A stretch of DNA of 64,000 bases from Neisseriaceae bacterium (GTDB lineage Bacteria; Pseudomonadota; Gammaproteobacteria; Burkholderiales; Neisseriaceae). The notes under the pieces were generated by a model. It worked only from the letters and a program-made list of their open reading frames with translations, searched no databases and was not told the DNA's origin. The translations under genes were made by a program, and so were the position numbers. Where the stretch lies: positions 12,315 to 76,314 of the forward strand of contig JAFTFY010000008.1 in the NCBI GenBank assembly GCA_017458185.1. The letters are read 5' to 3'. This document shows, piece by piece, positions 1-64,000 of the stretch. The first letter of the stretch is position 1; each line of letters opens with the position of its first letter.

Positions 1-104
1 TAATGGCATTACCCAACTTAATCGCCTTGTTATTATTATCCAAAGTCGTGGTTTCAGAAACCCGCGACTTTATCGCACGGCGTAAGTCGGGAGAGTTGTA
101 TTAA
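1..104 (+). CDS. 3' end (partial) of an alanine/glycine:cation symporter (AGCS) family transporter
   Basis: Frame starting at nt 3 reads MALPNLIALLLLSKVVVSETRDFIARRKSGELY then TAA at 102-104. This C-terminal pattern is typical of sodium:alanine symporters, recalled from memory only. Confidence 0.5.
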   Translation, partial: MALPNLIALLLLSKVVVSETRDFIARRKSGELY

Positions 105-109
105 AACTT

Positions 110-132
110 GTAGGGTGGGTTTCTAACCCACC
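110..132. repeat. REP-like hairpin (GTAGGG + GGTGGG..CCCACC stem)
   Basis: The sequence is gtagggtgggtttctaacccacc. Related copies lie at 11673-11697, 11805-11828, 11838-11860, 23754-23781, 23832-23859 and 30216-30242. Confidence 0.7.
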
Positions 133-320
133 ATTTTTATGAAGATTAAATCTTTTCAGGCAGCCTGAAAACAAGTTCAATCAACGCCGTGTGGTGAATA
201 AATCTATCCAAAATATACCATTCTGTTGTAAAATAAGCGGTTTGCAAAAAAAATCGCAACAAACTCGATACGCTTATTAACCACTTGATTTTTATAAAGA
301 ATTTTTAAGGAAACAACAAT

Positions 321-3300
321 ATGCCAAAACGCAGTGATTTGAAAACCATTTTAATTATCGGCGCAGGTCCGATTGTGATTGGTCAGGCGTGTGAGTTTGA
401 CTATTCTGGGGCACAGGCGTGTAAAGCCTTGCGTGAAGAGGGCTATCGTGTGGTGTTGGTTAATTCCAACCCTGCCACGATTATGACTGACCCTGAAATG
501 GCGGATAAAACTTATATTGAGCCGATTGTGTGGCAGACTTTGGAAAAAATCATCGCCAAAGAACGCCCAGACGCTGTTTTGCCGACTATGGGCGGGCAAA
601 CGGCTTTGAATGCCGCTTTGGATTTGGCTCGTCATGGCGTGCTGGAAAAATACGGCGTAGAACTCATCGGTGCAACGGAAGATGCGATTGATAAAGCCGA
701 AGACCGTGGGCGTTTTAAGGAGGCGATGGAAAAAATCGGCTTGAAAACGCCGAAATCGTTTATTTGTCATACAATGGAAGAAGCACTGAACGCTCAAAGC
801 GAAGTGGGTTTTCCGACTTTAATTCGTCCGTCTTTTACAATGGGCGGTTCTGGTGGCGGTATTGCGTATAACAAGGAAGAGTTTTTGGCGATTTGCGAGC
901 GTGGTTTTGACGCTTCGCCCACGCACGAATTGTTGGTGGAACAATCCATTTTGGGCTGGAAAGAATACGAAATGGAAGTGGTGCGTGATAAAAACGACAA
1001 CTGCATTATCGTGTGTTCGATTGAAAACTTTGACCCTTGCGGCGTGCATACGGGCGATTCCATCACGGTTGCCCCTGCACAAACCTTGACGGATAAAGAA
1101 TATCAAATTATGCGTAATGCGTCTTTGGCGGTGTTGCGTGAAATCGGCGTGGATACAGGCGGCTCGAATGTGCAGTTTGCAGTTAATCCCAAAAACGGCG
1201 AGATGATTATTATTGAGATGAATCCGCGTGTGTCCCGTTCGTCTGCGTTAGCGTCCAAAGCAACAGGTTTTCCGATTGCCAAAATCGCCGCTAAACTCGC
1301 TGTGGGCTACACTTTGGACGAGTTGAAAAACGATATTACAGGCGGCAGAACGCCTGCGTCTTTTGAGCCGTCTATTGATTATGTGGTTACCAAAATTCCA
1401 CGCTTTGCGTTTGAAAAATTCCCTGCGGCGGACGATCGTTTAACCACGCAAATGAAATCGGTGGGCGAAGTGATGGCGATTGGCAGAACTTTCCAAGAAA
1501 GTATGCAAAAAGCCTTGCGTGGCTTGGAAACTGGCTTATCAGGCTTGGACGAACGCTCAACCGATTTGGAAGAAATCAAAAGCGAAATTTCCGACCCAGG
1601 TGCGGAACGCTTGCTGTTTGTGGCAGACGCTATGCGTTTGAGTTTAAGCGTGGAAGAATTGTATAAACAAACAGGCATAGACCCTTGGTTCTTGGCAAAT
1701 ATTGAAGATTTAATCAACGAAGAAAAACAAATCGTTTCAGGCAGCCTGAAAGACTTGGATTTCAATCGTATGCGAACCTTAAAACGCAAAGGTTTTTCGG
1801 ATAAACGCATTGCGACATTGTTAAATATTAGCGAAAAAGAAGTCAGACAACACCGCTACGCTTTGAACTTACACCCAGTGTATAAACGCGTGGATACTTG
1901 TGCGGCAGAGTTTGCAACCGACACGGCTTATCTTTATTCTTCATACGAAGAAGAGTGCGAAGCAGCACCCTCTGACCGCAAAAAAATTATGATTTTAGGC
2001 GGCGGTCCAAACCGTATCGGACAAGGCATTGAGTTTGATTACTGCTGCGTGCATGCGGCATTGTCTTTGCGTGAAAGCGGCTGGGAAACGATTATGGTCA
2101 ATTGCAACCCCGAAACCGTTTCCACTGACTACGACACTTCCGACCGCCTGTATTTTGAACCGCTGACGCTTGAAGATGTATTAGAAATCGTGCGAACCGA
2201 AAATCCTGACGGCGTGATTGTGCATTACGGCGGACAAACGCCTTTGAAACTGGCGAATGATTTGGTTGAAAACGGCGTGAAAATTATCGGTACATCAGCC
2301 GATGCGATTGACGCAGCCGAAGACCGCGAACGCTTTCAACAAATCCTAAAAGATTTGGGTTTAAGGCAGCCTGAAAACCGCACTGCCACTAACGAACAAG
2401 ACGCATTGCGATTAGCAGAAGAAGTGGGCTATCCGCTGGTTGTGCGTCCGTCTTATGTTTTGGGCGGCAGAGCCATGCAAATTGTGCATTCCGCAGACGA
2501 ATTGCAAACCTATATGCGAGAAGCGGTGAAAGTCTCCAACGACAGCCCAGTTTTGTTAGACCATTATTTAGACAATGCGATTGAAGTAGATGTGGATTGC
2601 GTGTGCGATGGCGAACAAGCCGTCATCGGCGGCATTATGCAGCACATTGAACAAGCAGGCGTGCATAGTGGCGACTCGGCGTGTTCCATTCCAGCCTATT
2701 CCTTATCCAAAGAAATTCAAGACGAAATCCGCCGTCAAACCAAAGCGATGGCGTTTGCCTTAAATGTCGTTGGTTTAATGAATGTGCAGTTTGCCGTCAA
2801 AGACGATGTGGTGTATGTGTTGGAAGTCAATCCCAGAGCCAGTCGCACCGTGCCATTTGTCTCCAAAGCCACAGGCGTGCCGTTGGCCAAAATCGCCGCA
2901 CGAGTGATGGCAGGCGAAAGCCTTAAATCGCAAGGCTTTGAAAAAGAAGTCATTCCAGAATATTTTGCGGTGAAAGAAGCCGTCTTCCCATTCATCAAAT
3001 TTCCAGGCGTAGATACCATTTTAGGGCCTGAAATGCGTTCCACAGGCGAAGTGATGGGTGTGGGCAAAACATTCTCCGAAGCCTACTTAAAAGCCCAATT
3101 AGGTGCAGGCGAAAAAATTCCGCACACAGGCAAAATCTTCTTATCCGTGCGAAACGAAGACAAAGGCAGCCTGAAAGCGATTGCCAAAAAATTCATCGCC
3201 GCAGGCTATTCACTATCAGGCACAGAAGGCACAGCAGCCTATCTACAAGCCGCAGGCATTGAGTGCGAGAAAATCAACAAAGTGCGAGAAGGTCGCCCGC

Positions 3301-3524
3301 ACATTGTCGATGCCCTAAAAAACGGCGAAATTGCGATGGCGGTGAATACGGTAAATAACGACGCAAAATCCATCAAAGACAGCCACGCCATACGCCGCAA
3401 CGCCTTGAACGGCAGAATTCCACTTTACACCACAACAGCAGGCGGAGCCGCCGTTGCCGAAGCGGTGCAAAGTTTGGACAAAACAAATGTGTATAGCGTG
3501 CAAGAATTGCATGGCTTGAAGTAG
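321..3524 (+). CDS. carB: carbamoyl-phosphate synthase large subunit
   Basis: 1067 aa with two ATP-grasp halves ([10 protein letters not shown].. and [10 protein letters not shown]..) and an MGS-like C-terminus. This is canonical CarB colinearity. Confidence 0.97.
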
Positions 3525-3542
3525 ATTGTTGATTTTGTTTAG

Positions 3543-3587
3543 AAAAACACGCTGCCTGAAATACTTTCAGGCAGCGTGTTTTTTTTC
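3543..3587 (+). terminator. Rho-independent terminator of carB, built from two inverted degenerate DUS
   Basis: aaaaacacgctgcctgaaa-tac-tttcaggcagcgtgttttttt forms a long perfect stem followed by a T-run. Confidence 0.8.
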
Positions 3588-3604
3588 AGGCAGCCTGAAA
3601 ACAC

Positions 3605-3638
3605 AATAAAATATCTTCCGTTAGGAAGATATTTTATT
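3605..3638. terminator. bidirectional hairpin terminator (end of the minor-pilin operon)
   Basis: aataaaatatcttcc-gtta-ggaagatattttatt is a perfect 15-bp stem with A/T runs on both sides, 12 nt from the stop at 3650. Confidence 0.7.
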
Positions 3639-3649
3639 CAAACAAACCA

Positions 3650-4054
3650 TTAATCTTTAATTCGTCTTGCCCAAGCACACACCGAATCGTAAGTACAATT
3701 AGAATAAGTAAATTGACCTGTTTTTAAATTCAAAGAAACTTCCGCTCCAAACTTATTGGTCGCCTTTTTCTTGGCTGTCAAAGTGAAGGTGTCTGCACTT
3801 ACATCTAAATCGTGATATTTCGCTAAATCACCACCAGATTTATACTTACTTTTATCAGCAGGATATTTTCCTTCTTTAAGAAAATTCGCCTGTGCCTCTT
3901 GGCGAGCCTGATTTAAGTAGGCTTTGGCAGTGGTTATTCGTCCTTTTTCTTGATAACGAGAATAAGACGGCATGGCGATTGCAGCCAAAATTGCAATAAT
4001 CGCCACCACAATCATCACTTCTGTTAAAGTAAAACCTCTATTGAGCGTGTTCAT
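3650..4054 (-). CDS. type IV minor pilin (PilE/PilX-like, fifth gene of the minor-pilin operon)
   Basis: The start was moved to the ATG at 4054, which has an AGGAGA RBS upstream. The N-terminus MNTLNRGFTLTEVMIVVAIIAILAAIA is a class III prepilin signal (G/FTLxE). A C-terminal Cys pair (CTYDSVC) is present. 134 aa. Confidence 0.8.
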   Translation of the reverse strand: MNTLNRGFTLTEVMIVVAIIAILAAIAMPSYSRYQEKGRITTAKAYLNQARQEAQANFLKEGKYPADKSKYKSGGDLAKYHDLDVSADTFTLTAKKKATNKFGAEVSLNLKTGQFTYSNCTYDSVCAWARRIKD

Positions 4055-4073
4055 TTTACATTCTCCTGTTTTT

Positions 4074-4682
4074 TTAAGATGAAGGAGCCACCAAAACGGT
4101 TTGTAAAGTGGAAATAGTATTAGGATTTTGACCCGTAGCACGAGCAGTAACACGGAACACGCGTATATTAGAAGCTCCGTCAATTCCTTCTTTAACACCT
4201 AAATATTCAACAATATAACGCGGTTTTTCAGCACCACCTGCAATATCCACTTCTTTGCCATGAGCAGTAAAACCATTGTTTTCCCAAAGTGGAAAACCAT
4301 TACTAATGGCAGTGGTTGCACCAACACCACACAAACCATTATAGCAATCATTGTCAGGAAAAGTAGTTTTTAATGTTGCTTCATCGACAGTCTCTTTTTT
4401 AATGGTGCTGGAACTGGTGCCAGAAGTAGAAGCAAAGACAACACCAGTAATTTCTTTTTCTGCTTCTAACAATGTTTTCTCTGCCAAACCTTTGGCAAAT
4501 TTTTGGTCGGCATTATTGGTGCTAATCCGCATTTCGGTATTGCTCACCTGTGCACCTGCTATCACTAACAACGCAATAACAACCATAATCATCATCACCA
4601 TCACCAAAGAAAAACCACTTTGCTGATGCTGTGTATTGATGAAACCATATTTTACAGTGACATTAATTTTCTGCTTGCACAT
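4074..4682 (-). CDS. PilX/PilK-like minor pilin
   Basis: QQSGFSLVMVMMIMVVIALLVIAG is a degenerate prepilin leader plus hydrophobic helix. The gene holds the fourth position in a fimT-pilV-pilW-pilX type operon and overlaps the pilW stop. Confidence 0.65.
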   Translation of the reverse strand: MCKQKINVTVKYGFINTQHQQSGFSLVMVMMIMVVIALLVIAGAQVSNTEMRISTNNADQKFAKGLAEKTLLEAEKEITGVVFASTSGTSSSTIKKETVDEATLKTTFPDNDCYNGLCGVGATTAISNGFPLWENNGFTAHGKEVDIAGGAEKPRYIVEYLGVKEGIDGASNIRVFRVTARATGQNPNTISTLQTVLVAPSS

Positions 4683-5869
4683 ACATTACCTCCGCGTATG
4701 GTTGATGTAATTACAAATTGTTCACCTTTATTACCAGAACTTACTGATCCACCACGCACATCTGGAAAATTATAAGTTAAGGTTAAACGCACAGACGACG
4801 GACCTTGATTTCCTCTTGTATCTTGTTCAACATCACCAGTACCAGCTTCTGCATCTCGAACAACATACAGTTGGTCATTAACAGTTGCAAGCGTTGCACC
4901 ACTACCTGCGGGAACAGAAGCACCAGCAGTTACAATCGTACCACTTGGGCATTCCCTTACAAATAAGTATTCCGCTGTCATTGCAGTAACATTTTTCGCT
5001 AGCTGTTGTGGTGGCGACCAATTATCGCCGTCACTACCAAATTCAAAACGATACAATGAAGATGAAGTTGGGTCATCAACATTTGGAATATTACCAACAA
5101 CATACGCCACAACTTTATACCGTTGTAAAATCATATCGGCGTATTGCCCCATTTTACTTACACCAGCAGGAAGATTGGCTGCGTTTGCAGGGGCAGGGGG
5201 CGTTACATTCATAGTTACTGGGTGTTCATTAGCTGTTTGGACAGCCGTAAGCTGTTGTACCTGCAAGGCATTGCAACCAGAAGCAACCACATAACCATTA
5301 CCTGATGCCAGAATACTTTCTACTATTTTATTGGGGTGTCCTTCTTTGGCATTAAAAGTTACTACATTACCTGCTTCACTCTTGTATGCCAAGGAACCCT
5401 CACCGTAATAAAACAGTAATACGCCACTTGTAGGAGTGAAAACGGCAGAATCCCAAATTCCTAAAGGAGTGCTACCTGTAGCCGTTGTTTGAGAAATCCA
5501 ACGCACGCCTGCGGATGGATTGGTTACATCATTCAATGTTGTCAATGCTTTTGCACCAGTTAATGTATTGGGTGCATCGAGTGCAATCTCACCATTCACA
5601 ACATCTGGAGCATTTTGTCGTCCTAATGACGCACAGCCAAACACACCTGCACTACGAGAATCTTGAGCAATCATTGTGGCTGCAGCACGCAAGTCTTGCA
5701 GAGTGGCGACACGAGCCATGCCAATATCGTTTAAGCGTTTGGTGTAAGAATAAAGGGCACCAGCACCAGCGATAACCACTAAACCCAAAACACTGGCAAC
5801 CATAAACTCAACCAAGGTAAAGCCTTGTTGGTTGCTATAATTTTGAATAGACATATTTTGTTTTTTCAT
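4652..5869 (-). CDS. pilW: PilW/PilJ-like minor pilin
   Basis: QQGFTLVEFMVASVLGLVVIAG is a prepilin methylation motif. The 405-aa size and operon position match PilW. Confidence 0.75.
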   Translation of the reverse strand: MKKQNMSIQNYSNQQGFTLVEFMVASVLGLVVIAGAGALYSYTKRLNDIGMARVATLQDLRAAATMIAQDSRSAGVFGCASLGRQNAPDVVNGEIALDAPNTLTGAKALTTLNDVTNPSAGVRWISQTTATGSTPLGIWDSAVFTPTSGVLLFYYGEGSLAYKSEAGNVVTFNAKEGHPNKIVESILASGNGYVVASGCNALQVQQLTAVQTANEHPVTMNVTPPAPANAANLPAGVSKMGQYADMILQRYKVVAYVVGNIPNVDDPTSSSLYRFEFGSDGDNWSPPQQLAKNVTAMTAEYLFVRECPSGTIVTAGASVPAGSGATLATVNDQLYVVRDAEAGTGDVEQDTRGNQGPSSVRLTLTYNFPDVRGGSVSSGNKGEQFVITSTIRGGNVCASRKLMSL

Positions 5870-5882
5870 TTACGCTCCCCTA

Positions 5883-6374
5883 TCAATCCATATTATCCAA
5901 TTCATATTTGTATTCAAATTCCTTATCCGATGAGCCGCCCATTTTCCATTTAACAGTTAGCGTTTCACCTGTAACAATTAACTCAACATTACCGTCAAGA
6001 CCTGTAACTTGACAAGCTTGCTGGAAGAATAAGTCTTGATGATATGTAACCAAAGCATCTCCTTTTGAATTTGCAGCAGGTCGTTGTGGTGTAGGAAGAT
6101 TTGAGCAATCAGTATTCTTTGCATAACGCCCATAATTGCGTTTCGTAACCAAACCATTGAGACCTAATACAGGATTCGTCATCATATTATCTGCCAAGTT
6201 TTCCGTTGCTTGGGCAATGATGGTTTGGTTTTCTGCCTCTTTAATGCCAATCGAAGTGCGTGTTTGCATGGCAATCAATGCCATTAAGCCCAACGCAAGG
6301 ATAAACATGGACACCAAAATTTCAATCAAGGTAGAGCCTTGTTGTTGAATAGGTGTGGTTTTTACGGTTTTCAT
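5883..6374 (-). CDS. pilV: PilV/PilI-like minor pilin
   Basis: The start was moved to the ATG at 6374 (AAGGA RBS). MKTVKTTPIQQQGSTLIEILVSMFILALGL is a prepilin motif. Confidence 0.75.
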   Translation of the reverse strand: MKTVKTTPIQQQGSTLIEILVSMFILALGLMALIAMQTRTSIGIKEAENQTIIAQATENLADNMMTNPVLGLNGLVTKRNYGRYAKNTDCSNLPTPQRPAANSKGDALVTYHQDLFFQQACQVTGLDGNVELIVTGETLTVKWKMGGSSDKEFEYKYELDNMD

Positions 6375-6391
6375 ATTTGTATCCTTCTTTC

Positions 6392-7075
6392 TTATTCGCA
6401 ATAGAAGAAATCGGTATTATTGCCATTTAATGCAGAGCGTTTTCCAGTATAAACAGAAGCACGACCTGTGGCATCAACACGAATAACTTCGCAAAAACGA
6501 GAAGTTTGGTTTCTGGTTGCTCGTTTATTATCTTTTACCATAATGCGTCCGATTGCACCTGGGGGAAGATTAACTTCCACTTTTTTATTATTCATTTTGC
6601 CAATACGCATTTGTCCATTGGAATAGTAAGTGAATGCCATAGTTTTATCATCAACATTCGTTCCCACAGCACTTCCTAATGCTTCTTGTGTTATTTTGTC
6701 GATTAGTACATTATTGTGTATGGAAACCACGCGTAAGTCTTCTCCCGTATTGTACTTTTGATCATCACCACCATTATTATCCGTAAATACAACTAACGCA
6801 TTCGCACTAGCCCAAGTGTCTGATGTGTCATTGAGTTTGCCATCTGTTCTTATACTGCCTGGCACAACAAACACAGGTTTTCCTCGACGCACGGCTTCGT
6901 TGTGTGCAAAGGTAAATGCGTTGGCGATTTCGTTGGCTTGTCCTTGTACTCTTTGGCGAGCCGCCATTGCTCCCATATTGGGTACGGCGAGTGTGGCGAA
7001 GATGGCTGCCAGAGCCACGACTATCATCAGTTCGGTTAAGGTAAAGCCTTGTTGTTTTAAATGAGTGCGTTTCAT
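6392..7075 (-). CDS. GspH/FimT-family minor pilin (PilH-like)
   Basis: MKRTHLKQQGFTLTELMIVVALAAIFATLAVP is a prepilin motif. This is the first gene of the operon and its size is typical of FimT. Confidence 0.8.
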   Translation of the reverse strand: MKRTHLKQQGFTLTELMIVVALAAIFATLAVPNMGAMAARQRVQGQANEIANAFTFAHNEAVRRGKPVFVVPGSIRTDGKLNDTSDTWASANALVVFTDNNGGDDQKYNTGEDLRVVSIHNNVLIDKITQEALGSAVGTNVDDKTMAFTYYSNGQMRIGKMNNKKVEVNLPPGAIGRIMVKDNKRATRNQTSRFCEVIRVDATGRASVYTGKRSALNGNNTDFFYCE

Positions 7076-7252
7076 AGAACATACCCCAGTTTTGCTGTGT
7101 TTTTAGTATGATAAACAAGATATTTCAATCATGTTATCACTTTTTGATTAAAGGTTATTTACTGCGATAAGCGTTATTATAGCAACCTGAACAGTCATTC
7201 GACAAAATAAAGCCGAATTTTTTGTGTTATCGGCTTTATTTGTGTTGTTTAT

Positions 7253-8536
7253 TTAGTTGCTCTTTTTCAAAGGTTGCAATAGCGTTATATCGTCTTCGTG
7301 CATGTCTGCTCTTTTGGCGGCGTGTTTGCTAATCACCAAACGCAGGCGATCCATTTCTTTTTTGCGACTGAGTAACTCGTCTTCTTCATCGTCCTTGCGT
7401 GATTTTTGCGGCGGACGATGTAGATAACGGTCATCGTAGTCGTCATCGCTATGGCGAGATGATACACGAGAACGGCGGTCGCGTGGGTCTTCGTCATCGT
7501 CATAGCGGCTGCGTGCAGGCAGACGATAATTGCGTTCATCGTCATAATCGTCATCATAACGGCTTCTTGGACGAGAACGGTAGCCTCGTTCGTCTTCATA
7601 ATCGTCATCATAACGACTTCTGGGACGAGAACGGTAACCGCGGTCGTCATCAAAATCGTCTTCATAACGACTTCTGGGACGAGAACGGTAACTACGGTCG
7701 TCTTCATAATCGTCATCATAACGACTTCTGGGACGAGAACGGTAGCCGCGGTCGTCTTCGTAATCGTCATCATAACGGCTTCTTGGGCGAGAGCGATAAC
7801 CGCGTTCATCTTCAAAATCGTCTTCATAACGACTTCTTGGACGAGTGCGATAACCGCGTTCGTCATCATAATCGTCATCGTCATAACGATTTCTTGGACG
7901 AGAACGGTAGTCTCGTTCGTCTTCATAGTCGTCATCATCGTAACGACTGCGAGAACGCATACGGCGTTCGTCTTTATCGTCATCACGATAGGCTTCACGG
8001 GTTTTTATTGTTGTTTTGATTTCGCTTTTTTCGCTACTTTCACCCAGTGAAGAAATTTCTGAATCTAAATCCAATGCGGGCAATTTGTTTTCATTAACAC
8101 GAGTAAGCGTAGGGTTGCGAAGCGAACGAATATCGGGTTGATGACCGAAAATCATATTTTGTTCGACATCGCTACCTAAATCGCTTGACCAGTCTAATTC
8201 GGCATGCCAAGAGAAGTCTAAATCGTGTGCCCACGGCAAAAGCACGGCTCTGCCTGGTGAAGTGGGTTCGGAATAAGTGCCTGGGAAAGGGGGCGGTTCA
8301 ATTGTGCCAGGAGCACCACGGTCATCGCGTTGAAGATAGCAATATAAACGGTTGCCGTAGGTAATGGTGCCTAAATAAGAACCATTGGGCGAATACACTT
8401 CGTTATCGTCCCACGGTGTCCAACCAATCCAGCGACTGTCGCGGTCGAATACATAACGCCGCTTGCGAAAGGCAATCCATCTGCCTGCTGAATCAAATAG
8501 ATAGTTAATGCTGACGGTTCCTGATGATGTTCTCAT
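7253..8536 (-). CDS. hypothetical protein: N-terminal W/Y/G-rich beta-type domain plus ten 18-aa Arg/Asp/Tyr-rich tandem repeats
   Basis: The start was set at the ATG at 8536, with AAGGAG 10 nt upstream. The repeat unit is RSRPRSRYDDDYEDERGY. A hairpin terminator lies at 7205-7245 on the minus strand. Confidence 0.7.
   Translation of the reverse strand: MRTSSGTVSINYLFDSAGRWIAFRKRRYVFDRDSRWIGWTPWDDNEVYSPNGSYLGTITYGNRLYCYLQRDDRGAPGTIEPPPFPGTYSEPTSPGRAVLLPWAHDLDFSWHAELDWSSDLGSDVEQNMIFGHQPDIRSLRNPTLTRVNENKLPALDLDSEISSLGESSEKSEIKTTIKTREAYRDDDKDERRMRSRSRYDDDDYEDERDYRSRPRNRYDDDDYDDERGYRTRPRSRYEDDFEDERGYRSRPRSRYDDDYEDDRGYRSRPRSRYDDDYEDDRSYRSRPRSRYEDDFDDDRGYRSRPRSRYDDDYEDERGYRSRPRSRYDDDYDDERNYRLPARSRYDDDEDPRDRRSRVSSRHSDDDYDDRYLHRPPQKSRKDDEEDELLSRKKEMDRLRLVISKHAAKRADMHEDDITLLQPLKKSN
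7421..7963 (-). repeat. 54-nt tandem coding repeat, about 10 units
   Basis: acgagaacggta recurs at exact 54-nt spacing (for example 7571 and 7625). The units translate to 18-aa R/S/P/Y/D/E repeats. Confidence 0.9.
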
Positions 8537-9154
8537 TTTCTGGCAACTCCTTTTATACCCTTTTATCGTCCTTAACAACAGACCAATACTCGCTTTCGGG
8601 TTTATTTTGTTATTTATTGTATATTGAATACTGCTACACGGTTTCCCATTTTTGGGTCATACCACTTTTCTAATTCTACCTGAATTGGCAACATAAAACA
8701 ATATGCTTTTATCACGCATTGTACGCACTGTTGCATAAAGGATACAAATTATTTCTTTTGTAATTAAGTTTTTGATTTATTTTAATTTATATATTATTGA
8801 TTATTTTAGTATGTTGAATAATTTTGCTTGATAAAATGATTGGGCGATGATTGATTTCATTTTATTTGATATATATCAGAATAAAATGATTTTCTTTGTA
8901 AGGCTATGATAAATATATATTTTATCTTTTATGGTGATTGATTTTATTAAACTGCTGAATGTTTCGTCATTATTAAGAAGTGGCTAAAAATGAACATTTC
9001 AGGCAGCCTGAAAAATTCAATAAACAACCATCATTGGCAGTTGCTGGACGCAATCTATATTCGCCTGCTTCTGTTGCTTATTGTACTTATCTTCTTTATG
9101 ATATAAAACAGTTTTAGGCTACCTGAACGGTCTTTATTGTATAGGAAAAACACC

Positions 9155-9805
9155 ATGTCTTTGTTTCCAGAAATTGTTTTAGCCAGCAATAATGCGGGCA
9201 AAATCAAGGAGTTTGCGGCTTTTTTTACGCCTTATGGTATGAGTATTATTTCGCAAAAAACGCTCGATATTCCTGAATGTGATGAACCACACAGCACATT
9301 TATTGAAAATGCGTTAGCCAAAGCACGCCATGCTGCGAAACATAGTGGCAAACCCGCATTAGCCGATGATTCGGGCATTTGTGCGGACGCTTTGGGTGGC
9401 AAACCTGGTATTCATTCGGCACGCTTTGCAGGGGAGCAAAAGTCAGATAAAGACAATAATGCAAAATTGTCGGAAATGTTGCAACCTTTTGAAAATAAAA
9501 AAGTTTATTATGCTTGTTCTTTGGTTTTGGTGCGACACGAGTTTGACCCGATGCCAATTATTGCCGAAGGAGTGTGGGAAGGTGTTTGGACGCACAATCC
9601 GCGTGGTGAGAACGGTTTTGGCTATGACCCGCATTTTTATATTCCTGAATATCGTCAAACGGCGGCGGAAATTTCAGGCAGCCTGAAAAATCGCATTAGC
9701 CATCGTGGCTTGGCGTTGATTGAGTTGATGAAAAAATTGGACGATTTATACTTGCGTGCGGGTTTGGCTATTCCTGAAATACCACATTTTGTGGAGAAAA
9801 AATAA
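9155..9805 (+). CDS. rdgB: dITP/XTP pyrophosphatase (Ham1/RdgB family)
   Basis: IVLASNNAGKIKEF.., DSGICADAL.GKPGIHSAR, FGYDPHF and ISHRG motifs are present. The start was moved to the ATG at 9155. Confidence 0.9.
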   Translation: MSLFPEIVLASNNAGKIKEFAAFFTPYGMSIISQKTLDIPECDEPHSTFIENALAKARHAAKHSGKPALADDSGICADALGGKPGIHSARFAGEQKSDKDNNAKLSEMLQPFENKKVYYACSLVLVRHEFDPMPIIAEGVWEGVWTHNPRGENGFGYDPHFYIPEYRQTAAEISGSLKNRISHRGLALIELMKKLDDLYLRAGLAIPEIPHFVEKK

Positions 9806-10326
9806 TGGAAAATCCTTACGAGCCGCCGAAAAGCACTTGGGAAAATCCTTTGCCCAAAGACGCTCCGCGATTGTTTAATCCCACAGCGTCTTCGATGTTT
9901 GCCATACTTTTTGGCTTGCCTTTGGCGTGTTTTCTGCACGCCGCTAACTGGAAAGCATTGGGCGAACACAAATACAGCAGTGCCAATATTTGGATTGGCG
10001 TGGTGTGGATTGTGTTGGCGGTAGGCATTTTTGTTGCGTCCGCCGTTATCAATGGCGGCGATATGCAAGGCAATAATGCCATTCAACGGTCGTTTTTAAT
10101 TTTAGGCTTGCCAGCCTTATTGGGTTGGTATTTTGGTTTTGGTCGCAAACAAGAACAGTTAGTACTTGAAAAATATGGAAAAAATTATCCACGCCGCAGT
10201 ATGTGGTGGGCTGTTTTATGGGGCTTGGTGATGAGTGTGAGTATTTTTGTGCTGTTTTTAATTTTGACGATTATATTGATTATATTGGGTTTTATTCCCA
10301 TAGAAACCACACCGCCAGCAGGTTGA
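9805..10326 (+). CDS. hypothetical integral membrane protein
   Basis: There are 4-5 hydrophobic segments. The ATG overlaps the rdgB TAA (TAATG), which suggests translational coupling. Confidence 0.6.
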   Translation: MENPYEPPKSTWENPLPKDAPRLFNPTASSMFAILFGLPLACFLHAANWKALGEHKYSSANIWIGVVWIVLAVGIFVASAVINGGDMQGNNAIQRSFLILGLPALLGWYFGFGRKQEQLVLEKYGKNYPRRSMWWAVLWGLVMSVSIFVLFLILTIILIILGFIPIETTPPAG

Positions 10327-10328
10327 AT

Positions 10329-10361
10329 AAAAAACCGTTCAGGCAGCCTGAACGGTTTTTT
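10329..10361 (+). terminator. Rho-independent terminator with a DUS at its centre
   Basis: aaaaaccgttcaggc-a-gcctgaacggtttttt. Confidence 0.8.
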
Positions 10362-10514
10362 GCAAGGCGACTACAACGCCTATCGGCGTTGATAAATTGC
10401 TTTGCAATTTATTGGATTGCCACGATTTTGCTTGACAGCAAAATCTCGCAATGACACGGGTTTTCTTTTAACTTCACTTTGTTCGTTGAACGCTGTTTCA
10501 GGCAGCCTGAAAAC

Positions 10515-11210
10515 TTATTTTTTGCGAAACAGCAAATCCCACACGCCGTGTCCCAAGCGTTTTCCCCTTGCTTCAAATTTGGTTTCGGGGCGATAGTTGG
10601 GTTTTTCGGCAAAATCGCGTGCGGTGTTGCTTAAATCGGTTTCGGCGGATAAAACTTCCAGCATTTGCAGGGCGTATTCTTCCCAGTCGGTAGCCAAATG
10701 AATGTAGCCGCCGCTTTTGATTTTGGGCAACAATTTTTGCACAAATGGGGTTTGGATTAGGCGGCGTTTGTTGTGGCGTTTTTTGTGCCACGGGTCGGGG
10801 AAAAAAATATGCACGCCGTCCAAAACGCCGTCTGGCAACATATCGTTAATCACTTCTACGGCATCGTGGTGAATAATGCGAATATTGTTAAGTTGTTGTT
10901 CTTCAATCAGTTTTAATAAATTGCCCACACCAGGTGTATGCACTTCTACGGCGATAAAATCTTTTTCAGGCAGCCTTTGGGCGATTTCGGCAGTTGCCAC
11001 ACCCATACCAAAGCCTATTTCTAATATTTTATCGCTGTTGCGATTGAAAATTTTATTCAAATCAATTAGTTGCTTTTGGTAGGGAATGCCGTAAATGGGC
11101 AGAAGTTCGCTCACCGCCCGCTCTTGGGCAGCGGATAGGTGTCCTTGACGCAAAACAAAACTGCGAATACCACGCAAGTGGCTGATTGGTTGGGTGTTTT
11201 CGGTGTTCAT
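10515..11210 (-). CDS. trmB: tRNA (guanine46-N7)-methyltransferase
   Basis: EIGFGMG is the SAM motif, and FPDPWHKKRHNKRR is the TrmB signature. Confidence 0.93.
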   Translation of the reverse strand: MNTENTQPISHLRGIRSFVLRQGHLSAAQERAVSELLPIYGIPYQKQLIDLNKIFNRNSDKILEIGFGMGVATAEIAQRLPEKDFIAVEVHTPGVGNLLKLIEEQQLNNIRIIHHDAVEVINDMLPDGVLDGVHIFFPDPWHKKRHNKRRLIQTPFVQKLLPKIKSGGYIHLATDWEEYALQMLEVLSAETDLSNTARDFAEKPNYRPETKFEARGKRLGHGVWDLLFRKK

Positions 11211-11863
11211 TTGGGTTTATGTTACAAGGTTGTTGTTGTATGTTTCAGGCTGCCTGAAAAAGTCAAAAACAAACGGATTTGTTCGCACCTGACGGTGCTC
11301 ACGATGATTTTTAAAAGCGAACTTCGTTAGAAGTGAGCAAATCCGTTTGTTAATAAAATTTTTCAGGCTGCCTGAAAGGATTTTGGGGCTTACAAAAATT
11401 CAAAATCAAGTGTCATTGCGAGCCAACGAAATTGGCGTGGCAATCTAGTTTAAGCCGACAGGCTTAAACAAACGCCATAGGCGTTTTTACGGCATTGTAG
11501 AAAGCCTTATCTGTTACTCTTATTATATAAGAAACAGTGCGTTACAACGCCTTGCGGCGTTGATAAAAAATCTTACGATTTTTTATGTGGATTGCCACGA
11601 TTTGAACCAAAGTTCAAACCTCGCAATGACACTCGGTTTAAATTCAGGCAGCCTGAAATCGTTTTGTACCGCGTGGGCAACAAGTTGCCCACCCTACGGC
11701 TGACGGTGCTCACGATAATTTTTAAAAGCGAACTTCGTTAGAAGTGAGCAAATCCGTTTGTTAATAAAATTTTTCAGGCTGCCTGAAAGGGTTTCGTCCG
11801 TTATGGTGGGCAGGAATGCCTACCCTATACGCGTTTTGGTGGGTCGAAGACCCACCCTACATA
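11211..11863. repeat. intergenic repeat mosaic (4 DUS, 3 REP-like hairpins, a 223-bp MITE-like element, a duplicated ~90-bp block)
   Basis: See findings. The blocks at about 11289-11378 and 11699-11789 are near-identical direct repeats. Confidence 0.8.
11410..11632. mobile_element. MITE-like palindromic element (GTGTCATTGCGAG ... CTCGCAATGACAC termini), copy 1
   Basis: It has 13-bp perfect terminal inverted repeats and subterminal CGTGGCAATC/GATTGCCACG repeats. A second full copy lies at 34685-34906 and a half copy at about 10370-10457. Confidence 0.75.
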
Positions 11864-12688
11864 TTACTTTTTCTCGTCCGTATCATCGCGAAATTCTTCG
11901 GGGATAAAGTCGTCATCGCGTAAGGTGATTTCGCTGTTCTGCCCGATATACGAGGCTTCGCTTTGTAGCCACAAGCCTGTTTCTAATCGCATATAACGCA
12001 CAAAATAGTTGCCTTGTGGCAGTTGTTCTACCGTCATTTTGCCGCCGCCAGCAGGCAGAAATAAAGTGCGTAAGGCTCCTAATCCTGTGTCTTGGCGGTC
12101 GAAAATTTGGGCTAATACGGCTGATTTGGGGTGCGGATTGCTCACGGATAAGTTCAGGTTGCCGTCTGTTTTTAATAGCGGATAACCGTTAATCAGTGCG
12201 GCTTGCAACGGCCACGCCGTGCCATTTGGGGCAGTGGCAGCAACGGTATAAAGCGTGTTGTCTTGGTTTTCTACCGATGACAATTTAGAAAAAATCAAAC
12301 CGATGGATACGCCGCTGACAATCGTAATTAAGAAAAATGAACCCAAAATTGCCCATAATGCTTTGTTTTGATTGATTTTTTTTTCACGAACTCCTGCTGT
12401 GGGAATGGCTTGTCCAGTCGGAATGGCGTCTGCCGCCACAGGAATGGCTTGCATATCGGACGAATTTTTTTGCGCGGCAATCCATAAGTCGTGCTGGCGT
12501 TTTTGTTCGGGGTCGGACAGCACTTCATACGCCCGATTGACTAACTGCATAATGCGAATGGCATCAGGGTCGCTGTTGTAGTCGGGGTGATATTTTTTCG
12601 ACAAACGCCGATACGCCGTGCGAATTTCCTTTTCGCTCGCCGTTGTTGGCAGTTGTAGATTGTCGTAATGGGTTTGGATTTTTTTCAT
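11864..12688 (-). CDS. J-domain (DnaJ-like) membrane protein
   Basis: The N-terminus carries YRRLSKKYHPDYN with an HPD motif, followed by one TM segment and a C-terminal domain of unknown function. Confidence 0.8.
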   Translation of the reverse strand: MKKIQTHYDNLQLPTTASEKEIRTAYRRLSKKYHPDYNSDPDAIRIMQLVNRAYEVLSDPEQKRQHDLWIAAQKNSSDMQAIPVAADAIPTGQAIPTAGVREKKINQNKALWAILGSFFLITIVSGVSIGLIFSKLSSVENQDNTLYTVAATAPNGTAWPLQAALINGYPLLKTDGNLNLSVSNPHPKSAVLAQIFDRQDTGLGALRTLFLPAGGGKMTVEQLPQGNYFVRYMRLETGLWLQSEASYIGQNSEITLRDDDFIPEEFRDDTDEKK

Positions 12689-12706
12689 ATAATTTCAATG
12701 CGTTAT

Positions 12707-13351
12707 TTACATAGGGCCGTTATAAATCCAGCGACTTTTATAGGCGGCAAACACGGCGTTTGGATATTGCGGTTGCCCCGTACTGCCGTTGTATCGCCCC
12801 AATGCACGGTATAAATCGCCGTTTTCCATATTCAAATAATGCCGCAAAATGGTGCAGCCATAACGCAAATTAGTGCGAATATCAAACAAAATATGCTTGT
12901 CCTGACCTGGTTTGCCAATGTATTTCACCCAAAACGGCATGACCTGCATTAAACCAATCGCTCCTGCGGACGAAATGGCATAGCGGCGAAAACCGCTTTC
13001 CACTTGAATTAAACCCAAAACTAATTGCGTATCCAAACCTGCACGCACGGTTTCATATTGAATATTGATGAGAATGCGTTTGGCATCGTGTTCGGATAAG
13101 TGTTTGAATTTTTTGCACCTTTCTAACATTTCTGCCAACCACTGTTCGCCATATTCTTTTTTGGAAAACACCAAATAAGGTTTATTCGGATTGTCAATCG
13201 AATGGCTCATGGCAGTGGCAACATTGTCGGCAAGCGTTTCTTCCTTTTGAGCACCCGCAAAAAGTTGCGGCGTATAAAATGCCGCCGCCGAGCCAAGCCC
13301 TGCACCAATTAACTGACGGCGAGAAATTAAAAATGAGTTTCGTTTGTTCAT
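12707..13351 (-). CDS. lytic transglycosylase (SLT domain) with a Tat-like signal
   Basis: VESGFRRYAISSAGAIGLMQVMP contains the catalytic Glu motif. SRRQLIGAGLG is a twin-arginine leader. Confidence 0.85.
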   Translation of the reverse strand: MNKRNSFLISRRQLIGAGLGSAAAFYTPQLFAGAQKEETLADNVATAMSHSIDNPNKPYLVFSKKEYGEQWLAEMLERCKKFKHLSEHDAKRILINIQYETVRAGLDTQLVLGLIQVESGFRRYAISSAGAIGLMQVMPFWVKYIGKPGQDKHILFDIRTNLRYGCTILRHYLNMENGDLYRALGRYNGSTGQPQYPNAVFAAYKSRWIYNGPM

Positions 13352-13720
13352 TATTCAGGCAGCCTGAAAAGTTGCTAAATCGGAAGATTATAGCAAAAAA
13401 TAACAGAAAAATTTGCAAGTTATGCAAACGGTAATATAATTTTTACTTGTTTCAGGCTACCTGAATTGAAACAGCGTGTAAAAAGCAAAACGACAGACAT
13501 TCGTTAGCGATTTTTATTTTTTAACAAACGGATTTGTTCGCATCTCATAATGCTCACAATATTTCTATCAATATCAAAAATTCAGGTGAAAACCGTTAGG
13601 TTTTCATAAATCCGTTTGTTCATTTTAAAATGTGAAAATGACTGTAAATTTGAATTTTTAGAAGTACCTTGTTATCTTTATCAATAAGGCTGCCTGAAAC
13701 ATTTATTTGAAAGACACACC

Positions 13721-14740
13721 ATGAATATTCAACACAATATTGCACTTAAAAACTACAACACAATGGGTTTGGCGGTTTTCGCAAAATATTTTTACTCATT
13801 CACAGATAATGCTCAACTTGCTGATTTATTAAAAGAAATTAAAAAATATCCGCAAACTTATTTTTTGGGCGGCGGCTCGAATACGGTTTTTCTGCACGAT
13901 TTTGACGGCTTGGTGCTGCATTTGGCAACACGGGGCATTGAATATAAAAAAACAGAAAATAATCAAGTGCTTGTTACCGCACAAGCAGGTGAAAATTGGC
14001 ATAACTTTGTGCAATATACCGTGCAACAAGGTTGGTTTGGTTTGGAAAATTTAAGCCTGATTTACGGCACTGTGGGGGCAAGTCCCATTCAAAATATTGG
14101 GGCGTATGGCGTGGAAGTGAAAGACCGTATTCGCCGTGTGTTTGCGACCGATACGCAAACAGGCAAATCTTTGATTTTACATAATCATGAATGTTGTTTT
14201 GCATATCGCAACAGCATATTCAGACAGCCTGAAAATAAACATTTGTTGATTACAGCGGTTGAATTTCAATTAGATACCGCGTTTCAACCGCAGTTAGGCT
14301 ATGGCGATATTGCCGCAACCGCTGAAAAAATGGCAAATGGCAAGCCCATAACCGCACAAATCGTTGCCAATGCGGTGATTGCAACGCGTCAAGCCAAATT
14401 GCCTAATCCTGATGAATTAGGCAATGCAGGCAGTTTTTTTCGTAATCCAATTGTTTCAAACGCACAAGCCCTTGAATTAAAACAACAATATTCTGATATG
14501 CCGATTTTCGCGGTTGATGACAAAAACAGCAAACTATCCGCCGCCAAACTGATTGATTTGGCAGGATTAAAAGGCTTTGCATTGGGCGGTGCGGCGGTTT
14601 ATCACAAACAACCTTTGGTGCTGGTCAATCAAAACAACGCCACACCGCAAGATATTGTCGATTTATGTCAATATATTCAAAAGGTTGTGCAGGAAAAATT
14701 TGCAGTAAGCATACAGCCTGAACCTGTGTTTGTTGGATAG
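13721..14740 (+). CDS. murB: UDP-N-acetylenolpyruvoylglucosamine reductase
   Basis: An FAD-binding GGGSN motif is present, and the AGSFFRNP and C-terminal domain are colinear with MurB. Confidence 0.95.
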   Translation: MNIQHNIALKNYNTMGLAVFAKYFYSFTDNAQLADLLKEIKKYPQTYFLGGGSNTVFLHDFDGLVLHLATRGIEYKKTENNQVLVTAQAGENWHNFVQYTVQQGWFGLENLSLIYGTVGASPIQNIGAYGVEVKDRIRRVFATDTQTGKSLILHNHECCFAYRNSIFRQPENKHLLITAVEFQLDTAFQPQLGYGDIAATAEKMANGKPITAQIVANAVIATRQAKLPNPDELGNAGSFFRNPIVSNAQALELKQQYSDMPIFAVDDKNSKLSAAKLIDLAGLKGFALGGAAVYHKQPLVLVNQNNATPQDIVDLCQYIQKVVQEKFAVSIQPEPVFVG

Positions 14741-15117
14741 TGAGCAATGAGTAATGAGTAATGAGCAGTGAGCAATGATTATGTTTTGCCTTGCGGCAAA
14801 ACAGATTAGATTGAGATAACGCTTCGATTTTGTTTCAGGCTGCCTGAAACAGCGTTCAACGAGCCGTAAGGCGAAGTCAAAATATCTAACTTACTGTAAT
14901 TATTTTGTTTTTTTTATTGCTACACGGATTGGGAAAACCTAACGGTTTTCCTTTCAATGTTTTTGATTTACAGATTTTGCGTAAGCAAAATCGAATCCGT
15001 GTGGCATTGAATATTTTTTCAGGCTGCCTGAAAATAAAATCGAAGCGTTATCTAAAAAACATTCGTCAAGCCATAGGCTTGATATAAAACCCATTGCTCA
15101 CTGCTCATTGCTCACTG
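14741..15117. repeat. heptamer-capped palindromic element, copy 1 (with a nested MITE-like insertion at about 14886-15013)
   Basis: The left cap is (TGAGYAR)x5 at 14741-14778 and the right cap is its reverse complement at 15092-15117. AGATAACGCTTCGAT/ATCGAAGCGTTATCT form internal inverted repeats. DUS lie at 14834 and 15018. Confidence 0.8.
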
Positions 15118-15119
15118 TA

Positions 15120-16073
15120 TCAAGGCAAAGCCGCAATCGCTTGCGTGAAATAATCAAAAAACGCATTATCATCAACCGCGTAGCACCATAAAGCGTTTGC
15201 TGTTTTGCCGCTTTTGCCGTGCCAATCCACACTGCTTGCTCCTTCGCATACGCCAAACGAAGTATCCACAGCCACAAACACTTCTTTATAAGAAAACAAC
15301 TCTGGACGCACCGCCGCTGCTACGGCACACGGGTCATGCAATGGTCCGCCGTTTAAGCCAAATTGTTGTGTATCAAATCTGCCATAACTTTGCAAAATAT
15401 CCGCTACGCGTTTGCCGTTTTCATTTGGCAAATCACGCAATTTTTGCATTCGCTCCTTTGTGGCTAACGCTTTGTGGGTTACATCTAACGGCACAATGCG
15501 GATTTTTGCCCCGCAATTTAGCACAATTTGTGCCGCCAATGGATCAACAAAAAAATTAAAATCCGCATTCGGCGTAACATTGCCCGCTTCCAAAAATGTG
15601 CCGCCCATAATCACAATTTCTTTGATACCTGCCACACAATCAGGATACAACAAAAACGCCAAAGCCAAATTGCTTAAAGGACCAATCGGCACCAGTGTTA
15701 TGCTGTTTTTTTCGGCAGCCAAAAGCGTTTGGGCTAAAAACACGGCGGCGTGTTCGTTGTGCAAGGGCGTTTGTGGCTCGTGCAATGGCACGCCGTCCAA
15801 ACCTGTTTTGCCATGCACTTCTTCGGCGGTTAAAAGGGCTTTTGCAAGCGGTTTTACTGCCCCTTGATAGACTGGTAAATCACAGCGTTTCGCCCAATCA
15901 CAAATAATGCGGGCATTTTTTTGCGTGAAATGTAAAGGCACATTTCCTGCTACGCAGGATAATGCTAACAATTTGATTTGATTTAGTTTATCTAAACCAA
16001 ATGCCATTAAAATGGCGGCTGCATCGTCTTGACCTGGGTCGGTGTCGATAATGATTTGGGGGATATTTGACAT
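15120..16073 (-). CDS. nucleoside hydrolase (inosine/uridine-preferring family)
   Basis: The N-terminal DTDPGQDDAAAI is the DxDxxxDD signature. Confidence 0.9.
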   Translation of the reverse strand: MSNIPQIIIDTDPGQDDAAAILMAFGLDKLNQIKLLALSCVAGNVPLHFTQKNARIICDWAKRCDLPVYQGAVKPLAKALLTAEEVHGKTGLDGVPLHEPQTPLHNEHAAVFLAQTLLAAEKNSITLVPIGPLSNLALAFLLYPDCVAGIKEIVIMGGTFLEAGNVTPNADFNFFVDPLAAQIVLNCGAKIRIVPLDVTHKALATKERMQKLRDLPNENGKRVADILQSYGRFDTQQFGLNGGPLHDPCAVAAAVRPELFSYKEVFVAVDTSFGVCEGASSVDWHGKSGKTANALWCYAVDDNAFFDYFTQAIAALP

Positions 16074-16115
16074 CGTGTTTATCCTTGTGAAAAATAAGTT
16101 TCAGGCTGCCTGAAA

Positions 16116-16583
16116 CTACTGTACTTGGCATTTTTGTTTGGCTTGGGCAAGGGTTTCTTCTAATTTGGGTGCGGTGATTTTGCCGAAAAATGCTTTTCTA
16201 AAATTGCATTGGGGTGCGTCTATTACCGTGTAGGGTATGCCGCCTGTGTTGTTGCCAAAGCGTAAAAATACCGCCGTTGCGTCTTGTTCGTGGTAGCGAA
16301 TGGGGTAGGGGACGGATTGGGTTTGTAAAAATTGTGCGACATTGTCGCGTTTATCCACTGCAATGCCAATCACGCCCACTTCGGGGTGTTGTGTGGCGAA
16401 GTTTGACAAAATGGGTATTTCTTGCCGACAAGGCTCACACCACGAGGCCCATAAATTGATGATATTGATTTTGGGGTGTGGCAAGGCTTCATTTTCTTTG
16501 TAAGGCTGAATCGCATTGCTGTCGCTCGGATTGCAAGCGGTGAGCAAAAGTGCCATAATAAGTGCAAAAATATTTGTTTTCAT
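16116..16583 (-). CDS. TlpA/ResA-like periplasmic thioredoxin-fold lipoprotein
   Basis: The lipobox is LLTAC and the active site is WASWCEPC (CxxC). The start was moved to the ATG at 16583. Confidence 0.85.
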   Translation of the reverse strand: MKTNIFALIMALLLTACNPSDSNAIQPYKENEALPHPKINIINLWASWCEPCRQEIPILSNFATQHPEVGVIGIAVDKRDNVAQFLQTQSVPYPIRYHEQDATAVFLRFGNNTGGIPYTVIDAPQCNFRKAFFGKITAPKLEETLAQAKQKCQVQ

Positions 16584-16598
16584 TGTGTTTTTTACCTT

Positions 16599-16705
16599 TA
16601 TAGTCAATAAACTTCAAAATTATAATTCGTTGGCTCGCCTTGCCGTATTATTTTATACTGTCTGCGGCTCACCGCCTTTTATACTTTTGAAGTTTATCGA
16701 CTATA
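16599..16705. mobile_element. Correia-like repeat-enclosed element (107 bp)
   Basis: The termini are TATAGTCAATAAACTTCAAAA ... TTTTGAAGTTTATCGACTATA. The core ..gccttgccgtattattttatactgtctgcgg.. resembles the Neisseria Correia core. Confidence 0.8.
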
Positions 16706-16757
16706 ACTTCACTGCGTTCGTTGAACTGCGTTTCAGGCTGCCTGAAATTGTGTATGA

Positions 16758-16863
16758 TATAGTCGTTAAACTTCAAAAAAATAACAGGCGGCGAGCCGCA
16801 GACAGTATAACTAATACGGCAAGGCTCGCCAACGCATTAGTGTTTTGAAGTTTAACGACTATA
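16758..16863. mobile_element. Correia-like repeat-enclosed element (106 bp), inverted relative to 16599-16705
   Basis: The termini are TATAGTCGTTAAACTTCAAAA ... TTTTGAAGTTTAACGACTATA. Its right end overlaps the last codons and stop of the ABC ATPase gene. Confidence 0.8.
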
Positions 16864-18384
16864 TTGCCGCAAAATGTCGCTTGCGTTGCCATAATCTTTC
16901 ACCTTACCGCCTGTTTCTAATACCAAAATTTTGTGCGACAGTGCCGCGATGACATCTAAATCGTGGCTGACAAATATCATGGCGATGTGGTGTTTTTTTT
17001 GCAATTCTTTTAATAAATCAATCAGTTGCTTTTGTAATTGTAAATCTAATGCAGAAGTGGGTTCGTCCAAAACCAAGATTTTCGGCTGCACAATTAAGGC
17101 TCGGGCAATGGCAATGCGTTGTCGTTGTCCGCCTGAAAATTCGTGCGGATAGCGGTCTAAAATATTTGCAGGCAGCCCTACTTCGTTTAATATTTGTTTG
17201 ATTTTATTGTATTTTTCTGTTTTTTCCATTTGCGGTTGCAAAATATCGATGGTTTCGCCTACAATTTCGCCCACTGTCATGCGTGGATTGAGTGCCGCAA
17301 ACGGGTCTTGGAAAACAATTTGTATGTCTTTGCGTTTTTCTAATAATTTTTTATTATCAATGGCTTGCCAGTCGTTTCCGCAAATATTCAGGCTGCCTGA
17401 ACAATCGATTAGTTTGAGCAAGGCTTTGGCAAGCGTGCTTTTGCCACTGCCTGATGCACCGATAACGCCCAAAGTTTCGCCTTGTTTGAGTTCAAACTGC
17501 ACATTTTTTAATAGGGGTAAATCGTGTGTTTTGAACCAGCCAGTTTTTTGCTTCACCGCAACCCCCAAGTTTTGCACCGCTAATACCGTTGCGGTTTGTG
17601 GCAGCGGCTCGTTTAGGGCTTTCGGCACGGCGTTAAGCAACATTTGTGTGTATTCGTGTTGCGGCTCGCTGAATAATTTTTTAGCACTTGCCGTCTCCAC
17701 AATGCGTCCGTCTTTCATCACCGCAACCGTGTCGGCAAAGTTTTTCACCACACGCAAATCGTGCGAAATATACAAAATGCCCATGCCCGTTTGCTGTTGA
17801 ATGTCGTTTAACAAAGCCATAATCTGCCCTTGCACTGCCACATCTAACGCCGTTGTGGGTTCGTCCGCAATCAACAATTCAGGCTCTGCCGCCACAGCCA
17901 TAGCAATCATCGCACGCTGGCGTTGTCCGCCTGATAATTGAAACGGATAGGCGTGAATTTTCTGTTCTGCGTTTTCAATGCCTGTGCGTTCTAATAGCGT
18001 AATGGCTTGTTTATACGCGTCTTTTTTGCTTAAACCCAAATGCCATGTCAAAACTTCGGCAATTTGCGAACCAACCGTTTGCACAGGATTGAGTGCCGTC
18101 ATCGGTTCTTGAAAAACAAAGCCGATTTTTTTACCACGAATTTTTTGTAATTGTTTGGCAGATAAGGATAAAATTTCCGTTCCATTAAATTTCAGGCTGC
18201 CTGAAAAAGAAATATCCGCATTCAACCGCACCACGCCTTGTGCCAACATGGTTTTGCCACTGCCCGATTCACCAACCAAAGCCAACTTTTCCCCTTTTTT
18301 CATCGACAGCGAAATATCCAACAAAATTTGTTTTTGTCGGACAAAAGATGATAACTTGTTGATTTCTAATAATAAATTACTCAT
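16852..18384 (-). CDS. ABC transporter ATP-binding protein with two fused ATPase domains (GsiA/YejF-like)
   Basis: There are two Walker A motifs ([16 protein letters not shown]) and two LSGGQRQR signatures. No permease or binding-protein gene is adjacent. Confidence 0.9.
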
Positions 18385-18462
18385 TATCTGCTCGCTGGCA
18401 ATTTTATATACTCAAAACCATTCAAAATGAAGAATAAGTGATATTTTTTATAATATTTTCAA

Positions 18463-18897
18463 TTACTTAAAATGGATATCCACATAATCAACGACACCAT
18501 CACAGGGATTGTGGTGAGCCAACATACGCCAGTACTTGCGATTTCCTGTGGCTTCAAATAGATAATCGCCCGAACGCTTGCATTCAATGCCATTTGCAAT
18601 ATGATCGACACGCGTAACAATCTCGCCCCTGAACAAAAAAGTGCGTTCATCAAGGGGAATAATCATACCGTCCATAGTGGCATAATTGCCATTAAGTTCT
18701 TGTTTTGCATGAATTTCTAATTGTTGATTGTTTTGGCTAATGTGTGCCGTGCCAAATTTTTCCCAACTAATCCATTGCAAAGAAAACAAATGTTTGCCCA
18801 ACAATTTTTCTGTTAAGGCTTGATTTTGTGGATTTTTTGCATAAACAGCAGTGGAAAAAATCATTATCAACACAATGCAGAAGAATTTATTTTTCAT
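18463..18897 (-). CDS. hypothetical secreted protein
   Basis: The start was moved to the ATG at 18897. The signal peptide is MKNKFFCIVLIMIFSTAVYA. The upstream part of the tracked ORF is a translated DUS and repeat. Confidence 0.6.
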   Translation of the reverse strand: MKNKFFCIVLIMIFSTAVYAKNPQNQALTEKLLGKHLFSLQWISWEKFGTAHISQNNQQLEIHAKQELNGNYATMDGMIIPLDERTFLFRGEIVTRVDHIANGIECKRSGDYLFEATGNRKYWRMLAHHNPCDGVVDYVDIHFK

Positions 18898-18944
18898 TGT
18901 TTTATTCCTATTTTGTTTGTTTTTCAGGCAGCCTGAAACGGTTA

Positions 18945-19403
18945 TTAACGGCGTGGTGGGCGTGGTGGTGGTGGGCGATGATAGACGCGTGGGCGGTGAT
19001 GATAATAAAACGGGTCGTGCCAATGCCCCCACAGCCACAAATCGTGTTCGTAATAGTCTGCACGCCGTTCGGCGGCTTCTAATCGCCGTTGATTGATATA
19101 ATTTTCCCACGCCAATTTATAGCAATTATAAAATAACGGCTGGTTAATTTTTTCTTTATATTGTTGATTTAATTCAGAAAACTGTTCAGTATTTGCGTCT
19201 TCACCTTGTTCTTTTAGGCTGTCTATTTGCTGCATTAAATCAGCCACTTGCGGGTCGCATTGCCGTGCTAAATCAATTTCCAATGCCCTTTGAGCCTTTT
19301 GCCGCTCCGCTTCCCGCCGAGCCTGCTCTTCGGGCGAAGTGGCACAGGCGGTCATCAACAAAATCGCCGATAAACATACGGTTATTTTTTTGAAATGTGT
19401 CAT
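18945..19403 (-). CDS. hypothetical lipoprotein with a His/Pro/Arg-rich C-terminal tail
   Basis: The start was set at 19403 (AGGA RBS). The lipobox is LLMTAC. A coiled-coil-like middle region is followed by the tail HHRPRVYHRPPPPRPPRR. Confidence 0.6.
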   Translation of the reverse strand: MTHFKKITVCLSAILLMTACATSPEEQARREAERQKAQRALEIDLARQCDPQVADLMQQIDSLKEQGEDANTEQFSELNQQYKEKINQPLFYNCYKLAWENYINQRRLEAAERRADYYEHDLWLWGHWHDPFYYHHRPRVYHRPPPPRPPRR

Positions 19404-19418
19404 TGTTTTTCCTTTCAA

Positions 19419-19628
19419 TTAAATGGGTTTCAGGCAGCCTGAAACATTAACCAAAATATTAAATAATTCAATATTGATATAATAATTTGTTTTACCTTTT
19501 TTAATTTTTCTTAATAATTCTCTTTGTGTTAATTCTTCTAAATATTTTGTAGCCGTTTGCTGTGTTTTATTTAATTCTTTGGCGGTAAATTCAATTTTTG
19601 TATAAGGATATTTGTTAATAGAATACAT
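19419..19628 (-). CDS. small winged-helix DNA-binding protein, or a remnant of the C-terminal wHTH of a Fic-type protein
   Basis: FTAKELNKTQQTATKYLEELTQRELLRKIKKGKTNYY is wHTH-like. The last residues (VSGCLKPI) are encoded by a DUS. Confidence 0.45.
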   Translation of the reverse strand: MYSINKYPYTKIEFTAKELNKTQQTATKYLEELTQRELLRKIKKGKTNYYINIELFNILVNVSGCLKPI

Positions 19629-19654
19629 AATAAATTCAATTAGTTAAGAGTTTC

Positions 19655-19725
19655 ATGTTAAAAAAATGCAATTTTTTTAACATATCCGTTTTTTCATGTT
19701 AAGAAAATACGATTTTTTTAACATG
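19655..19725. promoter_or_regulatory. two operator-like palindromes upstream of the small wHTH gene
   Basis: ATGTTAAAAAAAT-gca-ATTTTTTTAACAT lies at 19655-19683 and CATGTTAAGAAAAT-acg-ATTTTTTTAACATG at 19695-19725. Their centres are about 41 bp apart. Confidence 0.4.
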
Positions 19726-19808
19726 AAGTATATTAGCACATTGATTTTATTTGTGTTTTATTTTTACGCTGCCTGAAAGAAAATATTTCAGGCAGCCTGA
19801 AACTTCAA

Positions 19809-21080
19809 TCACCGATTTAACGCCTTATTACCAATATCACGCCGCATTTGCATGCCGTCAAATTTTATTTTTTCACAGGCGGCGTAAGCATTTTGGCGTG
19901 CGTTTGCAATGTTTTTGCCTAATGCGGTTACGCACAGCACGCGTCCGCCGTTGGTAACGGTTTTGCCGTCTTTATCAAGAACACCTGCGTAAAACACTTT
20001 GGCACCAGTTTTTTCGGCAGCGTCAATGCCCGAAATTTCATCGCCTTTTTTCACTTGTTCAGGGTAACCCGCTGCGGCTAAAACCACGCCAATGGCGGTT
20101 TCATCTTTCCATTTTGCACTAACGCTGTTCAGGCGTTCTTCAAGTGCCGCTTCAATCAATTCGGCAAAGTCGCTCGCCAATCGCATCATAATCGGTTGCG
20201 TTTCAGGGTCGCCAAAGCGGCAGTTAAATTCAACCGTATAAGGCGAGCCGTCAGGCGAAATCATCAAACCTGCATATAAAAAGCCCACAAACAGATTACC
20301 TTCTTTTGCCATACCACGAATAGTGGGCAGAATAATCTCGTCCATTGTGCGGCGTGCCACTTCGTCCGTTACCACAGGAGCAGGCGAATACGCACCCATG
20401 CCGCCTGTATTCAAACCCTTGTCCCCGTCTAACAAGCGTTTGTGGTCTTGACTGGTTGCCATCGGCAACACATTCACGCCATCGCTCATCACAATGAAAC
20501 TGGCTTCTTCGCCCGTCAAAAAGTCTTCAATCACCACTCTTGCCCCAGCGTCCCCCATTTTATTGTCTTTGAGCATCATATCAACCGCAGCATGTGCGTC
20601 CGCCATCGTTTCTGCCACAACCACGCCTTTGCCCGCCGCCAAACCGTCCGCTTTAATCACAATCGGAGCGGTTTTTTGATTAAGATATTCGTGAGCGTCA
20701 TCAGCGTTGTTAAAGGTTTGATACGCCGCCGTAGGAATATTGTGGCGAGCCATAAACGCTTTGGCAAAATCTTTGGAACTTTCTAACTGTGCCGCCTGGC
20801 GTGTTGGACCAAAAACCTTCAAACCCGCTGCCTGAAAATCATTCACCACGCCTGCGGCTAACGGTGCTTCGGGGCCAACAATCGTAAATGCAATATTTTC
20901 TTTTTGACAAAAGTCGATTAAATCCGCGTGTTTTGCTAACGCAATATTTTGAATTTTATGCTCTTTCGCCGTGCCGACATTGCCTGACGCAACAAACACT
21001 TGCGACACTTTTTTCGATTGCGACAACTTCCACGCCAAAGCATGCTCCCGTCCGCCTGTGCCGATGACCAAAACTTTCAT
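19809..21080 (-). CDS. purD: phosphoribosylamine--glycine ligase
   Basis: MKVLVIGTGGREHALAWKL and an ATP-grasp core give full-length colinearity with PurD. Confidence 0.96.
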   Translation of the reverse strand: MKVLVIGTGGREHALAWKLSQSKKVSQVFVASGNVGTAKEHKIQNIALAKHADLIDFCQKENIAFTIVGPEAPLAAGVVNDFQAAGLKVFGPTRQAAQLESSKDFAKAFMARHNIPTAAYQTFNNADDAHEYLNQKTAPIVIKADGLAAGKGVVVAETMADAHAAVDMMLKDNKMGDAGARVVIEDFLTGEEASFIVMSDGVNVLPMATSQDHKRLLDGDKGLNTGGMGAYSPAPVVTDEVARRTMDEIILPTIRGMAKEGNLFVGFLYAGLMISPDGSPYTVEFNCRFGDPETQPIMMRLASDFAELIEAALEERLNSVSAKWKDETAIGVVLAAAGYPEQVKKGDEISGIDAAEKTGAKVFYAGVLDKDGKTVTNGGRVLCVTALGKNIANARQNAYAACEKIKFDGMQMRRDIGNKALNR

Positions 21081-21163
21081 AATTATTTTCCTATATAAAA
21101 GGGGTTATTTTATCCTGTTTTGGCGTGTTTTCGATAGTTAAGATATTTTCAGGTAGCCTGAAA

Positions 21164-21388
21164 GCAGTTAGCAGTTAGCAATGAGCAATGAGCAATTTAA
21201 GTGTTTCGTTTTGCCTATCGGCAAAACAGTTTGTTTTTAGATAACGCTTCGATAAAACTTTCAGGCTGCCTGAAACGAAGTAGGGCGAATGAAGTGAAGT
21301 TAAAAGCAAAATCGAAGCGTTATCTTAAAATAATCCGTTTTGTCGTAAGACAAAACGAAATAATTGCTCACTGCTCATTGCTAATTGC
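21164..21388. repeat. heptamer-capped palindromic element, copy 2
   Basis: The caps are gcagtta gcagtta gcaatga gcaatga (21164-21198) and the inverted array at 21362-21388. A central DUS lies at 21260, flanked by agataacgcttcgat / atcgaagcgttatct. Confidence 0.8.
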
Positions 21389-21472
21389 ACAGCCTTTGCA
21401 CTGCACAATGTATTCTACCAAAATCGCATTATAATACGCACCTTTTACAACAAACATAATGGGAGTACTATC

Positions 21473-22993
21473 ATGAATAACATTCAACCCACTCGTGTTA
21501 AGAACACACAATTCATCAACAAGATTATGTCAGCCCGTGACGCTGCCGCTTTGATTCCTAACGGTGCTATGGTTGGTTTCAGTGGCTTTGTGGGTTCAGG
21601 CTGCCCTTTGGTTGTGCCTGTGGAAATTGCGAATCGTGCCAAAGAATTGCACGCCAAAGGTGAAGAGTATCAAATCAAAGCCTTATCGGGTGCTTCAACC
21701 GATATTAACTTGGACGGCGTTTTAGCCGAAGCCGATGCGGTGTCGTTCCGCTCGCCGTTTATTACCGACCGCAATATGCGGGGCAATATCAATACCAACA
21801 AAACGCAATATTTGGATATGCACTTATCCACTTTGGCACAACAAGTGGAAGCGGGTTTTTTTGGCAAATTGGATTTTGCGGTGATTGAAATTATTGGCGT
21901 AACAGAAGACGGCAAACTCATTCCATCGACTTCAATCGGCAATAATCAGGTGTGGCTAAATGTGGCGGATAAGGTGATTTTGGAAGTCAATCATTTTCAA
22001 CCTGAACAATTAGAAGGCGTGCATGATGTGGTAACGCTGGGCAAACCGCCGTATCGCGTGCCTTTGGAAATTAAAGATGTCCGCGACCGCATTGGCACGC
22101 CGTATATGACGGTTGATCCTGATAAAGTGGTTGCCGTGGTGATTACCGAAACCACTGACCGCGTGAATAAATTTACGCCTTTGGACGATATTTCCAAAGC
22201 GATTGGCGATAATGTGGTGCAATTCATTAAACAAGAAGAAGCTGCAGGACGCTTGCCCAAAGATAAGTTATTACCCCTGCAATCGGGCATTGGCAATGTG
22301 GCAAACGCCGTGTTGTCGGGCTTAAAACGCGCAGGTTACAAAGACTTGGTGTGCTATTCGGAAGTCATTCAAGACGGCTTGTTGGAATTACTCAAAGACG
22401 GCGTTGTGGAAATGGCTTCTGCTGCCAGTCTGTCGCTCACCCCCGAAGCAGGCGAAGAGTTCCGCAATAATGTGGATTTTTATCGCCAGCATATTGTGTT
22501 GCGTCCGCAAGAAATTTCTAACTCGCCCGAAGTCATTCGCCGCTTGGGTGTGATTGCCATGAACGGTATGTTGGAAGCGGATATTTACGGCAATGTTAAT
22601 TCCACAAATGTGATGGGTACGCAGATGATGAACGGCATTGGCGGCTCGGGCGACTTTGCCAGAAACGGACATTTGTCGATTTTCTTAACGCCATCAACCG
22701 CCAAAGACGGAGCGATTTCGTCCATCGTGCCGTTTGTGTCGCATGTTGATCATACTGAACACGATACAATGGTGATTGTAACCGAATACGGCTTTGCCGA
22801 CTTGCGTGGCAAATCGCCCAAACAGAGAGCGGCGGAAATGATTAAAATTGCACACCCCGATTATCGAGAAATGCTGCAAGACTACTTCGACCGAGCCTGT
22901 TCGCAACCCAAAGCAGGACAAACCCCACACATATTAAGCGAAGCCTTATCATGGCACGACCGCTTTAATAAAACAGGTACGATGAAGAAGTAA
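21473..22993 (+). CDS. acetyl-CoA hydrolase/transferase family protein (succinyl-CoA:acetate CoA-transferase-like)
   Basis: 506 aa, with GIGG.GDF and EYG.ADLRG motifs typical of Cat1/AarC-type CoA-transferases. Confidence 0.88.
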   Translation: MNNIQPTRVKNTQFINKIMSARDAAALIPNGAMVGFSGFVGSGCPLVVPVEIANRAKELHAKGEEYQIKALSGASTDINLDGVLAEADAVSFRSPFITDRNMRGNINTNKTQYLDMHLSTLAQQVEAGFFGKLDFAVIEIIGVTEDGKLIPSTSIGNNQVWLNVADKVILEVNHFQPEQLEGVHDVVTLGKPPYRVPLEIKDVRDRIGTPYMTVDPDKVVAVVITETTDRVNKFTPLDDISKAIGDNVVQFIKQEEAAGRLPKDKLLPLQSGIGNVANAVLSGLKRAGYKDLVCYSEVIQDGLLELLKDGVVEMASAASLSLTPEAGEEFRNNVDFYRQHIVLRPQEISNSPEVIRRLGVIAMNGMLEADIYGNVNSTNVMGTQMMNGIGGSGDFARNGHLSIFLTPSTAKDGAISSIVPFVSHVDHTEHDTMVIVTEYGFADLRGKSPKQRAAEMIKIAHPDYREMLQDYFDRACSQPKAGQTPHILSEALSWHDRFNKTGTMKK

Positions 22994-23012
22994 GCGTTTG
23001 GTTTGATTGAAG

Positions 23013-23047
23013 AAAAAACCTTTCAGGCTGCCTGAAAGGTTTTTTTG
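23013..23047 (+). terminator. Rho-independent terminator with a DUS at its centre
   Basis: aaaaaacctttcaggc-t-gcctgaaaggttttttt. Confidence 0.85.
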
Positions 23048-23330
23048 TTTTAACTTCACTGCGTTCGTTGAACTTCATTTCAGGTAGCCTGAAACGAAGT
23101 TCAATGAGCGAAAGCGAAGTTAAAAATATGTAATCTACTGAAATTATTTTGTTTTTTTATTGCCACACGGATTGGAAACGGCTAACGCCGTTTCTTAATA
23201 TTCTGTTTTATAAAAGAGATTGCGTTCAGCATAGTCAATCTGTGTGATATGTAAAAAATCTATGTTTTCAGGCAGCCTGAAAAAAACGGCTTATTTCTGC
23301 AATAAGCCGTTTTTTATGAATTTCAACTAC

Positions 23331-23621
23331 TTACAAATCCACTTCATCAAACAATTCAATCGCAATTTCACCATCGCACATGGCGGCGAGTTTGGGCAGA
23401 ATGCCTGTGAAGTGGGGCGTTGCACCGTGAAAATCTACGGCGGCTTGGTCTTTCCAGCATTCGATGACGGCAAATAGATTGGGGTTGTTGCGGCTGATAT
23501 TCATGGTGTAAAACACATTACCTTGCTCCGCACGGGATTTTTCCACTAATTCACGAGCAGTGGCTTTGAAGTCTGCCACTTTGTCAGCGGCAACGGGCAT
23601 TTTGGCGACAATTTTAATCAT
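23331..23621 (-). CDS. antibiotic-biosynthesis-monooxygenase (ABM) fold protein, YgiN-like
   Basis: 96 aa. The pattern is ferredoxin-like ABM (..FAVIECWKDQAAVDFH..). Confidence 0.8.
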   Translation of the reverse strand: MIKIVAKMPVAADKVADFKATARELVEKSRAEQGNVFYTMNISRNNPNLFAVIECWKDQAAVDFHGATPHFTGILPKLAAMCDGEIAIELFDEVDL

Positions 23622-23753
23622 TTTGAAAAGTCCTTTTTTGGGTTGAAAGCCTGCATTTTAATCATATCAAAAGATTTTTTCTCTGTTATCCGTCAAAAAA
23701 TGCTTTCAGAGACCCCTGCAAAACTCTTTGAAGAAACGAAATGTTAAAATTCC

Positions 23754-23859
23754 GTAGGGGCGACCCCGTGTGGTCGCCCGCAAAACGATTTGGTTTTCTT
23801 TTATAAAACAATAAATTACGAAACTTGATAAGCGGGCGACCACATGGGGTCGCCCCTAC
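23754..23859. repeat. inverted pair of REP-like hairpins (BIME-like)
   Basis: gtaggggcgaccccgtgtggtcgcccgc (23754-23781) and gcgggcgaccacatggggtcgcccctac (23832-23859) are in opposite orientation with a 50-bp spacer. Confidence 0.75.
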
Positions 23860-23970
23860 GGAGTGTTATCATTTTGTTTCTGATTGGGTTTTGCAGGAGT
23901 TTCTTTCAGGCTACCTGAAAAACTTAACTCGTCATTGCAAGCGTTTTTTAGGTTTTCAGGTTGCCTATGT

Positions 23971-24162
23971 CATCTACTGTAATCATTTTGTTTTTTTATT
24001 GCCACACGGATTTGGAAAACCTAACGGTTTTCCTTTAAATGAGCAATAGCCGTATATGTGCTTTGCCACTTACGAATATGCGTATTGCGAGCCGTGTGAA
24101 GTACGGCGTGGCAATCCTTTAAAGATTTTCCGTTAGGAAAATCGAATCCGTGTGGCATTGAA
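23971..24162. mobile_element. MITE-like element of the ATTGCCACACGGAT family, carrying an inserted CATTGCGAG hairpin module
   Basis: The termini are ttattgccacacggattt... and ...aatcgaatccgtgtggcattg. Other copies lie at about 14886-15013, 50451-50572 (inverted) and 23129-23204 (half). Confidence 0.7.
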
Positions 24163-24250
24163 AAAATCTATTCATTCAGGTAGCCTGAAACATTGTAAAA
24201 TACACGGTTTTTAATCTTTCAGGCAGCCTGAAAAATAATAGGATACTCAA

Positions 24251-25456
24251 ATGTCATACACAGCCCCCGATGAAAAAGGTTTTTTTGGTGAATTTGGCGG
24301 TTCGTTTGTGTCGGAAACGCTGGTTCGTGCATTAGATGAATTAAAAATCGCTTATGCCCAAGCGAAAAATGACTCTGCGTTTTGGGCAGAATTTCAGCGG
24401 GATTTGGCTTTGTATGTAGGCAGACCCACGCCTGTTTATTATGCAGAACGCTTATCGCAACACTTGAATGGTGCGAAAATTTATCTCAAACGCGAAGACT
24501 TAAATCACAGCGGTGCGCATAAAATCAATAATACCATCGGTCAGGCGTTGCTTGCCAAGAAAATGGGCAAAAAACGCGTGATTGCGGAAACGGGGGCAGG
24601 GCAGCACGGTGTGGCGTCTGCAACAGTTGCCGCTCGCTTTGGTATGCAATGTACGGTGTTTATGGGTGCAGATGATATTCTTCGCCAAGCACCGAATGTT
24701 TATCGTATGAAACTTTTGGGAGCGAAAGTGGTGGCAGTCGATAGCGGCTCACGCACCCTGAAAGACGCGATGAATGAAGCCTTGCGTGAGTGGGTGGCGT
24801 GCGTTGATGATACTTTTTATATTATCGGCACAGCGGCAGGGCCTGCTCCGTATCCTGAATTAGTGCGTGATTTTCAATGCGTCATCGGCAATGAATGTAA
24901 AACGCAAATGGCTGATTTAGTGGGCAAACAGCCTGATGTGGCAGTGGCGTGCGTGGGCGGCGGCTCAAACGCAATCGGTTTGTTTCACCCTTATATTGAA
25001 GAAAAATCGGTGCGTCTTGTGGGCGTGGAAGCAGGCGGCTTGGGCGTGGAAACGCTGGATAAACACGCCGCTCCGATTTCATCAAACAGCCCTGTGGGCG
25101 TTTTACACGGCTTTAAAAGTTATTTAATGCAGGACGAAAACGGGCAAGTTTCAGCCACACATTCAGTATCCGCAGGTTTGGATTATCCAGGTGTCGGCCC
25201 TGAACACGCTTATTTACATAAAATCGGCAGGGCAGAATATACCGCAATGAACGATGAAGCCGCCTTGTCCGCATTCCACGATTTATGCCGCTATGAAGGC
25301 ATTATCCCCGCATTAGAAAGCAGCCACGCTTTGGCGTGGGCAATTCAAAACGCCCCAAAAATGAGCAAGGATAAAATTATTTTGGTAAATTTATCGGGCA
25401 GGGGGGATAAGGATATTAACACTGTGGCAAAGTTGTCAGGGATTGAGTTAAGTTGA
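24251..25456 (+). CDS. trpB: tryptophan synthase beta chain
   Basis: HSGAHKINN is the PLP lysine motif and GGGSNAIG is also present. The protein is colinear with TrpB over its full length. No trpA is adjacent. Confidence 0.96.
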
Positions 25457-25550
25457 TTTTTGGCTTCGTCTAAATTGCGGTTTGATTGCTTTGCAATCCA
25501 TTGATTTACTTTGTAAATCAATGATTTTAGTCTGACGACTAAAATAAACC

Positions 25551-26513
25551 TTATTTTAAGGCTGCCTGAAAATGTTTTATTTGCCAGCAGCGGTGGATTT
25601 TTTTATTGCGAAAGTCAATCGGTACGGATTGTGCGGATATGTCTTTAATATTGTATTTTTCGCTGATTTCATTGGCTAATTTGAAGGTGCGTAAATTATT
25701 AGAAAAATACAAAACGCCATTTGGTGATAATAATTTCATTGCTTGTTTAATCAATAAAACATGGTCGCGTTGTATATCGAATGAGTTGGTCATTTTTTTG
25801 CTATTGGAAAATGACGGCGGGTCAATGACGATTAAGTCAAATTGTTTTTGCGTTTGTTGTATATATTCTAATACATTTTCTCGAATAATAATATGTTGTT
25901 TTGTATTGATATTATTGAGTTTGAAATTTCGTTTTGCCCACTCGCAATAGGCATTAGATAAATCCACTGTTTCACTATAAATTGCTCCGCCTTTTGCGGC
26001 ATAAACGGTGAAACTGCCTGTATAAGCAAATAAATTTAAAAAGCGTTTGCCCATCGCTTCGTTTTTAATTCGCAAACGGGTGTTTCTGTGGTCTAAAAAT
26101 AAACCTGTGTCTAAATATTTATCTAAATTCACCCAAAAGGGTATGCCGTTTTCGCTAACAATCAAATCTTCGCCTAAAATGCCTGTTTTTTGATATTGCT
26201 CATCGCCTTTTTGTTTTTGACGCACTTTATAATGCACTTTGTCTTGCGTGCAGTCGGTTGCCATACACACCGACAGCACGGCGTTTTGCCGCTCTTCGTC
26301 TGCTATGTTTTTATGCGGCGTGTGGTATTCGTAAATCACGCGGCTATCGCCATAAATATCCACTGCAAAAGGAAATTCGGGAATGTCTTTATCGTAAATG
26401 CGATAGGCATCAATATTTTGTTTTCGCATTAACTTACTGAAATGCTTGAAGTTTTTATTTAGGCGGTTGGTAAAAGCAATAAATCGTTCGTTCATTTTTG
26501 TTTGTTCGCTCAA
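25551..26513 (-). CDS. class I SAM-dependent (rRNA) methyltransferase, RlmK/RlmI C-terminal-like
   Basis: FLNLFAYTGSFTVYAAKGGA is the SAM motif and DLIVIDPPSFSNSKK is motif IV (DPPxF). Confidence 0.8.
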   Translation of the reverse strand: MSEQTKMNERFIAFTNRLNKNFKHFSKLMRKQNIDAYRIYDKDIPEFPFAVDIYGDSRVIYEYHTPHKNIADEERQNAVLSVCMATDCTQDKVHYKVRQKQKGDEQYQKTGILGEDLIVSENGIPFWVNLDKYLDTGLFLDHRNTRLRIKNEAMGKRFLNLFAYTGSFTVYAAKGGAIYSETVDLSNAYCEWAKRNFKLNNINTKQHIIIRENVLEYIQQTQKQFDLIVIDPPSFSNSKKMTNSFDIQRDHVLLIKQAMKLLSPNGVLYFSNNLRTFKLANEISEKYNIKDISAQSVPIDFRNKKIHRCWQIKHFQAALK

Positions 26514-26587
26514 ATTAGTGATAGTATTTAATTTTTTTCAGGCTGCCTGAAAGTACTATTTTACTCTGTCGCAGTAAGGAAAATGCA

Positions 26588-27223
26588 ATGAATTTACACA
26601 ATATTCGCCAAGATTATGCCAAACAAGAATTGTCGCTTGATGAGTGTGCGGCGTCGCCTATGACGCAGTTTCAGTTGTGGTTAAAACAAGCAATGGACGC
26701 ACAGGTGAGTGAGCCGACAGCGATGAGCGTGGCAACTGTGGATAGCACAGGCAAGCCGTCTTGTCGCATTGTTTTATTGAAAGAAGTGAATGACGAAGGC
26801 TTTGTTTTTTTTACAAATTATAAAAGCCACAAGGGTAGGGCGATGGAACATAATCCTGCGGTTGCCTTGACCTTTTTTTGGGCGGAATTAGAGCGGCAGG
26901 TGCGAGTGCAAGGCGTTGCCTATAAGTTAGACGAAAAAAAATCTGATGAATATTTTGCGTCTCGTCCTTATACCAGCCGTGTTGGGGCGTGGGCAAGTCA
27001 TCAAAGCGAGCCTTTGGCAAGCAAAGAAGCCCTGTTAGCCAAAGCGGCATTGATTGCCGCCAAACACCCCTTAAAAGTGCCGCGTCCGCCGCACTGGGGC
27101 GGTTACCTTGTTCGTCCTGAAATTATCGAATTTTGGCAAGGTCGCCCCAGCCGCTTGCACGATAGAATTTGCTATTCCCTGCATGAAAATGGAGCGTGGA
27201 AAAAAGTGCGATTGTCGCCGTAG
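26588..27223 (+). CDS. pdxH: pyridoxamine 5'-phosphate oxidase
   Basis: RIVLLKEV.., FFTNY.S.KG and the C-terminal [14 protein letters not shown] are PdxH signatures. Confidence 0.95.
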
Positions 27224-27307
27224 GGGAATGTTTTCAGGGGGCTTGAAAAATTTTTGCAATATCAAATAAATATACTATACATTATATTTAATTATATGTA
27301 TAGGTTA

Positions 27308-27337
27308 TTGACAAAGTTCTATGCAATATTTTACAAT
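27308..27337 (+). promoter_or_regulatory. candidate sigma70 promoter of the AT-rich two-gene cassette
   Basis: TTGACA-N18-TACAAT, about 200 nt upstream of the first cassette ORF. Confidence 0.4.
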
Positions 27338-27537
27338 GCCTTGTTTCAAAAAGTTCTTTATGTAACAAGTCAAGTAATCGTTTGCTTGTAAGTAAAGTTT
27401 TCGGTGCTTATAGTGTTGAGTTTCACTGTAAGACTTTTGTCGTGAATTTAAATGACATTATTACAATTAAAACTGTAAAAACTAACAGGTGTTAATTGTA
27501 GTTTCTTTGAATGCTTTTTAAGGTGAGGATGATTAAA

Positions 27538-27786
27538 ATGAGTGAAGTAAGCGATATGCTTAAAGAGTACGCTTCTGTTATTACAGGAATGTCGTACGAA
27601 GAGTTAGTTAATTTTTCCGAACTTGATAGCGATAGGAATGTGTTAGGTAAGGAGTTATCGTATTCAAATTTAGAAGATAAGAGAATATTAGCACGAGGTA
27701 ATCCATTGTTCACCCATAACGACAGAATGATAGGTCGTAAAGAAATAAATAAAAGATGGGAAAGTATTTGGAAAGAAGAGAATTAA
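27538..27786 (+). CDS. hypothetical small acidic protein (cassette gene 1)
   Basis: An ATG follows an AGGTGAGGA RBS at good spacing. 82 aa with no recognisable motif. Its TAA directly abuts the next ATG at 27787. Confidence 0.5.
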   Translation: MSEVSDMLKEYASVITGMSYEELVNFSELDSDRNVLGKELSYSNLEDKRILARGNPLFTHNDRMIGRKEINKRWESIWKEEN

Positions 27787-27836
27787 ATGGAAAAAACTAA
27801 ACTTCGTAGAATTTATCTTCGTAAACTTGTTCTCTT

Positions 27837-27844
27837 GGGGGGGG
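27837..27844 (+). repeat. homopolymeric G8 tract (candidate slipped-strand phase-variation site)
   Basis: cttggggggggatg is the only G/C run of 8 or more that I saw in the window. It lies between the coupled ATG at 27787 and the long ORF in a different frame. Confidence 0.85.
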
Positions 27845-28498
27845 ATGTATCGATTAAGGATTGTGCCCTTTATAACTTATGCTGAAGTTATTACTTCGGA
27901 ATATCCTTGGCAAGTTCAGATTGAAGTACGCAATGCTTGTACGCATTTATCTAGAAGTTGGTACTTTTTAAACAGTAGTTCAAAAGATGGTGAGAAGTTT
28001 TGTTTAGAAAATTTAAGACAGGCTGAAACACATTGTCAGAGAGCAATATTGGATTTATGTAAATTTAATTGTATTGCCGTTTATGATGAATATAAAGAGT
28101 ACAAAAAAGACATTCTTGATTATGTCAATCGGTGGTTGTGGCATCACAAGATTTCAGGAGGTGAATATGCGGCAGTTAGAGATACTATTTCGAAACTTCG
28201 AACAACTGCTGTTAGTTTGTATAGAGAGGCTAAAGCGAGAGAAGAATTGGAAGGTAGTAGAACTATACATTTGTATTGTGAAGCAACCAAAGCACATTGG
28301 GCGTTGTGGTCTTATTTGCAACAACATAAGGCACTGTTTGAAGATATAAAAGCAAATATTACAGACGGCGATGATGAAATAAAGCAGTATATTATGGGAG
28401 AAAAAAGGTATGGGAAATTAAAGTTTTGGGCGAGTATAGTGTTGAGTGCTGTGTTTGGTGCAGTGTTAGGATATTTGCTTAATAAATTTAATTTTTAG
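27845..28498 (+). CDS. hypothetical alpha-helical protein with an RNxxxH motif and a C-terminal TM anchor (cassette gene 2; coordinates are from the first in-frame ATG after the G-tract)
   Basis: The long ORF is AT-rich. It contains VRNACTH (Rx4H) and a C-terminal FWASIVLSAVFGAVLGYLL. With G7 instead of G8 the ORF would fuse to the ATG at 27787. Confidence 0.55.
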   Translation: MYRLRIVPFITYAEVITSEYPWQVQIEVRNACTHLSRSWYFLNSSSKDGEKFCLENLRQAETHCQRAILDLCKFNCIAVYDEYKEYKKDILDYVNRWLWHHKISGGEYAAVRDTISKLRTTAVSLYREAKAREELEGSRTIHLYCEATKAHWALWSYLQQHKALFEDIKANITDGDDEIKQYIMGEKRYGKLKFWASIVLSAVFGAVLGYLLNKFNF

Positions 28499-28644
28499 AG
28501 TGTTAAACAATACAATTATAAATGAAGCAAAAAATAAATGAAGCAAAAAGCCCCTTATCAAGGGGGCTTAAAATTTGCATATTTAAAAGATGATTATGTT
28601 TTTACTGATACAATCCATTGTCGAAAAACAATAGACAAAAAAAT

Positions 28645-28735
28645 TGGCGGAAGCGGTGAGATTCGAACTCACGGTGGGCTACTAACCCACGACGGTTTTC
28701 AAGACCGCTGCATTAAACCGCTCTGCCACGCTTCC
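28645..28735 (-). tRNA. tRNA-Ser (anticodon UGA)
   Basis: The reverse complement reads GGAAGCGTGGCAGAGCGGTTTAATGCAGCGGTCTTGAAAACCGTCGTGGGTTAGTAGCCCACCGTGAGTTCGAATCTCACCGCTTCCGCCA. The anticodon loop is CTTGAAA, the variable arm is long and the T-arm is GTTCGAATC. Confidence 0.92.
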
Positions 28736-28793
28736 GAAAAGAAATGCGATTTTAACCCTTATTAACCATTTTGCCAAGAGTTTTATTAAAAAA

Positions 28794-30122
28794 ATGTTTG
28801 TTTGTTCTCAACAAGATTTATTTCAGTTTGCCGAAGATGCGTTGCGTTACGCCAAACAAGGCGGTGCAGACGGTGCGGCGGTTGATGTGTATGAATCCAC
28901 AGGTTTGGAAGTGGCTGTGCGTATGCAGGAAACCGAAAAAGTGGCGTATCGCCGCGATACGGGCGTGGAAGTAGCGGTTTTTGTGGGCAAGAAAAAAGGC
29001 TATGCTTCAACCGCCGATTTGTCGCCACAGGCTTTACAGCAAACGGTTGCCGCCGCTTTGAATATCGCTCGATTTACCGAAGACGATGAATGTTCAGGGC
29101 TGCCTGAACCTGAATTTTTGGCAAGCGATTTGTTCGATTTGGATTTGTATCACCCCTATACGCAAACGCCTGATCAGGCGATTGAATGGGCAAAACAGTG
29201 CGAAAATGCGGCTTTGTCGCAGGATACGCGTATTACGAACAGCGAAGGCTCAGAAGTGTCAAGCGATGTGTCGCAGTCGGTGTTTGCGAACTCTTTGGGC
29301 TTTGCGGCGTATGATAGACGCACGCGTTATGCTATGTCGTGCGTGGCTGTGGCAAGCGATAACGGCGATATGCAAAGAGACTATTGGTCGGACGCAACTC
29401 GTTCTGTTGATGATTTAGCGTCTGCTGATGAAATCGGTAAAACCGCTGCCCAGCGGGTTTTGGCTCGCTTAAATTCAGGCAGCGTTAAAACGGGGGTGTA
29501 TCCTGTTTTGTTTGACCGTATGGTTTCAGGCAGCCTGATTGCCCATTTGGCAGGGGCTTTGTCAGGCGGTGCGTTGTATCGCAAAAGCAGTTTCTTATGC
29601 GATTCTTTGGGTAAAAAAATTCTGCCAGATTGTGTTCAATTACGAGAAGAGCCGCACTTAAAAAAGGCGTTTTCGGTTGCCGTGTGCGATGACGAAGGTG
29701 TGGCAACCAAGCCACGCACGGTGATTGATAAAGGTGTTGTTCAAGGTTATTTTTTAAGCACATATTCGGCTCGCAAATTAGGCTTAAACACCACAGGCAA
29801 TGCAGGCGGTGTGCATCATTTGTGCTTAAAACCCACAGTGGCAACCCAAAAAGACTTGTTAAAACAAATGGGTACGGGCTTAATTGTTACCGAGTTAATG
29901 GGGCAAGGGGTGAATTTGCTGACAGGCGATTATTCGCGTGGTGCGTCTGGCTTTTGGGTGGAAAACGGCGTGATTGCGTATCCTGTGCAAGAAATCACCA
30001 TTGCAGGCAGATTGCAAGATATGTTCGCCCAAGTATTAGGCATTGCCGATGACGCACGCAAACACGCCGCACACAGTGTTGGGTCGATTTTGGTAGAGCA
30101 GATGACGGTAGCAGGGCAGTGA
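28794..30122 (+). CDS. pmbA: metalloprotease PmbA (TldE)
   Basis: 442 aa, colinear with the PmbA/TldD family (..GDYSRGASGFWVENG..). Confidence 0.92.
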   Translation: MFVCSQQDLFQFAEDALRYAKQGGADGAAVDVYESTGLEVAVRMQETEKVAYRRDTGVEVAVFVGKKKGYASTADLSPQALQQTVAAALNIARFTEDDECSGLPEPEFLASDLFDLDLYHPYTQTPDQAIEWAKQCENAALSQDTRITNSEGSEVSSDVSQSVFANSLGFAAYDRRTRYAMSCVAVASDNGDMQRDYWSDATRSVDDLASADEIGKTAAQRVLARLNSGSVKTGVYPVLFDRMVSGSLIAHLAGALSGGALYRKSSFLCDSLGKKILPDCVQLREEPHLKKAFSVAVCDDEGVATKPRTVIDKGVVQGYFLSTYSARKLGLNTTGNAGGVHHLCLKPTVATQKDLLKQMGTGLIVTELMGQGVNLLTGDYSRGASGFWVENGVIAYPVQEITIAGRLQDMFAQVLGIADDARKHAAHSVGSILVEQMTVAGQ

Positions 30123-30123
30123 T

Positions 30124-30379
30124 AGTGAGTAGTGAGCAGTGAGTAGTGAGCAGTAAGCAGTGAGTAGTGAGCAGTTATTAAGTCAAGCCTTGCGGCTTGA
30201 CGGATATTTTAGAACGGACGACCACATAGGGTCGTCCCTACGCAATACTTTTCAGGCAGCCTGAAAGAATAAATCGAAGCATTATTAAAATTTAACCTGT
30301 TTTGCCTGACAAGGCAAAACATAAAGCCTAATTGCTCATTTCTAATTGCTCATTGCTAATTATTTAACTGCTCATTGAC
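30124..30379. repeat. heptamer-capped palindromic element, copy 3
   Basis: The left cap is (AGTGAGY)x7.5 at 30124-30175 and the inverted cap lies at 30330-30379. A central DUS is at 30251 and a REP-like hairpin is inserted at 30216-30242. Confidence 0.8.
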
Positions 30380-30576
30380 CTAAAATATTTAATAATCCAA
30401 AAAATCTTTATTCTTCAAAAGTTATTCATTTAATTTATTCATCTTTTTTGTGTCTATTTATGGTATTTTTTTACAGAAAAACCAATTATATACATAAAAA
30501 AGATGAAATTTATCAATATTTCAGGTAAAATTCGCTGTTTATAATTATTTCAAATGATTTCTCGGACAAGATTTTT

Positions 30577-33552
30577 ATGTTAGCGTGGTTGTTTTTATTG
30601 ATTTGTTTAGTGGCGGCTTCGGTGGTGGTTTATTTGTACCAAGAAAAAAGCCGTAAAGAGTGGGAGTGGGAGTTAATTTATCTTACTCGCCACAGCAAAA
30701 ATGGTGCGATGCCGTCCATTAAACCAATGAAAAAAATCTCGCTTGCCCCTGTGTTTGGCGGCATTAAACGACTAGGCAAGCCCACTCGCCGCATTAACGA
30801 AAACGACTTTTTTGCTCCTGTGCATGACGATTTATCCGATTTGCCGATTTTTTCGTCTGCACCCAAACCCAAAGATACGCAGTTACATGCGGCTACGCGT
30901 TTAAAAGAAACCTTTGATGAAGAACGCAAAATTGCCGTTTCTCAACCGAAAACAACCCCCAAGCCACAAGTTGAAAAAACGCAAACCATTATTTCGGTGA
31001 AACCTTTGCAAGATTTAGATGACGATGATGATGACGATGAAATTGCCGAAACCATTTCGGCAAATGATTTGCACCGTCATCGCACTTCGTTAGTGGAAAT
31101 TGAAATCGAAGAAGATTTAGACGAGCCGCAAGAAGAAGTGCAACCTGTTGTTATTTCAAATAAAAAAGAAGAAAAGCCCGCAATGGATTTAAGCAATCCT
31201 GACCCTGAATCGGAAGTGATTTCAGCGGCGGATATTTCGCGGCAAATTCCTGTTAAACCTGCCAAGCCGATTGTTGATGATTATCCTGAAAAAGAAATTA
31301 TTTCTGCCGAAGAAATCATCAGACGCATTGGGGCAACGGTGGCAAACAGTCCGAAAACGCAACAATCCACACGCACCATTGCCGCAGGCAGCCTGAAAAA
31401 ACCGAATAAAACCAACGCTGTGCCTGAAAAACGCACGATTGACGGTGATGAACTTCGCCGCAATTTATCGCACAAAACACATGCGGACGATAATAAAGAA
31501 ACCAAAATCATTACGGCAGAAAATTTAGGCACGCCGCAAAGCGAATTGCCACACCATTTAAGATATGTTGATTTTCCTAAATCTTCGCCTAAAAATCGTA
31601 CCGAAACAGTGAAACCTGTGGTGCGTAGCGTTATTCCGCCCGAAGCACGCTGGAATGATACGGCACAACCTGAAAATAAAGTGCCTGAAAAGCCTATTTC
31701 CACTATTTTTACGCCGTTTGCCAACCCTGCTAAACGCAGTAATCCGCTAAAAAAAACAACAGAGATTTTGCCTGAAAAACCGCAACAATCGTTCGATTAT
31801 GAAGACAATGCCCTGTGGTCGCTGCCTGCTATGGACGATATTTGGAATAATGAATTAGCGGCTGATGAAACGGCTGATTTTGTTCAAGAAAATGCGTTCA
31901 GGCAGCCTGAAACACCCGTAACTTCTTTCAGGCAGCCTGAAAATATTTCTACAATGCCCACAACGCCTTTGCACCAGCCTGAAACACCGCAACACAAGCC
32001 CGAAGTGGTGGCGTATGACAAACTGCACGCCCCCAGTGTTACGCAACGGCTGTTCGCGTCTGTGCGTAAATTTCAACTGCCTAATTTATCGCTGTTAATT
32101 CCGCCTGTATTGGATTTTTCTGCCAATGTCAGCGAAGACGAAATTTTGCAATCGTCCATTACCATTGAAGAAAAACTTGCCGAATTTCGTGTGAAAGTGC
32201 GTGTGATAGACGCATTTGCAGGTCCTGTGATTACCCGTTACGAAATCGAACCCGATACAGGGGTGCGGGGCAGTCAAGTGGTGAATTTAGAAAAAGACTT
32301 GGCAAGGGCGTTGGGGCATGCCAGCATTCGCGTGGTGGAAACCATACCAGGCAAGACTTGTATGGGTTTGGAATTACCCAACCCACAACGCAAAATGATT
32401 CGCCTATCGGAAATTTTCGGCACAGAAACCTTTGCGTCTGCCAAATCCAAACTCACCATGGCGTTGGGGCAGGACATTACAGGCAAACCGATTGTAACGG
32501 ACTTGGCGAAAGCACCGCACCTGCTTGTGGCAGGTACTACGGGTTCAGGCAAATCAGTCGGCGTGAATGCGATGATTTTGTCTATGCTGTTCAAAGCCAA
32601 GCCAGACGAAGTGCGTATGATTATGATAGACCCCAAAATGTTGGAGTTATCGATTTACGAAGGCATACCGCACTTGCTCGCCCCTGTGATTACCGATATG
32701 AAACTTGCCCCCAATGCCTTGAATTGGTGCGTGAATGAAATGGAAAAACGCTATCGGCTGATGAGCCACTTGGGCGTACGCAATATGGCAGGTTACAACC
32801 AAAAAATTGCCGAAGCCGAGAAACTCAATAAACGCTTGGCAAATCCATTTAGCCTAACGCCGTCTGACCCTGAACCGTTGGAAAAATTCCCGTTTATCGT
32901 GGTGGTGGTCGATGAATTTGCCGATTTAATGATGGTGGGCGATAAGAAAAAAGTCGAAGAGTGCATTGTACGACTGGCACAAAAAGCCCGTGCCGCAGGC
33001 ATACACTTGATTTTAGCCACACAACGCCCATCGGTTGATGTGATTACAGGCTTAATTAAAGCCAATATTCCCACACGCATTGCCTTTCAGGTTGCTTCCA
33101 CAACCGACAGCCGCACGGTTTTAGACCAAAAAGGGGCAGAAAACTTATTAGGACAAGGCGATATGTTGTTTTTACCGCCAGGCTCGCCCTATCCACAACG
33201 CATACACGGGGCTTTTGTGGCAGACGAAGAAGTACACCGCATTGTGGAATACCTAAAACAATTTGGCGAGCCGCAATATGTTGATGACATTCTCACCGCA
33301 GGCGTGGCTGGCGGCGACTTATTCAGTAACGAAGCAGGCGGATACAATGACGGCGAAACCGATGAGTTGTATGACGCCTCCGTCAAATTTGTCATCGACA
33401 CAGGCAAAACTTCCATTTCCGCCCTACAACGCCACTTACGCATAGGCTACAACCGAGCAGCCAACATTATTGACGCATTAGAAGCCGCTAGCGTCATTTC
33501 CCCTGCCGACAGCAGCGGCAAACGCAAAGTGTTGGTTGGGCGAAGCGAATAA
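30577..33552 (+). CDS. ftsK: DNA translocase FtsK
   Basis: The C-terminal motor carries [10 protein letters not shown] (Walker A) and [10 protein letters not shown] (Walker B), followed by a gamma wHTH ([19 protein letters not shown]). A long low-complexity linker is present. I see only one clear N-terminal TM helix. Confidence 0.93.
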
Positions 33553-33573
33553 CTTTCAGGCAGCCTGAAAACA

Positions 33574-34212
33574 ATGAAACAAGCAATTTTTGAATGGATT
33601 GATAACGCACTGCCCACTATGGACAATTTTGTTTTGGGCAAAAACCGTGAAGTGTGGCAGGTTTTGCATACGGATTTTTCCGTGCTGACGCTGTGGGGTG
33701 AGGCTGGCAGTGGCAAAACGCATTTACTCAAAGCGTGGCAAACGCGTTATGACGGTATTTATATTGAAAATGGAGACGATATTTTCAGGCTGCCTGAAAG
33801 CATTTCGCGTATTGCCATAGACAATATTCATTTATATAACGATACACAACTTACTGAATTATTTGCATTATTTAATCAACTCAAAGACAACAACACGCCT
33901 ATGTTATTTGCGTCAGACACGCCGCCTGCTGCTTTGACTTGGCGAGATGATTTGAAAACACGGCTAAACTGGGGCGGGGTGTATGAAGTCAAACCCTTGT
34001 CGGATAATGATAAAATGCACGCCCTGCGGCAATTTGCTAACGAGCGGCAAATGTATATTGATGACGCGGTTTTTCATTATTTGATGAATTTTGTCAGTCG
34101 CGATATGCGGCTATTGCAAGGCTGCCTGAAACAATTTGACGACTTTGCAGTGCAACACAAAAGACGAATGACCGTGCCGCTGTTAAAGGCGTTTTTGGAT
34201 ACGCAGAATTGA
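33574..34212 (+). CDS. hda: DnaA-inactivating protein Hda (DnaA-related AAA+)
   Basis: It has LWGEAGSGKTHLL (Walker A). The 212-aa size and the AAA+ box VII region are as in Hda. Confidence 0.85.
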   Translation: MKQAIFEWIDNALPTMDNFVLGKNREVWQVLHTDFSVLTLWGEAGSGKTHLLKAWQTRYDGIYIENGDDIFRLPESISRIAIDNIHLYNDTQLTELFALFNQLKDNNTPMLFASDTPPAALTWRDDLKTRLNWGGVYEVKPLSDNDKMHALRQFANERQMYIDDAVFHYLMNFVSRDMRLLQGCLKQFDDFAVQHKRRMTVPLLKAFLDTQN

Positions 34213-34275
34213 TTTTCAGGCAGCCTGAAAATTAAAAAACGGCAAAGCAATTAAAGAACTCAAAAGGATTAAAAA

Positions 34276-34608
34276 ATGAATATATTAGAAATAATTTTTA
34301 ATTTACTTCATATAAAATCTTCCATTCCTATAAAAAAAATAGGTTCAGATAATTATTCAGAAATAACCAAAGTATTGATGATACCAAGAGATTTCAGAGA
34401 ACCTAAAAAATTAGGTAAATTAGAAAATTTACTTAAAAAAGCACAAGAACAAGGAGTTGTAACAGAATTAACAGATAAAAAATATTATTACTATGAAGGC
34501 GGAAATAGAGCACATCATTTTTATCTAAAAGAATGTGAACAAACTTGGCGATTAGTTTATCCTGATTACCCTTTTTGTGGCGTATGGGAAAGAGTTAGAG
34601 AAAATTAA
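34276..34608 (+). CDS. hypothetical protein (AT-rich orphan)
   Basis: 110 aa with an AAAGGA RBS and no recognisable motif. The sequence is clearly more AT-rich than its neighbours. Confidence 0.5.
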   Translation: MNILEIIFNLLHIKSSIPIKKIGSDNYSEITKVLMIPRDFREPKKLGKLENLLKKAQEQGVVTELTDKKYYYYEGGNRAHHFYLKECEQTWRLVYPDYPFCGVWERVREN

Positions 34609-34684
34609 ATCGATTTATAATTAAATTAAAAAATAACAACAACTTACTATTTATAAATATTTTACCATTTGGATTTAATCCTGC

Positions 34685-34906
34685 GTGTCATTGCGAGACT
34701 TGAACGAAGTTCAAGTCGTGGCAATCCAGTTTTGCCGTTAGACAAAACAAACGCCGTAAGGCGTTTTAACACCCTTGCATTATGTCTTTTAGGTTGCTTA
34801 AATGATAAAAGAAACAGTGTGTTACAACGCCTTACGGCGTTGGTTCAAACCTATCGGTTTGAACTGGATTGCCACGCCGAAACTGCGTTTCGGCTCGCAA
34901 TGACAC
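34685..34906. mobile_element. MITE-like palindromic element (GTGTCATTGCGAG termini), copy 2
   Basis: It has the same termini and internal layout as 11410-11632. Confidence 0.75.
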
Positions 34907-34991
34907 AGTTTTTAACATTTTGAAACGATTTGACTATAATTATTCAGGCAGCCTGAAAATATTTGAACATTTAAAATAAACGAGTAACACA

Positions 34992-35660
34992 ATGACAAAT
35001 TTAGCCATTTTTGATTTAGACCGAACGCTGATTACCTGCGATTCTGATGTGGCGTGGGCGGCTTATTTAGCGGAAAAAGGTATTTTTAGCGAAGAAGACA
35101 GCCAAAAACGCGACAAATTTTATGATGATTATGACAACGGTTGTTTGGATATTGACGCTTTTTTGCGGTTTCAATTAGCCCCATTAGCCAAATTTTCGCG
35201 TGATAAACTTAATTTAATGCACGCTGAATTTATGAACAAATATATTGTTCATCACATTACCGAAACGGCAAAAAATATAGTTAAAAATCATATAGATAAT
35301 GCTGATGATGTGGTGCTTGTTTCTGCCACAAATGAGTTTGTCATCACGCCGATTGCGGCTCGATTTGGCATAAAAGAAATAGTCGGCGTGAAATTAGTTA
35401 CCGATAAAAATAATAACTACACAGGTGAATATACTGGCACACCGTCATTTAAAGAAGGTAAAATTGTGCGTTTGAATGAATGGTTGCAACAACAAGGCAA
35501 ACAAATGAGCGATTACGAACGCACTTATTTTTACAGCGATTCGCACAACGATTTGCCCTTGCTGCGTTTGGTTGATAATCCGATTGCGGTCAATCCTGAC
35601 CCTGTGTTACGCCAAGAAGCCATTGAAAAGGGTTGGCAGATTATTACATTTACGGAATAA
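34992..35660 (+). CDS. HAD-IB family hydrolase (phosphoserine phosphatase-like)
   Basis: IFDLDRTLI is HAD motif I, SATNEF is motif II and YSDSHNDLPLL is motif IV. Confidence 0.85.
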   Translation: MTNLAIFDLDRTLITCDSDVAWAAYLAEKGIFSEEDSQKRDKFYDDYDNGCLDIDAFLRFQLAPLAKFSRDKLNLMHAEFMNKYIVHHITETAKNIVKNHIDNADDVVLVSATNEFVITPIAARFGIKEIVGVKLVTDKNNNYTGEYTGTPSFKEGKIVRLNEWLQQQGKQMSDYERTYFYSDSHNDLPLLRLVDNPIAVNPDPVLRQEAIEKGWQIITFTE

Positions 35661-35663
35661 ATT

Positions 35664-36047
35664 ATGTTAAAAACATTGATGAACGGCAAAATTCACCGAG
35701 CCACTGTAACAGACGCAAATTTAAATTATGTCGGCAGCATTACGGTTGATACCGATTTGCTTAACGCCGCAGGCATTGATATTCACGAAAAAGTGCAAAT
35801 TGTCAATAATAACAACGGCGAACGCTTTGAAACTTACACTATTGCAGGCAAAAAAGGCTCGGGCGAAATCTGCTTAAACGGAGCCGCCGCACGATTAGTG
35901 CAGAAAGGCGATATTGTGATTATTATGTCGTTTGTTTTGATAGACGCAAAAGAAGTTGCCACACACCGCCCCAAAGTGGTTTTGGTTGATGAAAATAATA
36001 AAATTACGCAGGTTATTCATGCGGAACAGGCGGGGGAAATTGGCTAA
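35664..36047 (+). CDS. panD: aspartate 1-decarboxylase
   Basis: [29 protein letters not shown] contains the G-S self-processing site. Confidence 0.95.
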
Positions 36048-36061
36048 TCAAAAGTCATGTC

Positions 36062-36340
36062 ATGATGCAATTTGAATGGAACGAAGATAAAGCACAAGCC
36101 AACCTGAAAAAACATAAAATTGCCTTTGAAGACGCTTTATATGTTTTTACTGACCATTATCGTATTGAAACAATAGATAATCGCAGTTATTATGGCGAAG
36201 AGCGTTGGAATACCGTGGGCATTGCTTGCGGTGTTCTGATTTTTGTAACATATACGGTGCGTGGTGAAAATATCCGCATTATTTCAGCAAGGAAAGCAAA
36301 TGGACAAGAAAACCAAAAATATCGTCAAGGTTTCTTTTGA
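36062..36340 (+). CDS. brnT: BrnT-family toxin (DUF497)
   Basis: FEWNEDKAQANLKKHKIAFEDA.. and IRIISARKA.. are typical of BrnT. Confidence 0.85.
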   Translation: MMQFEWNEDKAQANLKKHKIAFEDALYVFTDHYRIETIDNRSYYGEERWNTVGIACGVLIFVTYTVRGENIRIISARKANGQENQKYRQGFF

Positions 36341-36614
36341 CCCGAATAATCCGCCGCCGATGACGGAAAAGCAAATCAAACGCTTGCAAGCGTTAGCCGA
36401 TATGCCCGATGAAGAAATTGATTATGACGATATTCCTTATAATCCTGAATTGAATTGGCAACGCCCAAAAAGTTTTCCGCCAACACACAAACAAAGTACC
36501 GTTTCATTGCAAATTGATGACGATATTTTGCAATATTTTCAAAAATCAGGCAAAAATTGGCAAGGCTATCTGAATCAGGTTTTACGCCGTTATATGCTAC
36601 AAAACGCAGGATAA
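36300..36614 (+). CDS. brnA: BrnA-family antitoxin
   Basis: The ATG at 36300 overlaps the brnT 3' end. The DIP.. segment and the C-terminal ribbon-helix-helix-like VSLQIDDDILQYFQKSGKNWQGYLNQVLRRYM are present. Confidence 0.8.
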   Translation: MDKKTKNIVKVSFDPNNPPPMTEKQIKRLQALADMPDEEIDYDDIPYNPELNWQRPKSFPPTHKQSTVSLQIDDDILQYFQKSGKNWQGYLNQVLRRYMLQNAG

Positions 36615-36725
36615 ATATACTTTAATATCGTGTTAATTAACTGACTATAATCTTTTCAGGCTGCCTAAACACCATTTTTAGGCAAACTGAATTTTTCTCA
36701 ACCACTCTTCATAAGGAACAAAATA

Positions 36726-37259
36726 ATGAAGAAAACTGTTGTAACCCTGTCTGCTTTGCTGTTATCTGTTGCTGCATTCGCAGATATTCACATTGAAAAC
36801 CCCCGTTCTCGCATAACCGCACCCACAGTAAAACGAGGCGGTGCGTTTATGAATATTAAAAATGACGGCAAAACGGACGATGTATTGATTGCCGCTTCCA
36901 CGCCGCGTTCGAGCAAAACCGAGTTACACAACACCACGATAGATGAAAACGGTGTGATGAAAATGCGTGAAATGAAAGACGGCATTTCCGTGCCAGCAGG
37001 GCAAACCGTTGAACTTAAACCAGATTCATTGCATGTAATGTTTATGGATTTGCACGAGCCATTTGTCGAAGGGCAAACATATCCTTTAACGCTGAAATTC
37101 AAAAACGCAGGCGAAAAAACCGTTACCGTAACGGTTAAAGATATGTCAAACGAAACGCCACAAAAAGGCAATATGCACGCTCATATGCACGGCGAACATA
37201 AAGCCCCGCCGCCGCCACAAATGGTAATGCCTAATCATCACGCAGGTCATCAACATTGA
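36726..37259 (+). CDS. periplasmic copper chaperone PCu(A)C (DUF461)
   Basis: It has a signal peptide, H..M..M copper motifs (ELHNTT.., MKMREM, LHVMFMDL) and a His/Met-rich tail. Confidence 0.85.
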   Translation: MKKTVVTLSALLLSVAAFADIHIENPRSRITAPTVKRGGAFMNIKNDGKTDDVLIAASTPRSSKTELHNTTIDENGVMKMREMKDGISVPAGQTVELKPDSLHVMFMDLHEPFVEGQTYPLTLKFKNAGEKTVTVTVKDMSNETPQKGNMHAHMHGEHKAPPPPQMVMPNHHAGHQH

Positions 37260-37375
37260 TTGCTGTCGCTTAAAAAAAACACGCCTGCCAAGTGGGCGTG
37301 TTTTTTTTATTCTTATTAAAAATCGACTATAATAGCCCGTTTTATGGCTTATTCAGGCAGCCTGAAAGATTAACA

Positions 37376-38041
37376 ATGAACGAAAACAATACTTTAACCA
37401 TCGCCTTATCCAAAGGACGCATTTTTGACGAAACCTTGCCACTGCTTGCCGCCGCAGGAATTGAAGTTTTGGAAAATCCAGAGACTTCACGCAAACTGAT
37501 ATTGCCGACCAATCACGATAATATGCGGGTGATTATTGTGCGTGCGTCCGATGTGCCGACTTATGTTCGTTACGGTGCGGCAGATTTTGGCATTGCGGGC
37601 AAAGATGTGTTGATTGAAAGCGGTGGGGGCGGTTTGTATCAGCCTTTGGATTTGAAAATTGCCCAATGCAAAATGATGGTTGCGGTCAAACAAGGCTTTG
37701 ATTATCAAAAAGTGTCCAGTGCAGGCAGTCGCTTACGCATTGCTACAAAATACCCCAATATCGCTCGCGAACACTTTGCTCAAAAAGGCGTGCATATCGA
37801 CATTATTAAATTGTACGGCTCAATGGAACTCGCTCCACTCGTGGGTTTGTCAGATGCGATTGTAGATTTGGTTTCCACAGGCGGCACTTTGCGTGCCAAT
37901 AATTTGGAAGCAGTGGAACACATTTGCGACATTTCCAGCCGCCTGATTGTGAATAAAGCGGCACTCAAACTCAAACACGCTCAAATTCAACCGATTATTG
38001 ATGTGTTTGCCAAAACCGTAGCACAACAAAATCAAGCGTAA
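37376..38041 (+). CDS. hisG: ATP phosphoribosyltransferase (short form)
   Basis: The start was moved to the ATG at 37376, because the upstream part of the tracked ORF is a translated [12 protein letters not shown] and [12 protein letters not shown] motifs are present. Confidence 0.93.
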
Positions 38042-38051
38042 ATAAGACGAT

Positions 38052-38087
38052 AAAAAACCTTTGTTGTATAAAAACAAAGGTTTTTTT
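38052..38087 (+). terminator. Rho-independent terminator of hisG
   Basis: aaaaaacctttgtt-gtataaa-aacaaaggttttttt. Confidence 0.8.
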
Positions 38088-38107
38088 ATTTCAGGCTACC
38101 TGAAACT

Positions 38108-38896
38108 TTAAAACCAATGTTCTTGTGCTGGAAATGTGCCGTTTTTCACCGATTGAACATAATCGGCAAAGGCGGCTTGAATATTGTCTTTGCCTGCCAT
38201 AAAGTTTTTCACAAAGCGGGCTTTTTTGCTGTCGGTTACCCATAACATATCGTGCATCACCAAAACTTGCCCATCGCAATCTTTACCTGCACCAATGCCG
38301 ATTGTGGGGCAATGCACGCTTTGGGTGATTTGGCGGGCTAAATCGGCAGGTACGCACTCCATTAACACAATACTCGCCCCTGCGTTATCGTGGGCTTTTG
38401 CGTCTTTGATGAGTTGTGCCGCCGCGTCTTCGGTTTTGCCTTGCACTTTATAACCGCCAAAGGCATTCACCCACTGCGGCGTTAAGCCAATATGGGCACA
38501 CACGGGAATGCCGCGTTGTTCTAAAAAGGCAGTGGTTTCTGCCATAAATTCGCCGCCTTCGGCTTTTACCATAGCCGCACCTGCTGCCATTAAGCGACAA
38601 GCGGCTTGATAGGCTTGTTCCTTGCTTTGCTGTGCCACGCCAAAGGGGAAGTCGGCAACGATCATCGCATTTTTGACACCGCGTGCCACGCATGCCGTGT
38701 GATAACACATATCGTCCAATGTTACAGGCAAAGTTGAAGTATGCCCTTGCACAGCCATGCCCAAAGAATCCCCAATCAACAACATATCCACGCCAGCCGC
38801 GTCCATGGCAGCGGCAAAGGTTGCGTCATAACAGGTGAGCATGGCAATTTTGTCGCCAGTGGCTTTCATTTTATGTAATGTGCTGACGGTAATCAT
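38108..38896 (-). CDS. panB: 3-methyl-2-oxobutanoate hydroxymethyltransferase
   Basis: [18 protein letters not shown] and GGYKVQGK are PanB signatures. Confidence 0.95.
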
Positions 38897-38956
38897 TTTG
38901 GTGTTGTCCTTTGAATGATGATGACTTTCAGGCTGCCTGAAATATTGTCTTACGGT

Positions 38957-39676
38957 TTATTTGCCATTGGCTTTGGCGGCTAACAACGCACCTGTGCCTA
39001 AAAACGATACTTTTGCGGGCTTTTGCGTGGTTGGTTTAGCCGCTGGGGCAGGCATTTTGCGTTCTTGACGCACTTTGGCAATCAGTTTATCCAATATTTG
39101 CATATCTTGGGCGTAGTTGCCTGATGATTTAATGCGGTATTTGCCGCCCACAATCACTTGCGGTGTGCTGTTGATATTGTATTCCAGCGTCATGCGTTCC
39201 ATTGCTTGACCTTCTGCCACATTTGTGGGGCTGTTGTATGCGTCTAACAGTTTTTTGCCCCATGCTCCCTGTGTGTTAATCCAAGTTTTGAATACAGTGG
39301 GATTGCGTAAATCCACATTTTTATCGAAAATGGCGGAAAAAATGGCAGGATTGGCTTCTTTTTTGGTGCCAGACGCACTAACCGCTGCCGAAATGCGGGC
39401 TAAATTGGTGTAACCATCGTCCCACACCACATGCACTGGGCGAAAATACGAGTCGGCAGGCAGATTTTGCACTTTGCCTGCGAGTTCTTTTTCTAAATTT
39501 TTGCAATGAATACAAGTATAGGCAAAAAATTCCAATACTTCGATTTTATCTTTTTGTAATTGGGCAATGGGTTTTTGCAAAACGGTGTAATCTTTGCCCA
39601 ATGCCAAATCGTCAGCATTTGCCGCGATAAAAGACAAAGATAAGGTTAATCCTGTAATTATGTGTTTGATTTTCAT
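38957..39676 (-). CDS. dsbA: DsbA-family thiol:disulfide oxidoreductase
   Basis: It has a signal peptide, the FAYTCIHC (CxxC) active site and an extended Pro/Ala/Lys C-terminus. Confidence 0.85.
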   Translation of the reverse strand: MKIKHIITGLTLSLSFIAANADDLALGKDYTVLQKPIAQLQKDKIEVLEFFAYTCIHCKNLEKELAGKVQNLPADSYFRPVHVVWDDGYTNLARISAAVSASGTKKEANPAIFSAIFDKNVDLRNPTVFKTWINTQGAWGKKLLDAYNSPTNVAEGQAMERMTLEYNINSTPQVIVGGKYRIKSSGNYAQDMQILDKLIAKVRQERKMPAPAAKPTTQKPAKVSFLGTGALLAAKANGK

Positions 39677-39696
39677 CGTTTTTTCCTTATGATGAT

Positions 39697-40539
39697 TTAA
39701 CGGTATGGAATCACAATGCTGTCGGTATTTTGTTCAGCCAAACGCTTTTTCAAGGCGTAGGCTTGTTCGGTATCAATCGAACCCGACCGCACACGATAAT
39801 AAGTTTTGCCGTCTCGAACCGCTGTTTCAATATGCGTGGAAACGCCCAACATACTTAATTTAGCGCGTTGATTTTCGGCTTGTTCCTGTGTGGCAAACGA
39901 GCCTGCCTGAACCACGCTTTTGCCTTCAACAACAGGTTTGAAAACACTTTTTTGAGCGGTTTGTTTTTCAGGCTGCTTGTTGTTTTTTTGTTCTATTCGA
40001 CCAATTAAATTGCCTAAATCATCGTCATCTTGATTTTTTTTCGCTTGTTTGTCTTGGTCGATTTTGGCGATTAAATTGCCCAAATCGTCTTTTTTCTCTT
40101 TTTCAGGTTTTTTATCTGCTTGTTTTTCTTGGTCTTTTTTACGAATAAATTCGCCCAAAACATCGTCATTGGCTTTTTTGGGTTCTTCTTTTTTGGCGAT
40201 TTCTTTTTTATCGGTTTCGGTCGTGCTTGCCACTGTATTTTCAGGTGTGGCTGGCGTTTCAGGCACAACTTCGGTTTGCAAGGGCGGCACGCCAGCGTCT
40301 TGCGGACGAATAATTTCCGTAGTTACAGGCGTTGCTGTGCGTTGTGGGCGTTGATATTCATTGGGGTCGTTGCGTTCAACCTGCGGCTGTTGCAGAGTAT
40401 TGTGTTTGTTGTTCATATACCACATCAACACCGCAACCGCACCGACTGCCAAAATCATACCAATCAAAATGCCTGTAATAATGCCATTTCCGCCGCCGCC
40501 ACGAGATGAACGGCGTCTGCTACTTCTTCTTCTTGCCAT
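39697..40539 (-). CDS. SPOR-domain cell-division protein (FtsN-like)
   Basis: An N-terminal basic tail plus TM is followed by a Lys/Glu/Asp-rich linker and a C-terminal SPOR domain (VVQAGSFATQEQAENQRAKL..YYRVRSG). Confidence 0.8.
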   Translation of the reverse strand: MARRRSSRRRSSRGGGGNGIITGILIGMILAVGAVAVLMWYMNNKHNTLQQPQVERNDPNEYQRPQRTATPVTTEIIRPQDAGVPPLQTEVVPETPATPENTVASTTETDKKEIAKKEEPKKANDDVLGEFIRKKDQEKQADKKPEKEKKDDLGNLIAKIDQDKQAKKNQDDDDLGNLIGRIEQKNNKQPEKQTAQKSVFKPVVEGKSVVQAGSFATQEQAENQRAKLSMLGVSTHIETAVRDGKTYYRVRSGSIDTEQAYALKKRLAEQNTDSIVIPYR

Positions 40540-40583
40540 TGTGTATAGAAAATATATTTAAAGAATGGGGGATTATATCAAAT

Positions 40584-40792
40584 TAGTGAGTAGTTAGCAG
40601 GGAGAAGTTAGCAGTGAGCAGTGAGCAGTTGTTTTGTTTTGCCTGACGGCAAAACGGATTATTTTTAGGTAACGCTTCGATTGTGCCTTTCAGGCAGCCT
40701 GAAAAAAAAATCGAAGCGTTATCTAAATATATCCGTCAATCCGCAGGATTGACATAACAACTGCTCACTGCTCACTACTAACTTCTCACTGC
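40584..40792. repeat. heptamer-capped palindromic element, copy 4
   Basis: The caps lie at 40584-40630 and 40758-40792. The central DUS at 40689 is flanked by aggtaacgcttcgat / atcgaagcgttatct. The right cap contains the zapE stop codon. Confidence 0.8.
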
Positions 40793-41931
40793 AAAGCCAA
40801 ATGCGGCAAAGCCAAATATTCTGCCGATTGCATTTCCTGCATACGGCTTACCGTGCGGGTAAATTCATTCGCAAAACTGCCGTGTGTGTAAAGTTCGTTC
40901 AGGCTGCCTGAAATGGTTGCACAGCATTTCACACGGTAATCATACGCCACATCAATAAACCAAGTGAGCCGTCTGGCTTCGTTTTGTTCGGCGGCACTCA
41001 TAGGGCGAATGCCCGAAATAAAAATAAAGCGAAATTTTTTTGCCAAACGCAAATAATCTTCTTGCGAGCGAGCGGTGAAAAAAAGTTCTTCAAAATCAAA
41101 CCAAATGGCTTCATTCGTTTGCCCAAGACAAGCGATTTTTCTACCTAAAATTTCTATGTGTTCAGGCAGCCTTTTAGAACCTTCGGTCAGACGAGAAAAC
41201 AGAGCAGATAAGGCTTTTTCGCCGTCTTCATCCACAGGAAAATACACATCGGCATTTGTCAGGGTTCGCATACGGTAATCATTGCCGCCATCAACATTGA
41301 GCACCGTCAGTTGCTGTTTGATTAAATCAATCGTGGGCAAAAAGTTGTGGCGATTCAAACCGTTCGGATACAAAGCGTCTGGGGCGTAGTTAGAAGTCAT
41401 CACCAAAACCACGCCGTGAAGAAATAAACCTTCTAATAATCTGCCCAAAATCATTGCGTCCGCAATGTGGCTAATGTGAAATTCATCAAAACACAAAACA
41501 CGCACTTCACCCGCAATTTGTGCCGACAACGCCATAACAGGATTTTCCTGATTTTTGAGATTGTTCAGCCGCTGATGAATTTCCGACATAAACGCATGAA
41601 AATGCACGCGTTTTTTGCGAATATAAGGCAAGCAACCGTAAAAAGCGTCCATTAAAAAACTTTTACCACGCCCGACACCGCCCCAAAAATACAAACCTTT
41701 GGGCGACACAGGCGAACGCAAAGAACGCCCCAAAAAACGATTGCGTTTTTCTTTGAAATCAATCAGTTGATGCCAAAGTTGGTCAAGGGCGTGTATGGCT
41801 TTTTCCTGTGCAGGGTCTTTGACAAAACCCGCCTGCTTGGCGGCTTCACGATACCACGACAGCGGCGTGTGGCGGTCAAATGACGGTGCGGTGAATGTGT
41901 TTGGATTTGTCATAGCGTGTTTCTTCTTCAA
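40786..41931 (-). CDS. zapE: cell division protein ZapE (AFG1-like ATPase)
   Basis: GLYFWGGVGRGKSFLMD is Walker A and LCFDEFH is Walker B. Confidence 0.9.
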   Translation of the reverse strand: MKKKHAMTNPNTFTAPSFDRHTPLSWYREAAKQAGFVKDPAQEKAIHALDQLWHQLIDFKEKRNRFLGRSLRSPVSPKGLYFWGGVGRGKSFLMDAFYGCLPYIRKKRVHFHAFMSEIHQRLNNLKNQENPVMALSAQIAGEVRVLCFDEFHISHIADAMILGRLLEGLFLHGVVLVMTSNYAPDALYPNGLNRHNFLPTIDLIKQQLTVLNVDGGNDYRMRTLTNADVYFPVDEDGEKALSALFSRLTEGSKRLPEHIEILGRKIACLGQTNEAIWFDFEELFFTARSQEDYLRLAKKFRFIFISGIRPMSAAEQNEARRLTWFIDVAYDYRVKCCATISGSLNELYTHGSFANEFTRTVSRMQEMQSAEYLALPHLALQ

Positions 41932-42099
41932 TGTGTTTTCAGGCTGCCTGAAAGATTATCTTTTAATAAACGAGTAAAACCGATAAAATTTTTTTCACAT
42001 TTCCGAAACGGCGTCTCGGATTTTACGATTTTTTATCGCTACAATGCTTTTGCGTGGAAAGAACGAACTTATTTAGTTTCAGGCTGCCTGAAAGTATCA

Positions 42100-42870
42100 T
42101 TAAGTAATAATAAATTCAGTATGTTTTGCAATATAATTCTCTAATTCATCTGTTTCTATTTTAATCAATTCTTGTGAATATTTATCTTGATAACGATAAA
42201 ATTCAGGCATTTCTGATGAATATTTTTCGTTATCTTTTAAAACTTGATAAATGAAACTGGCTATTTTCAAAATATGGTTTTCAAAATCTTGTTGTGCTTC
42301 TCTTGAATTAGATGATTTTGTATCAAGAAAAAATCCTTTACCCAAAGTGATTTTTTTAATTTCGATGGGCAAGTAATTTTGTTCTAAAATTGCTCTATAT
42401 TCTTGTTCATATTCCCAAGCCTTACTTTTTCGACACATTATATTTTTTAAATCATTTTTAAGTTCTTTTTCTAATTCTTCATTAGTAACAAAATGTTCTT
42501 TTTGTTTATATTGTACTGGTTTTATATAACTTCTAAAACTATCAACAATAAAATCAATCCGTATGCCTTTTGAGCCATTAGCATAATGACCCCACATTAA
42601 CTCTTCACCGTCATTATTATCGCTTGTGAAATGGGAAAAACAACAAATAAATCGTTTATTTTTTTCATCGTAAATTTTTTCTATAATTTTTTCCCCGACA
42701 TTATCAGAAACAAAATAAACACATTCTGCAATATCATTAAATTCTTTATAATTTTGAGCAAATAATCTTGAATGCTCAAAAATATCTTTGGCATATTTAT
42801 TGCGTTCCCAAAATGGTTTAGAACAATCATTTCTTCTATAATTTAATGCTTTAAATTTAGAGTAAGTCAT
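42100..42870 (-). CDS. DUF2971-family protein (AT-rich orphan cassette)
   Basis: MWGHYANGSKGIRIDF matches the conserved DUF2971 core, as I remember it. The gene is very AT-rich and bracketed by DUS at 41938, 42078, 42890 (variant) and 42981. Confidence 0.65.
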   Translation of the reverse strand: MTYSKFKALNYRRNDCSKPFWERNKYAKDIFEHSRLFAQNYKEFNDIAECVYFVSDNVGEKIIEKIYDEKNKRFICCFSHFTSDNNDGEELMWGHYANGSKGIRIDFIVDSFRSYIKPVQYKQKEHFVTNEELEKELKNDLKNIMCRKSKAWEYEQEYRAILEQNYLPIEIKKITLGKGFFLDTKSSNSREAQQDFENHILKIASFIYQVLKDNEKYSSEMPEFYRYQDKYSQELIKIETDELENYIAKHTEFIIT

Positions 42871-43000
42871 TTCTTTTCCTTTTTCTTATTTCAGGCAGTC
42901 TGAAAAATAAAATCCATTCTCCTTGCATGCGGAGATTGCCACGCCTTGCCTTTGGCAAGGCTCGCAATGACAGTAATTTTTTCAGGCTGCCTGAAAACAA

Positions 43001-43855
43001 TTATTTATCGTGCAACTTTGCCGCTTCTAATGTATTTTCCAACAAAGACGCAATCGTCATCGGCCCTACGCCGCCTGGCACAGGCGTGATATAAGACGCT
43101 TTTTCTCGTGCCGTTGCAAATTCCACATCGCCGCACAATTTGCCGTTTTCCAAGCGGTTAATGCCCACATCAATCACCACTGCACCGTCTTTAATCCATT
43201 CGCCTTTAATGCAATTCGGACGACCCACAGCGGCAACCACAATATCCGCTCTACCTACTTCCGCAGGCAAGTCTTTTGTTGCGGTGTGGCACACGGTAAT
43301 GGTGGCTCGATTCATCAGCATTTCCAAGGCTTGCGGTCTGCCAACAATATTCGACTGCCCCACAATCGTTACATTTTTTCCTTTAACATCAATACCATAT
43401 TCAGCCAGCATAGTCATCACCCCTTTGGGCGTGCAAGGACGCATTAAGGGCATTTTTACCGCCAAACGCCCGATGTTGTAAGGGTGAAAACCATCAACAT
43501 CTTTATCGGGGCGGATTCTTTCAATAATTTTTTGACTGTCGATATGGTCAGGCACAGGCAGTTGCACCAAAATGCCATCAACAGTGTCATCGTTATTGAG
43601 TTCGTTAATCAATGCCAACAATTCGGCTTCACTAAAATCAGCCGATTTTTCATACGACAAAGAACGAAAACCCACTTTTTCGCACGCATTTTTTTTATTG
43701 CGAACATACACATGGCTGGCTGGATTGTCGCCCACTAAAATCACCGCAAGGCACGGCGGACGCTTGTTTTCGGCGGTGCGTTTTGCCACTTCGGCAGCAA
43801 TTTTGTCTAAACATTTTACAGATACGGCTTTGCCGTCAATAATTTGTGCGGTCAT
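43001..43855 (-). CDS. folD: bifunctional methylenetetrahydrofolate dehydrogenase/cyclohydrolase
   Basis: IIDGK.., [23 protein letters not shown].. and [10 protein letters not shown] are FolD signatures. Confidence 0.96.
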
Positions 43856-43927
43856 GGTTTTCTTTCTGATAAAAATTATAAAAGGGTTTATTTTAATTCA
43901 TTTCATCTTGTAAAAAGAATAAAAAAA

Positions 43928-44140
43928 GCGTTTTAACTTCGCCTGTCGGCTCGCAGAAACTTCGGTTTGATTACTTCGTAATCCTTTATTGACGGCGTCA
44001 ATAAAGATTTCACCTAACGGTGAAATAAACCTTGTTTTAGCTTCACTTCGTTCGCAGAAACTTCGGTTTGATTGCTTCGCAATCCACTTTAACAAACTGC
44101 GTTTGTTAAAGGTTGATACTTCGTATCAACTAAACCTTGT
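43928..44140. repeat. array of short hairpins (C-TTY-G loop family), ending at a DUS
   Basis: The hairpins include gattaCTTCGtaatc, ttgacGGCgtcaa, tttcaCCTAACGGtgaaa, gattgCTTCGcaatc, ttaacaaaCTGCGtttgttaa and ttgataCTTCGtatcaa. Related arrays lie at 58660-58760, 50593-50689 and 25457-25550. Confidence 0.75.
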
Positions 44141-44156
44141 TTCAGGCAGCCTGAAA

Positions 44157-44795
44157 TCATCTCCGATACCCACGACCCAATAGATAAATTTCGTTTGACC
44201 TGCCGCGAGACGCTTTGGGTTTGACCGATATGGTTTTGGCAAAGGACAATTTTAACGCTTGCATATATTCATTAAAACCCGCTCCCTGAAACACTTTGAT
44301 TAAAAAATTGCCGCCGTCTTTCAAATGGTTGCGGGCAAAGTCCAAAGCCAAATCAGAGAGATAAAAACTTTTCGCTTGGTCGGTTACCGTGTTGCCGCTC
44401 ATATTGGGGGCAATGTCAGAAATCACCAAATCAACCGCTTTTTCGCCCACTGCCTTTTCTAATTGTTGCAAAACGGCGTCTTCGCGAAAATCGCCTTGAA
44501 TAAATGTTACGCCGTCAATTTCGTCCATCGGCAGAATATCCAAAGCGAAAACAGTGGCTGATTTTCCTAATTTTCGAGCGACTACTTGCGACCAAGAACC
44601 TGGTGCTGAACCCAAATCGACAATCGTTATATTCGGACGCAATAAATTGTATTTTTCGTTTATTTCTAATAACTTATAAGCGGCTCTTGCACGGTAACCT
44701 TCTTTTTGTGCCAAATGCACAAAAGGGTCATTCACATGCTCATTCAACCACGCTTGTGAAGTTTTGGAGCGGTTTTTTTTGGGCGGATTACTCAT
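44157..44795 (-). CDS. rlmE: 23S rRNA (uridine2552-2'-O)-methyltransferase
   Basis: YRARAAYKL, VDLGSAPGSWSQ and DLVISDIAPNMSG are RlmE/FtsJ motifs. Confidence 0.93.
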   Translation of the reverse strand: MSNPPKKNRSKTSQAWLNEHVNDPFVHLAQKEGYRARAAYKLLEINEKYNLLRPNITIVDLGSAPGSWSQVVARKLGKSATVFALDILPMDEIDGVTFIQGDFREDAVLQQLEKAVGEKAVDLVISDIAPNMSGNTVTDQAKSFYLSDLALDFARNHLKDGGNFLIKVFQGAGFNEYMQALKLSFAKTISVKPKASRGRSNEIYLLGRGYRR

Positions 44796-44893
44796 TTGAA
44801 TATAATTTTCAGGCTGCCTGAAAGATAAAATAAACCGCGTATTGTAAATGAACTGCGAGTAAAATAGCGTATTTTAATTAAATTGTATTGCAA

Positions 44894-45178
44894 ATGGACA
44901 AACAAACTTTAAGCCCCAAACAACGCCAAGCCTTAAAAGCCCAAGCCCACGCCTTAAAACCTGTGGTGATTGTCGGTCAGAACGGTTTAACAGACGCAGT
45001 GATACGCGAAGCGGATATTGCCTTAAAAGCCCACGAGTTAATTAAAATTCGTGTTCGCAATGACGATAGAGATGAGCGAGAACAATTCGCCCAAATCTTT
45101 TGCGAGCGACTGAACGCACAATTAGTGGCTCATTCAGGTAAATTGATTATTTTATGGCGGAAGAATGAAGATAAATAA
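44894..45178 (+). CDS. yhbY: CRM-domain RNA-binding protein YhbY
   Basis: LKAQAHALKPVVIVGQNGLTDAV..E.ALKAHELIKIR. The gene is divergent from rlmE, as in other proteobacteria. The start is the ATG at 44894. Confidence 0.85.
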   Translation: MDKQTLSPKQRQALKAQAHALKPVVIVGQNGLTDAVIREADIALKAHELIKIRVRNDDRDEREQFAQIFCERLNAQLVAHSGKLIILWRKNEDK

Positions 45179-45252
45179 TTTTTCAGGTAGCCTGAAAAGC
45201 CTGTAAAATAGGCACTTTCAGGCTGCCTGAAACACAAAATAGGAAATACATT

Positions 45253-45912
45253 ATGGCATATCCAGTAATTGCGATTGATGGGCCGTCCGCGTCTGGCAAG
45301 GGAACGGTTGCGGCGAAAGTGGCTGACGCTTTGGAGTGGGCGTATTTAGATTCAGGGGCGTTGTATCGCTTAACCGCCTTGTATGCCAAAGAGCAGGGCG
45401 TGGATTTGCAGGACGAAAACGCTGTGGCTGAATTAGCCTTGCACCTGCCTGTGATGTTTCATTGTGGCGAAATTTTGTTAAATGGCAATAATGTGTCTGC
45501 CGACATTCGCACCGAAGAAATCAGCCTATTAGCCAGTCAAATTGCGGCTCTGCCCAAAGTGCGACAAGCCTTATTGCAACGGCAGCGAGATTTTTCGCGT
45601 GCGTCCGCCGTTGTGGCAGACGGTCGCGATATGGCAACTGTGGTGTTTCCCGAAGCGGTGTTAAAAGTTTTCTTAACCGCAACCGCACAAATTCGTGCCG
45701 AACGGCGTGCCAAACAATTAGGCATTGCCTTGAATACTGCTCAATTTCAACAAATTTTATCCGATATTGAAAAACGCGATGAAAAAGACAAAACCCGCCC
45801 CGTTGCCCCGCTGAAACAAGCGGCAGACGCTCATTTGGTTGATTCTTCCGATTTAACCATTGACGAAACGGTCGCCAAAGTTTTGGATTTATATCAGCAA
45901 GTGAAAAAATAA
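45253..45912 (+). CDS. cmk: cytidylate kinase
   Basis: IAIDGPSASGKGTVA is the P-loop, and DSGALYR and DGRDMATVVFP are also present. Confidence 0.95.
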   Translation: MAYPVIAIDGPSASGKGTVAAKVADALEWAYLDSGALYRLTALYAKEQGVDLQDENAVAELALHLPVMFHCGEILLNGNNVSADIRTEEISLLASQIAALPKVRQALLQRQRDFSRASAVVADGRDMATVVFPEAVLKVFLTATAQIRAERRAKQLGIALNTAQFQQILSDIEKRDEKDKTRPVAPLKQAADAHLVDSSDLTIDETVAKVLDLYQQVKK

Positions 45913-45931
45913 TTTTTGAAGTGTAGTGTAT

Positions 45932-46038
45932 TATAGTCGGTTCACAGCAAAAGCAGTCAAGGCGGAATGCCTGCGACAGTATAAATAATACGGCAAGGCT
46001 CAGCAGACGCTGAATGGTTTTGCTGTGAATCGACTATA
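45932..46038. mobile_element. Correia-like repeat-enclosed element (107 bp)
   Basis: The termini are TATAGTCGGTTCACAGCAAAA ... TTTTGCTGTGAATCGACTATA, with the core ..caaggcggaatgcctgcgacagtataaataatacggcaaggc.. Confidence 0.85.
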
Positions 46039-46042
46039 ACTA

Positions 46043-46079
46043 TAAAAAAAACCGTTTCAGGCAGCCTGAAACGGTTTTT
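46043..46079. terminator. bidirectional terminator with a DUS at its centre (cmk / glyS convergent)
   Basis: aaaaaaaaccgtttcaggc-a-gcctgaaacggttttt. Confidence 0.8.
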
Positions 46080-46096
46080 GTTTATTCACAAAACGC

Positions 46097-48160
46097 TTAA
46101 CAATCTAATAAGCCTATATCTGCCACAGCGTTTGTTTGTTTTTGAATAAACGCAAGCAAATTCAAACGGTTATGGCGAATACGCGAATCGTCTGCCATCA
46201 CCATGACGCTATCGAAAAATGCGTCAATCGGGGCTTTCAGTTGTGCCAAAGCGGTTAAGGCTGCCTGAAAATCTTTATTTGCCAAAGACGGTTGCACTTT
46301 TTCGGCAATCGTGGATACGGCGGCGTATAAATCTTTTTCGGCAGGCTCCACAAGCAATGCGTCTTCGATTTGAATTTCGTTCAAAGAAACGGCGTTTTTC
46401 TTCAAAATATTGCTCACCCGTTTGTTGGCAGCGGATAAGGCTTGGGCTTCGGCGAGTTTCTTAAAGTGCGACACCGCAGACAATCGTGCAGGAATATCGC
46501 CTAAATTGCCTGTTTTAACCGCCAAAACCGCAGCCACTTCATCGTGGGCGTAGTCGTTTTGCAACATAATCGAAAGCCGTGCGTCCATAAATTCTAATAC
46601 TTCCGACACCGTGCCGTCAGCGAGTTTGCCTTTTTCAAAGATATCAAAAGCAATTTGTACCAAAGATGAGAGCGTTAAATCGTGTTGCATTGCCATTCGC
46701 AATATGCCTAACGCATTGCGGCGTAAGCCGTACGGGTCTTTGTCGCCTGTGGGTTTTAAGCCAATGCCCCAAATGCCGACTAATGTTTCTAATTTATCAG
46801 CCAGTGCAACGCTTACGCCAACTGGGCTTTCAGGCAGCCTATCGCCTGCAAAGCGTGGCAGATAATGTTCTTCAATCGCACTTGCAACCACTTCGTCCAA
46901 GCCGTCATTTAAAGCGTAATAATGTCCCATAATGCCTTGCAGTTCGGGGAACTCGCCCACCATTTCGCACACCAAATCGGCTTTGCACAATTCCGCCGCA
47001 CGCAGGGTTTGAGCCACATCGGCGTTCATTTGCCCCGCAATATAAACCGCAATATCAATCAGCCGCACAATGCGTTCGGCTTGCGTGCCTAATTGATTGT
47101 GATACACCACATGCGTGAGTTTGGGCAGGCGGCTTTCAAGCGTGCGTTTTTTATCCTGCTCGAAGAAAAATTGTGCATCGCTTAATCTTGCACGCAAAAC
47201 GCGTTCGTTGCCTTTGATAATATGTTCAGGATTTTCAGCCTGCATATTCGACACCATTAAAAAACGGTGCGTGAGTTTGCCGTTTGCGTCCAACAAGGGG
47301 AAATATTTTTGATTTTGCTGCATGGTCAAAATCAAACATTCTTGCGGCACGCTTAAAAAATGCTGTTCAAATTCACCTTGTAAAACAACAGGATACTCAA
47401 CCAAAGCGGTTACTTCTTCTAATAAACCATTGTCCGCCGCCACAGAGGCTTGATATTGAGCCGCCAACTGATTTAAGGCAGCCTGAATATTTGCTTTGCG
47501 TTGTTCAAAAGACGCAATCACCTTGCCTTGATTGAATAAAATTTGTTCATAATTATCGGCGTGATCAATCACAATTTCGCCTGATGATAAAAAGCGATGA
47601 CCGAGTGTGCTGTTGCCACTATCCAAACCCAAAACCGACACAGAAAGCGTTTGATTTCCGTGTAAAACCAACAACTTATGCACAGGACGCACAAATGTAT
47701 GCGTACTGCTGCCCCAACGCATGACTTTGGGAATGGGCAATTTTTTCACTGCCGTTTGCAAAATTTCGCCTAATAATTCAGCCAAAGATTTACCGTGTTG
47801 CGTGTATTCAAACGCATACACATCTTGCTTGCCGTCATTGATGATTTTTAACGCCGACAATTCCGCCCCGCAAGACCGCATAAAGCCCTGCAAGGCACGG
47901 GTTGGCTCACCATTTTGCAAGGCATTGGCAACAGACGGCCCTTTTTTGACCATGTGCATATCAGGCTGAACGCCTTTGACATTTGGCACCAACACCGCCA
48001 AACGGCGTGGCGTGGCAAATGCCGTATGATTTTCGGCGTGGTCAATTAAGCGAGCGTCAAACAAACCCTGACTAATGGTCGCCGCAAAATGCTGACTTAA
48101 ATTTTTCAAGGCTTTGGGGGGCAATTCTTCGGTTAAAAGTTCAATCAATAAAGCGTCCAT
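46097..48160 (-). CDS. glyS: glycine--tRNA ligase beta subunit
   Basis: 687 aa. MDALLIELLTEELPPKAL.. gives full-length GlyS colinearity. glyQ is not adjacent. Confidence 0.96.
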   Translation of the reverse strand: MDALLIELLTEELPPKALKNLSQHFAATISQGLFDARLIDHAENHTAFATPRRLAVLVPNVKGVQPDMHMVKKGPSVANALQNGEPTRALQGFMRSCGAELSALKIINDGKQDVYAFEYTQHGKSLAELLGEILQTAVKKLPIPKVMRWGSSTHTFVRPVHKLLVLHGNQTLSVSVLGLDSGNSTLGHRFLSSGEIVIDHADNYEQILFNQGKVIASFEQRKANIQAALNQLAAQYQASVAADNGLLEEVTALVEYPVVLQGEFEQHFLSVPQECLILTMQQNQKYFPLLDANGKLTHRFLMVSNMQAENPEHIIKGNERVLRARLSDAQFFFEQDKKRTLESRLPKLTHVVYHNQLGTQAERIVRLIDIAVYIAGQMNADVAQTLRAAELCKADLVCEMVGEFPELQGIMGHYYALNDGLDEVVASAIEEHYLPRFAGDRLPESPVGVSVALADKLETLVGIWGIGLKPTGDKDPYGLRRNALGILRMAMQHDLTLSSLVQIAFDIFEKGKLADGTVSEVLEFMDARLSIMLQNDYAHDEVAAVLAVKTGNLGDIPARLSAVSHFKKLAEAQALSAANKRVSNILKKNAVSLNEIQIEDALLVEPAEKDLYAAVSTIAEKVQPSLANKDFQAALTALAQLKAPIDAFFDSVMVMADDSRIRHNRLNLLAFIQKQTNAVADIGLLDC

Positions 48161-48370
48161 CGTGTTTTTCCAAGTTCAGGCAGCCTGAAACAGCGTTCGG
48201 CGAAAGCCAAAATCAAACCGCAAGCATTAAAAATAAAAACCCTATATTTTCATATAAGAGTAGTGTTTTTTCAAGGGGAAAACGGAGAATAAAAGTTTTT
48301 CAGGCTGCCTGAAACTTTGATGGTAATCAGGTAAAATAACGCCTTATTTTTGATTATTAGGAATACGCCG

Positions 48371-49240
48371 ATGTCTTCTTTGATTAAAAAAGCCGTTTTT
48401 CCTGTGGCAGGAATGGGGTCGCGTTTTTTGCCTGCGACCAAAGCCAATCCCAAAGAAATGTTGCCGATTGTGGATAAGCCGCTTATTCAATACGCTGTGG
48501 AAGAGGCGGTTGAAGCAGGTTGTACCGAGTTGGTGTTTATTACGGGTCGCCACAAACGCTCGATTGAAGACCATTTCGATAAGGCGTATGAATTGGAAAA
48601 TGAACTTGCCATTCGCAATAAAGAAAAACTGTTATCGTGTGTGCAAAATGTTGTGCCGTCCAATGTATCGTGTATTTACATTCGTCAGTCAGAAGCATTA
48701 GGCTTGGGGCATGCGGTGTTGTGTGCCAAACCTGCAATAGGCAATGAGCCTTTTGCGGTAATTTTAGCCGATGATTTAATTGACGCACCCAAAGGGGCAT
48801 TGCGGCAAATGATTGAAGTGTACGAACAAACAGGTGTCTCGGTGTTGGGTGTGGAAGAAGTGGAAAAAAGCCAAACGGGTTCATATGGTATTGTGGCAAC
48901 AGGCGAATTGGACGGCAGACAACGCATTGAAAATATTGTCGAAAAACCGCACCCCGATGTGGCACCAAGCAATTTAGCCGTAGTCGGTCGCTACATTTTA
49001 ACGCCGCGAATTTTTGAATTTTTATCGACCATAAGGCGCGGTGCAGGCGGCGAAATTCAACTGACAGATGCCATTGCCCGCCTATTGCAATACGAAACGG
49101 TGATTGCTTATCCGTTTGATGGCAAACGCTACGACTGTGGCAGTAAAATCGGCTATTTACAAGCCACAGTGGATTTGGGCTTAAAACACCCCGAAACAGG
49201 GGACGCATTGCGTGAATATTTGCGTTCTTTGGCATTGTGA
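48371..49240 (+). CDS. galU: UTP--glucose-1-phosphate uridylyltransferase
   Basis: [30 protein letters not shown] is the GalU signature. The start is the ATG at 48371. Confidence 0.95.
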
Positions 49241-49319
49241 TTGCCTTTCCAGGCAGCCTGAAAATCATTCAATAATACGGTAGAATACCGCCTATTTTCT
49301 CAATCTTTGGAGAGTGAAA

Positions 49320-50387
49320 ATGTATTATCCGCAAAAAAAACAATCCATTTGGACAATTTTGGGTATATTGGCGTTAATGATTGCCGCCGTGTGGCTGTTT
49401 GTTGCTCTAAAATCCGTTTTAACGCCGTTTGTAACAGCAGCGGTTTTGGCTTATATTCTTAATCCGCTGACCGAAAAATTATCGCGAAAAATGAGTCGTG
49501 GCAAGGCGGCGATGCTGGTGATGTTATTGACGATTGCCATTATCATTGTGTTAATGATGATAATTGTGCCGATGTTAATCAACCAAACGCAAAATATGAT
49601 TGCCAAAATTCCACAATTATTTCAATGGGTTAATAATAAAGCCGTGCCGTTTCTCAACCAAGTTTTTCACACCAATTACGCGTTAGACGCAGGTTCTTTC
49701 AATCAACTGTGGGCAGAGCATAATCAAACCGTTCAGGCAGCCTTAACAAAACTCGCCCCGTCTTTGCTCAAACAAAGCGGCGGTATTATTACATTTGCGG
49801 TCAATTTAATGCTGTTGCCGTTTTTGCTGTATTACTTTCTTTTGGATTGGCAACGCTGGATTGACAATGTTTATGCACTGATTCCTGTGAAATTTAAGCC
49901 CACAGTGCAACGCATTGCAGGCGATTTAGACCAAGTTTTGGGCGAATTTTTACGCGGACAGTTGTCGGTGATGATTATTATGGGCGTGGTGTATGGCGTA
50001 GGTTTAATGCTCACGGGTTTAGATAACGGCTTTGCGATTGGTATGATTGCGGGGCTTTTGGTGTTTGTGCCTTATTTAGGTGCATTTACAGGCTTATTAT
50101 TAGCCACACTTGCTGCTGTTTTACAGTTCAATTCAATCGGCGGACTCATTGCCGTGTGGAGCGTGTTTTTGGTTGGACAATTTTTAGAAAGTTTTATTAT
50201 CACCCCCAAAATTGTCGGCGAAAAAATTGGCTTATCGCCATTGGCGGTGATTTTTGCACTTACCGCATTTGGCGAATTATTGGGCTTTGTCGGCATGCTA
50301 TTGGCTCTACCATTAGCCGCTATGTGCGTGGTGTTGTTTCGCGAAGTGGTTGCCAAATATCACGATAGCGATTGGTATTTGAATTGA
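49320..50387 (+). CDS. AI-2E family transporter (PerM/YhhT-like)
   Basis: There are about 8 TM segments in the AI-2E layout, and GGAGAG lies 5 nt upstream of the ATG at 49320. Confidence 0.85.
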   Translation: MYYPQKKQSIWTILGILALMIAAVWLFVALKSVLTPFVTAAVLAYILNPLTEKLSRKMSRGKAAMLVMLLTIAIIIVLMMIIVPMLINQTQNMIAKIPQLFQWVNNKAVPFLNQVFHTNYALDAGSFNQLWAEHNQTVQAALTKLAPSLLKQSGGIITFAVNLMLLPFLLYYFLLDWQRWIDNVYALIPVKFKPTVQRIAGDLDQVLGEFLRGQLSVMIIMGVVYGVGLMLTGLDNGFAIGMIAGLLVFVPYLGAFTGLLLATLAAVLQFNSIGGLIAVWSVFLVGQFLESFIITPKIVGEKIGLSPLAVIFALTAFGELLGFVGMLLALPLAAMCVVLFREVVAKYHDSDWYLN

Positions 50388-50450
50388 GTTTAATGGTTAT
50401 CGCAATGACAGGTTTTATTTTTCAGGCAGCCTGAAAGGATAGATTGATTC

Positions 50451-50572
50451 AACGCCACACGGATTCGATTTTAGTTACGCAAAATCTTTAAAATATAATT
50501 TATGGGAATGGCGTGAGCCATTCCGAATCCGTGTAGCAATAATAAAATATCATAATTACAATAACTTAAATA
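50451..50572. mobile_element. MITE-like element of the ATTGCCACACGGAT family (inverted copy)
   Basis: The termini are caacgccacacggattcgatttt... and ...ccgaatccgtgtagcaataataaaa. Confidence 0.65.
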
Positions 50573-50689
50573 TATTTCAGGCAACCTGAAACTATTTTAA
50601 CTTCGCCTTACGGCTCGTTTAAATTGTGGTTTGATGACTGCGTCATCTCTTTTATTTGCTTTGCAAATAAAAGATTTCACTTCGTGAAA

Positions 50690-50796
50690 TATAGTCGGTT
50701 CACAGCAAAAGCAGGCAAGGCGGTGAGCCTGCGACAGTATAAATAATATGGCAAGGCTATCGTTACGCTGTATGGTTTTGCTGTGAAACGACTATA
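50690..50796. mobile_element. Correia-like repeat-enclosed element (107 bp)
   Basis: It has the same termini and core as 45932-46038. Its right end creates CGACTATAAT about 90 nt upstream of grxC. Confidence 0.85.
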
Positions 50797-50885
50797 ATGC
50801 TTATTTTCAGGCTGCCTGAAAACAAACCGCTAACCCATTGTTTTCTAAAATCGTGTAAAATTTCGTCTTTTTGTGAGAACAAAAA

Positions 50886-51146
50886 ATGCCACACATTAAG
50901 ATTTACACCACAAATTTTTGCCCTTACTGCACAATGGCGAAAAATCTGTTTAAGCAAAAGGGGATTTGCGAGTGGGAAGAAATTCGCATTGACCTTGACT
51001 TTGAACGCCGTATTGAGATGATGACGAAAACAGGTCGCAAGAGCGTGCCGCAGATTTTTATCGGTGATACACACATCGGCGGTTTTGATGATTTGAATGC
51101 CTTAAATCGGCAAGGTGCTTTGGATAGACTTTTGGCAGAATGTTAA
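50886..51146 (+). CDS. grxC: glutaredoxin 3
   Basis: IKIYTTNFCPYCTMAK contains the CPYC active site, and TVPQIFI-like SVPQIFIGDTHIGG is present. Confidence 0.92.
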   Translation: MPHIKIYTTNFCPYCTMAKNLFKQKGICEWEEIRIDLDFERRIEMMTKTGRKSVPQIFIGDTHIGGFDDLNALNRQGALDRLLAEC

Positions 51147-51205
51147 TTTTCAGGCTACCTGAAACTTTTTATTGACAATAACTCTTTTTTTTAAGGAATA
51201 AAATT

Positions 51206-51697
51206 ATGGCTGAAAACCCAGCAACAGCAACAGACGAAGCAGGGCAACCTGCATTTAATATTGAAAAACTGTACATCAAAAATGCGTCTTTGGAAGTGCC
51301 GCACGCTCCCGAAGTGTTTCGCACACGCACCCAGCCCGAGTTGGACATTAAAATTGCCATTGCGTCTCGGGCTTTGGAAGACGGTTTTTATGAAGTGTCC
51401 TTGCACGCCACGCTCACTGCCACTTTGGAAGAAACCAAAGAGAAAAACACCATGTTCTTGGTGGAAGTGGTGAGTGCGGGCATTTTCTTGGCACAAAACT
51501 TCCCCACCGAAGCCTTGGAAGTGTTGTTGAATGTTACTTGCCCGAACATTCTCTTCCCATACGCACGCGAAGAAATCAGCAATTTGGTAACGCGTGCAGG
51601 CTTTATGCCCGTGTATTTGGCACCGCTAAATTTTGACGAAATGTATCGCCAACAACGCGAAGCGATGGCACAGCAAGAAGCAAATAAACAGGCTTAA
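51206..51697 (+). CDS. secB: protein-export chaperone SecB
   Basis: FNIEKLYIKNASLEVPHAP.. and CPNILFPYAREEISNLV are SecB signatures. The grxC-secB linkage matches many proteobacteria. Confidence 0.93.
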   Translation: MAENPATATDEAGQPAFNIEKLYIKNASLEVPHAPEVFRTRTQPELDIKIAIASRALEDGFYEVSLHATLTATLEETKEKNTMFLVEVVSAGIFLAQNFPTEALEVLLNVTCPNILFPYAREEISNLVTRAGFMPVYLAPLNFDEMYRQQREAMAQQEANKQA

Positions 51698-51797
51698 TGC
51701 TTTGTTTATATTATATTTTCAGGCTGCCTGAAAGATTTGTTTTATTTTTTCAGGCAGCCTGAAAGATTGTTTTTAATAATTTAATTAAATTAAAAAA

Positions 51798-53027
51798 ATG
51801 CGTAAATTGCTTGTTACAGAATTAGAAAATTTAATTGACATACCTGATTATCTTGATACGGTTGAGCAAAAATATAATTATCTGCTTGAACTTGAAGAAT
51901 TAGATTTGTCATGCAACGAAAATCTTATTACTTTACCCGATAGTATTTGTCAATTAAAACAAGCAAAAAAATTAAATTTAGAAAATTGCGAAAATCTTAC
52001 TACGCTATCTGAAAATATTGGTCAATTACAACAGTTAAGAGAATTAAATTTATCTGCTTGTGAAAATTTAATTTCTTTACCTGAAAGTATTGGTCAGTTA
52101 AAACAATTAGAATATTTGGATTTATCAGATTGTTATAGTCTTAATAAATTACCTGAAAATATCGGTCAATTAGAACAATTAAAAGAGTTATATTTAGAAT
52201 ATTGTAGTGAATTAACAGTACTTCCTGAAAGCATTGGAGAATGTAAAGAAATAGAAAAATTAAATTTGCTTTATTGTGATAATTTAACTCAACTTCCTGA
52301 AAGTATTGGAAAATTAAAACAGTTAAAAGAATTAACTTTAATTGAATGTAAAAGTTTAACAATGTTACCTGAAAAAATTGGAGAATTAAAACAATTAAAA
52401 ACATTAAAATTGGAAGGTTGTAGTAATATTATTCAATTACCAAAGAGTATAGGTCAATTAGAAGAGTTGCAATCATTAAATTTAGATTGTGAAAAGTTAA
52501 TTCAGTTGCCTGATAGTATTGTACAATTAAAAAAATTACAATCTTTATATTTACATTTGGATAATGATAATAACATTAAATTATTTGATGAGATTGTTCA
52601 AAAATTACCCGAATTATCTGTTTTACAGTTACATATTGACTGTGAGTTTTTACCAGAAAATATTATCAATTTGAAAAAATTAAAAGAATTGGATTTATCA
52701 TTTTCTCATATTACTACACTTCCTGAAAATATTGAGCAATTAAAAATACTTCAAATATTAAATTTATCGTTTTGTGAAGAACTTATTTCTTTACCTGAAA
52801 GTATTGGACAGTTGCAAAATTTGCAAATATTAAATTTATACCATTGTAACAATCTCATCACATTACCAAAAAGTATTGGTGAATTAAAAAATTTACAAGA
52901 ATTGGATTTAAGGGAGTGTACCCAGTTAAAATATCAAAATAATCTTCGTCATTTTCCCAAAGGTGTTATTAAACAAAACAGTGTAACAAACGGAATAGTG
53001 AAAAAACTTTTGAAATTTTTTGAATAA
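51798..53027 (+). CDS. leucine-rich repeat protein (about 14-15 units of a 24-aa Cys-containing LRR)
   Basis: The repeated unit is L.[22 protein letters not shown] (72-nt period). The gene is very AT-rich, has no obvious signal peptide and has no other domain. Confidence 0.8.
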
Positions 53028-53064
53028 CCTTTCAGGCAGCCTGAAAATAAAGGAATACGAAACT

Positions 53065-53871
53065 ATGGACTGGATACAAGCGTTAATTTTAGGGATTATT
53101 CAAGGCTTAACCGAGTATTTGCCTGTGAGTAGCAGTGGGCATTTGGCGATTGGGGCGGCTTTGTTTGGCATTGACGATAGCGAAAATTTGGCTTTTACCG
53201 TTGCCGTGCATGTGGCAACTGTGCTTTCTACTTTGGTGATTTTATGGCGTGAAATTTCTTGGATTTTCAAAGGCTTATTTAAGTTTGAAAACAACGCCGA
53301 AACGCAATATGTCATCAATATTCTGATTTCGATGATTCCGATTGGCATTGTTGGCTTGTTTTTTAAAGATTATGTCGAACAAATTTTCGGCAGCGGTTTG
53401 CTGATTGTGGGCTGTTGCTTGCTGATGACGGCGGCGTTGCTGATATTCAGTTTTTACGCCAAACCCCGCATTAAAGACACCATTTCCAAAAAAGACGCAT
53501 TCATTATCGGCATGGCACAAGCGTTGGCGGTTTTGCCAGGTTTGTCGCGTTCAGGCAGCACCATTGCCACGGGCTTATTATTGGGCAATAAAAAAGAACG
53601 CTTGGCTCAATTTTCGTTTTTAATGGTGATTCCGCCGATTTTGGGCGAAGCCTTGTTGGACATTATCAAGGCGATGAAAGGGCAGGAAGTGTTTGGCGGT
53701 ATCGAACCTTTGCCCTTAATCGTGGGCTTTCTTGCCGCTTTTATCAGCGGTTGCTTGGCGTGTAAATTGATGATTAGCATCGTCAAACGCGGTAAATTGG
53801 TGTATTTCGGCATTTATTGTGCGATTGTAGGAGCACTGCTACTGATGACACAGTTGTTTCAGGCTGCCTGA
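53065..53871 (+). CDS. uppP: undecaprenyl-diphosphate phosphatase
   Basis: [18 protein letters not shown] and [10 protein letters not shown] are UppP/BacA motifs. The start is the ATG at 53065. The TGA stop lies inside the DUS at 53858. Confidence 0.93.
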
Positions 53872-53917
53872 ATATATTAAAAAACCTTTAATCTTGCGTG
53901 ATTAAAGGTTTTTTATT

Positions 53918-54211
53918 TTAAGCCATTGCAGGCAAGGGTTGCGATAGTGGAATAACCACATTGCGTGGGCGTTGTTTGGCTTGCCATAAGTCGTATTTCA
54001 TTTGTATGCGTAACCAAAATTCTGCGTCTGTGTTGGGCAGTAATTCGGCAAATTTAATTGCCATATCTGCGGTTACGCCTTGCTTGCCATTGATAATGCG
54101 TGAAAGCGTGGCACGCGTTATGCCTAATCTTTGTGCGGTTTCGGTAATATTTGCTCCGTTTAGGCATTCTTTAAATACTGCTCCTGCGTGCGGCGGGTTG
54201 TGCATTTCCAT
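53918..54211 (-). CDS. higA: HigA-family antitoxin (XRE HTH)
   Basis: HPGAVFKECL-like HAGAVFKECL and the HTH ITETAQRLGITRATLSRIINGK are present. The start is the ATG at 54211 with an AGGAG RBS, 10 nt after the higB stop. Confidence 0.85.
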   Translation of the reverse strand: MEMHNPPHAGAVFKECLNGANITETAQRLGITRATLSRIINGKQGVTADMAIKFAELLPNTDAEFWLRIQMKYDLWQAKQRPRNVVIPLSQPLPAMA

Positions 54212-54221
54212 TTTTTTACTC

Positions 54222-54500
54222 CTAATGATAATCTTGATAATCAACAATTTCTGCGTCTTCACCTTTGAATGTAAAGGTTATTCGCCAGTTGCCATTCACG
54301 GATACGGCATAATGCCCTGCCAAGTCCCTTTTCAAAGGGTGAAATTGCCAACCTGGCATATCCATTTGCTTGGGATTTTGAGCACTGTCTAATGCAATGA
54401 GTAATATTTTCAAACGGTTGGCATGTTTGGCAATAATGCCTGATTTATCGCCAGTTTTGAAAAACCGCTCTAATCCTTTGTGCTTGAAACTTTTAATCAT
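54222..54500 (-). CDS. higB: HigB-family toxin (RelE/ParE superfamily, plasmid maintenance system killer)
   Basis: MIKSFKHKGLERFF..G.. and WRITFTF.GEDAEIVDYQDYH form the typical HigB pattern. Confidence 0.85.
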   Translation of the reverse strand: MIKSFKHKGLERFFKTGDKSGIIAKHANRLKILLIALDSAQNPKQMDMPGWQFHPLKRDLAGHYAVSVNGNWRITFTFKGEDAEIVDYQDYH

Positions 54501-54606
54501 TGCTGTTGTCTGTTGATTGAGTGTATAGTTGTATTATACGGTTATACAGTTTAATCTGTCAAAATAAATATTCAGGCAGCCTGAAAGGATATTTTAATAT
54601 GAGAAT

Positions 54607-55362
54607 TTAACAAATCCAGTGAATATTTGTTATTTTTTGAAAACAATTCTCACAAATAAATTTTTCAAGTCGTGGGTGAGATGAGCAAATACATTTATCT
54701 TTATCTATTTTTACTTTTTCTTGTGCTTTTTTGCCCCATAAACACCATATTGCACAATGATTTTCTTGATTGATATAAGCAAAAACCATATTCATAAATT
54801 CTTCCCAATCGTTTATATGAGAACCTGCTTGTCCCTGCTTCACTGTTAAAGCAGCATTTAGCCATAAAACGCCTTGTTTTTCTGTTTTATCAAACCATAA
54901 TTTAGGTTCTGATAATTTAAATTCGCCAGATTTTAATTTTTCACGAATTTCATCTATTAGAACTTTTTTACCAGTTTTATTATAATATATTGTTTTTATA
55001 ATATTTATTAGTGATTTTTGATTTATTTTATCTTGCCATGATTCTAAACTTGCAACTTCAAAACTGCGTCCAGTTGCATTTGGAGTACATTCGTCATTTT
55101 TTTCATAACATGATGGATATGGATCCATTCCAATAATAATACACTTTATTTGTGTTAAATCATTTTGCATAAAACGAAAAATATTTTCTTTTTTAGGAAA
55201 ATAATCTTCACCAATTTTATTAAATATTTTTTTAACTTTTTCTTTATTATTTTCATTATCCCAAAAATTTGACCAAGAATCATGTATCTTTATTTGAAAA
55301 TTCGAACAAATTTTAATATCTACTGTATTTTTGTTTGATTGTTTGCAAGTTTGATTTGACAT
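54607..55362 (-). CDS. divergent uracil-DNA glycosylase superfamily (family-1-like) protein
   Basis: The protein is colinear with UNG motifs: IIGMDPYP (vs GQDPYH), GRSFEV (vs GLCFSV), GVLWLNAALTVKQGQAGSH, IWCLWGKKAQ and SSHPRL (vs HPSPL). The gene is very AT-rich. Confidence 0.65.
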   Translation of the reverse strand: MSNQTCKQSNKNTVDIKICSNFQIKIHDSWSNFWDNENNKEKVKKIFNKIGEDYFPKKENIFRFMQNDLTQIKCIIIGMDPYPSCYEKNDECTPNATGRSFEVASLESWQDKINQKSLINIIKTIYYNKTGKKVLIDEIREKLKSGEFKLSEPKLWFDKTEKQGVLWLNAALTVKQGQAGSHINDWEEFMNMVFAYINQENHCAIWCLWGKKAQEKVKIDKDKCICSSHPRLEKFICENCFQKITNIHWIC

Positions 55363-55626
55363 GTTTTAATCCTTTCAAAGAAAAGTGGAGTGGAACAATT
55401 ATCGTTTTACAAGTGTACCTTGTCAAACTCCCATATACAGTCAGTATAGGAGTTATAGACAAGAAAGAAACTCACACGGTGTGAGTGTTTTAGGCAATCT
55501 ATTAAAAAAAAATAACAATGTAAAAATTCTTTCAGGCAGCCTGAAATATGATTAAACGCAAATTGAAAATGCGAAAAATAGTGTATTATCGCCATTTTCA
55601 ACACAATAGATGATAAGGATTGAACA

Positions 55627-56043
55627 ATGGGCATGTTAGACAATGTCTTGGGACAAGTGTTGGGCAGTAACAAAGATAACGCCACTGCATTGAAATTATT
55701 GCAAAGTTTGGTATCGCAACAAGGCGGTATGGCGGAAGTTTTTAAAAAATTGCAAGCAGGCGGTTTGGGACCTGCGTTAGCGTCTTGGGTTGGTCAAAAC
55801 GACAATCAAGCGGTGAGTGCAGACGCCATGGCAAACGCTTTGGGCGGTGATTTGCTGTCGAAAATTGCTAATCAAGCGGGCGTGAATAACACCGAAGCAT
55901 CAAGTTTGTTGGCACAATATTTACCGAATATGATTAACCAACTCACACCACACGGCGATGCTGCCGAAGCCGCTAAATTCGATTTATCAGACGGCTTGGA
56001 TATGAAAGATTTAACCGCTTTGGCAAGTCAATTTTTCAAATAA
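55627..56043 (+). CDS. YidB-family protein (DUF937)
   Basis: MLDNVLGQVLG.., GGL..LASWVGQ..NQAVSADAM and ALGGDLLSKIA are typical of YidB/DUF937. Confidence 0.75.
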   Translation: MGMLDNVLGQVLGSNKDNATALKLLQSLVSQQGGMAEVFKKLQAGGLGPALASWVGQNDNQAVSADAMANALGGDLLSKIANQAGVNNTEASSLLAQYLPNMINQLTPHGDAAEAAKFDLSDGLDMKDLTALASQFFK

Positions 56044-56071
56044 CTATTGTGCTGTGCATAACGCTATTCAT

Positions 56072-56099
56072 TTGACAATGCGACAAAAAAGCGTACAAT
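56072..56099 (+). promoter_or_regulatory. near-consensus sigma70 promoter (TTGACA-N16-TACAAT) of a non-coding unit
   Basis: TTGACA lies at 56072-56077 and TACAAT at 56094-56099. No ORF follows on the plus strand. Confidence 0.55.
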
Positions 56100-56105
56100 A
56101 AAGAC

Positions 56106-56318
56106 ATTCCCTGCGGTGTTCGATTTCAGCATATACTCCTTTGAACCAATACATTCGCTTTTGGGGGTGAAAGTTTGATGGGCGTGCGCGTTCCGTGTGA
56201 ATGTACCCGAAATCAGACGGCACTTACCGACCTTACCACAAGGTTCAAGCGATTTTCGCTGTAACGGCACTCGCGGGGTATTTAATATTTAAAGACGGCT
56301 GTGCCGTCTTTTTGTTTT
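56106..56318 (+). ncRNA. candidate structured sRNA of about 210 nt (possibly 6S-like; identity unverified)
   Basis: The promoter sits just upstream. Long-range pairings CCCUGCGG/CUCGCGGG, UCAGC/GCUGA, UUGAACC/GGUUCAA and UACAUUC/GAAUGUA give a rod with a large internal loop. The terminator gacggc-tgt-gccgtc plus a T-run lies at 56293-56318. No credible ORF is present. Confidence 0.5.
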
Positions 56319-56323
56319 GAAAT

Positions 56324-56431
56324 TATAGTCGATTCACAGCAAAATCATGCAGCGTAACGATAGCCTTGCCGTATTATTTATACTGTCGCAGGCAAAGTTG
56401 CCTTGCCTGTTTTTGCTGTGAACCGACTATA
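56324..56431. mobile_element. Correia-like repeat-enclosed element (108 bp), inverted orientation
   Basis: The termini are TATAGTCGATTCACAGCAAAA ... TTTTGCTGTGAACCGACTATA. Confidence 0.85.
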
Positions 56432-56441
56432 TTTTGACTAC

Positions 56442-56714
56442 TTACAGTACTTTTAACGCCACAAACAAGCACGCGCAGCCTAATAAAAAGCAGACCATTC
56501 GAGAAACACGGTTGCTTTGTGTGGGGTTTTCCCAAATGGGGATAATAGACGAAACCATGCGTTCAATCGTTGCGTGAAAAATTTTTAAAAATGCCAATCC
56601 TTCATAAAAAAACCAAGTGTTGTCGCCGAGTGTGTCTTTTTCAAATATGGCGATTAAAAATAGGCTAATTGCTGCTAAAATCAACAAAAATTTAATATAA
56701 AAAATCCATTCCAT
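56442..56714 (-). CDS. hypothetical small membrane protein
   Basis: The ATG at 56714 lies 1 nt after the stop of the upstream M48-like gene. 90 aa with 2-3 hydrophobic helices. Confidence 0.5.
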   Translation of the reverse strand: MEWIFYIKFLLILAAISLFLIAIFEKDTLGDNTWFFYEGLAFLKIFHATIERMVSSIIPIWENPTQSNRVSRMVCFLLGCACLFVALKVL

Positions 56715-56715
56715 T

Positions 56716-58656
56716 CTATACTCCGCTAACAGGCATTTCCCACGCAATCGCAATGGCGGAAAGCCAATCTTGTTCGCTGTTTGACAGCACTTCGTCAAAG
56801 TGAGCGATATTTTCTAATGCGGTTAAGATTTGTTGTTTATCTGTCGCTGACAAGCGGTCGAGTGTGTGTAGTAGACTGGATAAACGCCCTAATGGAATGT
56901 TGTCGCGATATGCTGTTAAGGGCAAGCCACATTCGGTTAAGGCTGCCTGAAAGGCTTGTTCGGCGTGGTGTCCGCTGTTGCTGTGTTGTGCGGTTAAGTT
57001 TAATAATTCAATGATTTCTGGTTTTAATTTATCTTTGCCAACAGGCGGCAAAAAGCCTGCCATCAGCGACATTTTCAGGCTGCCTGAAACGGCGGCATAA
57101 ACGCAATGTTCAAATAGGGTGATTTTGTCGTCTGATTTAATCACTTCTTGCAAAAAGTGTTTGTATTTATTGATATTTTCTTCGCCAATAATATTTAACC
57201 GCACATTCGGCAAGGCAACTGCCAACACCGCAAAACGGCGTTCATCAGGCAGAGCATGTTCTAATAAGTTTTTGATATTATTGTGTAATTCTTGGCTAAA
57301 TAATTCGGCAATATCCAAACATACTTTTTTATTATCGCTGTGGCGAGCCAGCATGGCAACCACAACCGCCGAAGCCTTTTCAGGCTGCCTTGCGGCGGCA
57401 AACCAGTAGGCTTCGTTCTCAACGGTTGTATCGTGTCTGCTTGCCCCGCCCATAAGCCCCAAAACTGCCGCCGTTGCCACTGTGTCATATACTATTTGAT
57501 GATTTTTATCAATCGTGGGGATAATTTCCAAATCATTGGGTGTTTTATAAGCGTTGCTGTCGCGAGAACCCAATATATGTGTAATTTTTGTTTGTTCTTC
57601 GTGTTCATATAATAAAGGTTCGTCCATATTGCTTAATGTTTCTTGGTTATCGGATAGAATTTTTTGAATGCGTTGTGCGGTATTCGGGTGCGTATGCAGC
57701 ATTTGAAATTCATAAATCGGATTATTGCCAAAAGTAAAAAGCAAATGTTCTAAATTTGTAGAAAAATCATCGGCAAATAAAATATATTTCCATTGCGGTT
57801 TTAAAGTTTTATTTAATGCAGAAGCCAAAGCATTGGGATAACGAGATAATTTAACCGCAATCGCGTCTATTTGAAAAACATTTTCACGGCAAATAATGGA
57901 TTTAATTATTTTGGCAGATAAATTACCTAAATATGCCACAATATACAATGGAAATAAAGCAATGGTTGTTAAGATTGTGCCAAAATAAGGGAGTAATTTA
58001 TTTTCTTGCTGGGTTTTAAGGTTTTGAATTTGCTTCATTGTATTCAAAAAATTTTTTTCTAAAAATGAATACAAAAATTGCAAACCAAATAAAACGCCGT
58101 ACATTAAAGTATTGAGCCGTGTGTAACCGTTAATAATTTGTGCCATTTCGTAGGCGATAACGGCTTGTAATTCATCGCGATTAAGATAATCCAAACAGCC
58201 TTGTGTGACACCAATCGCCATATCGGTCGGTTTTAGTCCTACGGCAAAAGCATTGATAGACGGTTCTTTGGCTAATACATAAATATGGGGAACAGGCACG
58301 CCTGCGGCGATTGCCATTTCTTCAACAATATTTTGTAATTGTGTTTTTCGGCTGTTATCTATTTCATTTAATAACGAGCCGCCTGCTTTATCAGATAGGC
58401 GGTTGCCTGTGGCGAGTAATTTTTTGACTTTATCAAATGACACGGAACAAATGGTTATAAAAAGTAGGATATTGATTGTGAGTAACGCGGGTAAGGACAT
58501 TCTGCCCCAAAAAGCCCAATCAATGGCTTTGGTGATGACAATCGTTAAAAGCAAAGATAACAGCAAAAACAAGGCGAACATAATTTTTTCTTGTTTTTGT
58601 GCTTGTTCTTGCTGTTTGTAAAAATTCATTGCCATTTTTGTTTCTCTCCTAAACAA
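56716..58656 (-). CDS. M48 (HtpX-like) peptidase-family membrane protein with a degenerate zinc motif and a large C-terminal domain
   Basis: The M48 layout is two TMs, then ..RDELQAVIAYEMAQIINGYTRLN.., then two TMs, then ..THPNTAQRI. YEMAQ occupies the place of HExxH. The C-terminal region of about 300 aa is uncharacterised. Confidence 0.8.
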   Translation of the reverse strand: MFRRETKMAMNFYKQQEQAQKQEKIMFALFLLLSLLLTIVITKAIDWAFWGRMSLPALLTINILLFITICSVSFDKVKKLLATGNRLSDKAGGSLLNEIDNSRKTQLQNIVEEMAIAAGVPVPHIYVLAKEPSINAFAVGLKPTDMAIGVTQGCLDYLNRDELQAVIAYEMAQIINGYTRLNTLMYGVLFGLQFLYSFLEKNFLNTMKQIQNLKTQQENKLLPYFGTILTTIALFPLYIVAYLGNLSAKIIKSIICRENVFQIDAIAVKLSRYPNALASALNKTLKPQWKYILFADDFSTNLEHLLFTFGNNPIYEFQMLHTHPNTAQRIQKILSDNQETLSNMDEPLLYEHEEQTKITHILGSRDSNAYKTPNDLEIIPTIDKNHQIVYDTVATAAVLGLMGGASRHDTTVENEAYWFAAARQPEKASAVVVAMLARHSDNKKVCLDIAELFSQELHNNIKNLLEHALPDERRFAVLAVALPNVRLNIIGEENINKYKHFLQEVIKSDDKITLFEHCVYAAVSGSLKMSLMAGFLPPVGKDKLKPEIIELLNLTAQHSNSGHHAEQAFQAALTECGLPLTAYRDNIPLGRLSSLLHTLDRLSATDKQQILTALENIAHFDEVLSNSEQDWLSAIAIAWEMPVSGV

Positions 58657-58814
58657 ATAACGCTTTAACTTCGTTGAAACTTCGGTTTGATGACTTCGTC
58701 ATCTACTTTTACAAACTTCGTTTGTAAAAGGTTGATATTTCGTATCAACTAAACCTTGTTTTCAGGCTGCCTGAAAAGGTATTCAGGCTGCCTGAAAAAG
58801 ATGATTGAATGAAA

Positions 58815-59420
58815 TTAAGCCGTAAAATCCACTTTGGGGGCAACCATAATGGCGGATTGTGGTTTGTCGTCAAATTCCAATAAAACGGCGTCTTTACGGT
58901 GTCTGAAAAGATAGGCAATGATATTGCAAGGGAAATATTGACGGAATACATTGTACTCGGTAACCATATCGTTGTAGAACTGACGAGCAAAACCAATGCG
59001 ATTTTCGGTTGAAGTGATTTCTTCATGCACCATAATCATTTGTTTATCGGCTTTCAGTTCTGGATAGTTTTCTATTACCATATTAAAACGCCCCAAAGCC
59101 GATTGTAAGCCTTGTTCCGCCGCCGCAAAAGTTTGCACCAATGTCGGGTCGGTGAGTGAATTTTTTAAACCTGACAAGCCTTTTGCTGCTCCATTGCGAG
59201 CGTCAATCACTTCTTGCAAGGTTTCGTGTTCGTGCTTTAAATATGCTTTTGCCGTTTCCACTAAATTGGGAATTAAATCGTGGCGGCGAATTAGTTGCAC
59301 TTCAATTTGTGCAAAGGCATTTTGAAAACGATTTTTTAACAATACCATGCGGTTGAAAATCACAATCACCACAACGGCAAGAGCCACCAATACAAGTAAA
59401 ATAACCGAAATAACGGACAT
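58815..59420 (-). CDS. lemA: LemA family protein
   Basis: The start is the ATG at 59420. An N-terminal TM is followed by NRFQNAFAQIEVQLIRRHDLIPNLVETAK and FYNDMVTEYN, which are LemA signatures. Confidence 0.9.
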   Translation of the reverse strand: MSVISVILLVLVALAVVVIVIFNRMVLLKNRFQNAFAQIEVQLIRRHDLIPNLVETAKAYLKHEHETLQEVIDARNGAAKGLSGLKNSLTDPTLVQTFAAAEQGLQSALGRFNMVIENYPELKADKQMIMVHEEITSTENRIGFARQFYNDMVTEYNVFRQYFPCNIIAYLFRHRKDAVLLEFDDKPQSAIMVAPKVDFTA

Positions 59421-59631
59421 TTTTATCACTCCTGTAACAAGTTGAAGATTAAAAGAAGTCTTTATTATAGACAAAAAATCTTTTCAGGCAGCCTGAAAAT
59501 GTTATTTTTTATATTTTTAAGCAATTTTTTGGGGATTTTTGCAACAGTTTGTCAATCATTTTTTCAGGCTGCCTGAAACGCATTAACTTATATTACAATA
59601 CCCCCTTAATTTTATACAGCAAGCAATCAAA

Positions 59632-62031
59632 ATGACGGAAATTCCAAACAACCATAACGAACAACTTTCATTAGGCGAATACGCCCAGCAGGCTTATTTG
59701 GCTTATGCGATGAGCGTGGTGCGTTCTCGGGCTTTGCCTGATGTGGCGGACGGTCAAAAGCCTGTGCAGCGGCGGATTTTGTATGCCATGCACGATATGC
59801 GTTTGAATGCGGGGGCGAAGCCTGTGAAATCTGCCCGTGTGGTGGGCGAGATTTTGGGGAAATATCACCCGCATGGGGACGCGTCTGCGTATGACGCTAT
59901 GGTGCGTATGGCACAGGATTTTACCCTGCGTTATCCTTTGATTGACGGTATCGGCAACTTTGGTTCGCGAGACGGCGATGGGGCGGCGGCAATGCGTTAT
60001 ACCGAAGCACGGCTCACACCGATTGCGTCTTTGTTGCTGTCGGAATTAGAACAAGGCACGGTGGATTTTATTCCTAATTATGACGGTGCGTTTGATGAGC
60101 CGTCTGTTTTGCCTGCTCGCTTGCCGTTTGTTTTATTGAATGGGGCAAGCGGTATTGCGGTGGGCTTGGCAACTGAAATTCCGCCACATAATTTGCGTGA
60201 AGTGGCAGCGGCTTCTGTGGCTTTATTGCGTAATCCAAATTTGCAAACCGCTGAAATACTGCAATATTTACCTGCACCTGATTTTCCAGGTGGCGGTCAG
60301 ATTATTTCTTCGCCTGATGAAATTGTGAAAATTTACGAAACAGGCAAAGGCTCAATTCGTGTGCGGGCAAGGTATGAAGTGGAAAAACTGGCACGCGGTC
60401 AGTGGCGGATTGTGGTATCCGAGTTACCGCCTGCTGTGTCGGCACAAAAAATCTTGGCACAAATTGAAGAGATGACCAACCCCAAACCGAAAGCGGGCAA
60501 AAAACAGTTAAGCCAAGAACAACAAAACACCAAGTCGCTTATGCTGTCGTTAATTGACAAGGTGCGTGATGATTCGGACAACGAATCGCCTGTGCGGTTA
60601 GTATTTGAACCTAAATCATCTCGTCTTGACCCTGATGAATTTATCAACACGCTAATGGCGAACACCGATTTAGAATGTAATTCGCCTGTAAATTTGGTGA
60701 TGATGGGGCAAAACGGCAAACCTGCCCAAAAAGGTTTGAAACAAATTTTGACAGAATGGTTGGCGTTTCGTGTGGCAACCGTTACACGCCGCTTGCAATT
60801 TCGTTTGAGTGAAGTACAAAAACGCATTCATATTTTGCAAGGCAGAATGACGGTTTTTTTGCATATTGATGAAGTCATCAAAGTTATTCGTGAATCGGAC
60901 GAACCCAAGCCAGAGTTAATGCGTGCCTTTGGTCTCACGGAAATTCAAGCCGAAGATATTTTAGAAATTCGTCTGCGGCAATTAGCACGATTAGAATGGA
61001 TTAAATTAGAAAGCGAATTAGCCAAATTACAAGAAGAAGAAGGCAACCTGAAACACTTATTAAGCGATGAAACAGCGAAAAAACGCTTAATTATCAAAGA
61101 AATACAAGACGATGCTAAACAATATGGCGATGACCGCCGCACGCTCGTAGAAGCCGCCGAACGCGCCGTATCCGTGCAAACGGTTGCGGACGAGCCGATT
61201 ACCATTATTCTGTCGCAAAAAGGCTGGGTTCGCACACGACAAGGGCATAATTTGGATTTATCGCAAATCACATTCAAAGACGGCGATGATTTGCGGCAAA
61301 CGGTTGAAAGCCGCACGGTTGCGGAAATTGTGCTGTTAGATAACTTGGGGCGTTCTTACACCGTTGCCGCCGCCGACATTCCAGGCGGACGCGGGGACGG
61401 CGTGCCGATTTCGTCTCTCATCGACTTACAAGCAGGTGCCCAAATCATCACCCTAATATCAGGGCTGCCTGAAAACCGATATTTGCTTGCAAATACAGGC
61501 GGTTACGGATTTATTTGTGCATTAGGCGATATGCTTTCCAAAGTCAAAGCAGGCAAAGTGCTGATGACTCTCAATGACAATGAAAAAATGCTGGTGCCGT
61601 GTGCCGTGCCCAACAGTTTCAGGCTGCCTGAAAATAATGATACCGTCATTGCGAGTGAGCCGCAAAGCGGCGAGCGTGGCAATCTCCTTATGTCGGAGCG
61701 TGTTCCCAATCTTTCAGGCAGCCTGAAAGTCTTGCTTGCCACAAGTGAGCCGAGAATACTTGCCTTTGACTTAACCGAATTACGGCAAATGAGTAAAGGT
61801 CGCGGCTTGCAATTAGTCAATCTGCCCGATAAAGAAACGCTCACCCACATTATTTTAACGGATAAAGAAGAATACACAGTCGAAAGCACAGGGCGGCGTG
61901 GTGCGGTGCATACCGACACCCTGCGTTTGTCCGATGTGCTGAATAAAAGAGCCAAAAAAGGCAAACCCATACACCTTTCAGGCAGCCTGAAAGCATTAAA
62001 TGTGGAACAAAAATGGGCAGAAATGCCGTAA
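59632..62031 (+). CDS. parC: DNA topoisomerase IV subunit A
   Basis: [32 protein letters not shown] (ParC-type PVQRRI) and the active-site region [10 protein letters not shown] are present. At 799 aa the protein is longer than usual because of an internal repeat module. Confidence 0.95.
61618..61727 (+). repeat. in-frame intragenic repeat module inside parC (DUS - CATTGCGAG/CGTGGCAATC hairpin - DUS)
   Basis: ttcaggctgcctgaa ... gtcattgcgagtgagccgcaaagcggcgagcgtggcaatctcc ... ttcaggcagcctgaa translates as [37 protein letters not shown]. Confidence 0.8.
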
Positions 62032-62109
62032 GATTTGATAAAAGCAAAAGTTTCAGGCAGCCTGAAAGCATATAATAAGCACTTTGAAAAGGCATTAGGA
62101 ATAATCTTT

Positions 62110-63726
62110 ATGTCTATATTTCGACAAGAAAGTTTTTCGGACGCCCTGTTTATCGAACGCGTCAAACGCAATGTGGAGTATCTGCCAAATTTAGTGGCAG
62201 TGATGCGGATTGCGATTGCGGTTGCGGTTTTGGTGTTTTATTTGTTGCAAAACAATAACAACACAGGCTCGGTGCATTTTGAACGCTTGCCCTTGTTTGC
62301 GTGGGAGAGTGTTTATACATTTTTTATTTTGGTTACGCTGTTTTTGCCACAAGTAAAAGCCGCTAAATTCAAAGGCATTTATCCGCTTGCCATTAACTTG
62401 ATGGACATTTTTATGATTGTCCTTTTAACCCATTTGGCAGGCGGTGTGGAAACAGGTTTTGGCATTTTTGTTCTGCCATTTATTGCCACAGCGTCTTTTA
62501 CCACAGGCGGACGCAATGCTTTGGCTTATGCGTCTTTTGCAACCATTTTGTTGTTTTTAACCAGTATCAGCCATTTTTGGCTTGCCGATGAGATGCAATC
62601 TGCTGTACAACAAGATATTATTGTGGCAGCGTTTTTGTCTTTGGCGTGCTTTTTTGTGGCACTGATGAGTGCGTACGGTTCGGTGAATATTCGCCGTGCA
62701 TTAAACACCATTTCGCGTAATGAAGAGCAAATTGCACAGTTGAGCAACCTGAACAAATTGGTGTTAGAACACGCCCAAGAAGGTTTAGTGGTACTCAATC
62801 ACACAGGTAAAGTGGTGTTGTTTAATAATCAAGCCAAAAACTATATGCCTGATTTATTTTTAGATCACACGCTTTCCGATTTCGACAGCATATTGGGGAT
62901 ATGGCAAGGGCATATTTATCAATCGTTTGATGAAATTTGCCATTGTTCGGGCAAGGAAATGCAAATTCACGCCGTGCCTTTAACCGAACAAGAACCGCCG
63001 TTATTGCTTTTGTCTATGCGTTCCTCCGAAGAAATTGACCGTGCCAGTCGCACCGACAAATTAGCGTCATTGGGGCAATTAACGGCAAATTTAGCCCACG
63101 AAATTCGCAATCCATTGGCAGCCATTAGCCAAGCCAATGAATTGATGTTAGAAAGTATGGCAACGGACGAAGATTCGCCTTACACTACTTTGGCGAATAT
63201 GATTGGTCATAATGTTAAACGCATTAACCGTATGGTGCAGGAAATTCAAGCCGTCAATCGTAGCGACCGTTTAGACAGAACCTATATTCAAGTCAGAAAA
63301 TATATGGAAGAATATTTGGCGGAATTTATCATATCGCACCCTGACGCACAAGGTTGTTTGGATATTCGCACCGAATGCGATGAGAGCGTGTATATTTATA
63401 TGGACGATGGGCATTTGCACCAGATTTTGGACAATCTGTTAAATAATGCGTGGAAATATTGCGATAAAGGCGAATATGCCATTCAGGTTGCCACACGATT
63501 AAAAAGCGAAACCCGTGAATTGGTGATTTCCATTGCCGACAATGGTCCTGGGATACCCAAAGAAAACGAGCAACGCATTTTTGAACCCTTTTTTACCACT
63601 TCAAGTGAAGGCACGGGTTTGGGTTTATATGTTGCCCAATCGCTTGCCATGGCGAATAATGCGGTGTTACGCTATCGTGGCACTTTGCGTAAATTTGAAT
63701 TGATTGTGAAAGCGGAATTAAGATGA
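62110..63726 (+). CDS. pilS: sensor histidine kinase, PilS-like (multi-TM N-terminus, PAS, HisKA, HATPase)
   Basis: The start is the ATG at 62110. Six TM segments are followed by LAHEIRNPL (H-box), DNLLNNAWKY (N-box), DNGPGIP and GTGLGL. The stop overlaps the start of the response-regulator gene (ATGA). Confidence 0.75.
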   Translation: MSIFRQESFSDALFIERVKRNVEYLPNLVAVMRIAIAVAVLVFYLLQNNNNTGSVHFERLPLFAWESVYTFFILVTLFLPQVKAAKFKGIYPLAINLMDIFMIVLLTHLAGGVETGFGIFVLPFIATASFTTGGRNALAYASFATILLFLTSISHFWLADEMQSAVQQDIIVAAFLSLACFFVALMSAYGSVNIRRALNTISRNEEQIAQLSNLNKLVLEHAQEGLVVLNHTGKVVLFNNQAKNYMPDLFLDHTLSDFDSILGIWQGHIYQSFDEICHCSGKEMQIHAVPLTEQEPPLLLLSMRSSEEIDRASRTDKLASLGQLTANLAHEIRNPLAAISQANELMLESMATDEDSPYTTLANMIGHNVKRINRMVQEIQAVNRSDRLDRTYIQVRKYMEEYLAEFIISHPDAQGCLDIRTECDESVYIYMDDGHLHQILDNLLNNAWKYCDKGEYAIQVATRLKSETRELVISIADNGPGIPKENEQRIFEPFFTTSSEGTGLGLYVAQSLAMANNAVLRYRGTLRKFELIVKAELR

Positions 63727-64000
63727 GCGATTTTAAATTACAAATGCAACACCCTGTTTTGGTGATTGATGACGAAGCCGATTTGCGGGCATTGCTGCAA
63801 ATGTCTTTAAGCAAAATGGGTTTGCAAGTGGAAACCGCCGCAGGTGTGGTTGAAGGCAAAAAGAAATTGTCCGAAAAAACCTACGATTTGGTTTTAACCG
63901 ATATGAAAATGCCAGACGGCAATGGTTTGGAAGTGGTTGAATTTGTTGCTAAAAATTCCGATACACCGATTGCGGTGATTACCGCTTTTGGTAACCCCAA
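63723..64000 (+). CDS. pilR: response regulator receiver domain (partial; NtrC/PilR-like)
   Basis: VLVIDDEADLR.., DLVLTDMKMPDGNGLE and PIAVITAFG are receiver motifs. The ORF is truncated by the window end, so the output domain is not visible. Confidence 0.7.
   Translation, partial: MSDFKLQMQHPVLVIDDEADLRALLQMSLSKMGLQVETAAGVVEGKKKLSEKTYDLVLTDMKMPDGNGLEVVEFVAKNSDTPIAVITAFGNP

Follow-up and report, generated by a model that had tools for sequence, protein, structure and literature searches.

The DNA uptake sequence (DUS) dialects of the Neisseriaceae were described by Frye et al. (2013, PMC3630211), with Kingella oralis as the first host of kingDUS, Simonsiella muelleri of simDUS and Eikenella corrodens of eikDUS, and the Kingella-, Simonsiella- and Eikenella-type names used in the initial annotation agree with that work. 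In S. muelleri the same authors reported overlapping kingDUS and simDUS as 'dyad symmetry structures', and suggested dimer-based recognition of the king/sim dyad. In 2020 the name 'AG-king/simDUS dyad' was given, and Alysiella crassa and Kingella negevensis were reported as species in which the arrangement is prevalent (PMC7371117). Since the dyad has already been published (PMC3630211, PMC7371117), the idea of a palindromic DUS is not new: the palindrome described here, in a window of 64,000 nucleotides (the whole stretch of DNA that was analysed), is a real DUS, a known arrangement in a new host. What we add is the range of the dyad share, the random orientation of the central W, the flips of the centre base, the equal palindromy of coding and intergenic copies, and the finding that no more than 3/63 copies are long-stem terminators.

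Results

The palindrome TTCAGGCWGCCTGAA was found 63 times across the window, at 155..62066 (Table 1), exactly the number roughly counted before, whereas 0.00 copies were expected from 100 dinucleotide shuffles of the window. The element is 15-17 bp long and occurs at a density of ~1 per kb; the 17-mer TTTCAGGCWGCCTGAAA is present 51 times. On both strands of the window kingDUS (AGGCAGCCTGAA) was counted 70 and simDUS (AGGCTGCCTGAA) 73 times, and 63 of the 70 and 63 of the 73 are opposite strands of one palindrome, so that 86-90% of these 12-mers are paired as its two faces. The nested counts on both strands were 153 for the 10-mer GCWGCCTGAA, 143 for the 12-mer and 126 for the 15-mer, from which it follows that perfect palindromes hold 82% of the 10-mers and 88% of the 12-mers. 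The motif is identical to the published Neisseriaceae dialects. The AT-, AG-, muc- and king3-DUS 12-mers were absent from both strands of the window, and the wadDUS 12-mer was absent from the window.

The near-equal use of W on the plus strand, 34 A against 29 T, was reproduced in both figures. The W=A and W=T forms are the same double-stranded element read in either direction, thus their equal frequency shows only indifference to orientation. In intergenic DNA the orientation of W is random, and palindromy is equally common among coding and intergenic copies. Among 35 orthologous sites compared between sister lineages, the centre base was flipped at 8, where the background A<->T rate is 1-2%, and the remaining 14 positions of the palindrome were conserved.

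Some 25 near-copies had been claimed, and that number was found: 20 differ from the palindrome at a single position and 5 at two. From mononucleotide shuffles 0.2 two-mismatch copies were expected. The third variant, AGGCTACCTGAA, was present 9 times on both strands (5+/4-), as anticipated. It stands one transition away from the palindrome and interconverts with perfect copies across sister lineages; as such a derivative, it was rejected as a separate dialect here.

The single-copy hairpin proposed in the initial annotation can fold, with a stem of 7 bp and CWG as the loop, but the bare structure is weak (-4.5 kcal/mol as DNA; -5.9 kcal/mol with 6 pairs as RNA). Likewise, the motif was said to be the centre of terminators, and it is the exact centre of those at 10338, 23022 and 46056, but long-stem terminators involve only 3/63 perfect copies. 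Its central place in several larger palindromic repeat families holds for one family of ~200 bp, whose copy at 21163..21388 runs in the order heptamer repeats, hairpin, GATAACGCTTCGAT, DUS, ATCGAAGCGTTATC, hairpin, heptamer repeats.

Table 1. DUS copies and associated features of the window. Perfect A/T, perfect DUS with W=A or W=T; mm, mismatched palindrome position(s); L086, sister lineage; L003, sister MAG.
Feature	Position	Strand	Remarks
Perfect A	155..169	.	TTCAGGCAGCCTGAA; intergenic; W=A on + strand
Perfect A	1736..1750	.	coding (carB)
Imperfect	2361..2375	.	TTAAGGCAGCCTGAA; coding (carB); mm 3
Perfect A	3585..3599	.	intergenic, between convergent carB/pilin operon
134-aa minor pilin gene	3650..4057	-	last in minor-pilin operon
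pilX-like, pilW-like, pilV, fimT/gspH-like	4074..7075	-	type IV pilus minor-pilin genes
Perfect A	8998..9012	.	intergenic
Imperfect	9113..9127	.	TTTAGGCTACCTGAA; intergenic; mm 3, 9
Perfect A	9673..9687	.	coding (rdgB)
Bidirectional terminator-type hairpin	10323..10367	.	16-bp arms AAAAAACCGTTCAGGC-A-GCCTGAACGGTTTTTT; between convergent genes; folding energy (kcal/mol): DNA -15.3, RNA -19.5
Perfect A	10338-10352	.	centre of hairpin 10323..10367
Perfect A	10497..10511	.	intergenic
Perfect T	11244..11258	.	intergenic
Perfect T	11362..11376	.	intergenic
Perfect A	11643..11657	.	intergenic; L086 W flipped
Perfect T	11773..11787	.	intergenic
Perfect A	13354..13368	.	intergenic
Imperfect	13451..13465	.	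TTCAGGCTACCTGAA; eikDUS face; intergenic; mm 9
Imperfect	13684..13698	.	ATAAGGCTGCCTGAA; intergenic; mm 1, 3
Imperfect	14219..14233	.	TTCAGACAGCCTGAA; coding (murB); mm 6
Perfect T	14834..14848	.	intergenic; ends half copy of composite repeat
Perfect T	15018..15032	.	intergenic; ends half copy of composite repeat
Perfect T	16100..16114	.	intergenic; L086 TTCAGGTAGCCTGAA
Perfect T	16732..16746	.	intergenic
Perfect T	17387..17401	.	coding (ABC ATPase)
Perfect T	18191..18205	.	coding (ABC ATPase)
Perfect A	18923..18937	.	within ORF without family match
Perfect A	19429..19443	.	end of small ORF; L086 W flipped
Imperfect	19763..19777	.	TTTACGCTGCCTGAA; intergenic; mm 3, 5
Perfect A	19787..19801	.	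intergenic
Imperfect	21148..21162	.	TTCAGGTAGCCTGAA; eikDUS on - strand; mm 7; L086 perfect
Composite ~200-bp palindromic repeat	21163..21388	.	perfect DUS 21260-21274 (W=T) central
Bidirectional terminator-type hairpin	23004..23054	.	perfect 16-bp arms AAAAAACCTTTCAGGC-T-GCCTGAAAGGTTTTTT; between convergent genes
Perfect T	23022-23036	.	centre of hairpin 23004..23054
Imperfect	23079..23093	.	TTCAGGTAGCCTGAA; intergenic; mm 7
Perfect A	23267..23281	.	intergenic
Imperfect	23905..23919	.	TTCAGGCTACCTGAA; intergenic; mm 9
Imperfect	24175..24189	.	TTCAGGTAGCCTGAA; intergenic; mm 7
Perfect A	24218..24232	.	intergenic; L086 W flipped
Imperfect	25556..25570	.	TTAAGGCTGCCTGAA; coding; mm 3; L086 perfect
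Perfect T	26537..26551	.	intergenic
Imperfect	29474..29488	.	TTCAGGCAGCGTTAA; coding (pmbA); mm 11, 13
Imperfect	29525..29539	.	TTCAGGCAGCCTGAT; coding (pmbA); mm 15
Composite repeat copy	30123..30350	.	perfect DUS 30251-30265 (W=A) central
Imperfect	31383..31397	.	CGCAGGCAGCCTGAA; coding (ftsK); mm 1, 2
Perfect A	31897..31911	.	coding (ftsK)
Perfect A	31927..31941	.	coding (ftsK)
Perfect A	33555..33569	.	within 21-bp ftsK-hda gap
Perfect T	33784..33798	.	coding (hda)
Perfect A	34215..34229	.	intergenic
Perfect A	34943..34957	.	intergenic
Imperfect	36655..36669	.	TTCAGGCTGCCTAAA; intergenic; mm 13
Perfect A	37352..37366	.	close to hisG 5' end as called
Imperfect	38090..38104	.	TTCAGGCTACCTGAA; intergenic; mm 9
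Perfect T	38927..38941	.	intergenic
Composite repeat copy	40606..40795	.	perfect DUS 40689-40703 (W=A) central; element conserved in L003
Perfect T	40898..40912	.	coding (AFG1-like ATPase); L003 conserved
Perfect T	41938..41952	.	intergenic; L003 conserved
Perfect T	42078..42092	.	intergenic
Imperfect	42890..42904	.	TTCAGGCAGTCTGAA; intergenic; mm 10
Perfect T	42981..42995	.	intergenic
Perfect A	44141..44155	.	intergenic
Perfect T	44808..44822	.	intergenic
Imperfect	45182..45196	.	TTCAGGTAGCCTGAA; intergenic; mm 7
Perfect T	45217..45231	.	intergenic
Bidirectional terminator-type hairpin	46038..46088	.	perfect 16-bp arms AAAAACCGTTTCAGGC-A-GCCTGAAACGGTTTTT; between convergent cmk and glyS; L003 W flipped, compensatory G/C to C/G stem change
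Perfect A	46056-46070	.	centre of hairpin 46038..46088
Imperfect	46255..46269	.	TTAAGGCTGCCTGAA; coding (glyS); mm 3; same in L003
Imperfect	47473..47487	.	TTAAGGCAGCCTGAA; coding (glyS); mm 3; L003 W flipped
Perfect A	48175..48189	.	intergenic; borders indel vs L003
Perfect T	48299..48313	.	intergenic; borders indel vs L003; L003 W differs
Imperfect	49248..49262	.	TCCAGGCAGCCTGAA; mm 2; L003 perfect
Imperfect	49732..49746	.	TTCAGGCAGCCTTAA; coding; mm 13; same in L003
Perfect A	50421..50435	.	intergenic
Imperfect	50576..50590	.	TTCAGGCAACCTGAA; intergenic; mm 9
Perfect T	50806..50820	.	intergenic; immediately outside Correia-like MITE
Imperfect	51149..51163	.	TTCAGGCTACCTGAA; intergenic; mm 9
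Perfect T	51718..51732	.	intergenic
Perfect A	51749..51763	.	intergenic
Perfect A	53031..53045	.	uppP/bacA 5' end as called
Perfect T	53858..53872	.	uppP/bacA stop codon = TGA of DUS
Perfect A	54571..54585	.	intergenic
Perfect A	55531..55545	.	intergenic
Imperfect	56937..56951	.	TTAAGGCTGCCTGAA; coding; mm 3
Perfect T	57074..57088	.	coding (M48 peptidase)
Perfect T	58761..58775	.	intergenic
Perfect T	58782..58796	.	intergenic
Perfect A	59483..59497	.	intergenic
Perfect T	59563..59577	.	intergenic
Perfect T	61618..61632	.	coding (parC)
Perfect A	61713..61727	.	coding (parC)
Perfect A	61977..61991	.	coding (parC)
Perfect A	62052..62066	.	pilS 5' end as called

Discussion

Homology with the described dialects suggests that the palindrome functions in DNA uptake, and such a palindromic DUS would be readable whichever strand is presented. 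The minor-pilin genes at 4074..7075 show that the window encodes pilus machinery of the kind that DUS uptake would require. No ComP receptor was identified in the available sequence. The 134-aa minor pilin passes the Pfam ComP_DUS model marginally (29.3 bits, just above the cut-off of 27.3); despite this it belongs to the PilE/PilX class, and it is listed as context, not as a demonstrated DUS receptor.

The window derives from an uncultured Neisseriaceae lineage known from ruminant metagenomes, the closest species being a sheep-omasum MAG (GlyS 92%). It does not belong to Simonsiella muelleri; named genera reach 59-65%.

The initial annotation held that in this genome the king and sim dialects are not alternatives. 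Within the window this is almost always so, but in related genomes the choice between them is real: the king dialect is that of K. oralis-type loci, and the sim dialect that of Stenoxybacter and Neisseria sp. HSC-16F19. In all three, the K. oralis-type included, the minority dialect does not occur apart from dyads, in which it forms the back face. The dyad share rises from 11-30% in K. oralis-type loci to 80-96% in the lineage of the window.

Copy number and anatomy of the repeat

In the window the palindromic 15-mer TTCAGGCWGCCTGAA was counted 63 times, from position 155 to 62066, against an expectation of 0.00 in 100 dinucleotide-preserving shuffles, and on the plus strand its central base W is A in 34 and T in 29 of these perfect copies, the very values that the initial annotation had reached by manual count. 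The roughly 25 imperfect copies reported there could be resolved into 20 with one mismatch and five with two mismatches (0.2 of the latter expected), and perfect and near-copies together (63 + 25 in 64 kb) occupy 2.1% of the sequence. The longer 17-mer TTTCAGGCWGCCTGAAA is present 51 times, and versions with G or C in the centre (AGGCCGCCTGAA and AGGCGGCCTGAA) were not found in the window. On both strands there are 70 kingDUS 12-mers (AGGCAGCCTGAA) and 73 simDUS 12-mers (AGGCTGCCTGAA), 63 of each belonging to the palindrome, which corresponds to a dyad share of 86-90% (about 88% overall). The comparison of the palindrome with its 12-mers, proposed earlier as a check, came out in favour of the palindrome within the window: 153 10-mers and 143 12-mers were counted, and 126 of the 12-mers are faces of the 15-mer. 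The 12-mers of the AT-, AG-, muc-, king3- and wadDUS dialects do not occur in the window. The counts were based on about 75 kb of the genome of the window and about 60 kb from its relatives, and the DUS density in the 9.7 kb upstream of the window and in the loci of the sister lineages is the same as in the window itself.

When the copies are oriented by W, the base 5' of the 15-mer is T in 53 and the base 3' of it is A in 59 of the 63 cases, and farther out the sequence is rich in A and T and shows no statistical asymmetry. This makes the unit a 17-bp palindrome, built from two 13-mer DUS (AGGCWGCCTGAAA), one per strand, that have their first nine bases in common; each copy thus shows one kingDUS face, having A at +3, and one simDUS face, having T at +3. 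A copy with W=A becomes a copy with W=T when turned round, the double-stranded element being the same. Other DUS dialects of the fetched loci commonly have the A at +11, too. Most copies (46) have perfect arms of 7-8 bp; the arms reach 9-10 bp in 14 copies and 16 bp in three. It had been stated that every single copy can form a hairpin; the copies do fold, but the bare 17-mer is weak, its folding energy being -4.5 (DNA) and -5.9 kcal/mol (RNA), compared with -15.3 (DNA) and -19.5 kcal/mol (RNA) for the extended copy at 10338.

The decay of the repeat is uneven. Nine of the 20 one-mismatch copies carry C->T at position 7 (the same as G->A at position 9), seven are changed at position 3/13 (TTAAGG), and none at positions 4, 5, 11 or 12 of the palindrome. 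The C->T change, which hits the first C of GCWGC, could result from deamination of a methylated cytosine or from weaker selection at +2/+4; GCWGC is a known methyltransferase target, and a methyltransferase for it was not seen in the window. Compensatory (symmetric) mismatch pairs are present in none of the five two-mismatch copies, which indicates that the conserved feature is the sequence and not the base-pairing. The eikDUS-type 12-mer AGGCTACCTGAA had been regarded as a third variant with about nine occurrences. Its count is indeed nine, but a third dialect could be ruled out: all are position-7/9 variants, eight of them being TTCAGGCTACCTGAA, a single transition away from the palindrome, and one having an additional mismatch, and a comparison with the sister lineage shows such variants and perfect copies changing into one another. 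The one-faced 12-mers of the window, seven king-only and ten sim-only, are explained equally well as decayed dyads.

Genomic placement and orientation

Genes were called from open reading frames with a codon-usage score, resulting in 55 genes, to which three plausible ORFs were added by hand (about 82% coding). Most of them were clearly matched in Pfam or NCBIfam (carB, rdgB, trmB, murB, purD, trpB, ftsK, hda, panD, hisG, and others including panB, folD, rlmE, glyS, secB, uppP, parC and pilS), and cmk was assigned from its Pfam label. Intergenic DNA harbours 46 of the 63 perfect copies (73%) and coding DNA 17, i.e. 4.0 and 0.32 per kb, respectively; many copies lie within a few bases of gene ends, and the TGA stop codon of uppP is part of one perfect copy, counted as intergenic. 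Together with ten imperfect copies, 27 copies are in genes, and the perfect share is 63% there (17/27) versus 75% (46/61) in intergenic DNA (P=0.31).

The coding copies avoid the TGA-reading frame completely (0/17) and occupy the two stop-free frames, in agreement with the frame usage of kingDUS and simDUS in a 2025 preprint. In-frame perfect copies were found inside housekeeping genes such as carB, ftsK and parC, and near-copies in glyS. The genes parC, ftsK, hda and rdgB together hold 7 of the 17 coding copies on 13% of the coding length (P=0.003); a bias of Neisseriaceae DUS towards genome-maintenance genes was noted in the 2025 preprint as well. In the frame TCA-GGC-WGC-CTG serine prevails over cysteine by 10:2, and this is the single real bias of W orientation in the window. 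The proposed test of W orientation gave no relation otherwise: the 34:29 orientations show no clustering along the window (runs test, z = -0.84) and no link with GC skew or the direction of neighbouring genes. Where an intergenic copy is flanked by co-directional genes (25 cases), the sense strand has W=A 17 times (P=0.11). In the Rfam search of the window at the gathering threshold the repeat remained unmatched.

Coordinates of DUS-related and other features in the window and in the fetched loci
Feature	Position	Strand	Remark
DUS-cored hairpins with 16-bp arms and A/T-run flanks	10338, 23022, 46056		between convergent genes
Composite palindromic repeat	14739-14849, 15017-15129, 21163-21388, 30123-30350, 40606-40795; L003 (sister MAG) 16408-16625
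Position-7/9 decayed copies	13451, 21148, 23079, 23905, 24175, 38090, 45182, 50576, 51149
DUS with flipped centre	e.g. 10338, 11643, 16100, 19429, 24218, 46056, 47473, 48299		window versus L086/L003 (sister lineages)
MITE of about 110 bp	45930-46039; 50687-50797; 56316-56434 (-); 16597-16706 (-); L003 4894-5005
DUS-bounded gene-content differences	43903-46042, 48189-48324; L086 6451-7896		window intervals versus L003
fimT/pilV/pilW/pilX/pilin operon	3650-7075
Last pilin of the operon	3650-4057	-
pilS	62035-63726
DUS-free stretch of the pilin operon	3600-8997		5.4 kb
441-aa internal-repeat protein	7253-8578	-	upstream of the pilin operon; weak 'beta-flower' match only
tRNA gene	28648-28735	-	Rfam, gathering threshold; one of only two matches
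6S RNA	56105-56283	+	Rfam, gathering threshold; the other match
BrnA-like antitoxin	36261-36614	+
409-aa leucine-rich-repeat protein	51798-53027	+
HigB/HigA toxin-antitoxin pair	53918-54500	-
Type I-F CRISPR-Cas locus	L090 (locus overlapping the window start) 1-6641
Asymmetric AGTCTGCCGGAA(A)	L004 (water-buffalo MAG) e.g. 830, 2308, 4608, 7466, 12084

Terminators, composite repeat and MITEs

According to the initial annotation the motif is the centre of terminators and of larger repeats, which proved right for 8 of the 63 perfect copies; the remaining ones, about 55, are solitary with unrelated flanks beyond the 17-mer. The stable GC-rich stem-loop and 3' T-run of a Rho-independent terminator are present only at 10338, 23022 and 46056, and are missing from the family as a whole, where the 3' flank is A in 59/63 copies. 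The sister MAG has C/G in place of G/C in the outer stem of the hairpin at 46056, a compensatory change. Five perfect copies form the centre or the end of a composite palindromic repeat of about 200 bp. Its exact centre is the DUS, which is preceded by tandem heptamers (CAGTGAG)n, a small hairpin GTTTTGCCTnnCGGCAAAAC and GATAACGCTTCGAT, in this order, and followed by their mirror image; the composite repeat is kept in the sister MAG. The DUS family differs from REP/BIME- or MITE-type elements, which would be extragenic only and have extended conserved sequence or terminal inverted repeats around the core: 17 perfect and 10 imperfect copies are in genes, and outside the 17-mer the copies are unrelated, apart from the five in the composite repeat.

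A distinct MITE family of about 110 bp was recognized by its terminal inverted repeats TATAGTCGGTTCACAGCAAAA...TTTTGCTGTGAATCGACTATA; its core GACAGTATAAATAATACGGCAAGGC resembles the Correia element of Neisseria. A DUS lies just outside two of its four window copies (46056 and 50806) and about 25 bp from a third one (16732).

The locus L090 is 100% identical to the window over a 13.5-kb overlap. Within the 9.7 kb that it adds directly upstream there is a CRISPR-Cas locus (cas1, cas2-3, csy1, csy2) into which a toxin-antitoxin pair of the YoeB/RelB type has been inserted, separating cas1 from cas2-3. Two perfect DUS dyads inside cas2-3 suggest that this locus has resided in the genome for a long time.

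Evolution of orthologous copies

Between the window and the sister-lineage locus L086, which differ by 5.0% overall, 25 orthologous copies could be compared, and they contain 9 differences at 350 non-centre positions, a significant reduction by a modest margin (P=0.018); four of the nine are the position-7/9 transition. The centre is far more variable: W is flipped in 5 of the 25 copies versus L086 and in 3 of 10 versus the sister MAG L003, one of the latter at an indel border. At ordinary A/T sites of the same alignments A<->T changes amount to 1.0% overall and 1.7% in intergenic DNA, and the 8 flips at 35 orthologous sites represent a 13-23-fold excess (P about 1e-7). From these alignments we infer that the two W orientations may well be functionally equivalent, and that the centre is probably a mutational hot spot, acting through single transversion or through hairpin-loop inversion, either of which leads to the same product. 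The flipping would fit hairpin-loop inversion or template switching.

Several differences in gene content between the sister lineages are bounded by DUS. The genes rlmE-yhbY-cmk are missing at the equivalent place in L003, L003 carries an insert of about 2.8 kb between the DUS at 48175 and 48299, and an ankyrin-repeat gene of L086 is missing from the window. These differences fit cassette exchange by transformation.

Host lineage and type IV pilus genes

Among species representatives the closest GlyS belongs to Neisseriaceae bacterium RGIG6059, a MAG from sheep omasum (92%), followed at 59-65% by other Neisseriaceae, either named (Kingella, Eikenella, Neisseria, Alysiella) or MAGs (Simonsiella, Conchiformibius and others). 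The exact GlyS of the window was found only in metagenome assemblies, including a 305-kb contig which is 100% identical over the 4 kb compared. PurD is 90-94% identical to metagenome proteins, then 75%, then 72-74% identical to Neisseria (72-75% overall for these more distant matches). An rRNA gene is not present in the window. These protein comparisons assign the window to a lineage of Neisseriaceae from ruminants that is uncultured and branches deeply. Simonsiella muelleri as the source was ruled out by the metagenome-only occurrence of the exact GlyS, by the sheep-omasum origin of the closest species and by the 59-65% identity of the other Neisseriaceae.

The window contains type IV pilus genes, namely the fimT/pilV/pilW/pilX/pilin operon and pilS. 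The last pilin of the operon exceeds the cut-off of PF16732 (ComP_DUS) by 2 bits and has two cysteines. Nevertheless it is not a convincing ComP and was assigned to the PilE/PilX class: its alignment with N. meningitidis ComP (query sequence checked against PDB 2M3K) is confined to the N-terminal helix, its nearest named relatives are Burkholderiales PilE-type pilins bearing the same Pfam label, and its AlphaFold model (pLDDT 82) matched generic pilins and not 2M3K, 5HZ7 or 2NBA. A regex scan of every fetched locus of the lineage, covering about 75 kb of the window genome, yielded no further pilins, and a word-indexed search started from N. meningitidis ComP extended no further than relatives of at least 51% identity. 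A look-up of PilS gave no record with which the contig could be continued downstream. PilQ, PilT, ComEA and ComA are not within the sequence covered. The pilin operon is free of DUS over a stretch listed in the table.

One-faced and palindromic DUS across the Neisseriaceae

Relatives were collected via PurD homologues and exact-protein look-ups, and DUS were counted in loci of about 20 kb fetched around glyS and purD. In king-dominant loci of the K. oralis type 11-30% of kingDUS are in dyads, and every simDUS is the back face of a dyad (6/6, 6/6 and 1/1). Similarly, in the sim-dominant Stenoxybacter and Neisseria sp. HSC-16F19 22-25% of simDUS are in dyads, with all kingDUS being back faces (2/2 and 3/3). 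Since the minority dialect exists only as the back face of a dyad in these one-faced genomes, they discriminate A from T at +3. Intermediate shares of 41-79% were observed in A. crassa, a Simonsiella MAG (50-55%) and a Conchiformibius MAG. Dyad-rich (70-96%) are the window, L003 (15 king and 20 sim 12-mers, 14 of each in dyads), L086 (27 king and 32 sim, 26 dyads) and L088, a further uncultured lineage with 75% PurD identity and 36% GC (15 king and 13 sim, 12 dyads). The lineage of the window does not visibly discriminate A from T at +3. The earlier claim that in this genome the two dialects are not alternatives but the faces of one palindrome holds for the window (63/70 and 63/73) and does not extend to the related one-faced genomes: king and sim are true alternatives in some genomes and are merged into one symmetric element in others.

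Two further repeats were observed in the fetched loci. In L004 (Neisseriaceae MAG RGIG7913 from water-buffalo reticulum, GC 35%) the asymmetric AGTCTGCCGGAA(A) occurs 14 times in 16.3 kb; AGTCTGCCGGAA is absent among the eight dialects of Frye et al. and the three added in bioRxiv 10.1101/2025.10.24.684340, and is a candidate for an undescribed DUS dialect, with CGG in place of the usual CTG at +6 to +8 or in a shifted register. A AAGGTTGGCCGCA-type 12-mer was counted 6-16 times per 22 kb in Vogesella spp. (L039, L041, L044, L052) and in two MAGs (L054, L050), and might be either an uptake sequence or a REP element.

Discussion

The repeat is most probably (we would put it at about 0.8) the DNA uptake sequence of an uncultured, ruminant-associated Neisseriaceae lineage in the form of the AG-king/simDUS dyad. 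Its sequence conforms to the DUS consensus, with CTG at +6 to +8, A at +10 and an AG/AT prefix, and AGGCWGCCTGAA is identical to the published AG-kingDUS and AG-simDUS. The abundance is that of a DUS, a 10-12-nt motif at about 1 per kb (143 12-mers and 63 15-mers in 64 kb), and the window offers the expected surroundings: a Neisseriaceae host, intergenic together with in-frame core-gene placement, conserved positions and type IV pilus genes. The 9-bp overlap giving TTCAGGCWGCCTGAA is the predominant arrangement, as in the described dyad. It should be added that kingDUS and simDUS were the only dialects without functional verification in Frye et al. 2013 (PMC3630211).

The likeliest mechanism, by analogy, is that biased uptake favours an element which presents a DUS face whichever way round it lies. 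In Neisseria, ComP on type IV pili binds DUS-containing double-stranded DNA. A pilus-borne receptor of this kind could dock on either face of the dyad, which would make the signal independent of orientation and each copy a pair of overlapping sites. Preferential import of DNA that carries a DUS, and its integration by homologous recombination, would spread and maintain the motif, which would be tolerated mostly in intergenic DNA and in two permissive reading frames, and with a receptor accepting both A and T at +3 a palindromic copy would out-compete a one-faced one until a dyad share of about 88% is attained. A minority of copies may have been co-opted to form the core of other structures, namely the bidirectional terminators and the larger palindromic repeat. 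Because nearly all window copies are dyads, a receptor reading both faces and a receptor reading one face are equally compatible with the data.

The palindromy might also serve a receptor which is a symmetric dimer, one subunit contacting each half-site GCCTGAAA and W being an unread spacer, as was already suggested for S. muelleri (Frye et al. 2013, PMC3630211). The perfect two-fold symmetry, the symmetric composition of the flanks and a centre that changes freely from A to T and back, in contrast to the conserved arms, speak for this. However, the centre is never G or C, so it must be read or constrained and is no free spacer; moreover, related genomes carry dense one-faced king or sim DUS with only 11-30% dyads, hence the receptor of the family works on asymmetric sites and distinguishes A from T at +3. 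The word 'dimer' did not appear in a word search of a 2025 ComP-DNA modelling paper. Dimer-based recognition has perhaps one chance in a handful. Somewhat less likely, and fitting poorly, is that a single face is the uptake signal and the palindromy was selected for a hairpin in RNA or single-stranded DNA, as terminator or transcript stabiliser, like the inverted DUS pairs of Neisseria. The largely intergenic location close to gene ends, the three bidirectional terminators at convergent genes, one having its compensatory stem change, and the report that about half of all DUS are in predicted terminators (2025 preprint) would be accounted for in this way, but the bare stem is weak, the arms are merely 7-8 bp in 46/63 copies, and A on the 3' side with T on the 5' side leaves no 3' T-run. 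Furthermore, the perfect share among coding copies, in which termination would do damage, is similar to that among the intergenic ones, and arm sequence is conserved in the family without covarying stems. The dyad proportions of 63/70 and 63/73, this similar perfect share and the symmetric flanks show that palindromy is a property of the element and not of the terminators.

Spread inside mobile repeats (MITEs or the composite palindromic element) in place of uptake bias is very improbable. Five copies do belong to the composite repeat and three adjoin Correia-like MITEs or are near them, but some 55 perfect copies have no shared flanks, copies are in frame in carB, ftsK and parC and as near-copies in glyS, and copy positions are conserved between the sister lineages. 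Just as little credit can be given to a role unrelated to uptake, whether as a REP-like element, as an operator bound by a dimeric regulator, or as a site of restriction-modification or methylation with GCWGC in its centre. The size of the palindrome is operator-like and the most common decay fits methylcytosine deamination, but DUS dialects of the very family to which the host belongs have exactly this sequence, about 1 copy per kb with in-frame core-gene copies is the signature of DUS/USS and not of REP elements or operators, and related genomes have the same core in asymmetric form. Both explanations fit the observations poorly, and uptake bias on a two-faced DUS is preferred.

A bolder version of the uptake reading, which we consider speculative and rather unlikely, is that in the ruminant clade the DUS is a near-obligate palindrome whose orientation is actively scrambled by loop inversion or template switching and which is read by a both-faced or dimeric receptor. 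If it were true, the two dialects would be one self-symmetrising uptake signal under uptake bias, and the gradient of dyad share from 11% to 96% would record a relaxing receptor specificity at +3.

The central idea of the initial annotation had already been published, since the dyad is described in PMC3630211, with a mechanistic suggestion, and in PMC7371117. The former (main text and Fig. S6) describes the king/sim dyad of S. muelleri, reports that Kingella has a comparable king3/king2 dyad, and contrasts overlapping dyads with the non-overlapping inverted DUS pairs of terminators; the latter (2020) uses the name 'AG-king/simDUS dyad', states that in S. muelleri no other arrangement is as abundant, and reports the dyad as prevalent in A. 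crassa and K. negevensis and as present in a gonococcal/meningococcal ICE. Enrichment of both 12-mers in A. filiformis, A. crassa, S. muelleri and K. oralis was reported in 2023 (PMC10715097). Novelty is therefore limited to the new host lineage, the extreme dyad share, the gradient across the family and the fast-flipping centre.

The current picture of how DUS work is left unchanged. On the strength of the sequences compared, DUS-based self-recognition would extend to an uncultured, ruminant-associated branch of the Neisseriaceae, and the lineage of the window is the most extreme king/sim dyad case so far. The Neisseriaceae loci form a natural series, from one-faced king and one-faced sim through mixed to almost fully palindromic, with which the ComP residues reading +3 could be mapped and the uptake of palindromic and one-faced DUS compared, two questions dating from 2013. 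The fast-flipping centre offers a small point, open to testing, about how short palindromes mutate.

Comparison with known systems

The closest counterpart is the AG-king/simDUS dyad of S. muelleri, which is identical in sequence, with AGGCAGCCTGAA and AGGCTGCCTGAA overlapping on opposite strands, and resembles the window in the near-equal numbers of king and sim, in the density of about 1 per kb and in the location of copies both within and outside genes. Frye et al. 2013 (PMC3630211) give 2257 kingDUS, 2292 simDUS and a single comP for S. muelleri, and going by the '1294 occurrences' of the dyad among these 2257+2292 12-mers, the share of 86-90% in the window is higher; the host here is, unlike S. 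muelleri, an uncultured lineage of ruminants. Genomes with one-faced kingDUS (K. oralis type) or simDUS share the 12-mer core and the A at +11 with the window, but only 11-30% of their dominant dialect is palindromic.

The king3DUS/king2DUS dyad of K. denitrificans (PMC3630211, Fig. S6) consists of overlapping DUS variants on opposite strands as well; its core AAGCAGCCTGCA differs from that of the window and is absent from it. The inverted DUS-pair terminators of Neisseria have a DUS stem, are bidirectional and stand between convergent genes, just as the hairpins at 10338, 23022 and 46056, but they need two separate, non-overlapping DUS (PMC3630211), whereas in the window one self-complementary copy makes up the inner stem, which is extended by unique flanks. 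The USS of Pasteurellaceae are like the DUS in being short motifs with about 1 copy per kb, which uptake bias maintains and which are frequent in terminators and restricted to certain reading frames (2025 preprint), and they are unlike the DUS of the window in their unrelated, asymmetric sequence and in their other predicted receptor, ComN.

Follow-up and report, generated by a model that had tools for sequence, protein, structure and literature searches.

A composite intergenic repeat of uncultured ruminant Neisseriaceae, with heptamer-array ends and a central DNA uptake sequence, as a candidate two-sided gene-end module

Intergenic regions of Neisseriaceae harbor Correia elements and dRS3/NIME mosaics, which are non-coding, high-copy repeats with inverted ends that lie adjacent to genes, are co-transcribed with them, and form mosaics with other repeats. 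REP, BIME, and REPIN sequences are short hairpins kept by compensatory changes, encountered after genes as inverted pairs and mosaics, and roles in termination and mRNA stability have been proposed for them; the REP or REPIN unit is an imperfect palindrome with a conserved 5' GTAG, arranged in inverted doublets. The intergenic heptameric simple-sequence repeats of Xanthomonas (GGGAATC) and Nostoc (GGGGA(T/C)T) consist of tandem 7-nt units, mostly about four per array, at hundreds of intergenic sites per genome, and their array lengths vary among related species while the single or pair type is kept (Rehm et al. 2015, PMC4692102). In Xanthomonas, 70-75 convergent inverted array pairs are found per genome, and the repeats overlap stop codons or lie at most 50 bp away from them (PMC4692102). 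Direct repeats of the heptamer TAACTGA have been described in marine Beggiatoaceae, cyanobacteria, and Bacteroidetes, with a patchy distribution across phyla, and as forward repeats they provide stops in all three frames and hence ORF ends (MacGregor 2015, PMC4679880). Finally, inverted pairs of the DNA uptake sequence (DUS) have been linked to transcription terminators in Neisseriaceae, and an overlapping simDUS/kingDUS dyad has been reported in Simonsiella muelleri (Frye et al. 2013, PMC3630211).

The present analysis concerns a 64,000-nt stretch of a Neisseriaceae genome (GCA_017458185.1, contig JAFTFY010000008.1), hereafter the window, in which an earlier reading of the sequence alone (the sequence-only reading) had recognized four copies of a palindromic element capped by heptamer arrays. 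The proposed order of parts was borne out at all four loci, which are collinear copies of a heptamer array, an 8-bp hairpin, a 15-nt arm, a palindromic DUS, and again an arm, a hairpin, and an inverted array (Table 1); the eight half-elements of these loci could be aligned collinearly. The 5' half of the consensus reads partial unit CAG/CAA, (TGAGCAR)n, hairpin 1 with a T-rich tail, AGATAACGCTTCGAT, and the palindromic DUS, which is followed in the 3' half by ATCGAAGCGTTATCT, hairpin 2 of the other type, and (YTGCTCA)n. Several details of the original description required correction: the arrays contain 3-7 rather than 4-8 units, the loops of the 8-bp hairpins measure 3-8 nt and are not always tetraloops, and the two hairpins of an element usually belong to different types, so that the element is not a simple palindrome. 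The double-heptamer pattern TKAGYARTKAGYAR occurred 21 times in the window against 0.01 expected, in all 21 cases inside the four loci, and period-7 tandem repeats were detected by TRF in non-coding DNA at all eight arrays; no array in the window stands outside a composite element. The 15-nt arm was likewise confined to the four loci, save for two chance-level matches with 3 mismatches. Two extra matches to TTAGAAGTGAGCAA, at 11327 and 11738, belong to another repeat and were excluded from the element family. The central motif TTCAGGCWGCCTGAA is the general palindromic DUS of this genome, with 63 copies in the window, of which five lie inside elements and the remaining solo dyads are devoid of arms, hairpins, and arrays.

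Table 1. Positions of the four element copies and their parts in the 64,000-nt window.
Feature	Positions	Strand	Remarks
Copy 1, whole element	14738..15122	.	Between stops of convergent murB and RihA-like hydrolase genes; carries nested foreign repeat
Copy 1, left heptamer array	14741..14778	+	5 units TGAGCAA/TGAGTAA/TGAGCAG; 3 frames closed
Copy 1, left hairpin	14783..14802	+	T-type, GTTTTGCC-TTGC-GGCAAAAC
Copy 1, left arm AGATAACGCTTCGAT and palindromic DUS	14814..14848	.	DUS 14834-14848
Copy 1, nested insert	14849..15017	.	Different dispersed repeat family; DUS copy on either side
Copy 1, second DUS and right arm ATCGAAGCGTTATCT	15018..15053	.	DUS 15018-15032; arm 15039-15053
Copy 1, right hairpin	15065..15083	-	C-type, GTCAAGCC-ATA-GGCTTGAT; terminator-like, inward reading
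Copy 1, right heptamer array	15094..15117	-	3 units; 3 frames closed
Copy 2, whole element	21161..21391	.	Between divergent starts of purD (21080, -) and succinate CoA-transferase gene (21473, +)
Copy 2, left array	21161..21196	+	5 units; 3 frames closed
Copy 2, left hairpin	21208..21227	+	T-type; terminator-like, inward reading
Copy 2, core	21239..21325	.	Arm, DUS (21260-21274), 36-nt copy-specific extra (21275-21310), arm
Copy 2, right hairpin	21334..21359	-	Variant GTTTTGTC-TTAC-GACAAAAC; terminator-like, inward reading
Copy 2, right array	21361..21391	-	4 units; only 2 frames closed
Copy 3, whole element	30116..30376	.	After pmbA stop (30120-30122), upstream of ftsK (start 30577)
Copy 3, left array	30116..30175	+	7 strict units; 3 frames closed; 2 fewer in MAG RGIG6059
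Copy 3, left hairpin	30182..30201	+	C-type, GTCAAGCC-TTGC-GGCTTGAC
Copy 3, replacement hairpin	30211..30245	.	GGACGACC...GGTCGTCC then CTAC; stands in place of left arm
Copy 3, DUS and degenerate right arm	30251..30287	.	DUS 30251-30265; arm 30273-30287, 3 mismatches
Copy 3, right hairpin	30299..30320	-	T-type
Copy 3, right array	30328..30376	-	4 units and detached remnant 30368-30376; only 2 frames closed
Copy 4, canonical element	40585..40795	.	Between ftsN-like gene start (40539, -) and zapE stop (40786-40788, -)
Copy 4, left array	40585..40629	+	6 units, one stop-free (GGAGAAG); 3 frames closed
Copy 4, left hairpin	40636..40655	+	T-type
Copy 4, core	40667..40724	.	Arm (1 mismatch), DUS (40689-40703), arm
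Copy 4, right hairpin	40735..40753	-	C-type variant, GTCAATCC-GCA-GGATTGAC
Copy 4, right array	40760..40795	-	5 units; unit TGAGAAG is the zapE stop; only 2 frames closed

The second repeat that had been noticed inside copy 1 is a member of another dispersed family, with related copies at 23975-24162 and 50447-50619 of the window and at several MAG loci, and a degenerate solo DUS directly adjoins the left end of copy 2. In copy 3, a hairpin had been described as a nested REP-like sequence; it does replace the left arm, but its likeness to the GTAGGG-type hairpins was judged by eye only, and a search for a second copy returned none beyond the ortholog.

Unlike Correia elements and dRS3, the element is without a TA duplication, differs in size and internal design, and ends in tandem arrays; moreover, neither the Correia 26-bp terminal repeat TATAGTGGATTAACAAAAATCAGGAC (up to 3 mismatches) nor the dRS3 motif ATTCCC-N8-GGGAAT of NIME (up to 1 mismatch) had a match in the window. 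As in REP and BIME sequences, the hairpins are kept by compensatory change, inverted, and mosaic, but their stems begin with GT(T/C) and never with the 5' GTAG signature of REP and REPIN; the GTAGGG-type REP-like hairpins of the same genome constitute a separate family. Tandem heptamers, a length of about four units, convergent pairs, stop-codon proximity, and length variation among relatives are shared with the Xanthomonas arrays. The Xanthomonas and Nostoc units are G-rich and quadruplex-forming, unlike TGAGCAR, and no conserved hairpin-arm-DUS core has been described for their array pairs (PMC4692102), whereas such a core is present in the Neisseriaceae element. The TAACTGA repeats likewise consist of a few tandem heptamers with a stop triplet, but most of them are found a short way upstream of a start codon, and they are not inverted apart from one indirect repeat and are without a palindromic core (PMC4679880). 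The central motif is the dyad reported in Simonsiella (PMC3630211). The element itself is undescribed, and a literature search for the array sequences matched no paper; the claim that no described family has such an architecture is nevertheless too strong, in view of the convergent heptamer pairs of about four units near stops (PMC4692102) and the all-frame-stop TAACTGA repeats (PMC4679880). In Rfam, the elements had no match at the gathering score, and a relaxed threshold gave only sub-threshold generic long-hairpin microRNA models.

Approximately 110 further half-elements with the same order of parts came from the loci retrieved for the four MAG species that were detected first. A survey of 185,579 species genomes placed the family only in the MAG species RGIG6059, RGIG5993, RGIG9199, RGIG9985, and RGIG6070, which are uncultured Neisseriaceae of the ruminant forestomach, the one exception being a 1.2-kb metagenome contig; in JGI metagenomes the element was nearly absent. 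In the ancestor of this small ruminant-forestomach clade, outside of which the best match of the window PmbA has 57% identity, it had spread to a density of about one copy per 16 kb. Today most copies are passed on at fixed positions that are orthologous between species, with the same element being common to three species at flank identities of ~84-98%. Between the window and RGIG6059 or RGIG5993, orthologous copies share an identical interior, and their length differences (7, 14, or more nt) always amount to whole units. Heptamer number thus does vary between strains, as the sequence-only reading had proposed to verify, and the arrays behave as heptamer microsatellites. In addition, copies have exchanged hairpin modules, some halves have disappeared or been overwritten by other small repeats, foreign repeats have inserted within elements, and relatives display full-versus-half polymorphisms; in one case (L007) the left flank of one locus is joined to the right flank of another, with the junction inside the element. 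The proposal of a mobile or recombining element is supported in that the family is multi-copy, non-coding, recombining, and mosaic, but the all-frame stopping by its termini that the proposal had included is not supported.

Pairs of same-class hairpins within one element were rarer than expected (7 of 36 versus 18.1, P = 2e-4), which represents an excess of heterotypic combinations. The alternative that half-elements are the mobile unit and insert beside a DUS was rejected because of this non-random pairing, the unit that spread being the whole ~200-bp element. In two full-versus-half pairs the missing half ended at an array boundary, which had suggested mobility of half-elements; such halves are more readily explained by loss or overwriting. 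Inversion of the segment between the inverted arrays was considered for two loci with swapped hairpin types (L041 and L050) and was rejected, since the orientation of the center is constant and the loops differ; replacement of modules fits this swap better. The two orientations of the element are equally frequent, hairpin type is independent of flanking gene orientation, and no association of element polarity with gene direction or array subtype was found.

In several respects the family resembles non-autonomous transposons, with a size of 185-215 bp, the absence of coding capacity, the ~110 half-elements in the loci of four MAG species, and inverted array ends. It could thus be a purely selfish MITE or REPIN-like element without host role, moved by an undetected enzyme, such as a transposase of the IS200/IS605 type or a REP-associated tyrosine transposase, with specificity for the heptamer ends or the subterminal hairpins. 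The copy number, the two orientations, and the terminal inverted repeats agree with such an origin, as do the compensatory changes that keep the hairpins, which are also seen in REP and IS200/IS605 ends, the heterotypic hairpins as two distinct ends, and the REP-like hairpins of the GTAGGG type in the same genome. Target-site duplications were, however, absent, in that no direct repeat was detected outside the YAR...YTR ends of 41 full elements, and the search among relatives for a clean empty site yielded no filled-versus-empty pair but only full-versus-half pairs. Moreover, repeated ORFs in ~450 kb around the elements were orthologs only and included no multi-copy transposase, in MAGs that are fragmentary and in which insertion sequences assemble poorly; no REP-associated tyrosine transposase was found in the flanks of the window elements or among the repeated ORFs. 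Orthologous placement across species at ~84% identity, with stems and arms intact, is also at odds with a purely selfish element, which is considered rather unlikely.

The sequence-only reading had assigned a specific function to the arrays, namely that each presents stop codons in all three frames. In its strong form this explanation holds that the arrays were selected as all-frame translational stoppers, by which the element is tolerated at or in gene ends and its structure is shielded from ribosomes. In a census of 110 arrays and 468 units (modal length 4 units), a stop triplet was present in 93% of the units, position 2 was occupied by G, T, or A and never by C, the only base that would destroy the stop, and the complementary strand was mostly stop-free. 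Moreover, 22 of the 65 array ends facing a gene 3' end supply the stop of a long ORF, at offsets -3, -10, and -17, corresponding to the TGA of units 1, 2, and 3. All of this is compatible with such selection; closure of the three frames, however, is incomplete. It was found in only five of the eight window arrays, the arrays at 40761-40795, 30332-30359, and 21364-21391 closing two frames because TGAG and TTAG units set stops one base apart, and in 61 of 111 arrays overall. The closure of 54.5% of the 110 arrays was lower than the 64% reached after shuffling units among arrays (P = 0.0085), TTAG units (25% of all units) actively disrupt closure, and the preference for T over A at position 2 (118 versus 16) is not explained by stop retention.

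Contact with stop codons was found much as it had been described, in that the murB TAG (14738-14740) directly adjoins the left array of copy 1, the pmbA TGA is followed by TAG TGAG, and the zapE TGA is that of an array unit; the RihA-like hydrolase TGA (15120-15122) is near the other end of copy 1, but 5 nt from the first strict unit. Overall, a stop lies inside the array or within 10 nt at 46 of the 65 array ends facing a gene 3' end. This is not a special property of the arrays, since solo DUS palindromes do likewise (62 are located 0-10 nt from a stop, and nine provide their own TGA as the stop), and the Xanthomonas arrays adjoin stops (PMC4692102) although GGGAATC, as can be read from the unit itself, contains no stop triplet. 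The C-terminal ends of MurB, the RihA-like hydrolase, and PmbA are at native positions and ZapE runs 13 residues past its profile, only a few codons from where members of its family normally end, so that the window offers no case in which a lost stop has been rescued. Selection for all-frame stopping is therefore very doubtful, and the stop-rich heptamer ends resemble common microsatellites that are prone to slippage, more than dedicated all-frame stoppers.

Outside Neisseriaceae, the TGAGCAR unit shows a strand bias and was encountered overlapping or immediately following the stop of genes read in the same direction, in cyanobacteria, Bacteroidota, Acidobacteriota, Chloroflexota, Firmicutes, Campylobacterota, and viral contigs; often, two convergent arrays enclose the entire spacer as far as the start codon of the next gene. 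In a plasmid collection the array part alone matched, in Sulfurovum and Pseudomonas. In Microseira, one array is translated in frame, and inspection by eye of the ORF list for a 2.8-kb stretch between arrays revealed no recognizable multi-copy or transposase-like ORF. The arrays might accordingly represent a recurrent cross-phylum signal of gene ends or intergenic boundaries, of which the Neisseriaceae element would be one lineage's elaboration around the DUS, a generalization that is regarded as quite unlikely; a widespread trans-acting heptamer reader could be its cause, or a superfamily of tiny mobile cassettes with heptamer-array ends. Within the Neisseriaceae element, the arrays could similarly offer a binding platform to a factor, such as a cold-shock or S1-like protein, that recognizes the 7-nt units in DNA or RNA, in which case the element would be regulatory or structural rather than a terminator. 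Within the unit, four of the seven positions hardly vary and the other three accept narrow sets of bases, among them the otherwise unexplained choice of G or T at position 2; this pattern, together with the cross-phylum placement beside stops, would suit a reader. The modal length is the same in Xanthomonas (PMC4692102), and binding of heptamer repeats by CspB has been discussed (PMC4679880). There is, however, no candidate protein, close strains differ in unit number, the lengths of the two arrays of an element show no correlation, and the control heptamer TGACAGR was also present in viral contigs, being only ~3-fold rarer than TGAGCAR; a binding platform is thus held to be highly improbable.

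A perfect 8-bp stem is present in 82 of 90 distinct halves, with at least nine different stem sequences, and the mean number of paired stem positions was 7.9, compared to 4.05 with permuted arms. The element is predicted to fold into a four-way junction, both as RNA (-121.6 kcal/mol, z -15.8) and as DNA (-76.6, z -15.9). At least five T residues are found within 9 nt past the extended stem on its inner side in 60 of the 90 halves, about a third of the hairpins being without a good T-tract, and an A-rich outer side is seen in one half only. A consensus terminator scan, which considers sequence features only, flagged three of the four hairpins of copies 1 and 2, all of them inward. No terminator candidate other than the element follows murB, the RihA-like gene, pmbA, or zapE (copies 1, 3, and 4); copy 2 is positioned between two divergent promoters. 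Full elements with convergent arrays occupy 44 intergenic regions, and their enrichment at convergent and depletion at divergent sites was not significant (12/26/6 versus a background of 49/236/49, p = 0.10).

A two-sided terminator is plausible from these sequence features because the hairpins face inward and have T-rich tails. With a probability of roughly 0.5 for the combined reading, the composite element would be a lineage-restricted, non-coding intergenic repeat of ~185-215 bp, the likeliest role of which is that of a two-sided gene-end module that combines inward-facing hairpin and T-tract terminators with a DUS. Each half would serve transcription arriving from outside: the ribosome would already have halted at the native stop, or would halt within one to three heptamers, after which the polymerase would encounter first the inward-facing 8-11-bp hairpin with its T-rich run and next the long hairpin formed by arm, DUS, and arm. 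Two such halves placed back to back would form a two-sided terminator or insulator that also bears an uptake sequence. The stop codons of the arrays would be a by-product of a stop-containing 7-nt unit and not a selected feature, although they would render overlap with gene ends harmless. The extra modules (arms, hairpins, and arrays) may be dispensable, because solo DUS hairpins already seem to terminate next to stops, and the conservation of stems and arms could result from gene conversion among copies rather than selection.

These findings give a deep-branching lineage of uncultured ruminant Neisseriaceae a clearly delimited repeat family, whose element unites heptamer microsatellites, REP-like hairpins, and a DNA uptake sequence, which are usually studied separately. 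They include a concrete negative result, in that the stop-rich heptamer caps are not tuned for three-frame closure. The arrays are ready-made markers for strain typing, and the elements mark recombination breakpoints and explain the heavy fragmentation of these MAGs. Finally, TGAGCAR arrays of many phyla share the gene-end placement for which earlier work on the heptamers of Xanthomonas, Nostoc, and Beggiatoaceae gave no explanation, and this makes the role of heptamer repeats easier to test by comparison.

The heptamer-capped element is, in the main, a real feature of the window. On direct reading of the sequence, all four loci have an identical order of parts, i.e., heptamer array, short hairpin, AGATAACGCTTCGAT, palindrome TTCAGGCWGCCTGAA, ATCGAAGCGTTATCT, second hairpin, and inverted array, and their eight half-elements (one side of an element each) align collinearly, so the loci are related and share one design, as the sequence-only reading had proposed. 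Tandem Repeats Finder detected a period of 7 at all eight element ends, and the double-heptamer pattern TKAGYARTKAGYAR had 21 matches in the window (0.01 expected), none of them outside the four loci, to which the 15-nt arm is also restricted within the window. The flanking genes are correctly named (MurB, RihA-like nucleoside hydrolase, PurD, succinate CoA-transferase, PmbA, FtsK, FtsN-like protein, and ZapE), and the described contacts of arrays with stop codons are confirmed; arrays contain 3-7 units rather than the 4-8 proposed, and the hairpins, described as tetraloops, have loops of 3-8 nt. The central uptake sequence (DUS) was recognized rightly, and is an overlapping simDUS/kingDUS dyad known from Simonsiella muelleri (PMC3630211). 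This palindrome is not specific to the element, as 63 copies occur in 64 kb. The insert noted within copy 1 belongs to another dispersed repeat family and is bracketed by duplicated DUS, and the hairpin reported in copy 3 is present, replacing the left arm, its likeness to the GTAGGG-type hairpins present elsewhere in the window being judged by eye only. The table includes further repeats and RNAs of the window, among them a separate REP-like family with the GTAG start that characterizes REPs mobilized by tyrosine transposases. The 54-nt tandem repeat may be coding, since its period is a multiple of three.

Coordinates of elements, other repeats, RNAs and example loci
Feature	Sequence	Position	Strand	Remark
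Element copy 1	window	14738-15122
Element copy 2	window	21161-21391
Element copy 3	window	30116-30376
Element copy 4	window	40585-40795
~100-bp repeat with flanking DUS copies	window	11263-11362, 11700-11773		occurs twice
Segment between the ~100-bp repeats	window	11378-11863		absent from L025 (fetched locus); 487-bp indel vs MAG RGIG6059
REP-like hairpin, GTAGGGTGGG...CCCAC	window	110-131, 11673-11697, 11839-11860		3 matches vs 0 expected
54-nt tandem repeat	window	7532-7938		7.5 copies, 85% matches
75-nt and 15-nt tandem repeats	window	40034-40218		in FtsN-like gene adjoining copy 4; 75-nt, 1.9 copies
72-nt tandem repeats	window	51918-52894		8.7 and 2.4 copies, AT-rich
6S RNA	window	56105-56283	+	Rfam curated score
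tRNA gene	window	28648-28735	-	just upstream of pmbA; Rfam curated score
Flank exchange inside element	L007 (RGIG9199)	6330-6600		compared with L043 and L040
Gene end within DUS	L037	5375-5389
In-frame array	L105 (Microseira wollei)	1726-1774
Viral locus with arrays	L321	1280-4870
Viral locus with arrays	L265	1430-1700, 8716-13123
Viral locus with arrays	L270	5830-6050
Viral locus with arrays	L290

A scan with an arm-plus-DUS query over 185,579 species, each represented by a single genome, returned 64 loci, every one in uncultured Neisseriaceae MAGs, which originated from sheep omasum, water-deer reticulum, and yak reticulum. The arm-pair pattern with its centre left free added just one further MAG species of similar kind, and of two scans of JGI metagenome contigs, one was empty and the other produced a single match. 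The window is ~96-98% identical to MAG RGIG6059, and its PmbA shares only 57% identity with the best match beyond the clade (Neisseria and Alysiella), which places the host in a deep, little-known lineage. The order array (H), hairpin, arm (A), DUS, and their inverted counterparts (H> hairpin A> DUS <A hairpin <H) was seen dozens of times across the fetched loci, which hold ~110 distinct arrays and 468 units, and extrapolation from the four copies in 64 kb points to a genome-wide copy number in the region of one hundred. No Rfam family matches the element, no Correia or dRS3 motifs were found in the window, and a literature string search retrieved no paper with these heptamer arrays; the element family is undescribed.

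Among the 468 units, positions 1, 3, 4, and 6 are near-invariant, position 2 is G in 334, T in 118, A in 16, and C in none, position 5 is C, T, or A, and position 7 is G or A. Four units is the commonest array length, and true element ends carry a partial unit (YAR left, YTR right), with no target-site duplication visible there. The two ends of an element tend to share an array subtype, CAA or CAG (29 vs 12, p = 0.012); their unit numbers are uncorrelated. Perfect 8-bp stems are present in 82 of 90 distinct halves, despite at least nine different stem sequences, with 7.9 paired positions on average, compared with 4.05 after permutation of left and right arms. Because a T-rich stretch follows the stem on the inner side in 60 of these halves and the outer side is A-rich in only one, the hairpins look like terminators for transcription entering from outside, not leaving. 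The canonical copy is predicted to fold, as RNA or single-stranded DNA, into a four-way junction in which the arrays pair as an outer stem and the other branches are the two short hairpins and one long arm-DUS-arm hairpin (-121.6 and -76.6 kcal/mol, respectively; z near -16).

Between the window and RGIG6059 or RGIG5993, element interiors are identical and the arrays differ by changes at the three variable positions and by whole units; heptamer number does vary between strains. In more distant species hairpin modules are replaced, and halves are absent or have been overwritten by different small repeats, in some cases with an outer-array remnant left behind; one element occupies the same position in three species and has lost none of its stems, arms, or DUS. 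The proposal of a recombining element is borne out in RGIG9199, where an interspecies rearrangement breakpoint falls inside an element whose left and right flanks come from two different loci, indicating that element copies recombine with each other. No repeated transposase-like ORF was found in ~450 kb around elements. Two full-versus-half locus pairs had hinted that halves might insert beside a DUS. Independent halves would pair at random, whereas heterotypic hairpins are expected if all elements descend from a single master copy whose ends differed, and the two hairpin classes (GTTTTGCC type and GTCAAGCC type) indeed mostly differ within one element (same class in 7 of 36 vs 18.1 expected, P = 2e-4), which counters the half as the inserting unit. 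Both element orientations are equally frequent, and the neighbouring gene's direction shows no association with hairpin type.

Real genes do stop at arrays: among the 65 array ends facing the 3' end of a gene, 22 hold its stop codon, at offsets matching the TGA of unit 1, 2, or 3, and another 24 have the stop at most 10 nt away. Solo DUS palindromes, which lack arms, hairpins, and arrays, are equally tight on stops (62 lie 0-10 nt from a stop codon, and nine genes use the TGA inside the DUS as their stop), so tight packing at gene ends is a general trait of this genome. In genes that end within a DUS, the final four codons and the stop come from the uptake sequence, TTT CAG GCA GCC TGA (L037; nine cases at distance -14); L037 also has a PLP-enzyme-like gene between two half-elements. 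A stop triplet is present in 93% of units, and the claimed closure of all three frames applies to five of the eight window arrays but not to the other three. Mixed arrays can leave a frame open since the stop lies at offset 0 in TGAG and at offset 1 in TTAG, as illustrated in Microseira wollei, where an alternating TGAGCAA/TTAGCAA array is translated in frame within a 382-aa ORF (NEQLAMSNEQLAISNEQLA). Overall, 61 of 111 arrays close all frames, and the rate among the 110 tested arrays (54.5%) falls short of the 64% reached when units are shuffled between arrays (P = 0.0085). Moreover, the window genes are not rescued by arrays: PmbA ends in MTVAGQ, as in its orthologs, MurB and the hydrolase extend to within a few positions of their profile ends, and ZapE stops within a few codons of the usual end point of its family. 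Stop retention also gives no account of the strong preference for T over A at unit position 2. These results argue against termini designed as all-frame stoppers; the property is probably a by-product and is incomplete in nearly half of the arrays.

Beyond Neisseriaceae, an array-only scan of genome contigs yielded at least 120 loci spread over many phyla, and viral contigs contained 60 array stretches, whereas a control heptamer of matching composition gave 18. Some contigs carry an array after nearly every gene, and at several loci convergent array pairs surround unrelated cores or the whole spacer to the next start codon. Among the matches listed (L065-L182; viral L263-L322), arrays usually begin 0-8 nt past the stop codon of a gene on the same strand, or overlap that stop. 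By simple ORF calls on the matches listed, the array 5' side faces such a stop within 60 nt in 41 cases and a gene start in 8 (22 and 3 in the low-GC subset). In viral contigs a gene 3' end lies on the array 5' side in 30 arrays and on the 3' side in 5. This bias is in part inherent, since any ORF that runs into such an array has to end there, and ten viral arrays sit inside an opposite-strand ORF.

Full elements occupy 12 convergent, 26 tandem, and 6 divergent spacers (49, 236, and 49 for the other spacers of the same loci), a mild and non-significant convergent excess (p = 0.10). The likeliest reading of the element is a two-sided gene-end module that either has this role or is simply tolerated in it. 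Although the composite is undescribed, heptamer-array relatives have been published. Rehm et al. reported ~185 GGGAATC arrays per Xanthomonas genome, mostly of four units and including 70-75 convergent inverted pairs, which differ in length between species and overlap a stop codon or lie <50 bp from it (PMC4692102), and MacGregor described TAACTGA repeats in Beggiatoaceae, cyanobacteria, and Bacteroidetes, the forward repeats providing stops in all three frames (PMC4679880); both studies left the function open. The element is thus related to known kinds, i.e., heptamer microsatellite pairs, REP-like hairpins, and DUS terminators, and what is new in these Neisseriaceae is their fixed composite of heptamer arrays, heterotypic hairpins, arms, and DUS.

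Follow-up and report, generated by a model that had tools for sequence, protein, structure and literature searches.

A paired two-gene cassette between pdxH and tRNA-Ser in a Neisseriaceae bacterium, its second gene probably held in a slipped-strand OFF state by a G8 tract

Organisation of the locus

The window, a stretch of 64,000 nucleotides from a Neisseriaceae bacterium, carries an AT-rich cassette between pdxH (26588-27223, plus strand), which forms its upstream flank, and tRNA-Ser(tga) (28645-28735, minus strand), which forms its downstream flank; pmbA starts beyond the tRNA gene at 28794. The initial annotation had described the layout, the gene junction, the reading frames, the G8 tract and the gene 2 product. 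All of these statements were checked and found correct, with the exception of a flanking repeat that had been missed. The composition of the cassette was as described, the GC content being 0.30-0.36 between 27150 and 28650 against 0.45-0.51 in pdxH and pmbA.

The DUS core of this genome is GCTGCCTGAA, which occurs 81 times in the 64 kb. No perfect DUS lies in the cassette, as had been noted, with zero copies between 26542 and 29099; this gap is weak evidence because a DUS-free gap of 2.6 kb has a chance of about 0.04 at the observed density. The decayed DUS copy that had been reported is real and lies at 27231-27249, with three mismatches to the 15-mer.

The absence of any visible repeat, as originally stated, did not hold. 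The island is bracketed by a direct repeat, imperfect and about 30 nt long, whose left copy at 27231-27262 contains the decayed DUS and pdxH terminator remnant and whose right copy at 28555-28582 was found by local alignment with the left one. The alignment score is 31 against 14.1 +/- 2.7 for shuffles and was equalled by 1 of 1000 shuffles. The repeat copies the terminator region and not the tRNA 3' end. On the 3' side of gene 2 there is a perfect tandem duplication of a 16-nt unit (28518-28549, plus strand), present as a single copy in the sister allele L012, followed by a G+C-rich hairpin (28548-28569) that terminates tRNA-Ser on the minus strand and, on the plus strand, probably ends the cassette transcript.

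No integrase was found among the ORFs within or beside the 1.3-kb insert, in accordance with the first description. A tRNA-associated integrative island was considered and rejected, as there is no integrase ORF and the flanking repeat differs from the tRNA 3' end. A scan of species-representative genomes with PdxH, for synteny and an empty site, gave relatives of 65-68% identity, and tRNA-Ser, pmbA or the cassette stood beside pdxH in none of them. The methyltransferase gene 5' of pdxH is AT-rich as well, so low GC is not peculiar to the cassette.

Promoter and leader

The sigma-70-type promoter TTGACA-N18-TACAAT was confirmed at 27308-27337 on the plus strand. With 11 of 12 positions matched, it outranks every other site in the region, where promoter-like sites are no more numerous than in shuffled sequence. 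The -10 element and the sequence downstream of it are 100% identical in L012. A transcription start placed by the -10 element would give a structured 5' leader of about 195 nt (27344-27537, plus strand), whose predicted fold has an MFE of -44.9 kcal/mol (z = -2.93). The leader is 96.7% identical between the window allele and L012. It matched no family in the Rfam search, and its invariant 33-mer had no match in the metagenome contig collection.

Three elements were located within the leader. The 9-bp inverted repeat of the earlier description is present as a hairpin at 27462-27500 (arms TACAATTAA at 27462-27470 and TTAATTGTA at 27492-27500), and an L012 substitution in its 3' arm preserves the pair as U-G. 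A terminator-like hairpin followed by a T-rich run (27407-27432), which also appears in the MFE fold, may act as an attenuator. The segment 27390-27421 is what remains of the 3' end of an older gene 2. It is identical at 27 of 32 positions to 28416-28447, at an offset of 1026 (3 x 342), and its in-register reading is VKFSVLIVLS; the alignment score is 39 against 23.3 +/- 2.6 for shuffles.

Gene 1 and the ancestral start of gene 2

Gene 1 (27538-27786, plus strand) is an ORF for an 82-aa soluble partner protein with an invariant RGNP motif. The acidic nature ascribed to the product was borne out by its pI of 4.97. A strong Shine-Dalgarno sequence, AAGGTGAGGA, lies 8 nt 5' of the gene. Homologs of gene 1 lie directly 5' of gene 2, have the RGNP motif in common and matched no family in Pfam.

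The TAA of gene 1 directly abuts ATG 27787, from which the ancestral 5' end of gene 2 extends over 19 codons (MEKTKLRRIYLRKLVLLGG, 27787-27843, plus strand). The G8 homopolymer (27837-27844) falls at codons 18-20 of the ancestral ORF and shifts the reading frame. In the G8 state the frame of ATG 27787 is a 32-codon ORF (27787-27885, stop at 27883-27885), encoding a by-product peptide. The gene 2 body of 217 codons runs from an internal ATG (27845-28498, plus strand) and keeps all family-invariant residues; the NCBI annotation starts gene 2 at GTG 27863 (211 aa, MBQ9682155.1). The frame arithmetic given earlier was reproduced: G7 or G10 joins ATG 27787 to the long ORF and yields MEKTKLRRIYLRKLVLLGG-MYRLRIV, and the fused product, of 236 aa (G7) or 237 aa (G10), has the family N-terminus.

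The claim that G8 uncouples gene 2 from its ancestral start was upheld by comparison with relatives, which start at or near the gene 1 stop and carry an N-terminal segment missing from the ATG-27845 product. Their nearest in-frame gene 2 start lies mostly -23 to +21 nt from the gene 1 stop. In 80 of 86 loci the start lies no further in than family-HMM position 10, whereas the 217-aa window form begins at position 19. The distance from the gene 1 stop to the NExR motif is 44.3 codons in the window and 29-69 in relatives. The family HMM credited the 19-aa extension with no additional score (83.8 against 83.2 bits, shuffles 84.4), a comparison with no power because the family N-terminus varies too much. 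For this reason the extension was tested against the closest allele instead. The 19-aa upstream peptide, aligned ungapped and in register with the N-terminus of P0003 (L012), scored +13 against -12.8 +/- 9.4 for shuffles (p = 0.005), and the alternative frame scored -17 against the L012 N-terminus. These comparisons show that gene 2 originally started at ATG 27787 and that G8 breaks the ancestral frame; a tract shorter by one G would bring back a 236-aa protein.

Gene 2 protein

The gene 2 product is all-helical with a single C-terminal transmembrane helix, as had been predicted. This helix, FWASIVLSAVFGAVLGYLL (28424-28480, plus strand), has a Kyte-Doolittle mean of 2.04 over 19 residues, is conserved across the family and would serve as a tail anchor. 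The fused 236-aa protein was modelled by AlphaFold at pLDDT 92.2 and pTM 0.79, and in this model the N-terminal extension makes up the first half of helix 1 (pLDDT 93-98). The 217-aa truncated form was still helical in the single-sequence model.

Two conserved motifs were recognised on the plus strand. Motif 1, IEVRNACTH (27920-27946; family consensus NEIRxxxxH), has invariant E and R and an H conserved in at least 90%. Motif 2, HCQRAILDLCK (28031-28063; family consensus HxKRAxLDCYK), has invariant H, R, D and K. The conserved polar residues, in fused numbering E46, R48 and H53 on helix 2 together with H82, R85, D89 and K92 on helix 3, have the look of a catalytic or ligand-binding site.

The initial annotation had noted in this protein a motif like that of HEPN ribonucleases. 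The Rx4H motif is conserved over 43 sequences (R29 invariant, H34 at least 90% conserved; RNACTH in the window), and the family shares with HEPN ribonucleases an all-helical make-up and a conserved R-x4-H with a polar residue after R. HEPN membership itself was rejected, with no HEPN match in Pfam or among the 50 fold matches listed. No Pfam HEPN model matched the window protein at E <= 10, and none was among the 25 most-matched families for the 43 members at E <= 0.1. The HEPN fold is a compact four-helix bundle whose last core helix starts with the motif. The gene 2 protein is instead an elongated bundle with the motif in helix 2 of 6, and the second invariant motif of the family, H-x2-R-x3-D-x2-K, has no HEPN counterpart. 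A weak PADLOC CARF_HEPN match was obtained for 1 of 43 members (E 9e-4). No HEPN structure was present among the 50 listed Foldseek matches of 226 at E <= 10, a search in which the long helices could mask a local match.

The single-sequence model retrieved generic helical bundles only from PDB and BFVD. The pLDDT-92 model gave the same picture by Foldseek against PDB, with a best E of 0.21 among the 50 listed of 226 matches (E <= 10), and the family profile found nothing among PDB sequences. The elongated model, with two 55-residue helices and a hydrophobic segment, is reminiscent of ClyA-type alpha-helical pore-forming toxins, BAR domains and Vipp1-like bundles; however, no homology to these can be claimed because the nearest fold matches are non-significant (TM-scores <= 0.33, E >= 0.2).

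A conserved two-gene family

Neither protein had been assigned to a family by the initial annotation. A family does exist, and it is conserved and unnamed. An exhaustive HMMER search gave 45 remote homologs of gene 2 (phmmer E 1.6e-11 to 1e-3 against 45 representatives), and the profile search extended the family to more than 128 protein clusters. The word-indexed homology search returned the window's own proteins only, and a typical family member had no homolog in cultured phage genomes or plasmids. Pfam, NCBIfam, PADLOC and PHROGs gave no named family for either window protein beyond a weak match to phrog_9168 (E 0.0019 for the window gene 2 protein), a model hit by 33 of the 43 members. The literature search turned up no account of the family.

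A gene 1 homolog adjoins gene 2 in 82 of 83 assessable loci. Across the family, gene 1 encodes about 80 aa, basic in most relatives, and gene 2 about 205-240 aa. The hosts are mostly gut Firmicutes and prophages, and the prophage neighbours of the module include integrases, a lysis cassette and a MazF-like gene. One intact member is the module P0017 of Thomasclavelia cocleata. The proposal of a horizontally acquired two-gene module is supported, the homologs of both proteins forming a fixed pair in mostly Firmicutes or prophage contexts. The window gene 2 is similar over the N-terminal domain with its invariant residues, has the C-terminal transmembrane helix and has an RGNP gene directly 5'. 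The window pair thus agrees with the phrog_9168-related family in the invariant residues (E, R, H / H, R, D, K), the transmembrane helix and the coupled operon order. The window copy is nevertheless an outlier in the family, sharing 20-27% identity with most members and 43% with P0003 over the N-terminal part. It also differs from most in lying in a beta-proteobacterium, on the chromosome rather than in a prophage, with an acidic gene 1 and a frameshifted gene 2.

Broken copies were counted in the metagenome set. A split gene 2 occurs in 5 of 86 loci, or about 6% of the family copies, and a split gene 1 in none of the 75 complete loci; as gene 1 is shorter by a factor of 2.6, the difference is not significant.

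The arrangement resembles type II TA and two-gene Abi modules, in which a small 5' gene is translationally coupled to a larger 3' gene and which occur in prophage accessory regions. Two small co-directional genes are coupled here at the TAA-ATG junction, and gene 2 is the partner found broken. Unlike such modules, the window pair matches no Pfam, NCBIfam or PADLOC model, and gene 1 is basic in most relatives. Pfam, NCBIfam, PADLOC and PHROGs linked neither protein to any toxin, antitoxin or defence family, and a toxin or defence role of the pair is suggested only by its prophage context. The family as defined here, with its more than 128 clusters, near-invariably paired operon, confident model with no PDB match and seven conserved polar residues, is located in accessory regions of prophages and makes a concrete candidate in screens for defence or toxin functions.

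The sister allele

L012, from SRR27787405, occupies the same chromosomal slot and is the sole other allele found there. Its genes are 50-69% identical to those of the window allele, compared with 97% for the leader. The allele has thus been replaced between flanks that stayed conserved, a pattern often seen where selection is diversifying. In L012, gene 2 starts in frame at an ATGA overlap with gene 1 and has no G tract. A frameshift breaks gene 2 at another site, away from any long homopolymer, and gene 1 is intact. Given the missing tract and the separate frameshift, simple decay or counter-selection of gene 2 fits equally well.

The G tract

The G8 tract is the sole G/C run of at least 7 in the 64-kb window; the iid expectation for such runs is 0.24 per window and 0.004 in the cassette. 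Shorter G6 runs stand at 25401 and 48116. It was not retained in the orthologous allele, which reads TTG GCT GAG at this place, and three substitutions to G, in AT-rich DNA, separate the tract from L012. Over 86 family loci there was no G/C run of at least 6 except one C6.

Phase-variable switching, as first proposed, was not observed. Tract length was read at the DNA level in the assembly consensus of five assemblies, namely the window and four others, which cover at least four runs (an NCBI MAG, two ENA, ERZ28019184 and ERZ28655154, and two Logan, SRR12529326 and SRR12529370) and different assemblers. The comparison revealed no heterogeneity, with G8 in all five. These assemblies comprise at least three genotypes, 1-4 flank SNPs apart. 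The Logan contigs are continuous across the tract; there is therefore no major tract heterogeneity in the Logan runs. Among 15 billion proteins there is no exact match to either the G7-fused or the G10-fused sequence, and the sister allele is tract-free.

Interpretation of the G8 state

The gene 2 locus is probably a slipped-strand OFF state of an uncharacterised module, its main rival being a plain pseudogene. In the G8 state, ribosomes leaving gene 1 would make the 32-aa peptide. Little or no gene 2 product would be expected, because ATG 27845 has no properly spaced RBS and lies beneath the 32-codon ORF. The locus would then most likely be a slipped-strand ON/OFF switch, OFF in every population sampled, because a G7/G8 tract is slippage-prone. 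The gene pair, going by context only, would be a toxic or exclusion-type effector and its partner, TA- or Abi-like. The best explanation of the whole is a 1.3-kb AT-rich insert, horizontally acquired, in the shared pdxH/tRNA-Ser terminator region, forming one operon of promoter, leader, gene 1 and a G8-interrupted gene 2 with a slipped-strand switch and an effector/partner pair; taken in its entirety it has about an even chance of being right.

Contingency loci of Neisseria and Haemophilus carry poly-G tracts in 5' coding regions. The window tract is like them in that the G run lies within the first 20 codons of a gene of a DUS-bearing Neisseriaceae and its length sets the frame. The homopolymer of at least 7 in the 5' coding region is beyond chance, and a change in its length would toggle an otherwise intact ORF. 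It is unlike them in showing no length polymorphism in the assemblies and in being missing from the sister allele. The cargo is also different, being a prophage-type module and not a surface-antigen, LOS or restriction-modification gene. Among defence genes, BREX systems may phase-vary via a homopolymeric tract in brxX (PMC6326788), and the window candidate, as a putative defence gene with a frame-setting tract, is similar to brxX/pglX of BREX/Pgl. Should the switch be real, this commensal Neisseriaceae would carry an effector module that comes from prophages and is phase-variable, and contingency-locus logic would extend beyond surface antigens and restriction-modification systems.

A wider reading, which we regard as unlikely, takes the pair of RGNP protein and tail-anchored effector as an undescribed, widespread, prophage-borne exclusion or abortive-infection system with a new effector fold and active site, represented here by a chromosomal capture with recombination-diversified alleles and a newly evolved poly-G switch. 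If true, a costly defence would be expressed in only part of the population.

The plain pseudogene is a possible explanation, though a doubtful one. A one-base slip in an earlier G7 run after transfer would have become effectively fixed, the cassette would be decaying and at most gene 1 would work; the tract would then mark an ordinary pseudogenised mobile cassette. The uniform G8 and the lack of a fused product on record agree with this. The only other allele at the slot is also frameshifted, elsewhere and with gene 1 intact, about 6% of metagenome family copies are split, and the leader relic shows past decay or replacement at the locus. However, the lesion is single, 217 codons stay open in AT-rich DNA and the invariant residues are all intact. 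It lies in the one hypermutable tract of the window, where reversion is mechanistically easy, and the construction of that tract took three changes to G. Both of the two alleles being broken, against a background of about 6%, suggests selection for silencing and not neutral decay.

It is improbable that the functional protein is the 217-aa form from ATG 27845 or the 211-aa form from GTG 27863, with the G run incidental or a weak RBS and the 58-nt interval a spacer. Two gene callers annotate gene 2 accordingly, a few relatives have 42-60 nt from the gene 1 stop to the first start codon, and the truncated form, helical in the single-sequence model, keeps every invariant residue. Those gapped relatives, however, begin at HMM position 4-10, whereas the window product begins at 19, inside conserved helix 1, and another frame of the supposed spacer codes for a peptide with homology to the N-terminus of the sister allele. 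The G run abuts the ATG (0-4 nt spacing), AAGGA lies just 2 nt from the GTG, and the 32-codon ORF overlaps both candidate starts.

Recoding is very improbable. A constitutive low level of full-length protein would be made from G8 by +1 tRNA-Gly slippage (GGG-GGG-G) or RNA polymerase slippage, which would keep the gene 2 product scarce relative to that of gene 1. The shift needed is indeed +1 on a run permitting perfect tRNA re-pairing, G8 is stable across assemblies as expected of a programmed site, and scarcity of a toxic effector is a plausible purpose. Against this, the A site has no slow or stop codon (GAU is next), no stimulatory structure was identified, and recoding is not a family trait because the tract is missing from the sister allele and all relatives. 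A sequencing or assembly artefact, with a true tract of G7 and an intact gene 2, is extremely unlikely: homopolymers are error-prone and the data are all metagenomic, but the five assemblies, from at least four runs and different assemblers, agree on G8 and yet differ at flanking SNPs.

Locus anatomy and composition

The anatomy proposed for this region in the initial annotation was confirmed in every element. Between pdxH (ending at 27223) and tRNA-Ser(tga) (28645-28735, minus strand), which is followed by pmbA from 28794, the sequence contains a TTGACA-N18-TACAAT promoter at 27308-27337 (11 of 12 positions matching, the best site of the region), a leader inverted repeat (27462-27470 and 27492-27500), gene 1 (27538-27786; 82 aa, pI 4.97), the TAA-ATG junction of the gene 1 stop and the proposed gene 2 start (27784-27789), the G8 tract (27837-27844), the stop of the frame opened by ATG 27787 (27883-27885) and the long ORF of gene 2, ending at 28498. 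The GC content was 0.30-0.36 over about 27150-28650 against 0.45-0.51 in pdxH and pmbA. The SAM-methyltransferase gene upstream of pdxH (25551-26513, minus strand) has a similarly low GC (0.30-0.37), and AT-richness is therefore not peculiar to the cassette. A sharp GC trough (0.24) was also seen at 30300-30600, between pmbA and an FtsK-like gene.

The core of the DNA uptake sequence (DUS) in the host genome is GCTGCCTGAA, often placed within the near-palindrome TTCAGGCTGCCTGAA. The 64-kb window carries 81 cores, with none between 26542 and 29099; the chance of such a 2.6-kb gap at the window density is about 0.04, so the gap is weak evidence. Over the whole window TTCAGGCTGCCTGAA scores as AG-simDUS (73 copies) and as AG-kingDUS (70 copies), a density of roughly one per 0.8 kb, for example at 155, 1736, 26540 and 29525. 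No GCCGTCTGAA-type DUS was found in the whole window, which sets the host apart from the pathogenic Neisseria.

Gene family and operon pairing

The curated libraries gave no name to either protein, and a word-indexed homology search returned only the window's own proteins ('MAG: Neisseriaceae bacterium'). An exhaustive HMMER search revealed 45 remote homologs of gene 2 with identities of 27-45%, and the profile made from them matched more than 128 clusters. The initial annotation recognised no family for either protein; both have homologs, although the family is unnamed. The gene 2 family members are all unnamed and without Pfam domains and come mainly from gut metagenomes, the few named ones being Firmicutes (Thomasclavelia cocleata, a Lachnospiraceae MAG). 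Two motifs characterise them, NEIRxxxxH (IEVRNACTH in the window) and HxKRAxLDCYK (HCQRAILDLCK in the window), across which E, R, H, R, D and K are invariant, and a single TM helix forms the C-terminal end of all full-length members.

All the contexts examined at first showed a 73-93 aa gene directly upstream of the gene 2 homolog and on its strand. The encoded small proteins are homologs of gene 1, with which they have an invariant RGNP motif in common. A census of 86 family loci from assemblies, viral contigs and metagenomes showed the two genes paired in 82 of the 83 assessable loci, often in prophage context, which bears out the horizontally acquired two-gene module suggested at first. Gene 1 was split in none of the 75 loci having it complete, and gene 2 in 5 of 86. 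The cassette most likely represents an operon that was gained by horizontal transfer and belongs to an uncharacterised family of prophage type, in which gene 1 and gene 2 travel as a pair. Four family loci (L164, L171, L172 and L174) have gene 2 broken over two frames; L172 has a C6 run and two of the four lie on contigs with coverage below 3x. Misassembly and true inactivation could each account for these splits.

Ancestral start of gene 2

Among the relatives, the gene 1 stop is where the frame of gene 2 opens; the nearest start codon mostly lies between -23 and +21 nt relative to it, and in a few cases at +42 to +60 nt. In 80 of the 86 loci the gene 2 product starts no later than family-HMM position 10, the others being degenerate or cut by contig ends. 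In the window, 44.3 codons separate the gene 1 stop from the NExR motif, inside the range of 29-69 in relatives. Together with the start positions, this shows that the 58-nt 'gap' of the window corresponds to coding sequence in the family. The 19-aa peptide between ATG 27787 and the tract could not be scored by the family HMM, as that segment is too variable in the family.

The closest homolog, P0003, is encoded on L012, a 1.5-kb Logan contig (SRR27787405; L012:1-1501) equivalent to window 27325-28745. This is the same chromosomal locus, with the -10 element, leader, terminator and tRNA-Ser all as in the window. Identity was 96.7% over the leader (100% over its first 137 nt), 68.7% in gene 1, about 50% in gene 2, 78% in the 3' spacer and 100% in tRNA-Ser; conserved flanks therefore enclose a replaced or fast-evolving coding cassette. 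A 16-nt unit, ATAAATGAAGCAAAAA, is perfectly duplicated in tandem at 28518-28549, just 3' of gene 2, and is single copy in L012.

Gene 2 of L012 starts at an ATGA overlap with gene 1 and its N-terminus is read through in frame. P0003 aligned without gaps from Met1 to the G7-fused product, the 236-aa protein joining ATG 27787 to the long ORF at a tract length of seven, with Tyr21 and Pro27 in both. The BLOSUM62 score of this N-terminus was +13 against -12.8 +/- 9.4 for shuffles (p = 0.005), and that of the literal upstream frame of the long ORF was -17. The fused protein was modelled by AlphaFold2 from a 55-sequence alignment with mean pLDDT of 92.2 and pTM of 0.79, residues 2-36 forming one helix. 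ATG 27787 is thus very probably the ancestral gene 2 start at which G8 breaks the frame; the earlier insight that the tract uncouples gene 2 from its start is well supported by the start positions in relatives and the P0003 alignment.

Interpretation of the G8 tract

The G8 tract is the sole G or C run of seven or more in the whole window, for which an iid model predicts 0.24 such runs (0.004 in the cassette). The effector gene would lie out of frame at this slippage-prone tract, and loss of one G would reverse the OFF state. A slipped-strand OFF state of the effector gene in a horizontally acquired prophage-type operon is the leading reading, held with evenly balanced confidence.

A fixed pseudogene is the nearest alternative, although rather unlikely. 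The exact sequence of gene 1 was found on 8 contigs, from which four loci (two ENA assemblies, two Logan runs) were compared. Over 27224-28644 none of the four differed from the window, and the comparison of tract length across isolates that had been proposed for detecting phase variation, made here between assemblies, showed no difference, G8 being present in the window and in 4/4 loci. No exact match to the G7-fused or the G10-fused protein was found among 15 billion proteins. L012 has TTG GCT GAG at the tract position, from which the window tract differs by three changes to G, and contains no G tract. Its gene 2 is split mid-gene by a frameshift into ORFs of 153 aa and 125 aa, of which the first matches the N-terminal half of the family HMM (55 bits) and the second the C-terminal half (22 bits); one base inserted anywhere in L012 859-925 gives a 268-aa protein scoring 72-82 bits, and the only homopolymers near the frameshift are A6 and T4. 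In both known Neisseriaceae alleles, therefore, gene 1 is intact and gene 2 interrupted, whereas about 6% of gene 2 copies are split across the family.

A functional, N-terminally truncated gene 2 protein is improbable: the 217-aa form, found on 6 contigs and entered at NCBI as a 211-aa call, starts at family-HMM position 19, within conserved helix 1. Recoding at the G run was considered still less probable; a G or C run of six or more was absent from the other family loci examined save for one C6, and the tract is not a family trait. A sequencing or assembly artefact is the least credible explanation, G8 recurring in loci that differ from the window by 0-4 flank SNPs, one with a different upstream gene, and represent at least three genotypes. 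Left of 25478, assembly L001 (L001:1-940) diverges from the window, an isocitrate-dehydrogenase-family gene replacing a PALP-family gene; this is structural variation among strains otherwise 99.9% identical.

Probable insertion and past turnover of the cassette

No repeat of the tRNA 3' end had been noticed at first; the AT-rich DNA was found to be flanked by an imperfect direct repeat, about 30 nt long (27231-27262 and 28555-28582), with a score of 31, where shuffles gave 14.1 +/- 2.7 and 1 of 1000 attained that score. As its right copy overlaps the tRNA-Ser terminator hairpin, the cassette appears from these sequences to have gone into a shared terminator, the target being duplicated on insertion. 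The cassette contains no integrase, as the initial annotation had stated.

The leader segment 27390-27421 copies the TM-helix region of gene 2 at 28416-28447 (27/32 identical; offset 1026 = 3 x 342) and translates in register as VKFSVLIVLS, where gene 2 has LKFWASIVLS. The segment seems to be left over from the 3' end of an earlier gene 2, which would point to past cassette turnover. The leader fold, which includes a terminator-like hairpin, was more stable than shuffles (z = -2.9), and Rfam held no family for it. A 33-nt stretch of the leader (27473-27505) is 76% complementary to mid-gene 2 (28192-28224), which could reflect long-range mRNA pairing or chance.

Protein fold and putative role

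The gene 2 model consists of helices at 2-36, 41-61, 66-120, 125-179, 181-194 and 196-233 (fused numbering). Comparison with PDB gave no significant match (best E 0.21, TM <=0.33), the nearest, non-significant shapes being ClyA, BAR domains, Vipp1 and designed bundles. The Rx4H motif that had suggested a HEPN protein is real, and membership fails on both sequence and fold: no HEPN family was among the leading Pfam matches of the 43 gene 2 family members, and no HEPN structure among the 50 listed PDB matches. The structure prediction proposed for gene 2 yielded a confident helical model. The invariant residues lie on helices 2 and 3 (E46...H53 and H82...D89, with R48, R85 and K92 adjacent); each pair, being seven residues apart, would face one side of its helix, which suggests a possible catalytic or metal/ligand site.

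No homology to TA, exclusion or defence proteins was found that would support such a role for the module. In a Thomasclavelia prophage it adjoins a tyrosine integrase and tail genes, and in another context it lies beside a large serine recombinase at the element edge next to host genes. The IMG/VR prophage L097:592-6629 carries an endolysin, an unknown gene, a MazF-like gene, two small membrane proteins, the module and a large serine integrase on the opposite strand, which places the module in an accessory region near another toxin gene. One copy stands alone within a polysaccharide gene cluster. Six IMG/VR contigs carry the module, and 33 of 43 gene 2 family members match phrog_9168, a phage family of unknown function. 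These accessory positions are typical of TA, exclusion and defence genes, and a role of that kind is putative.
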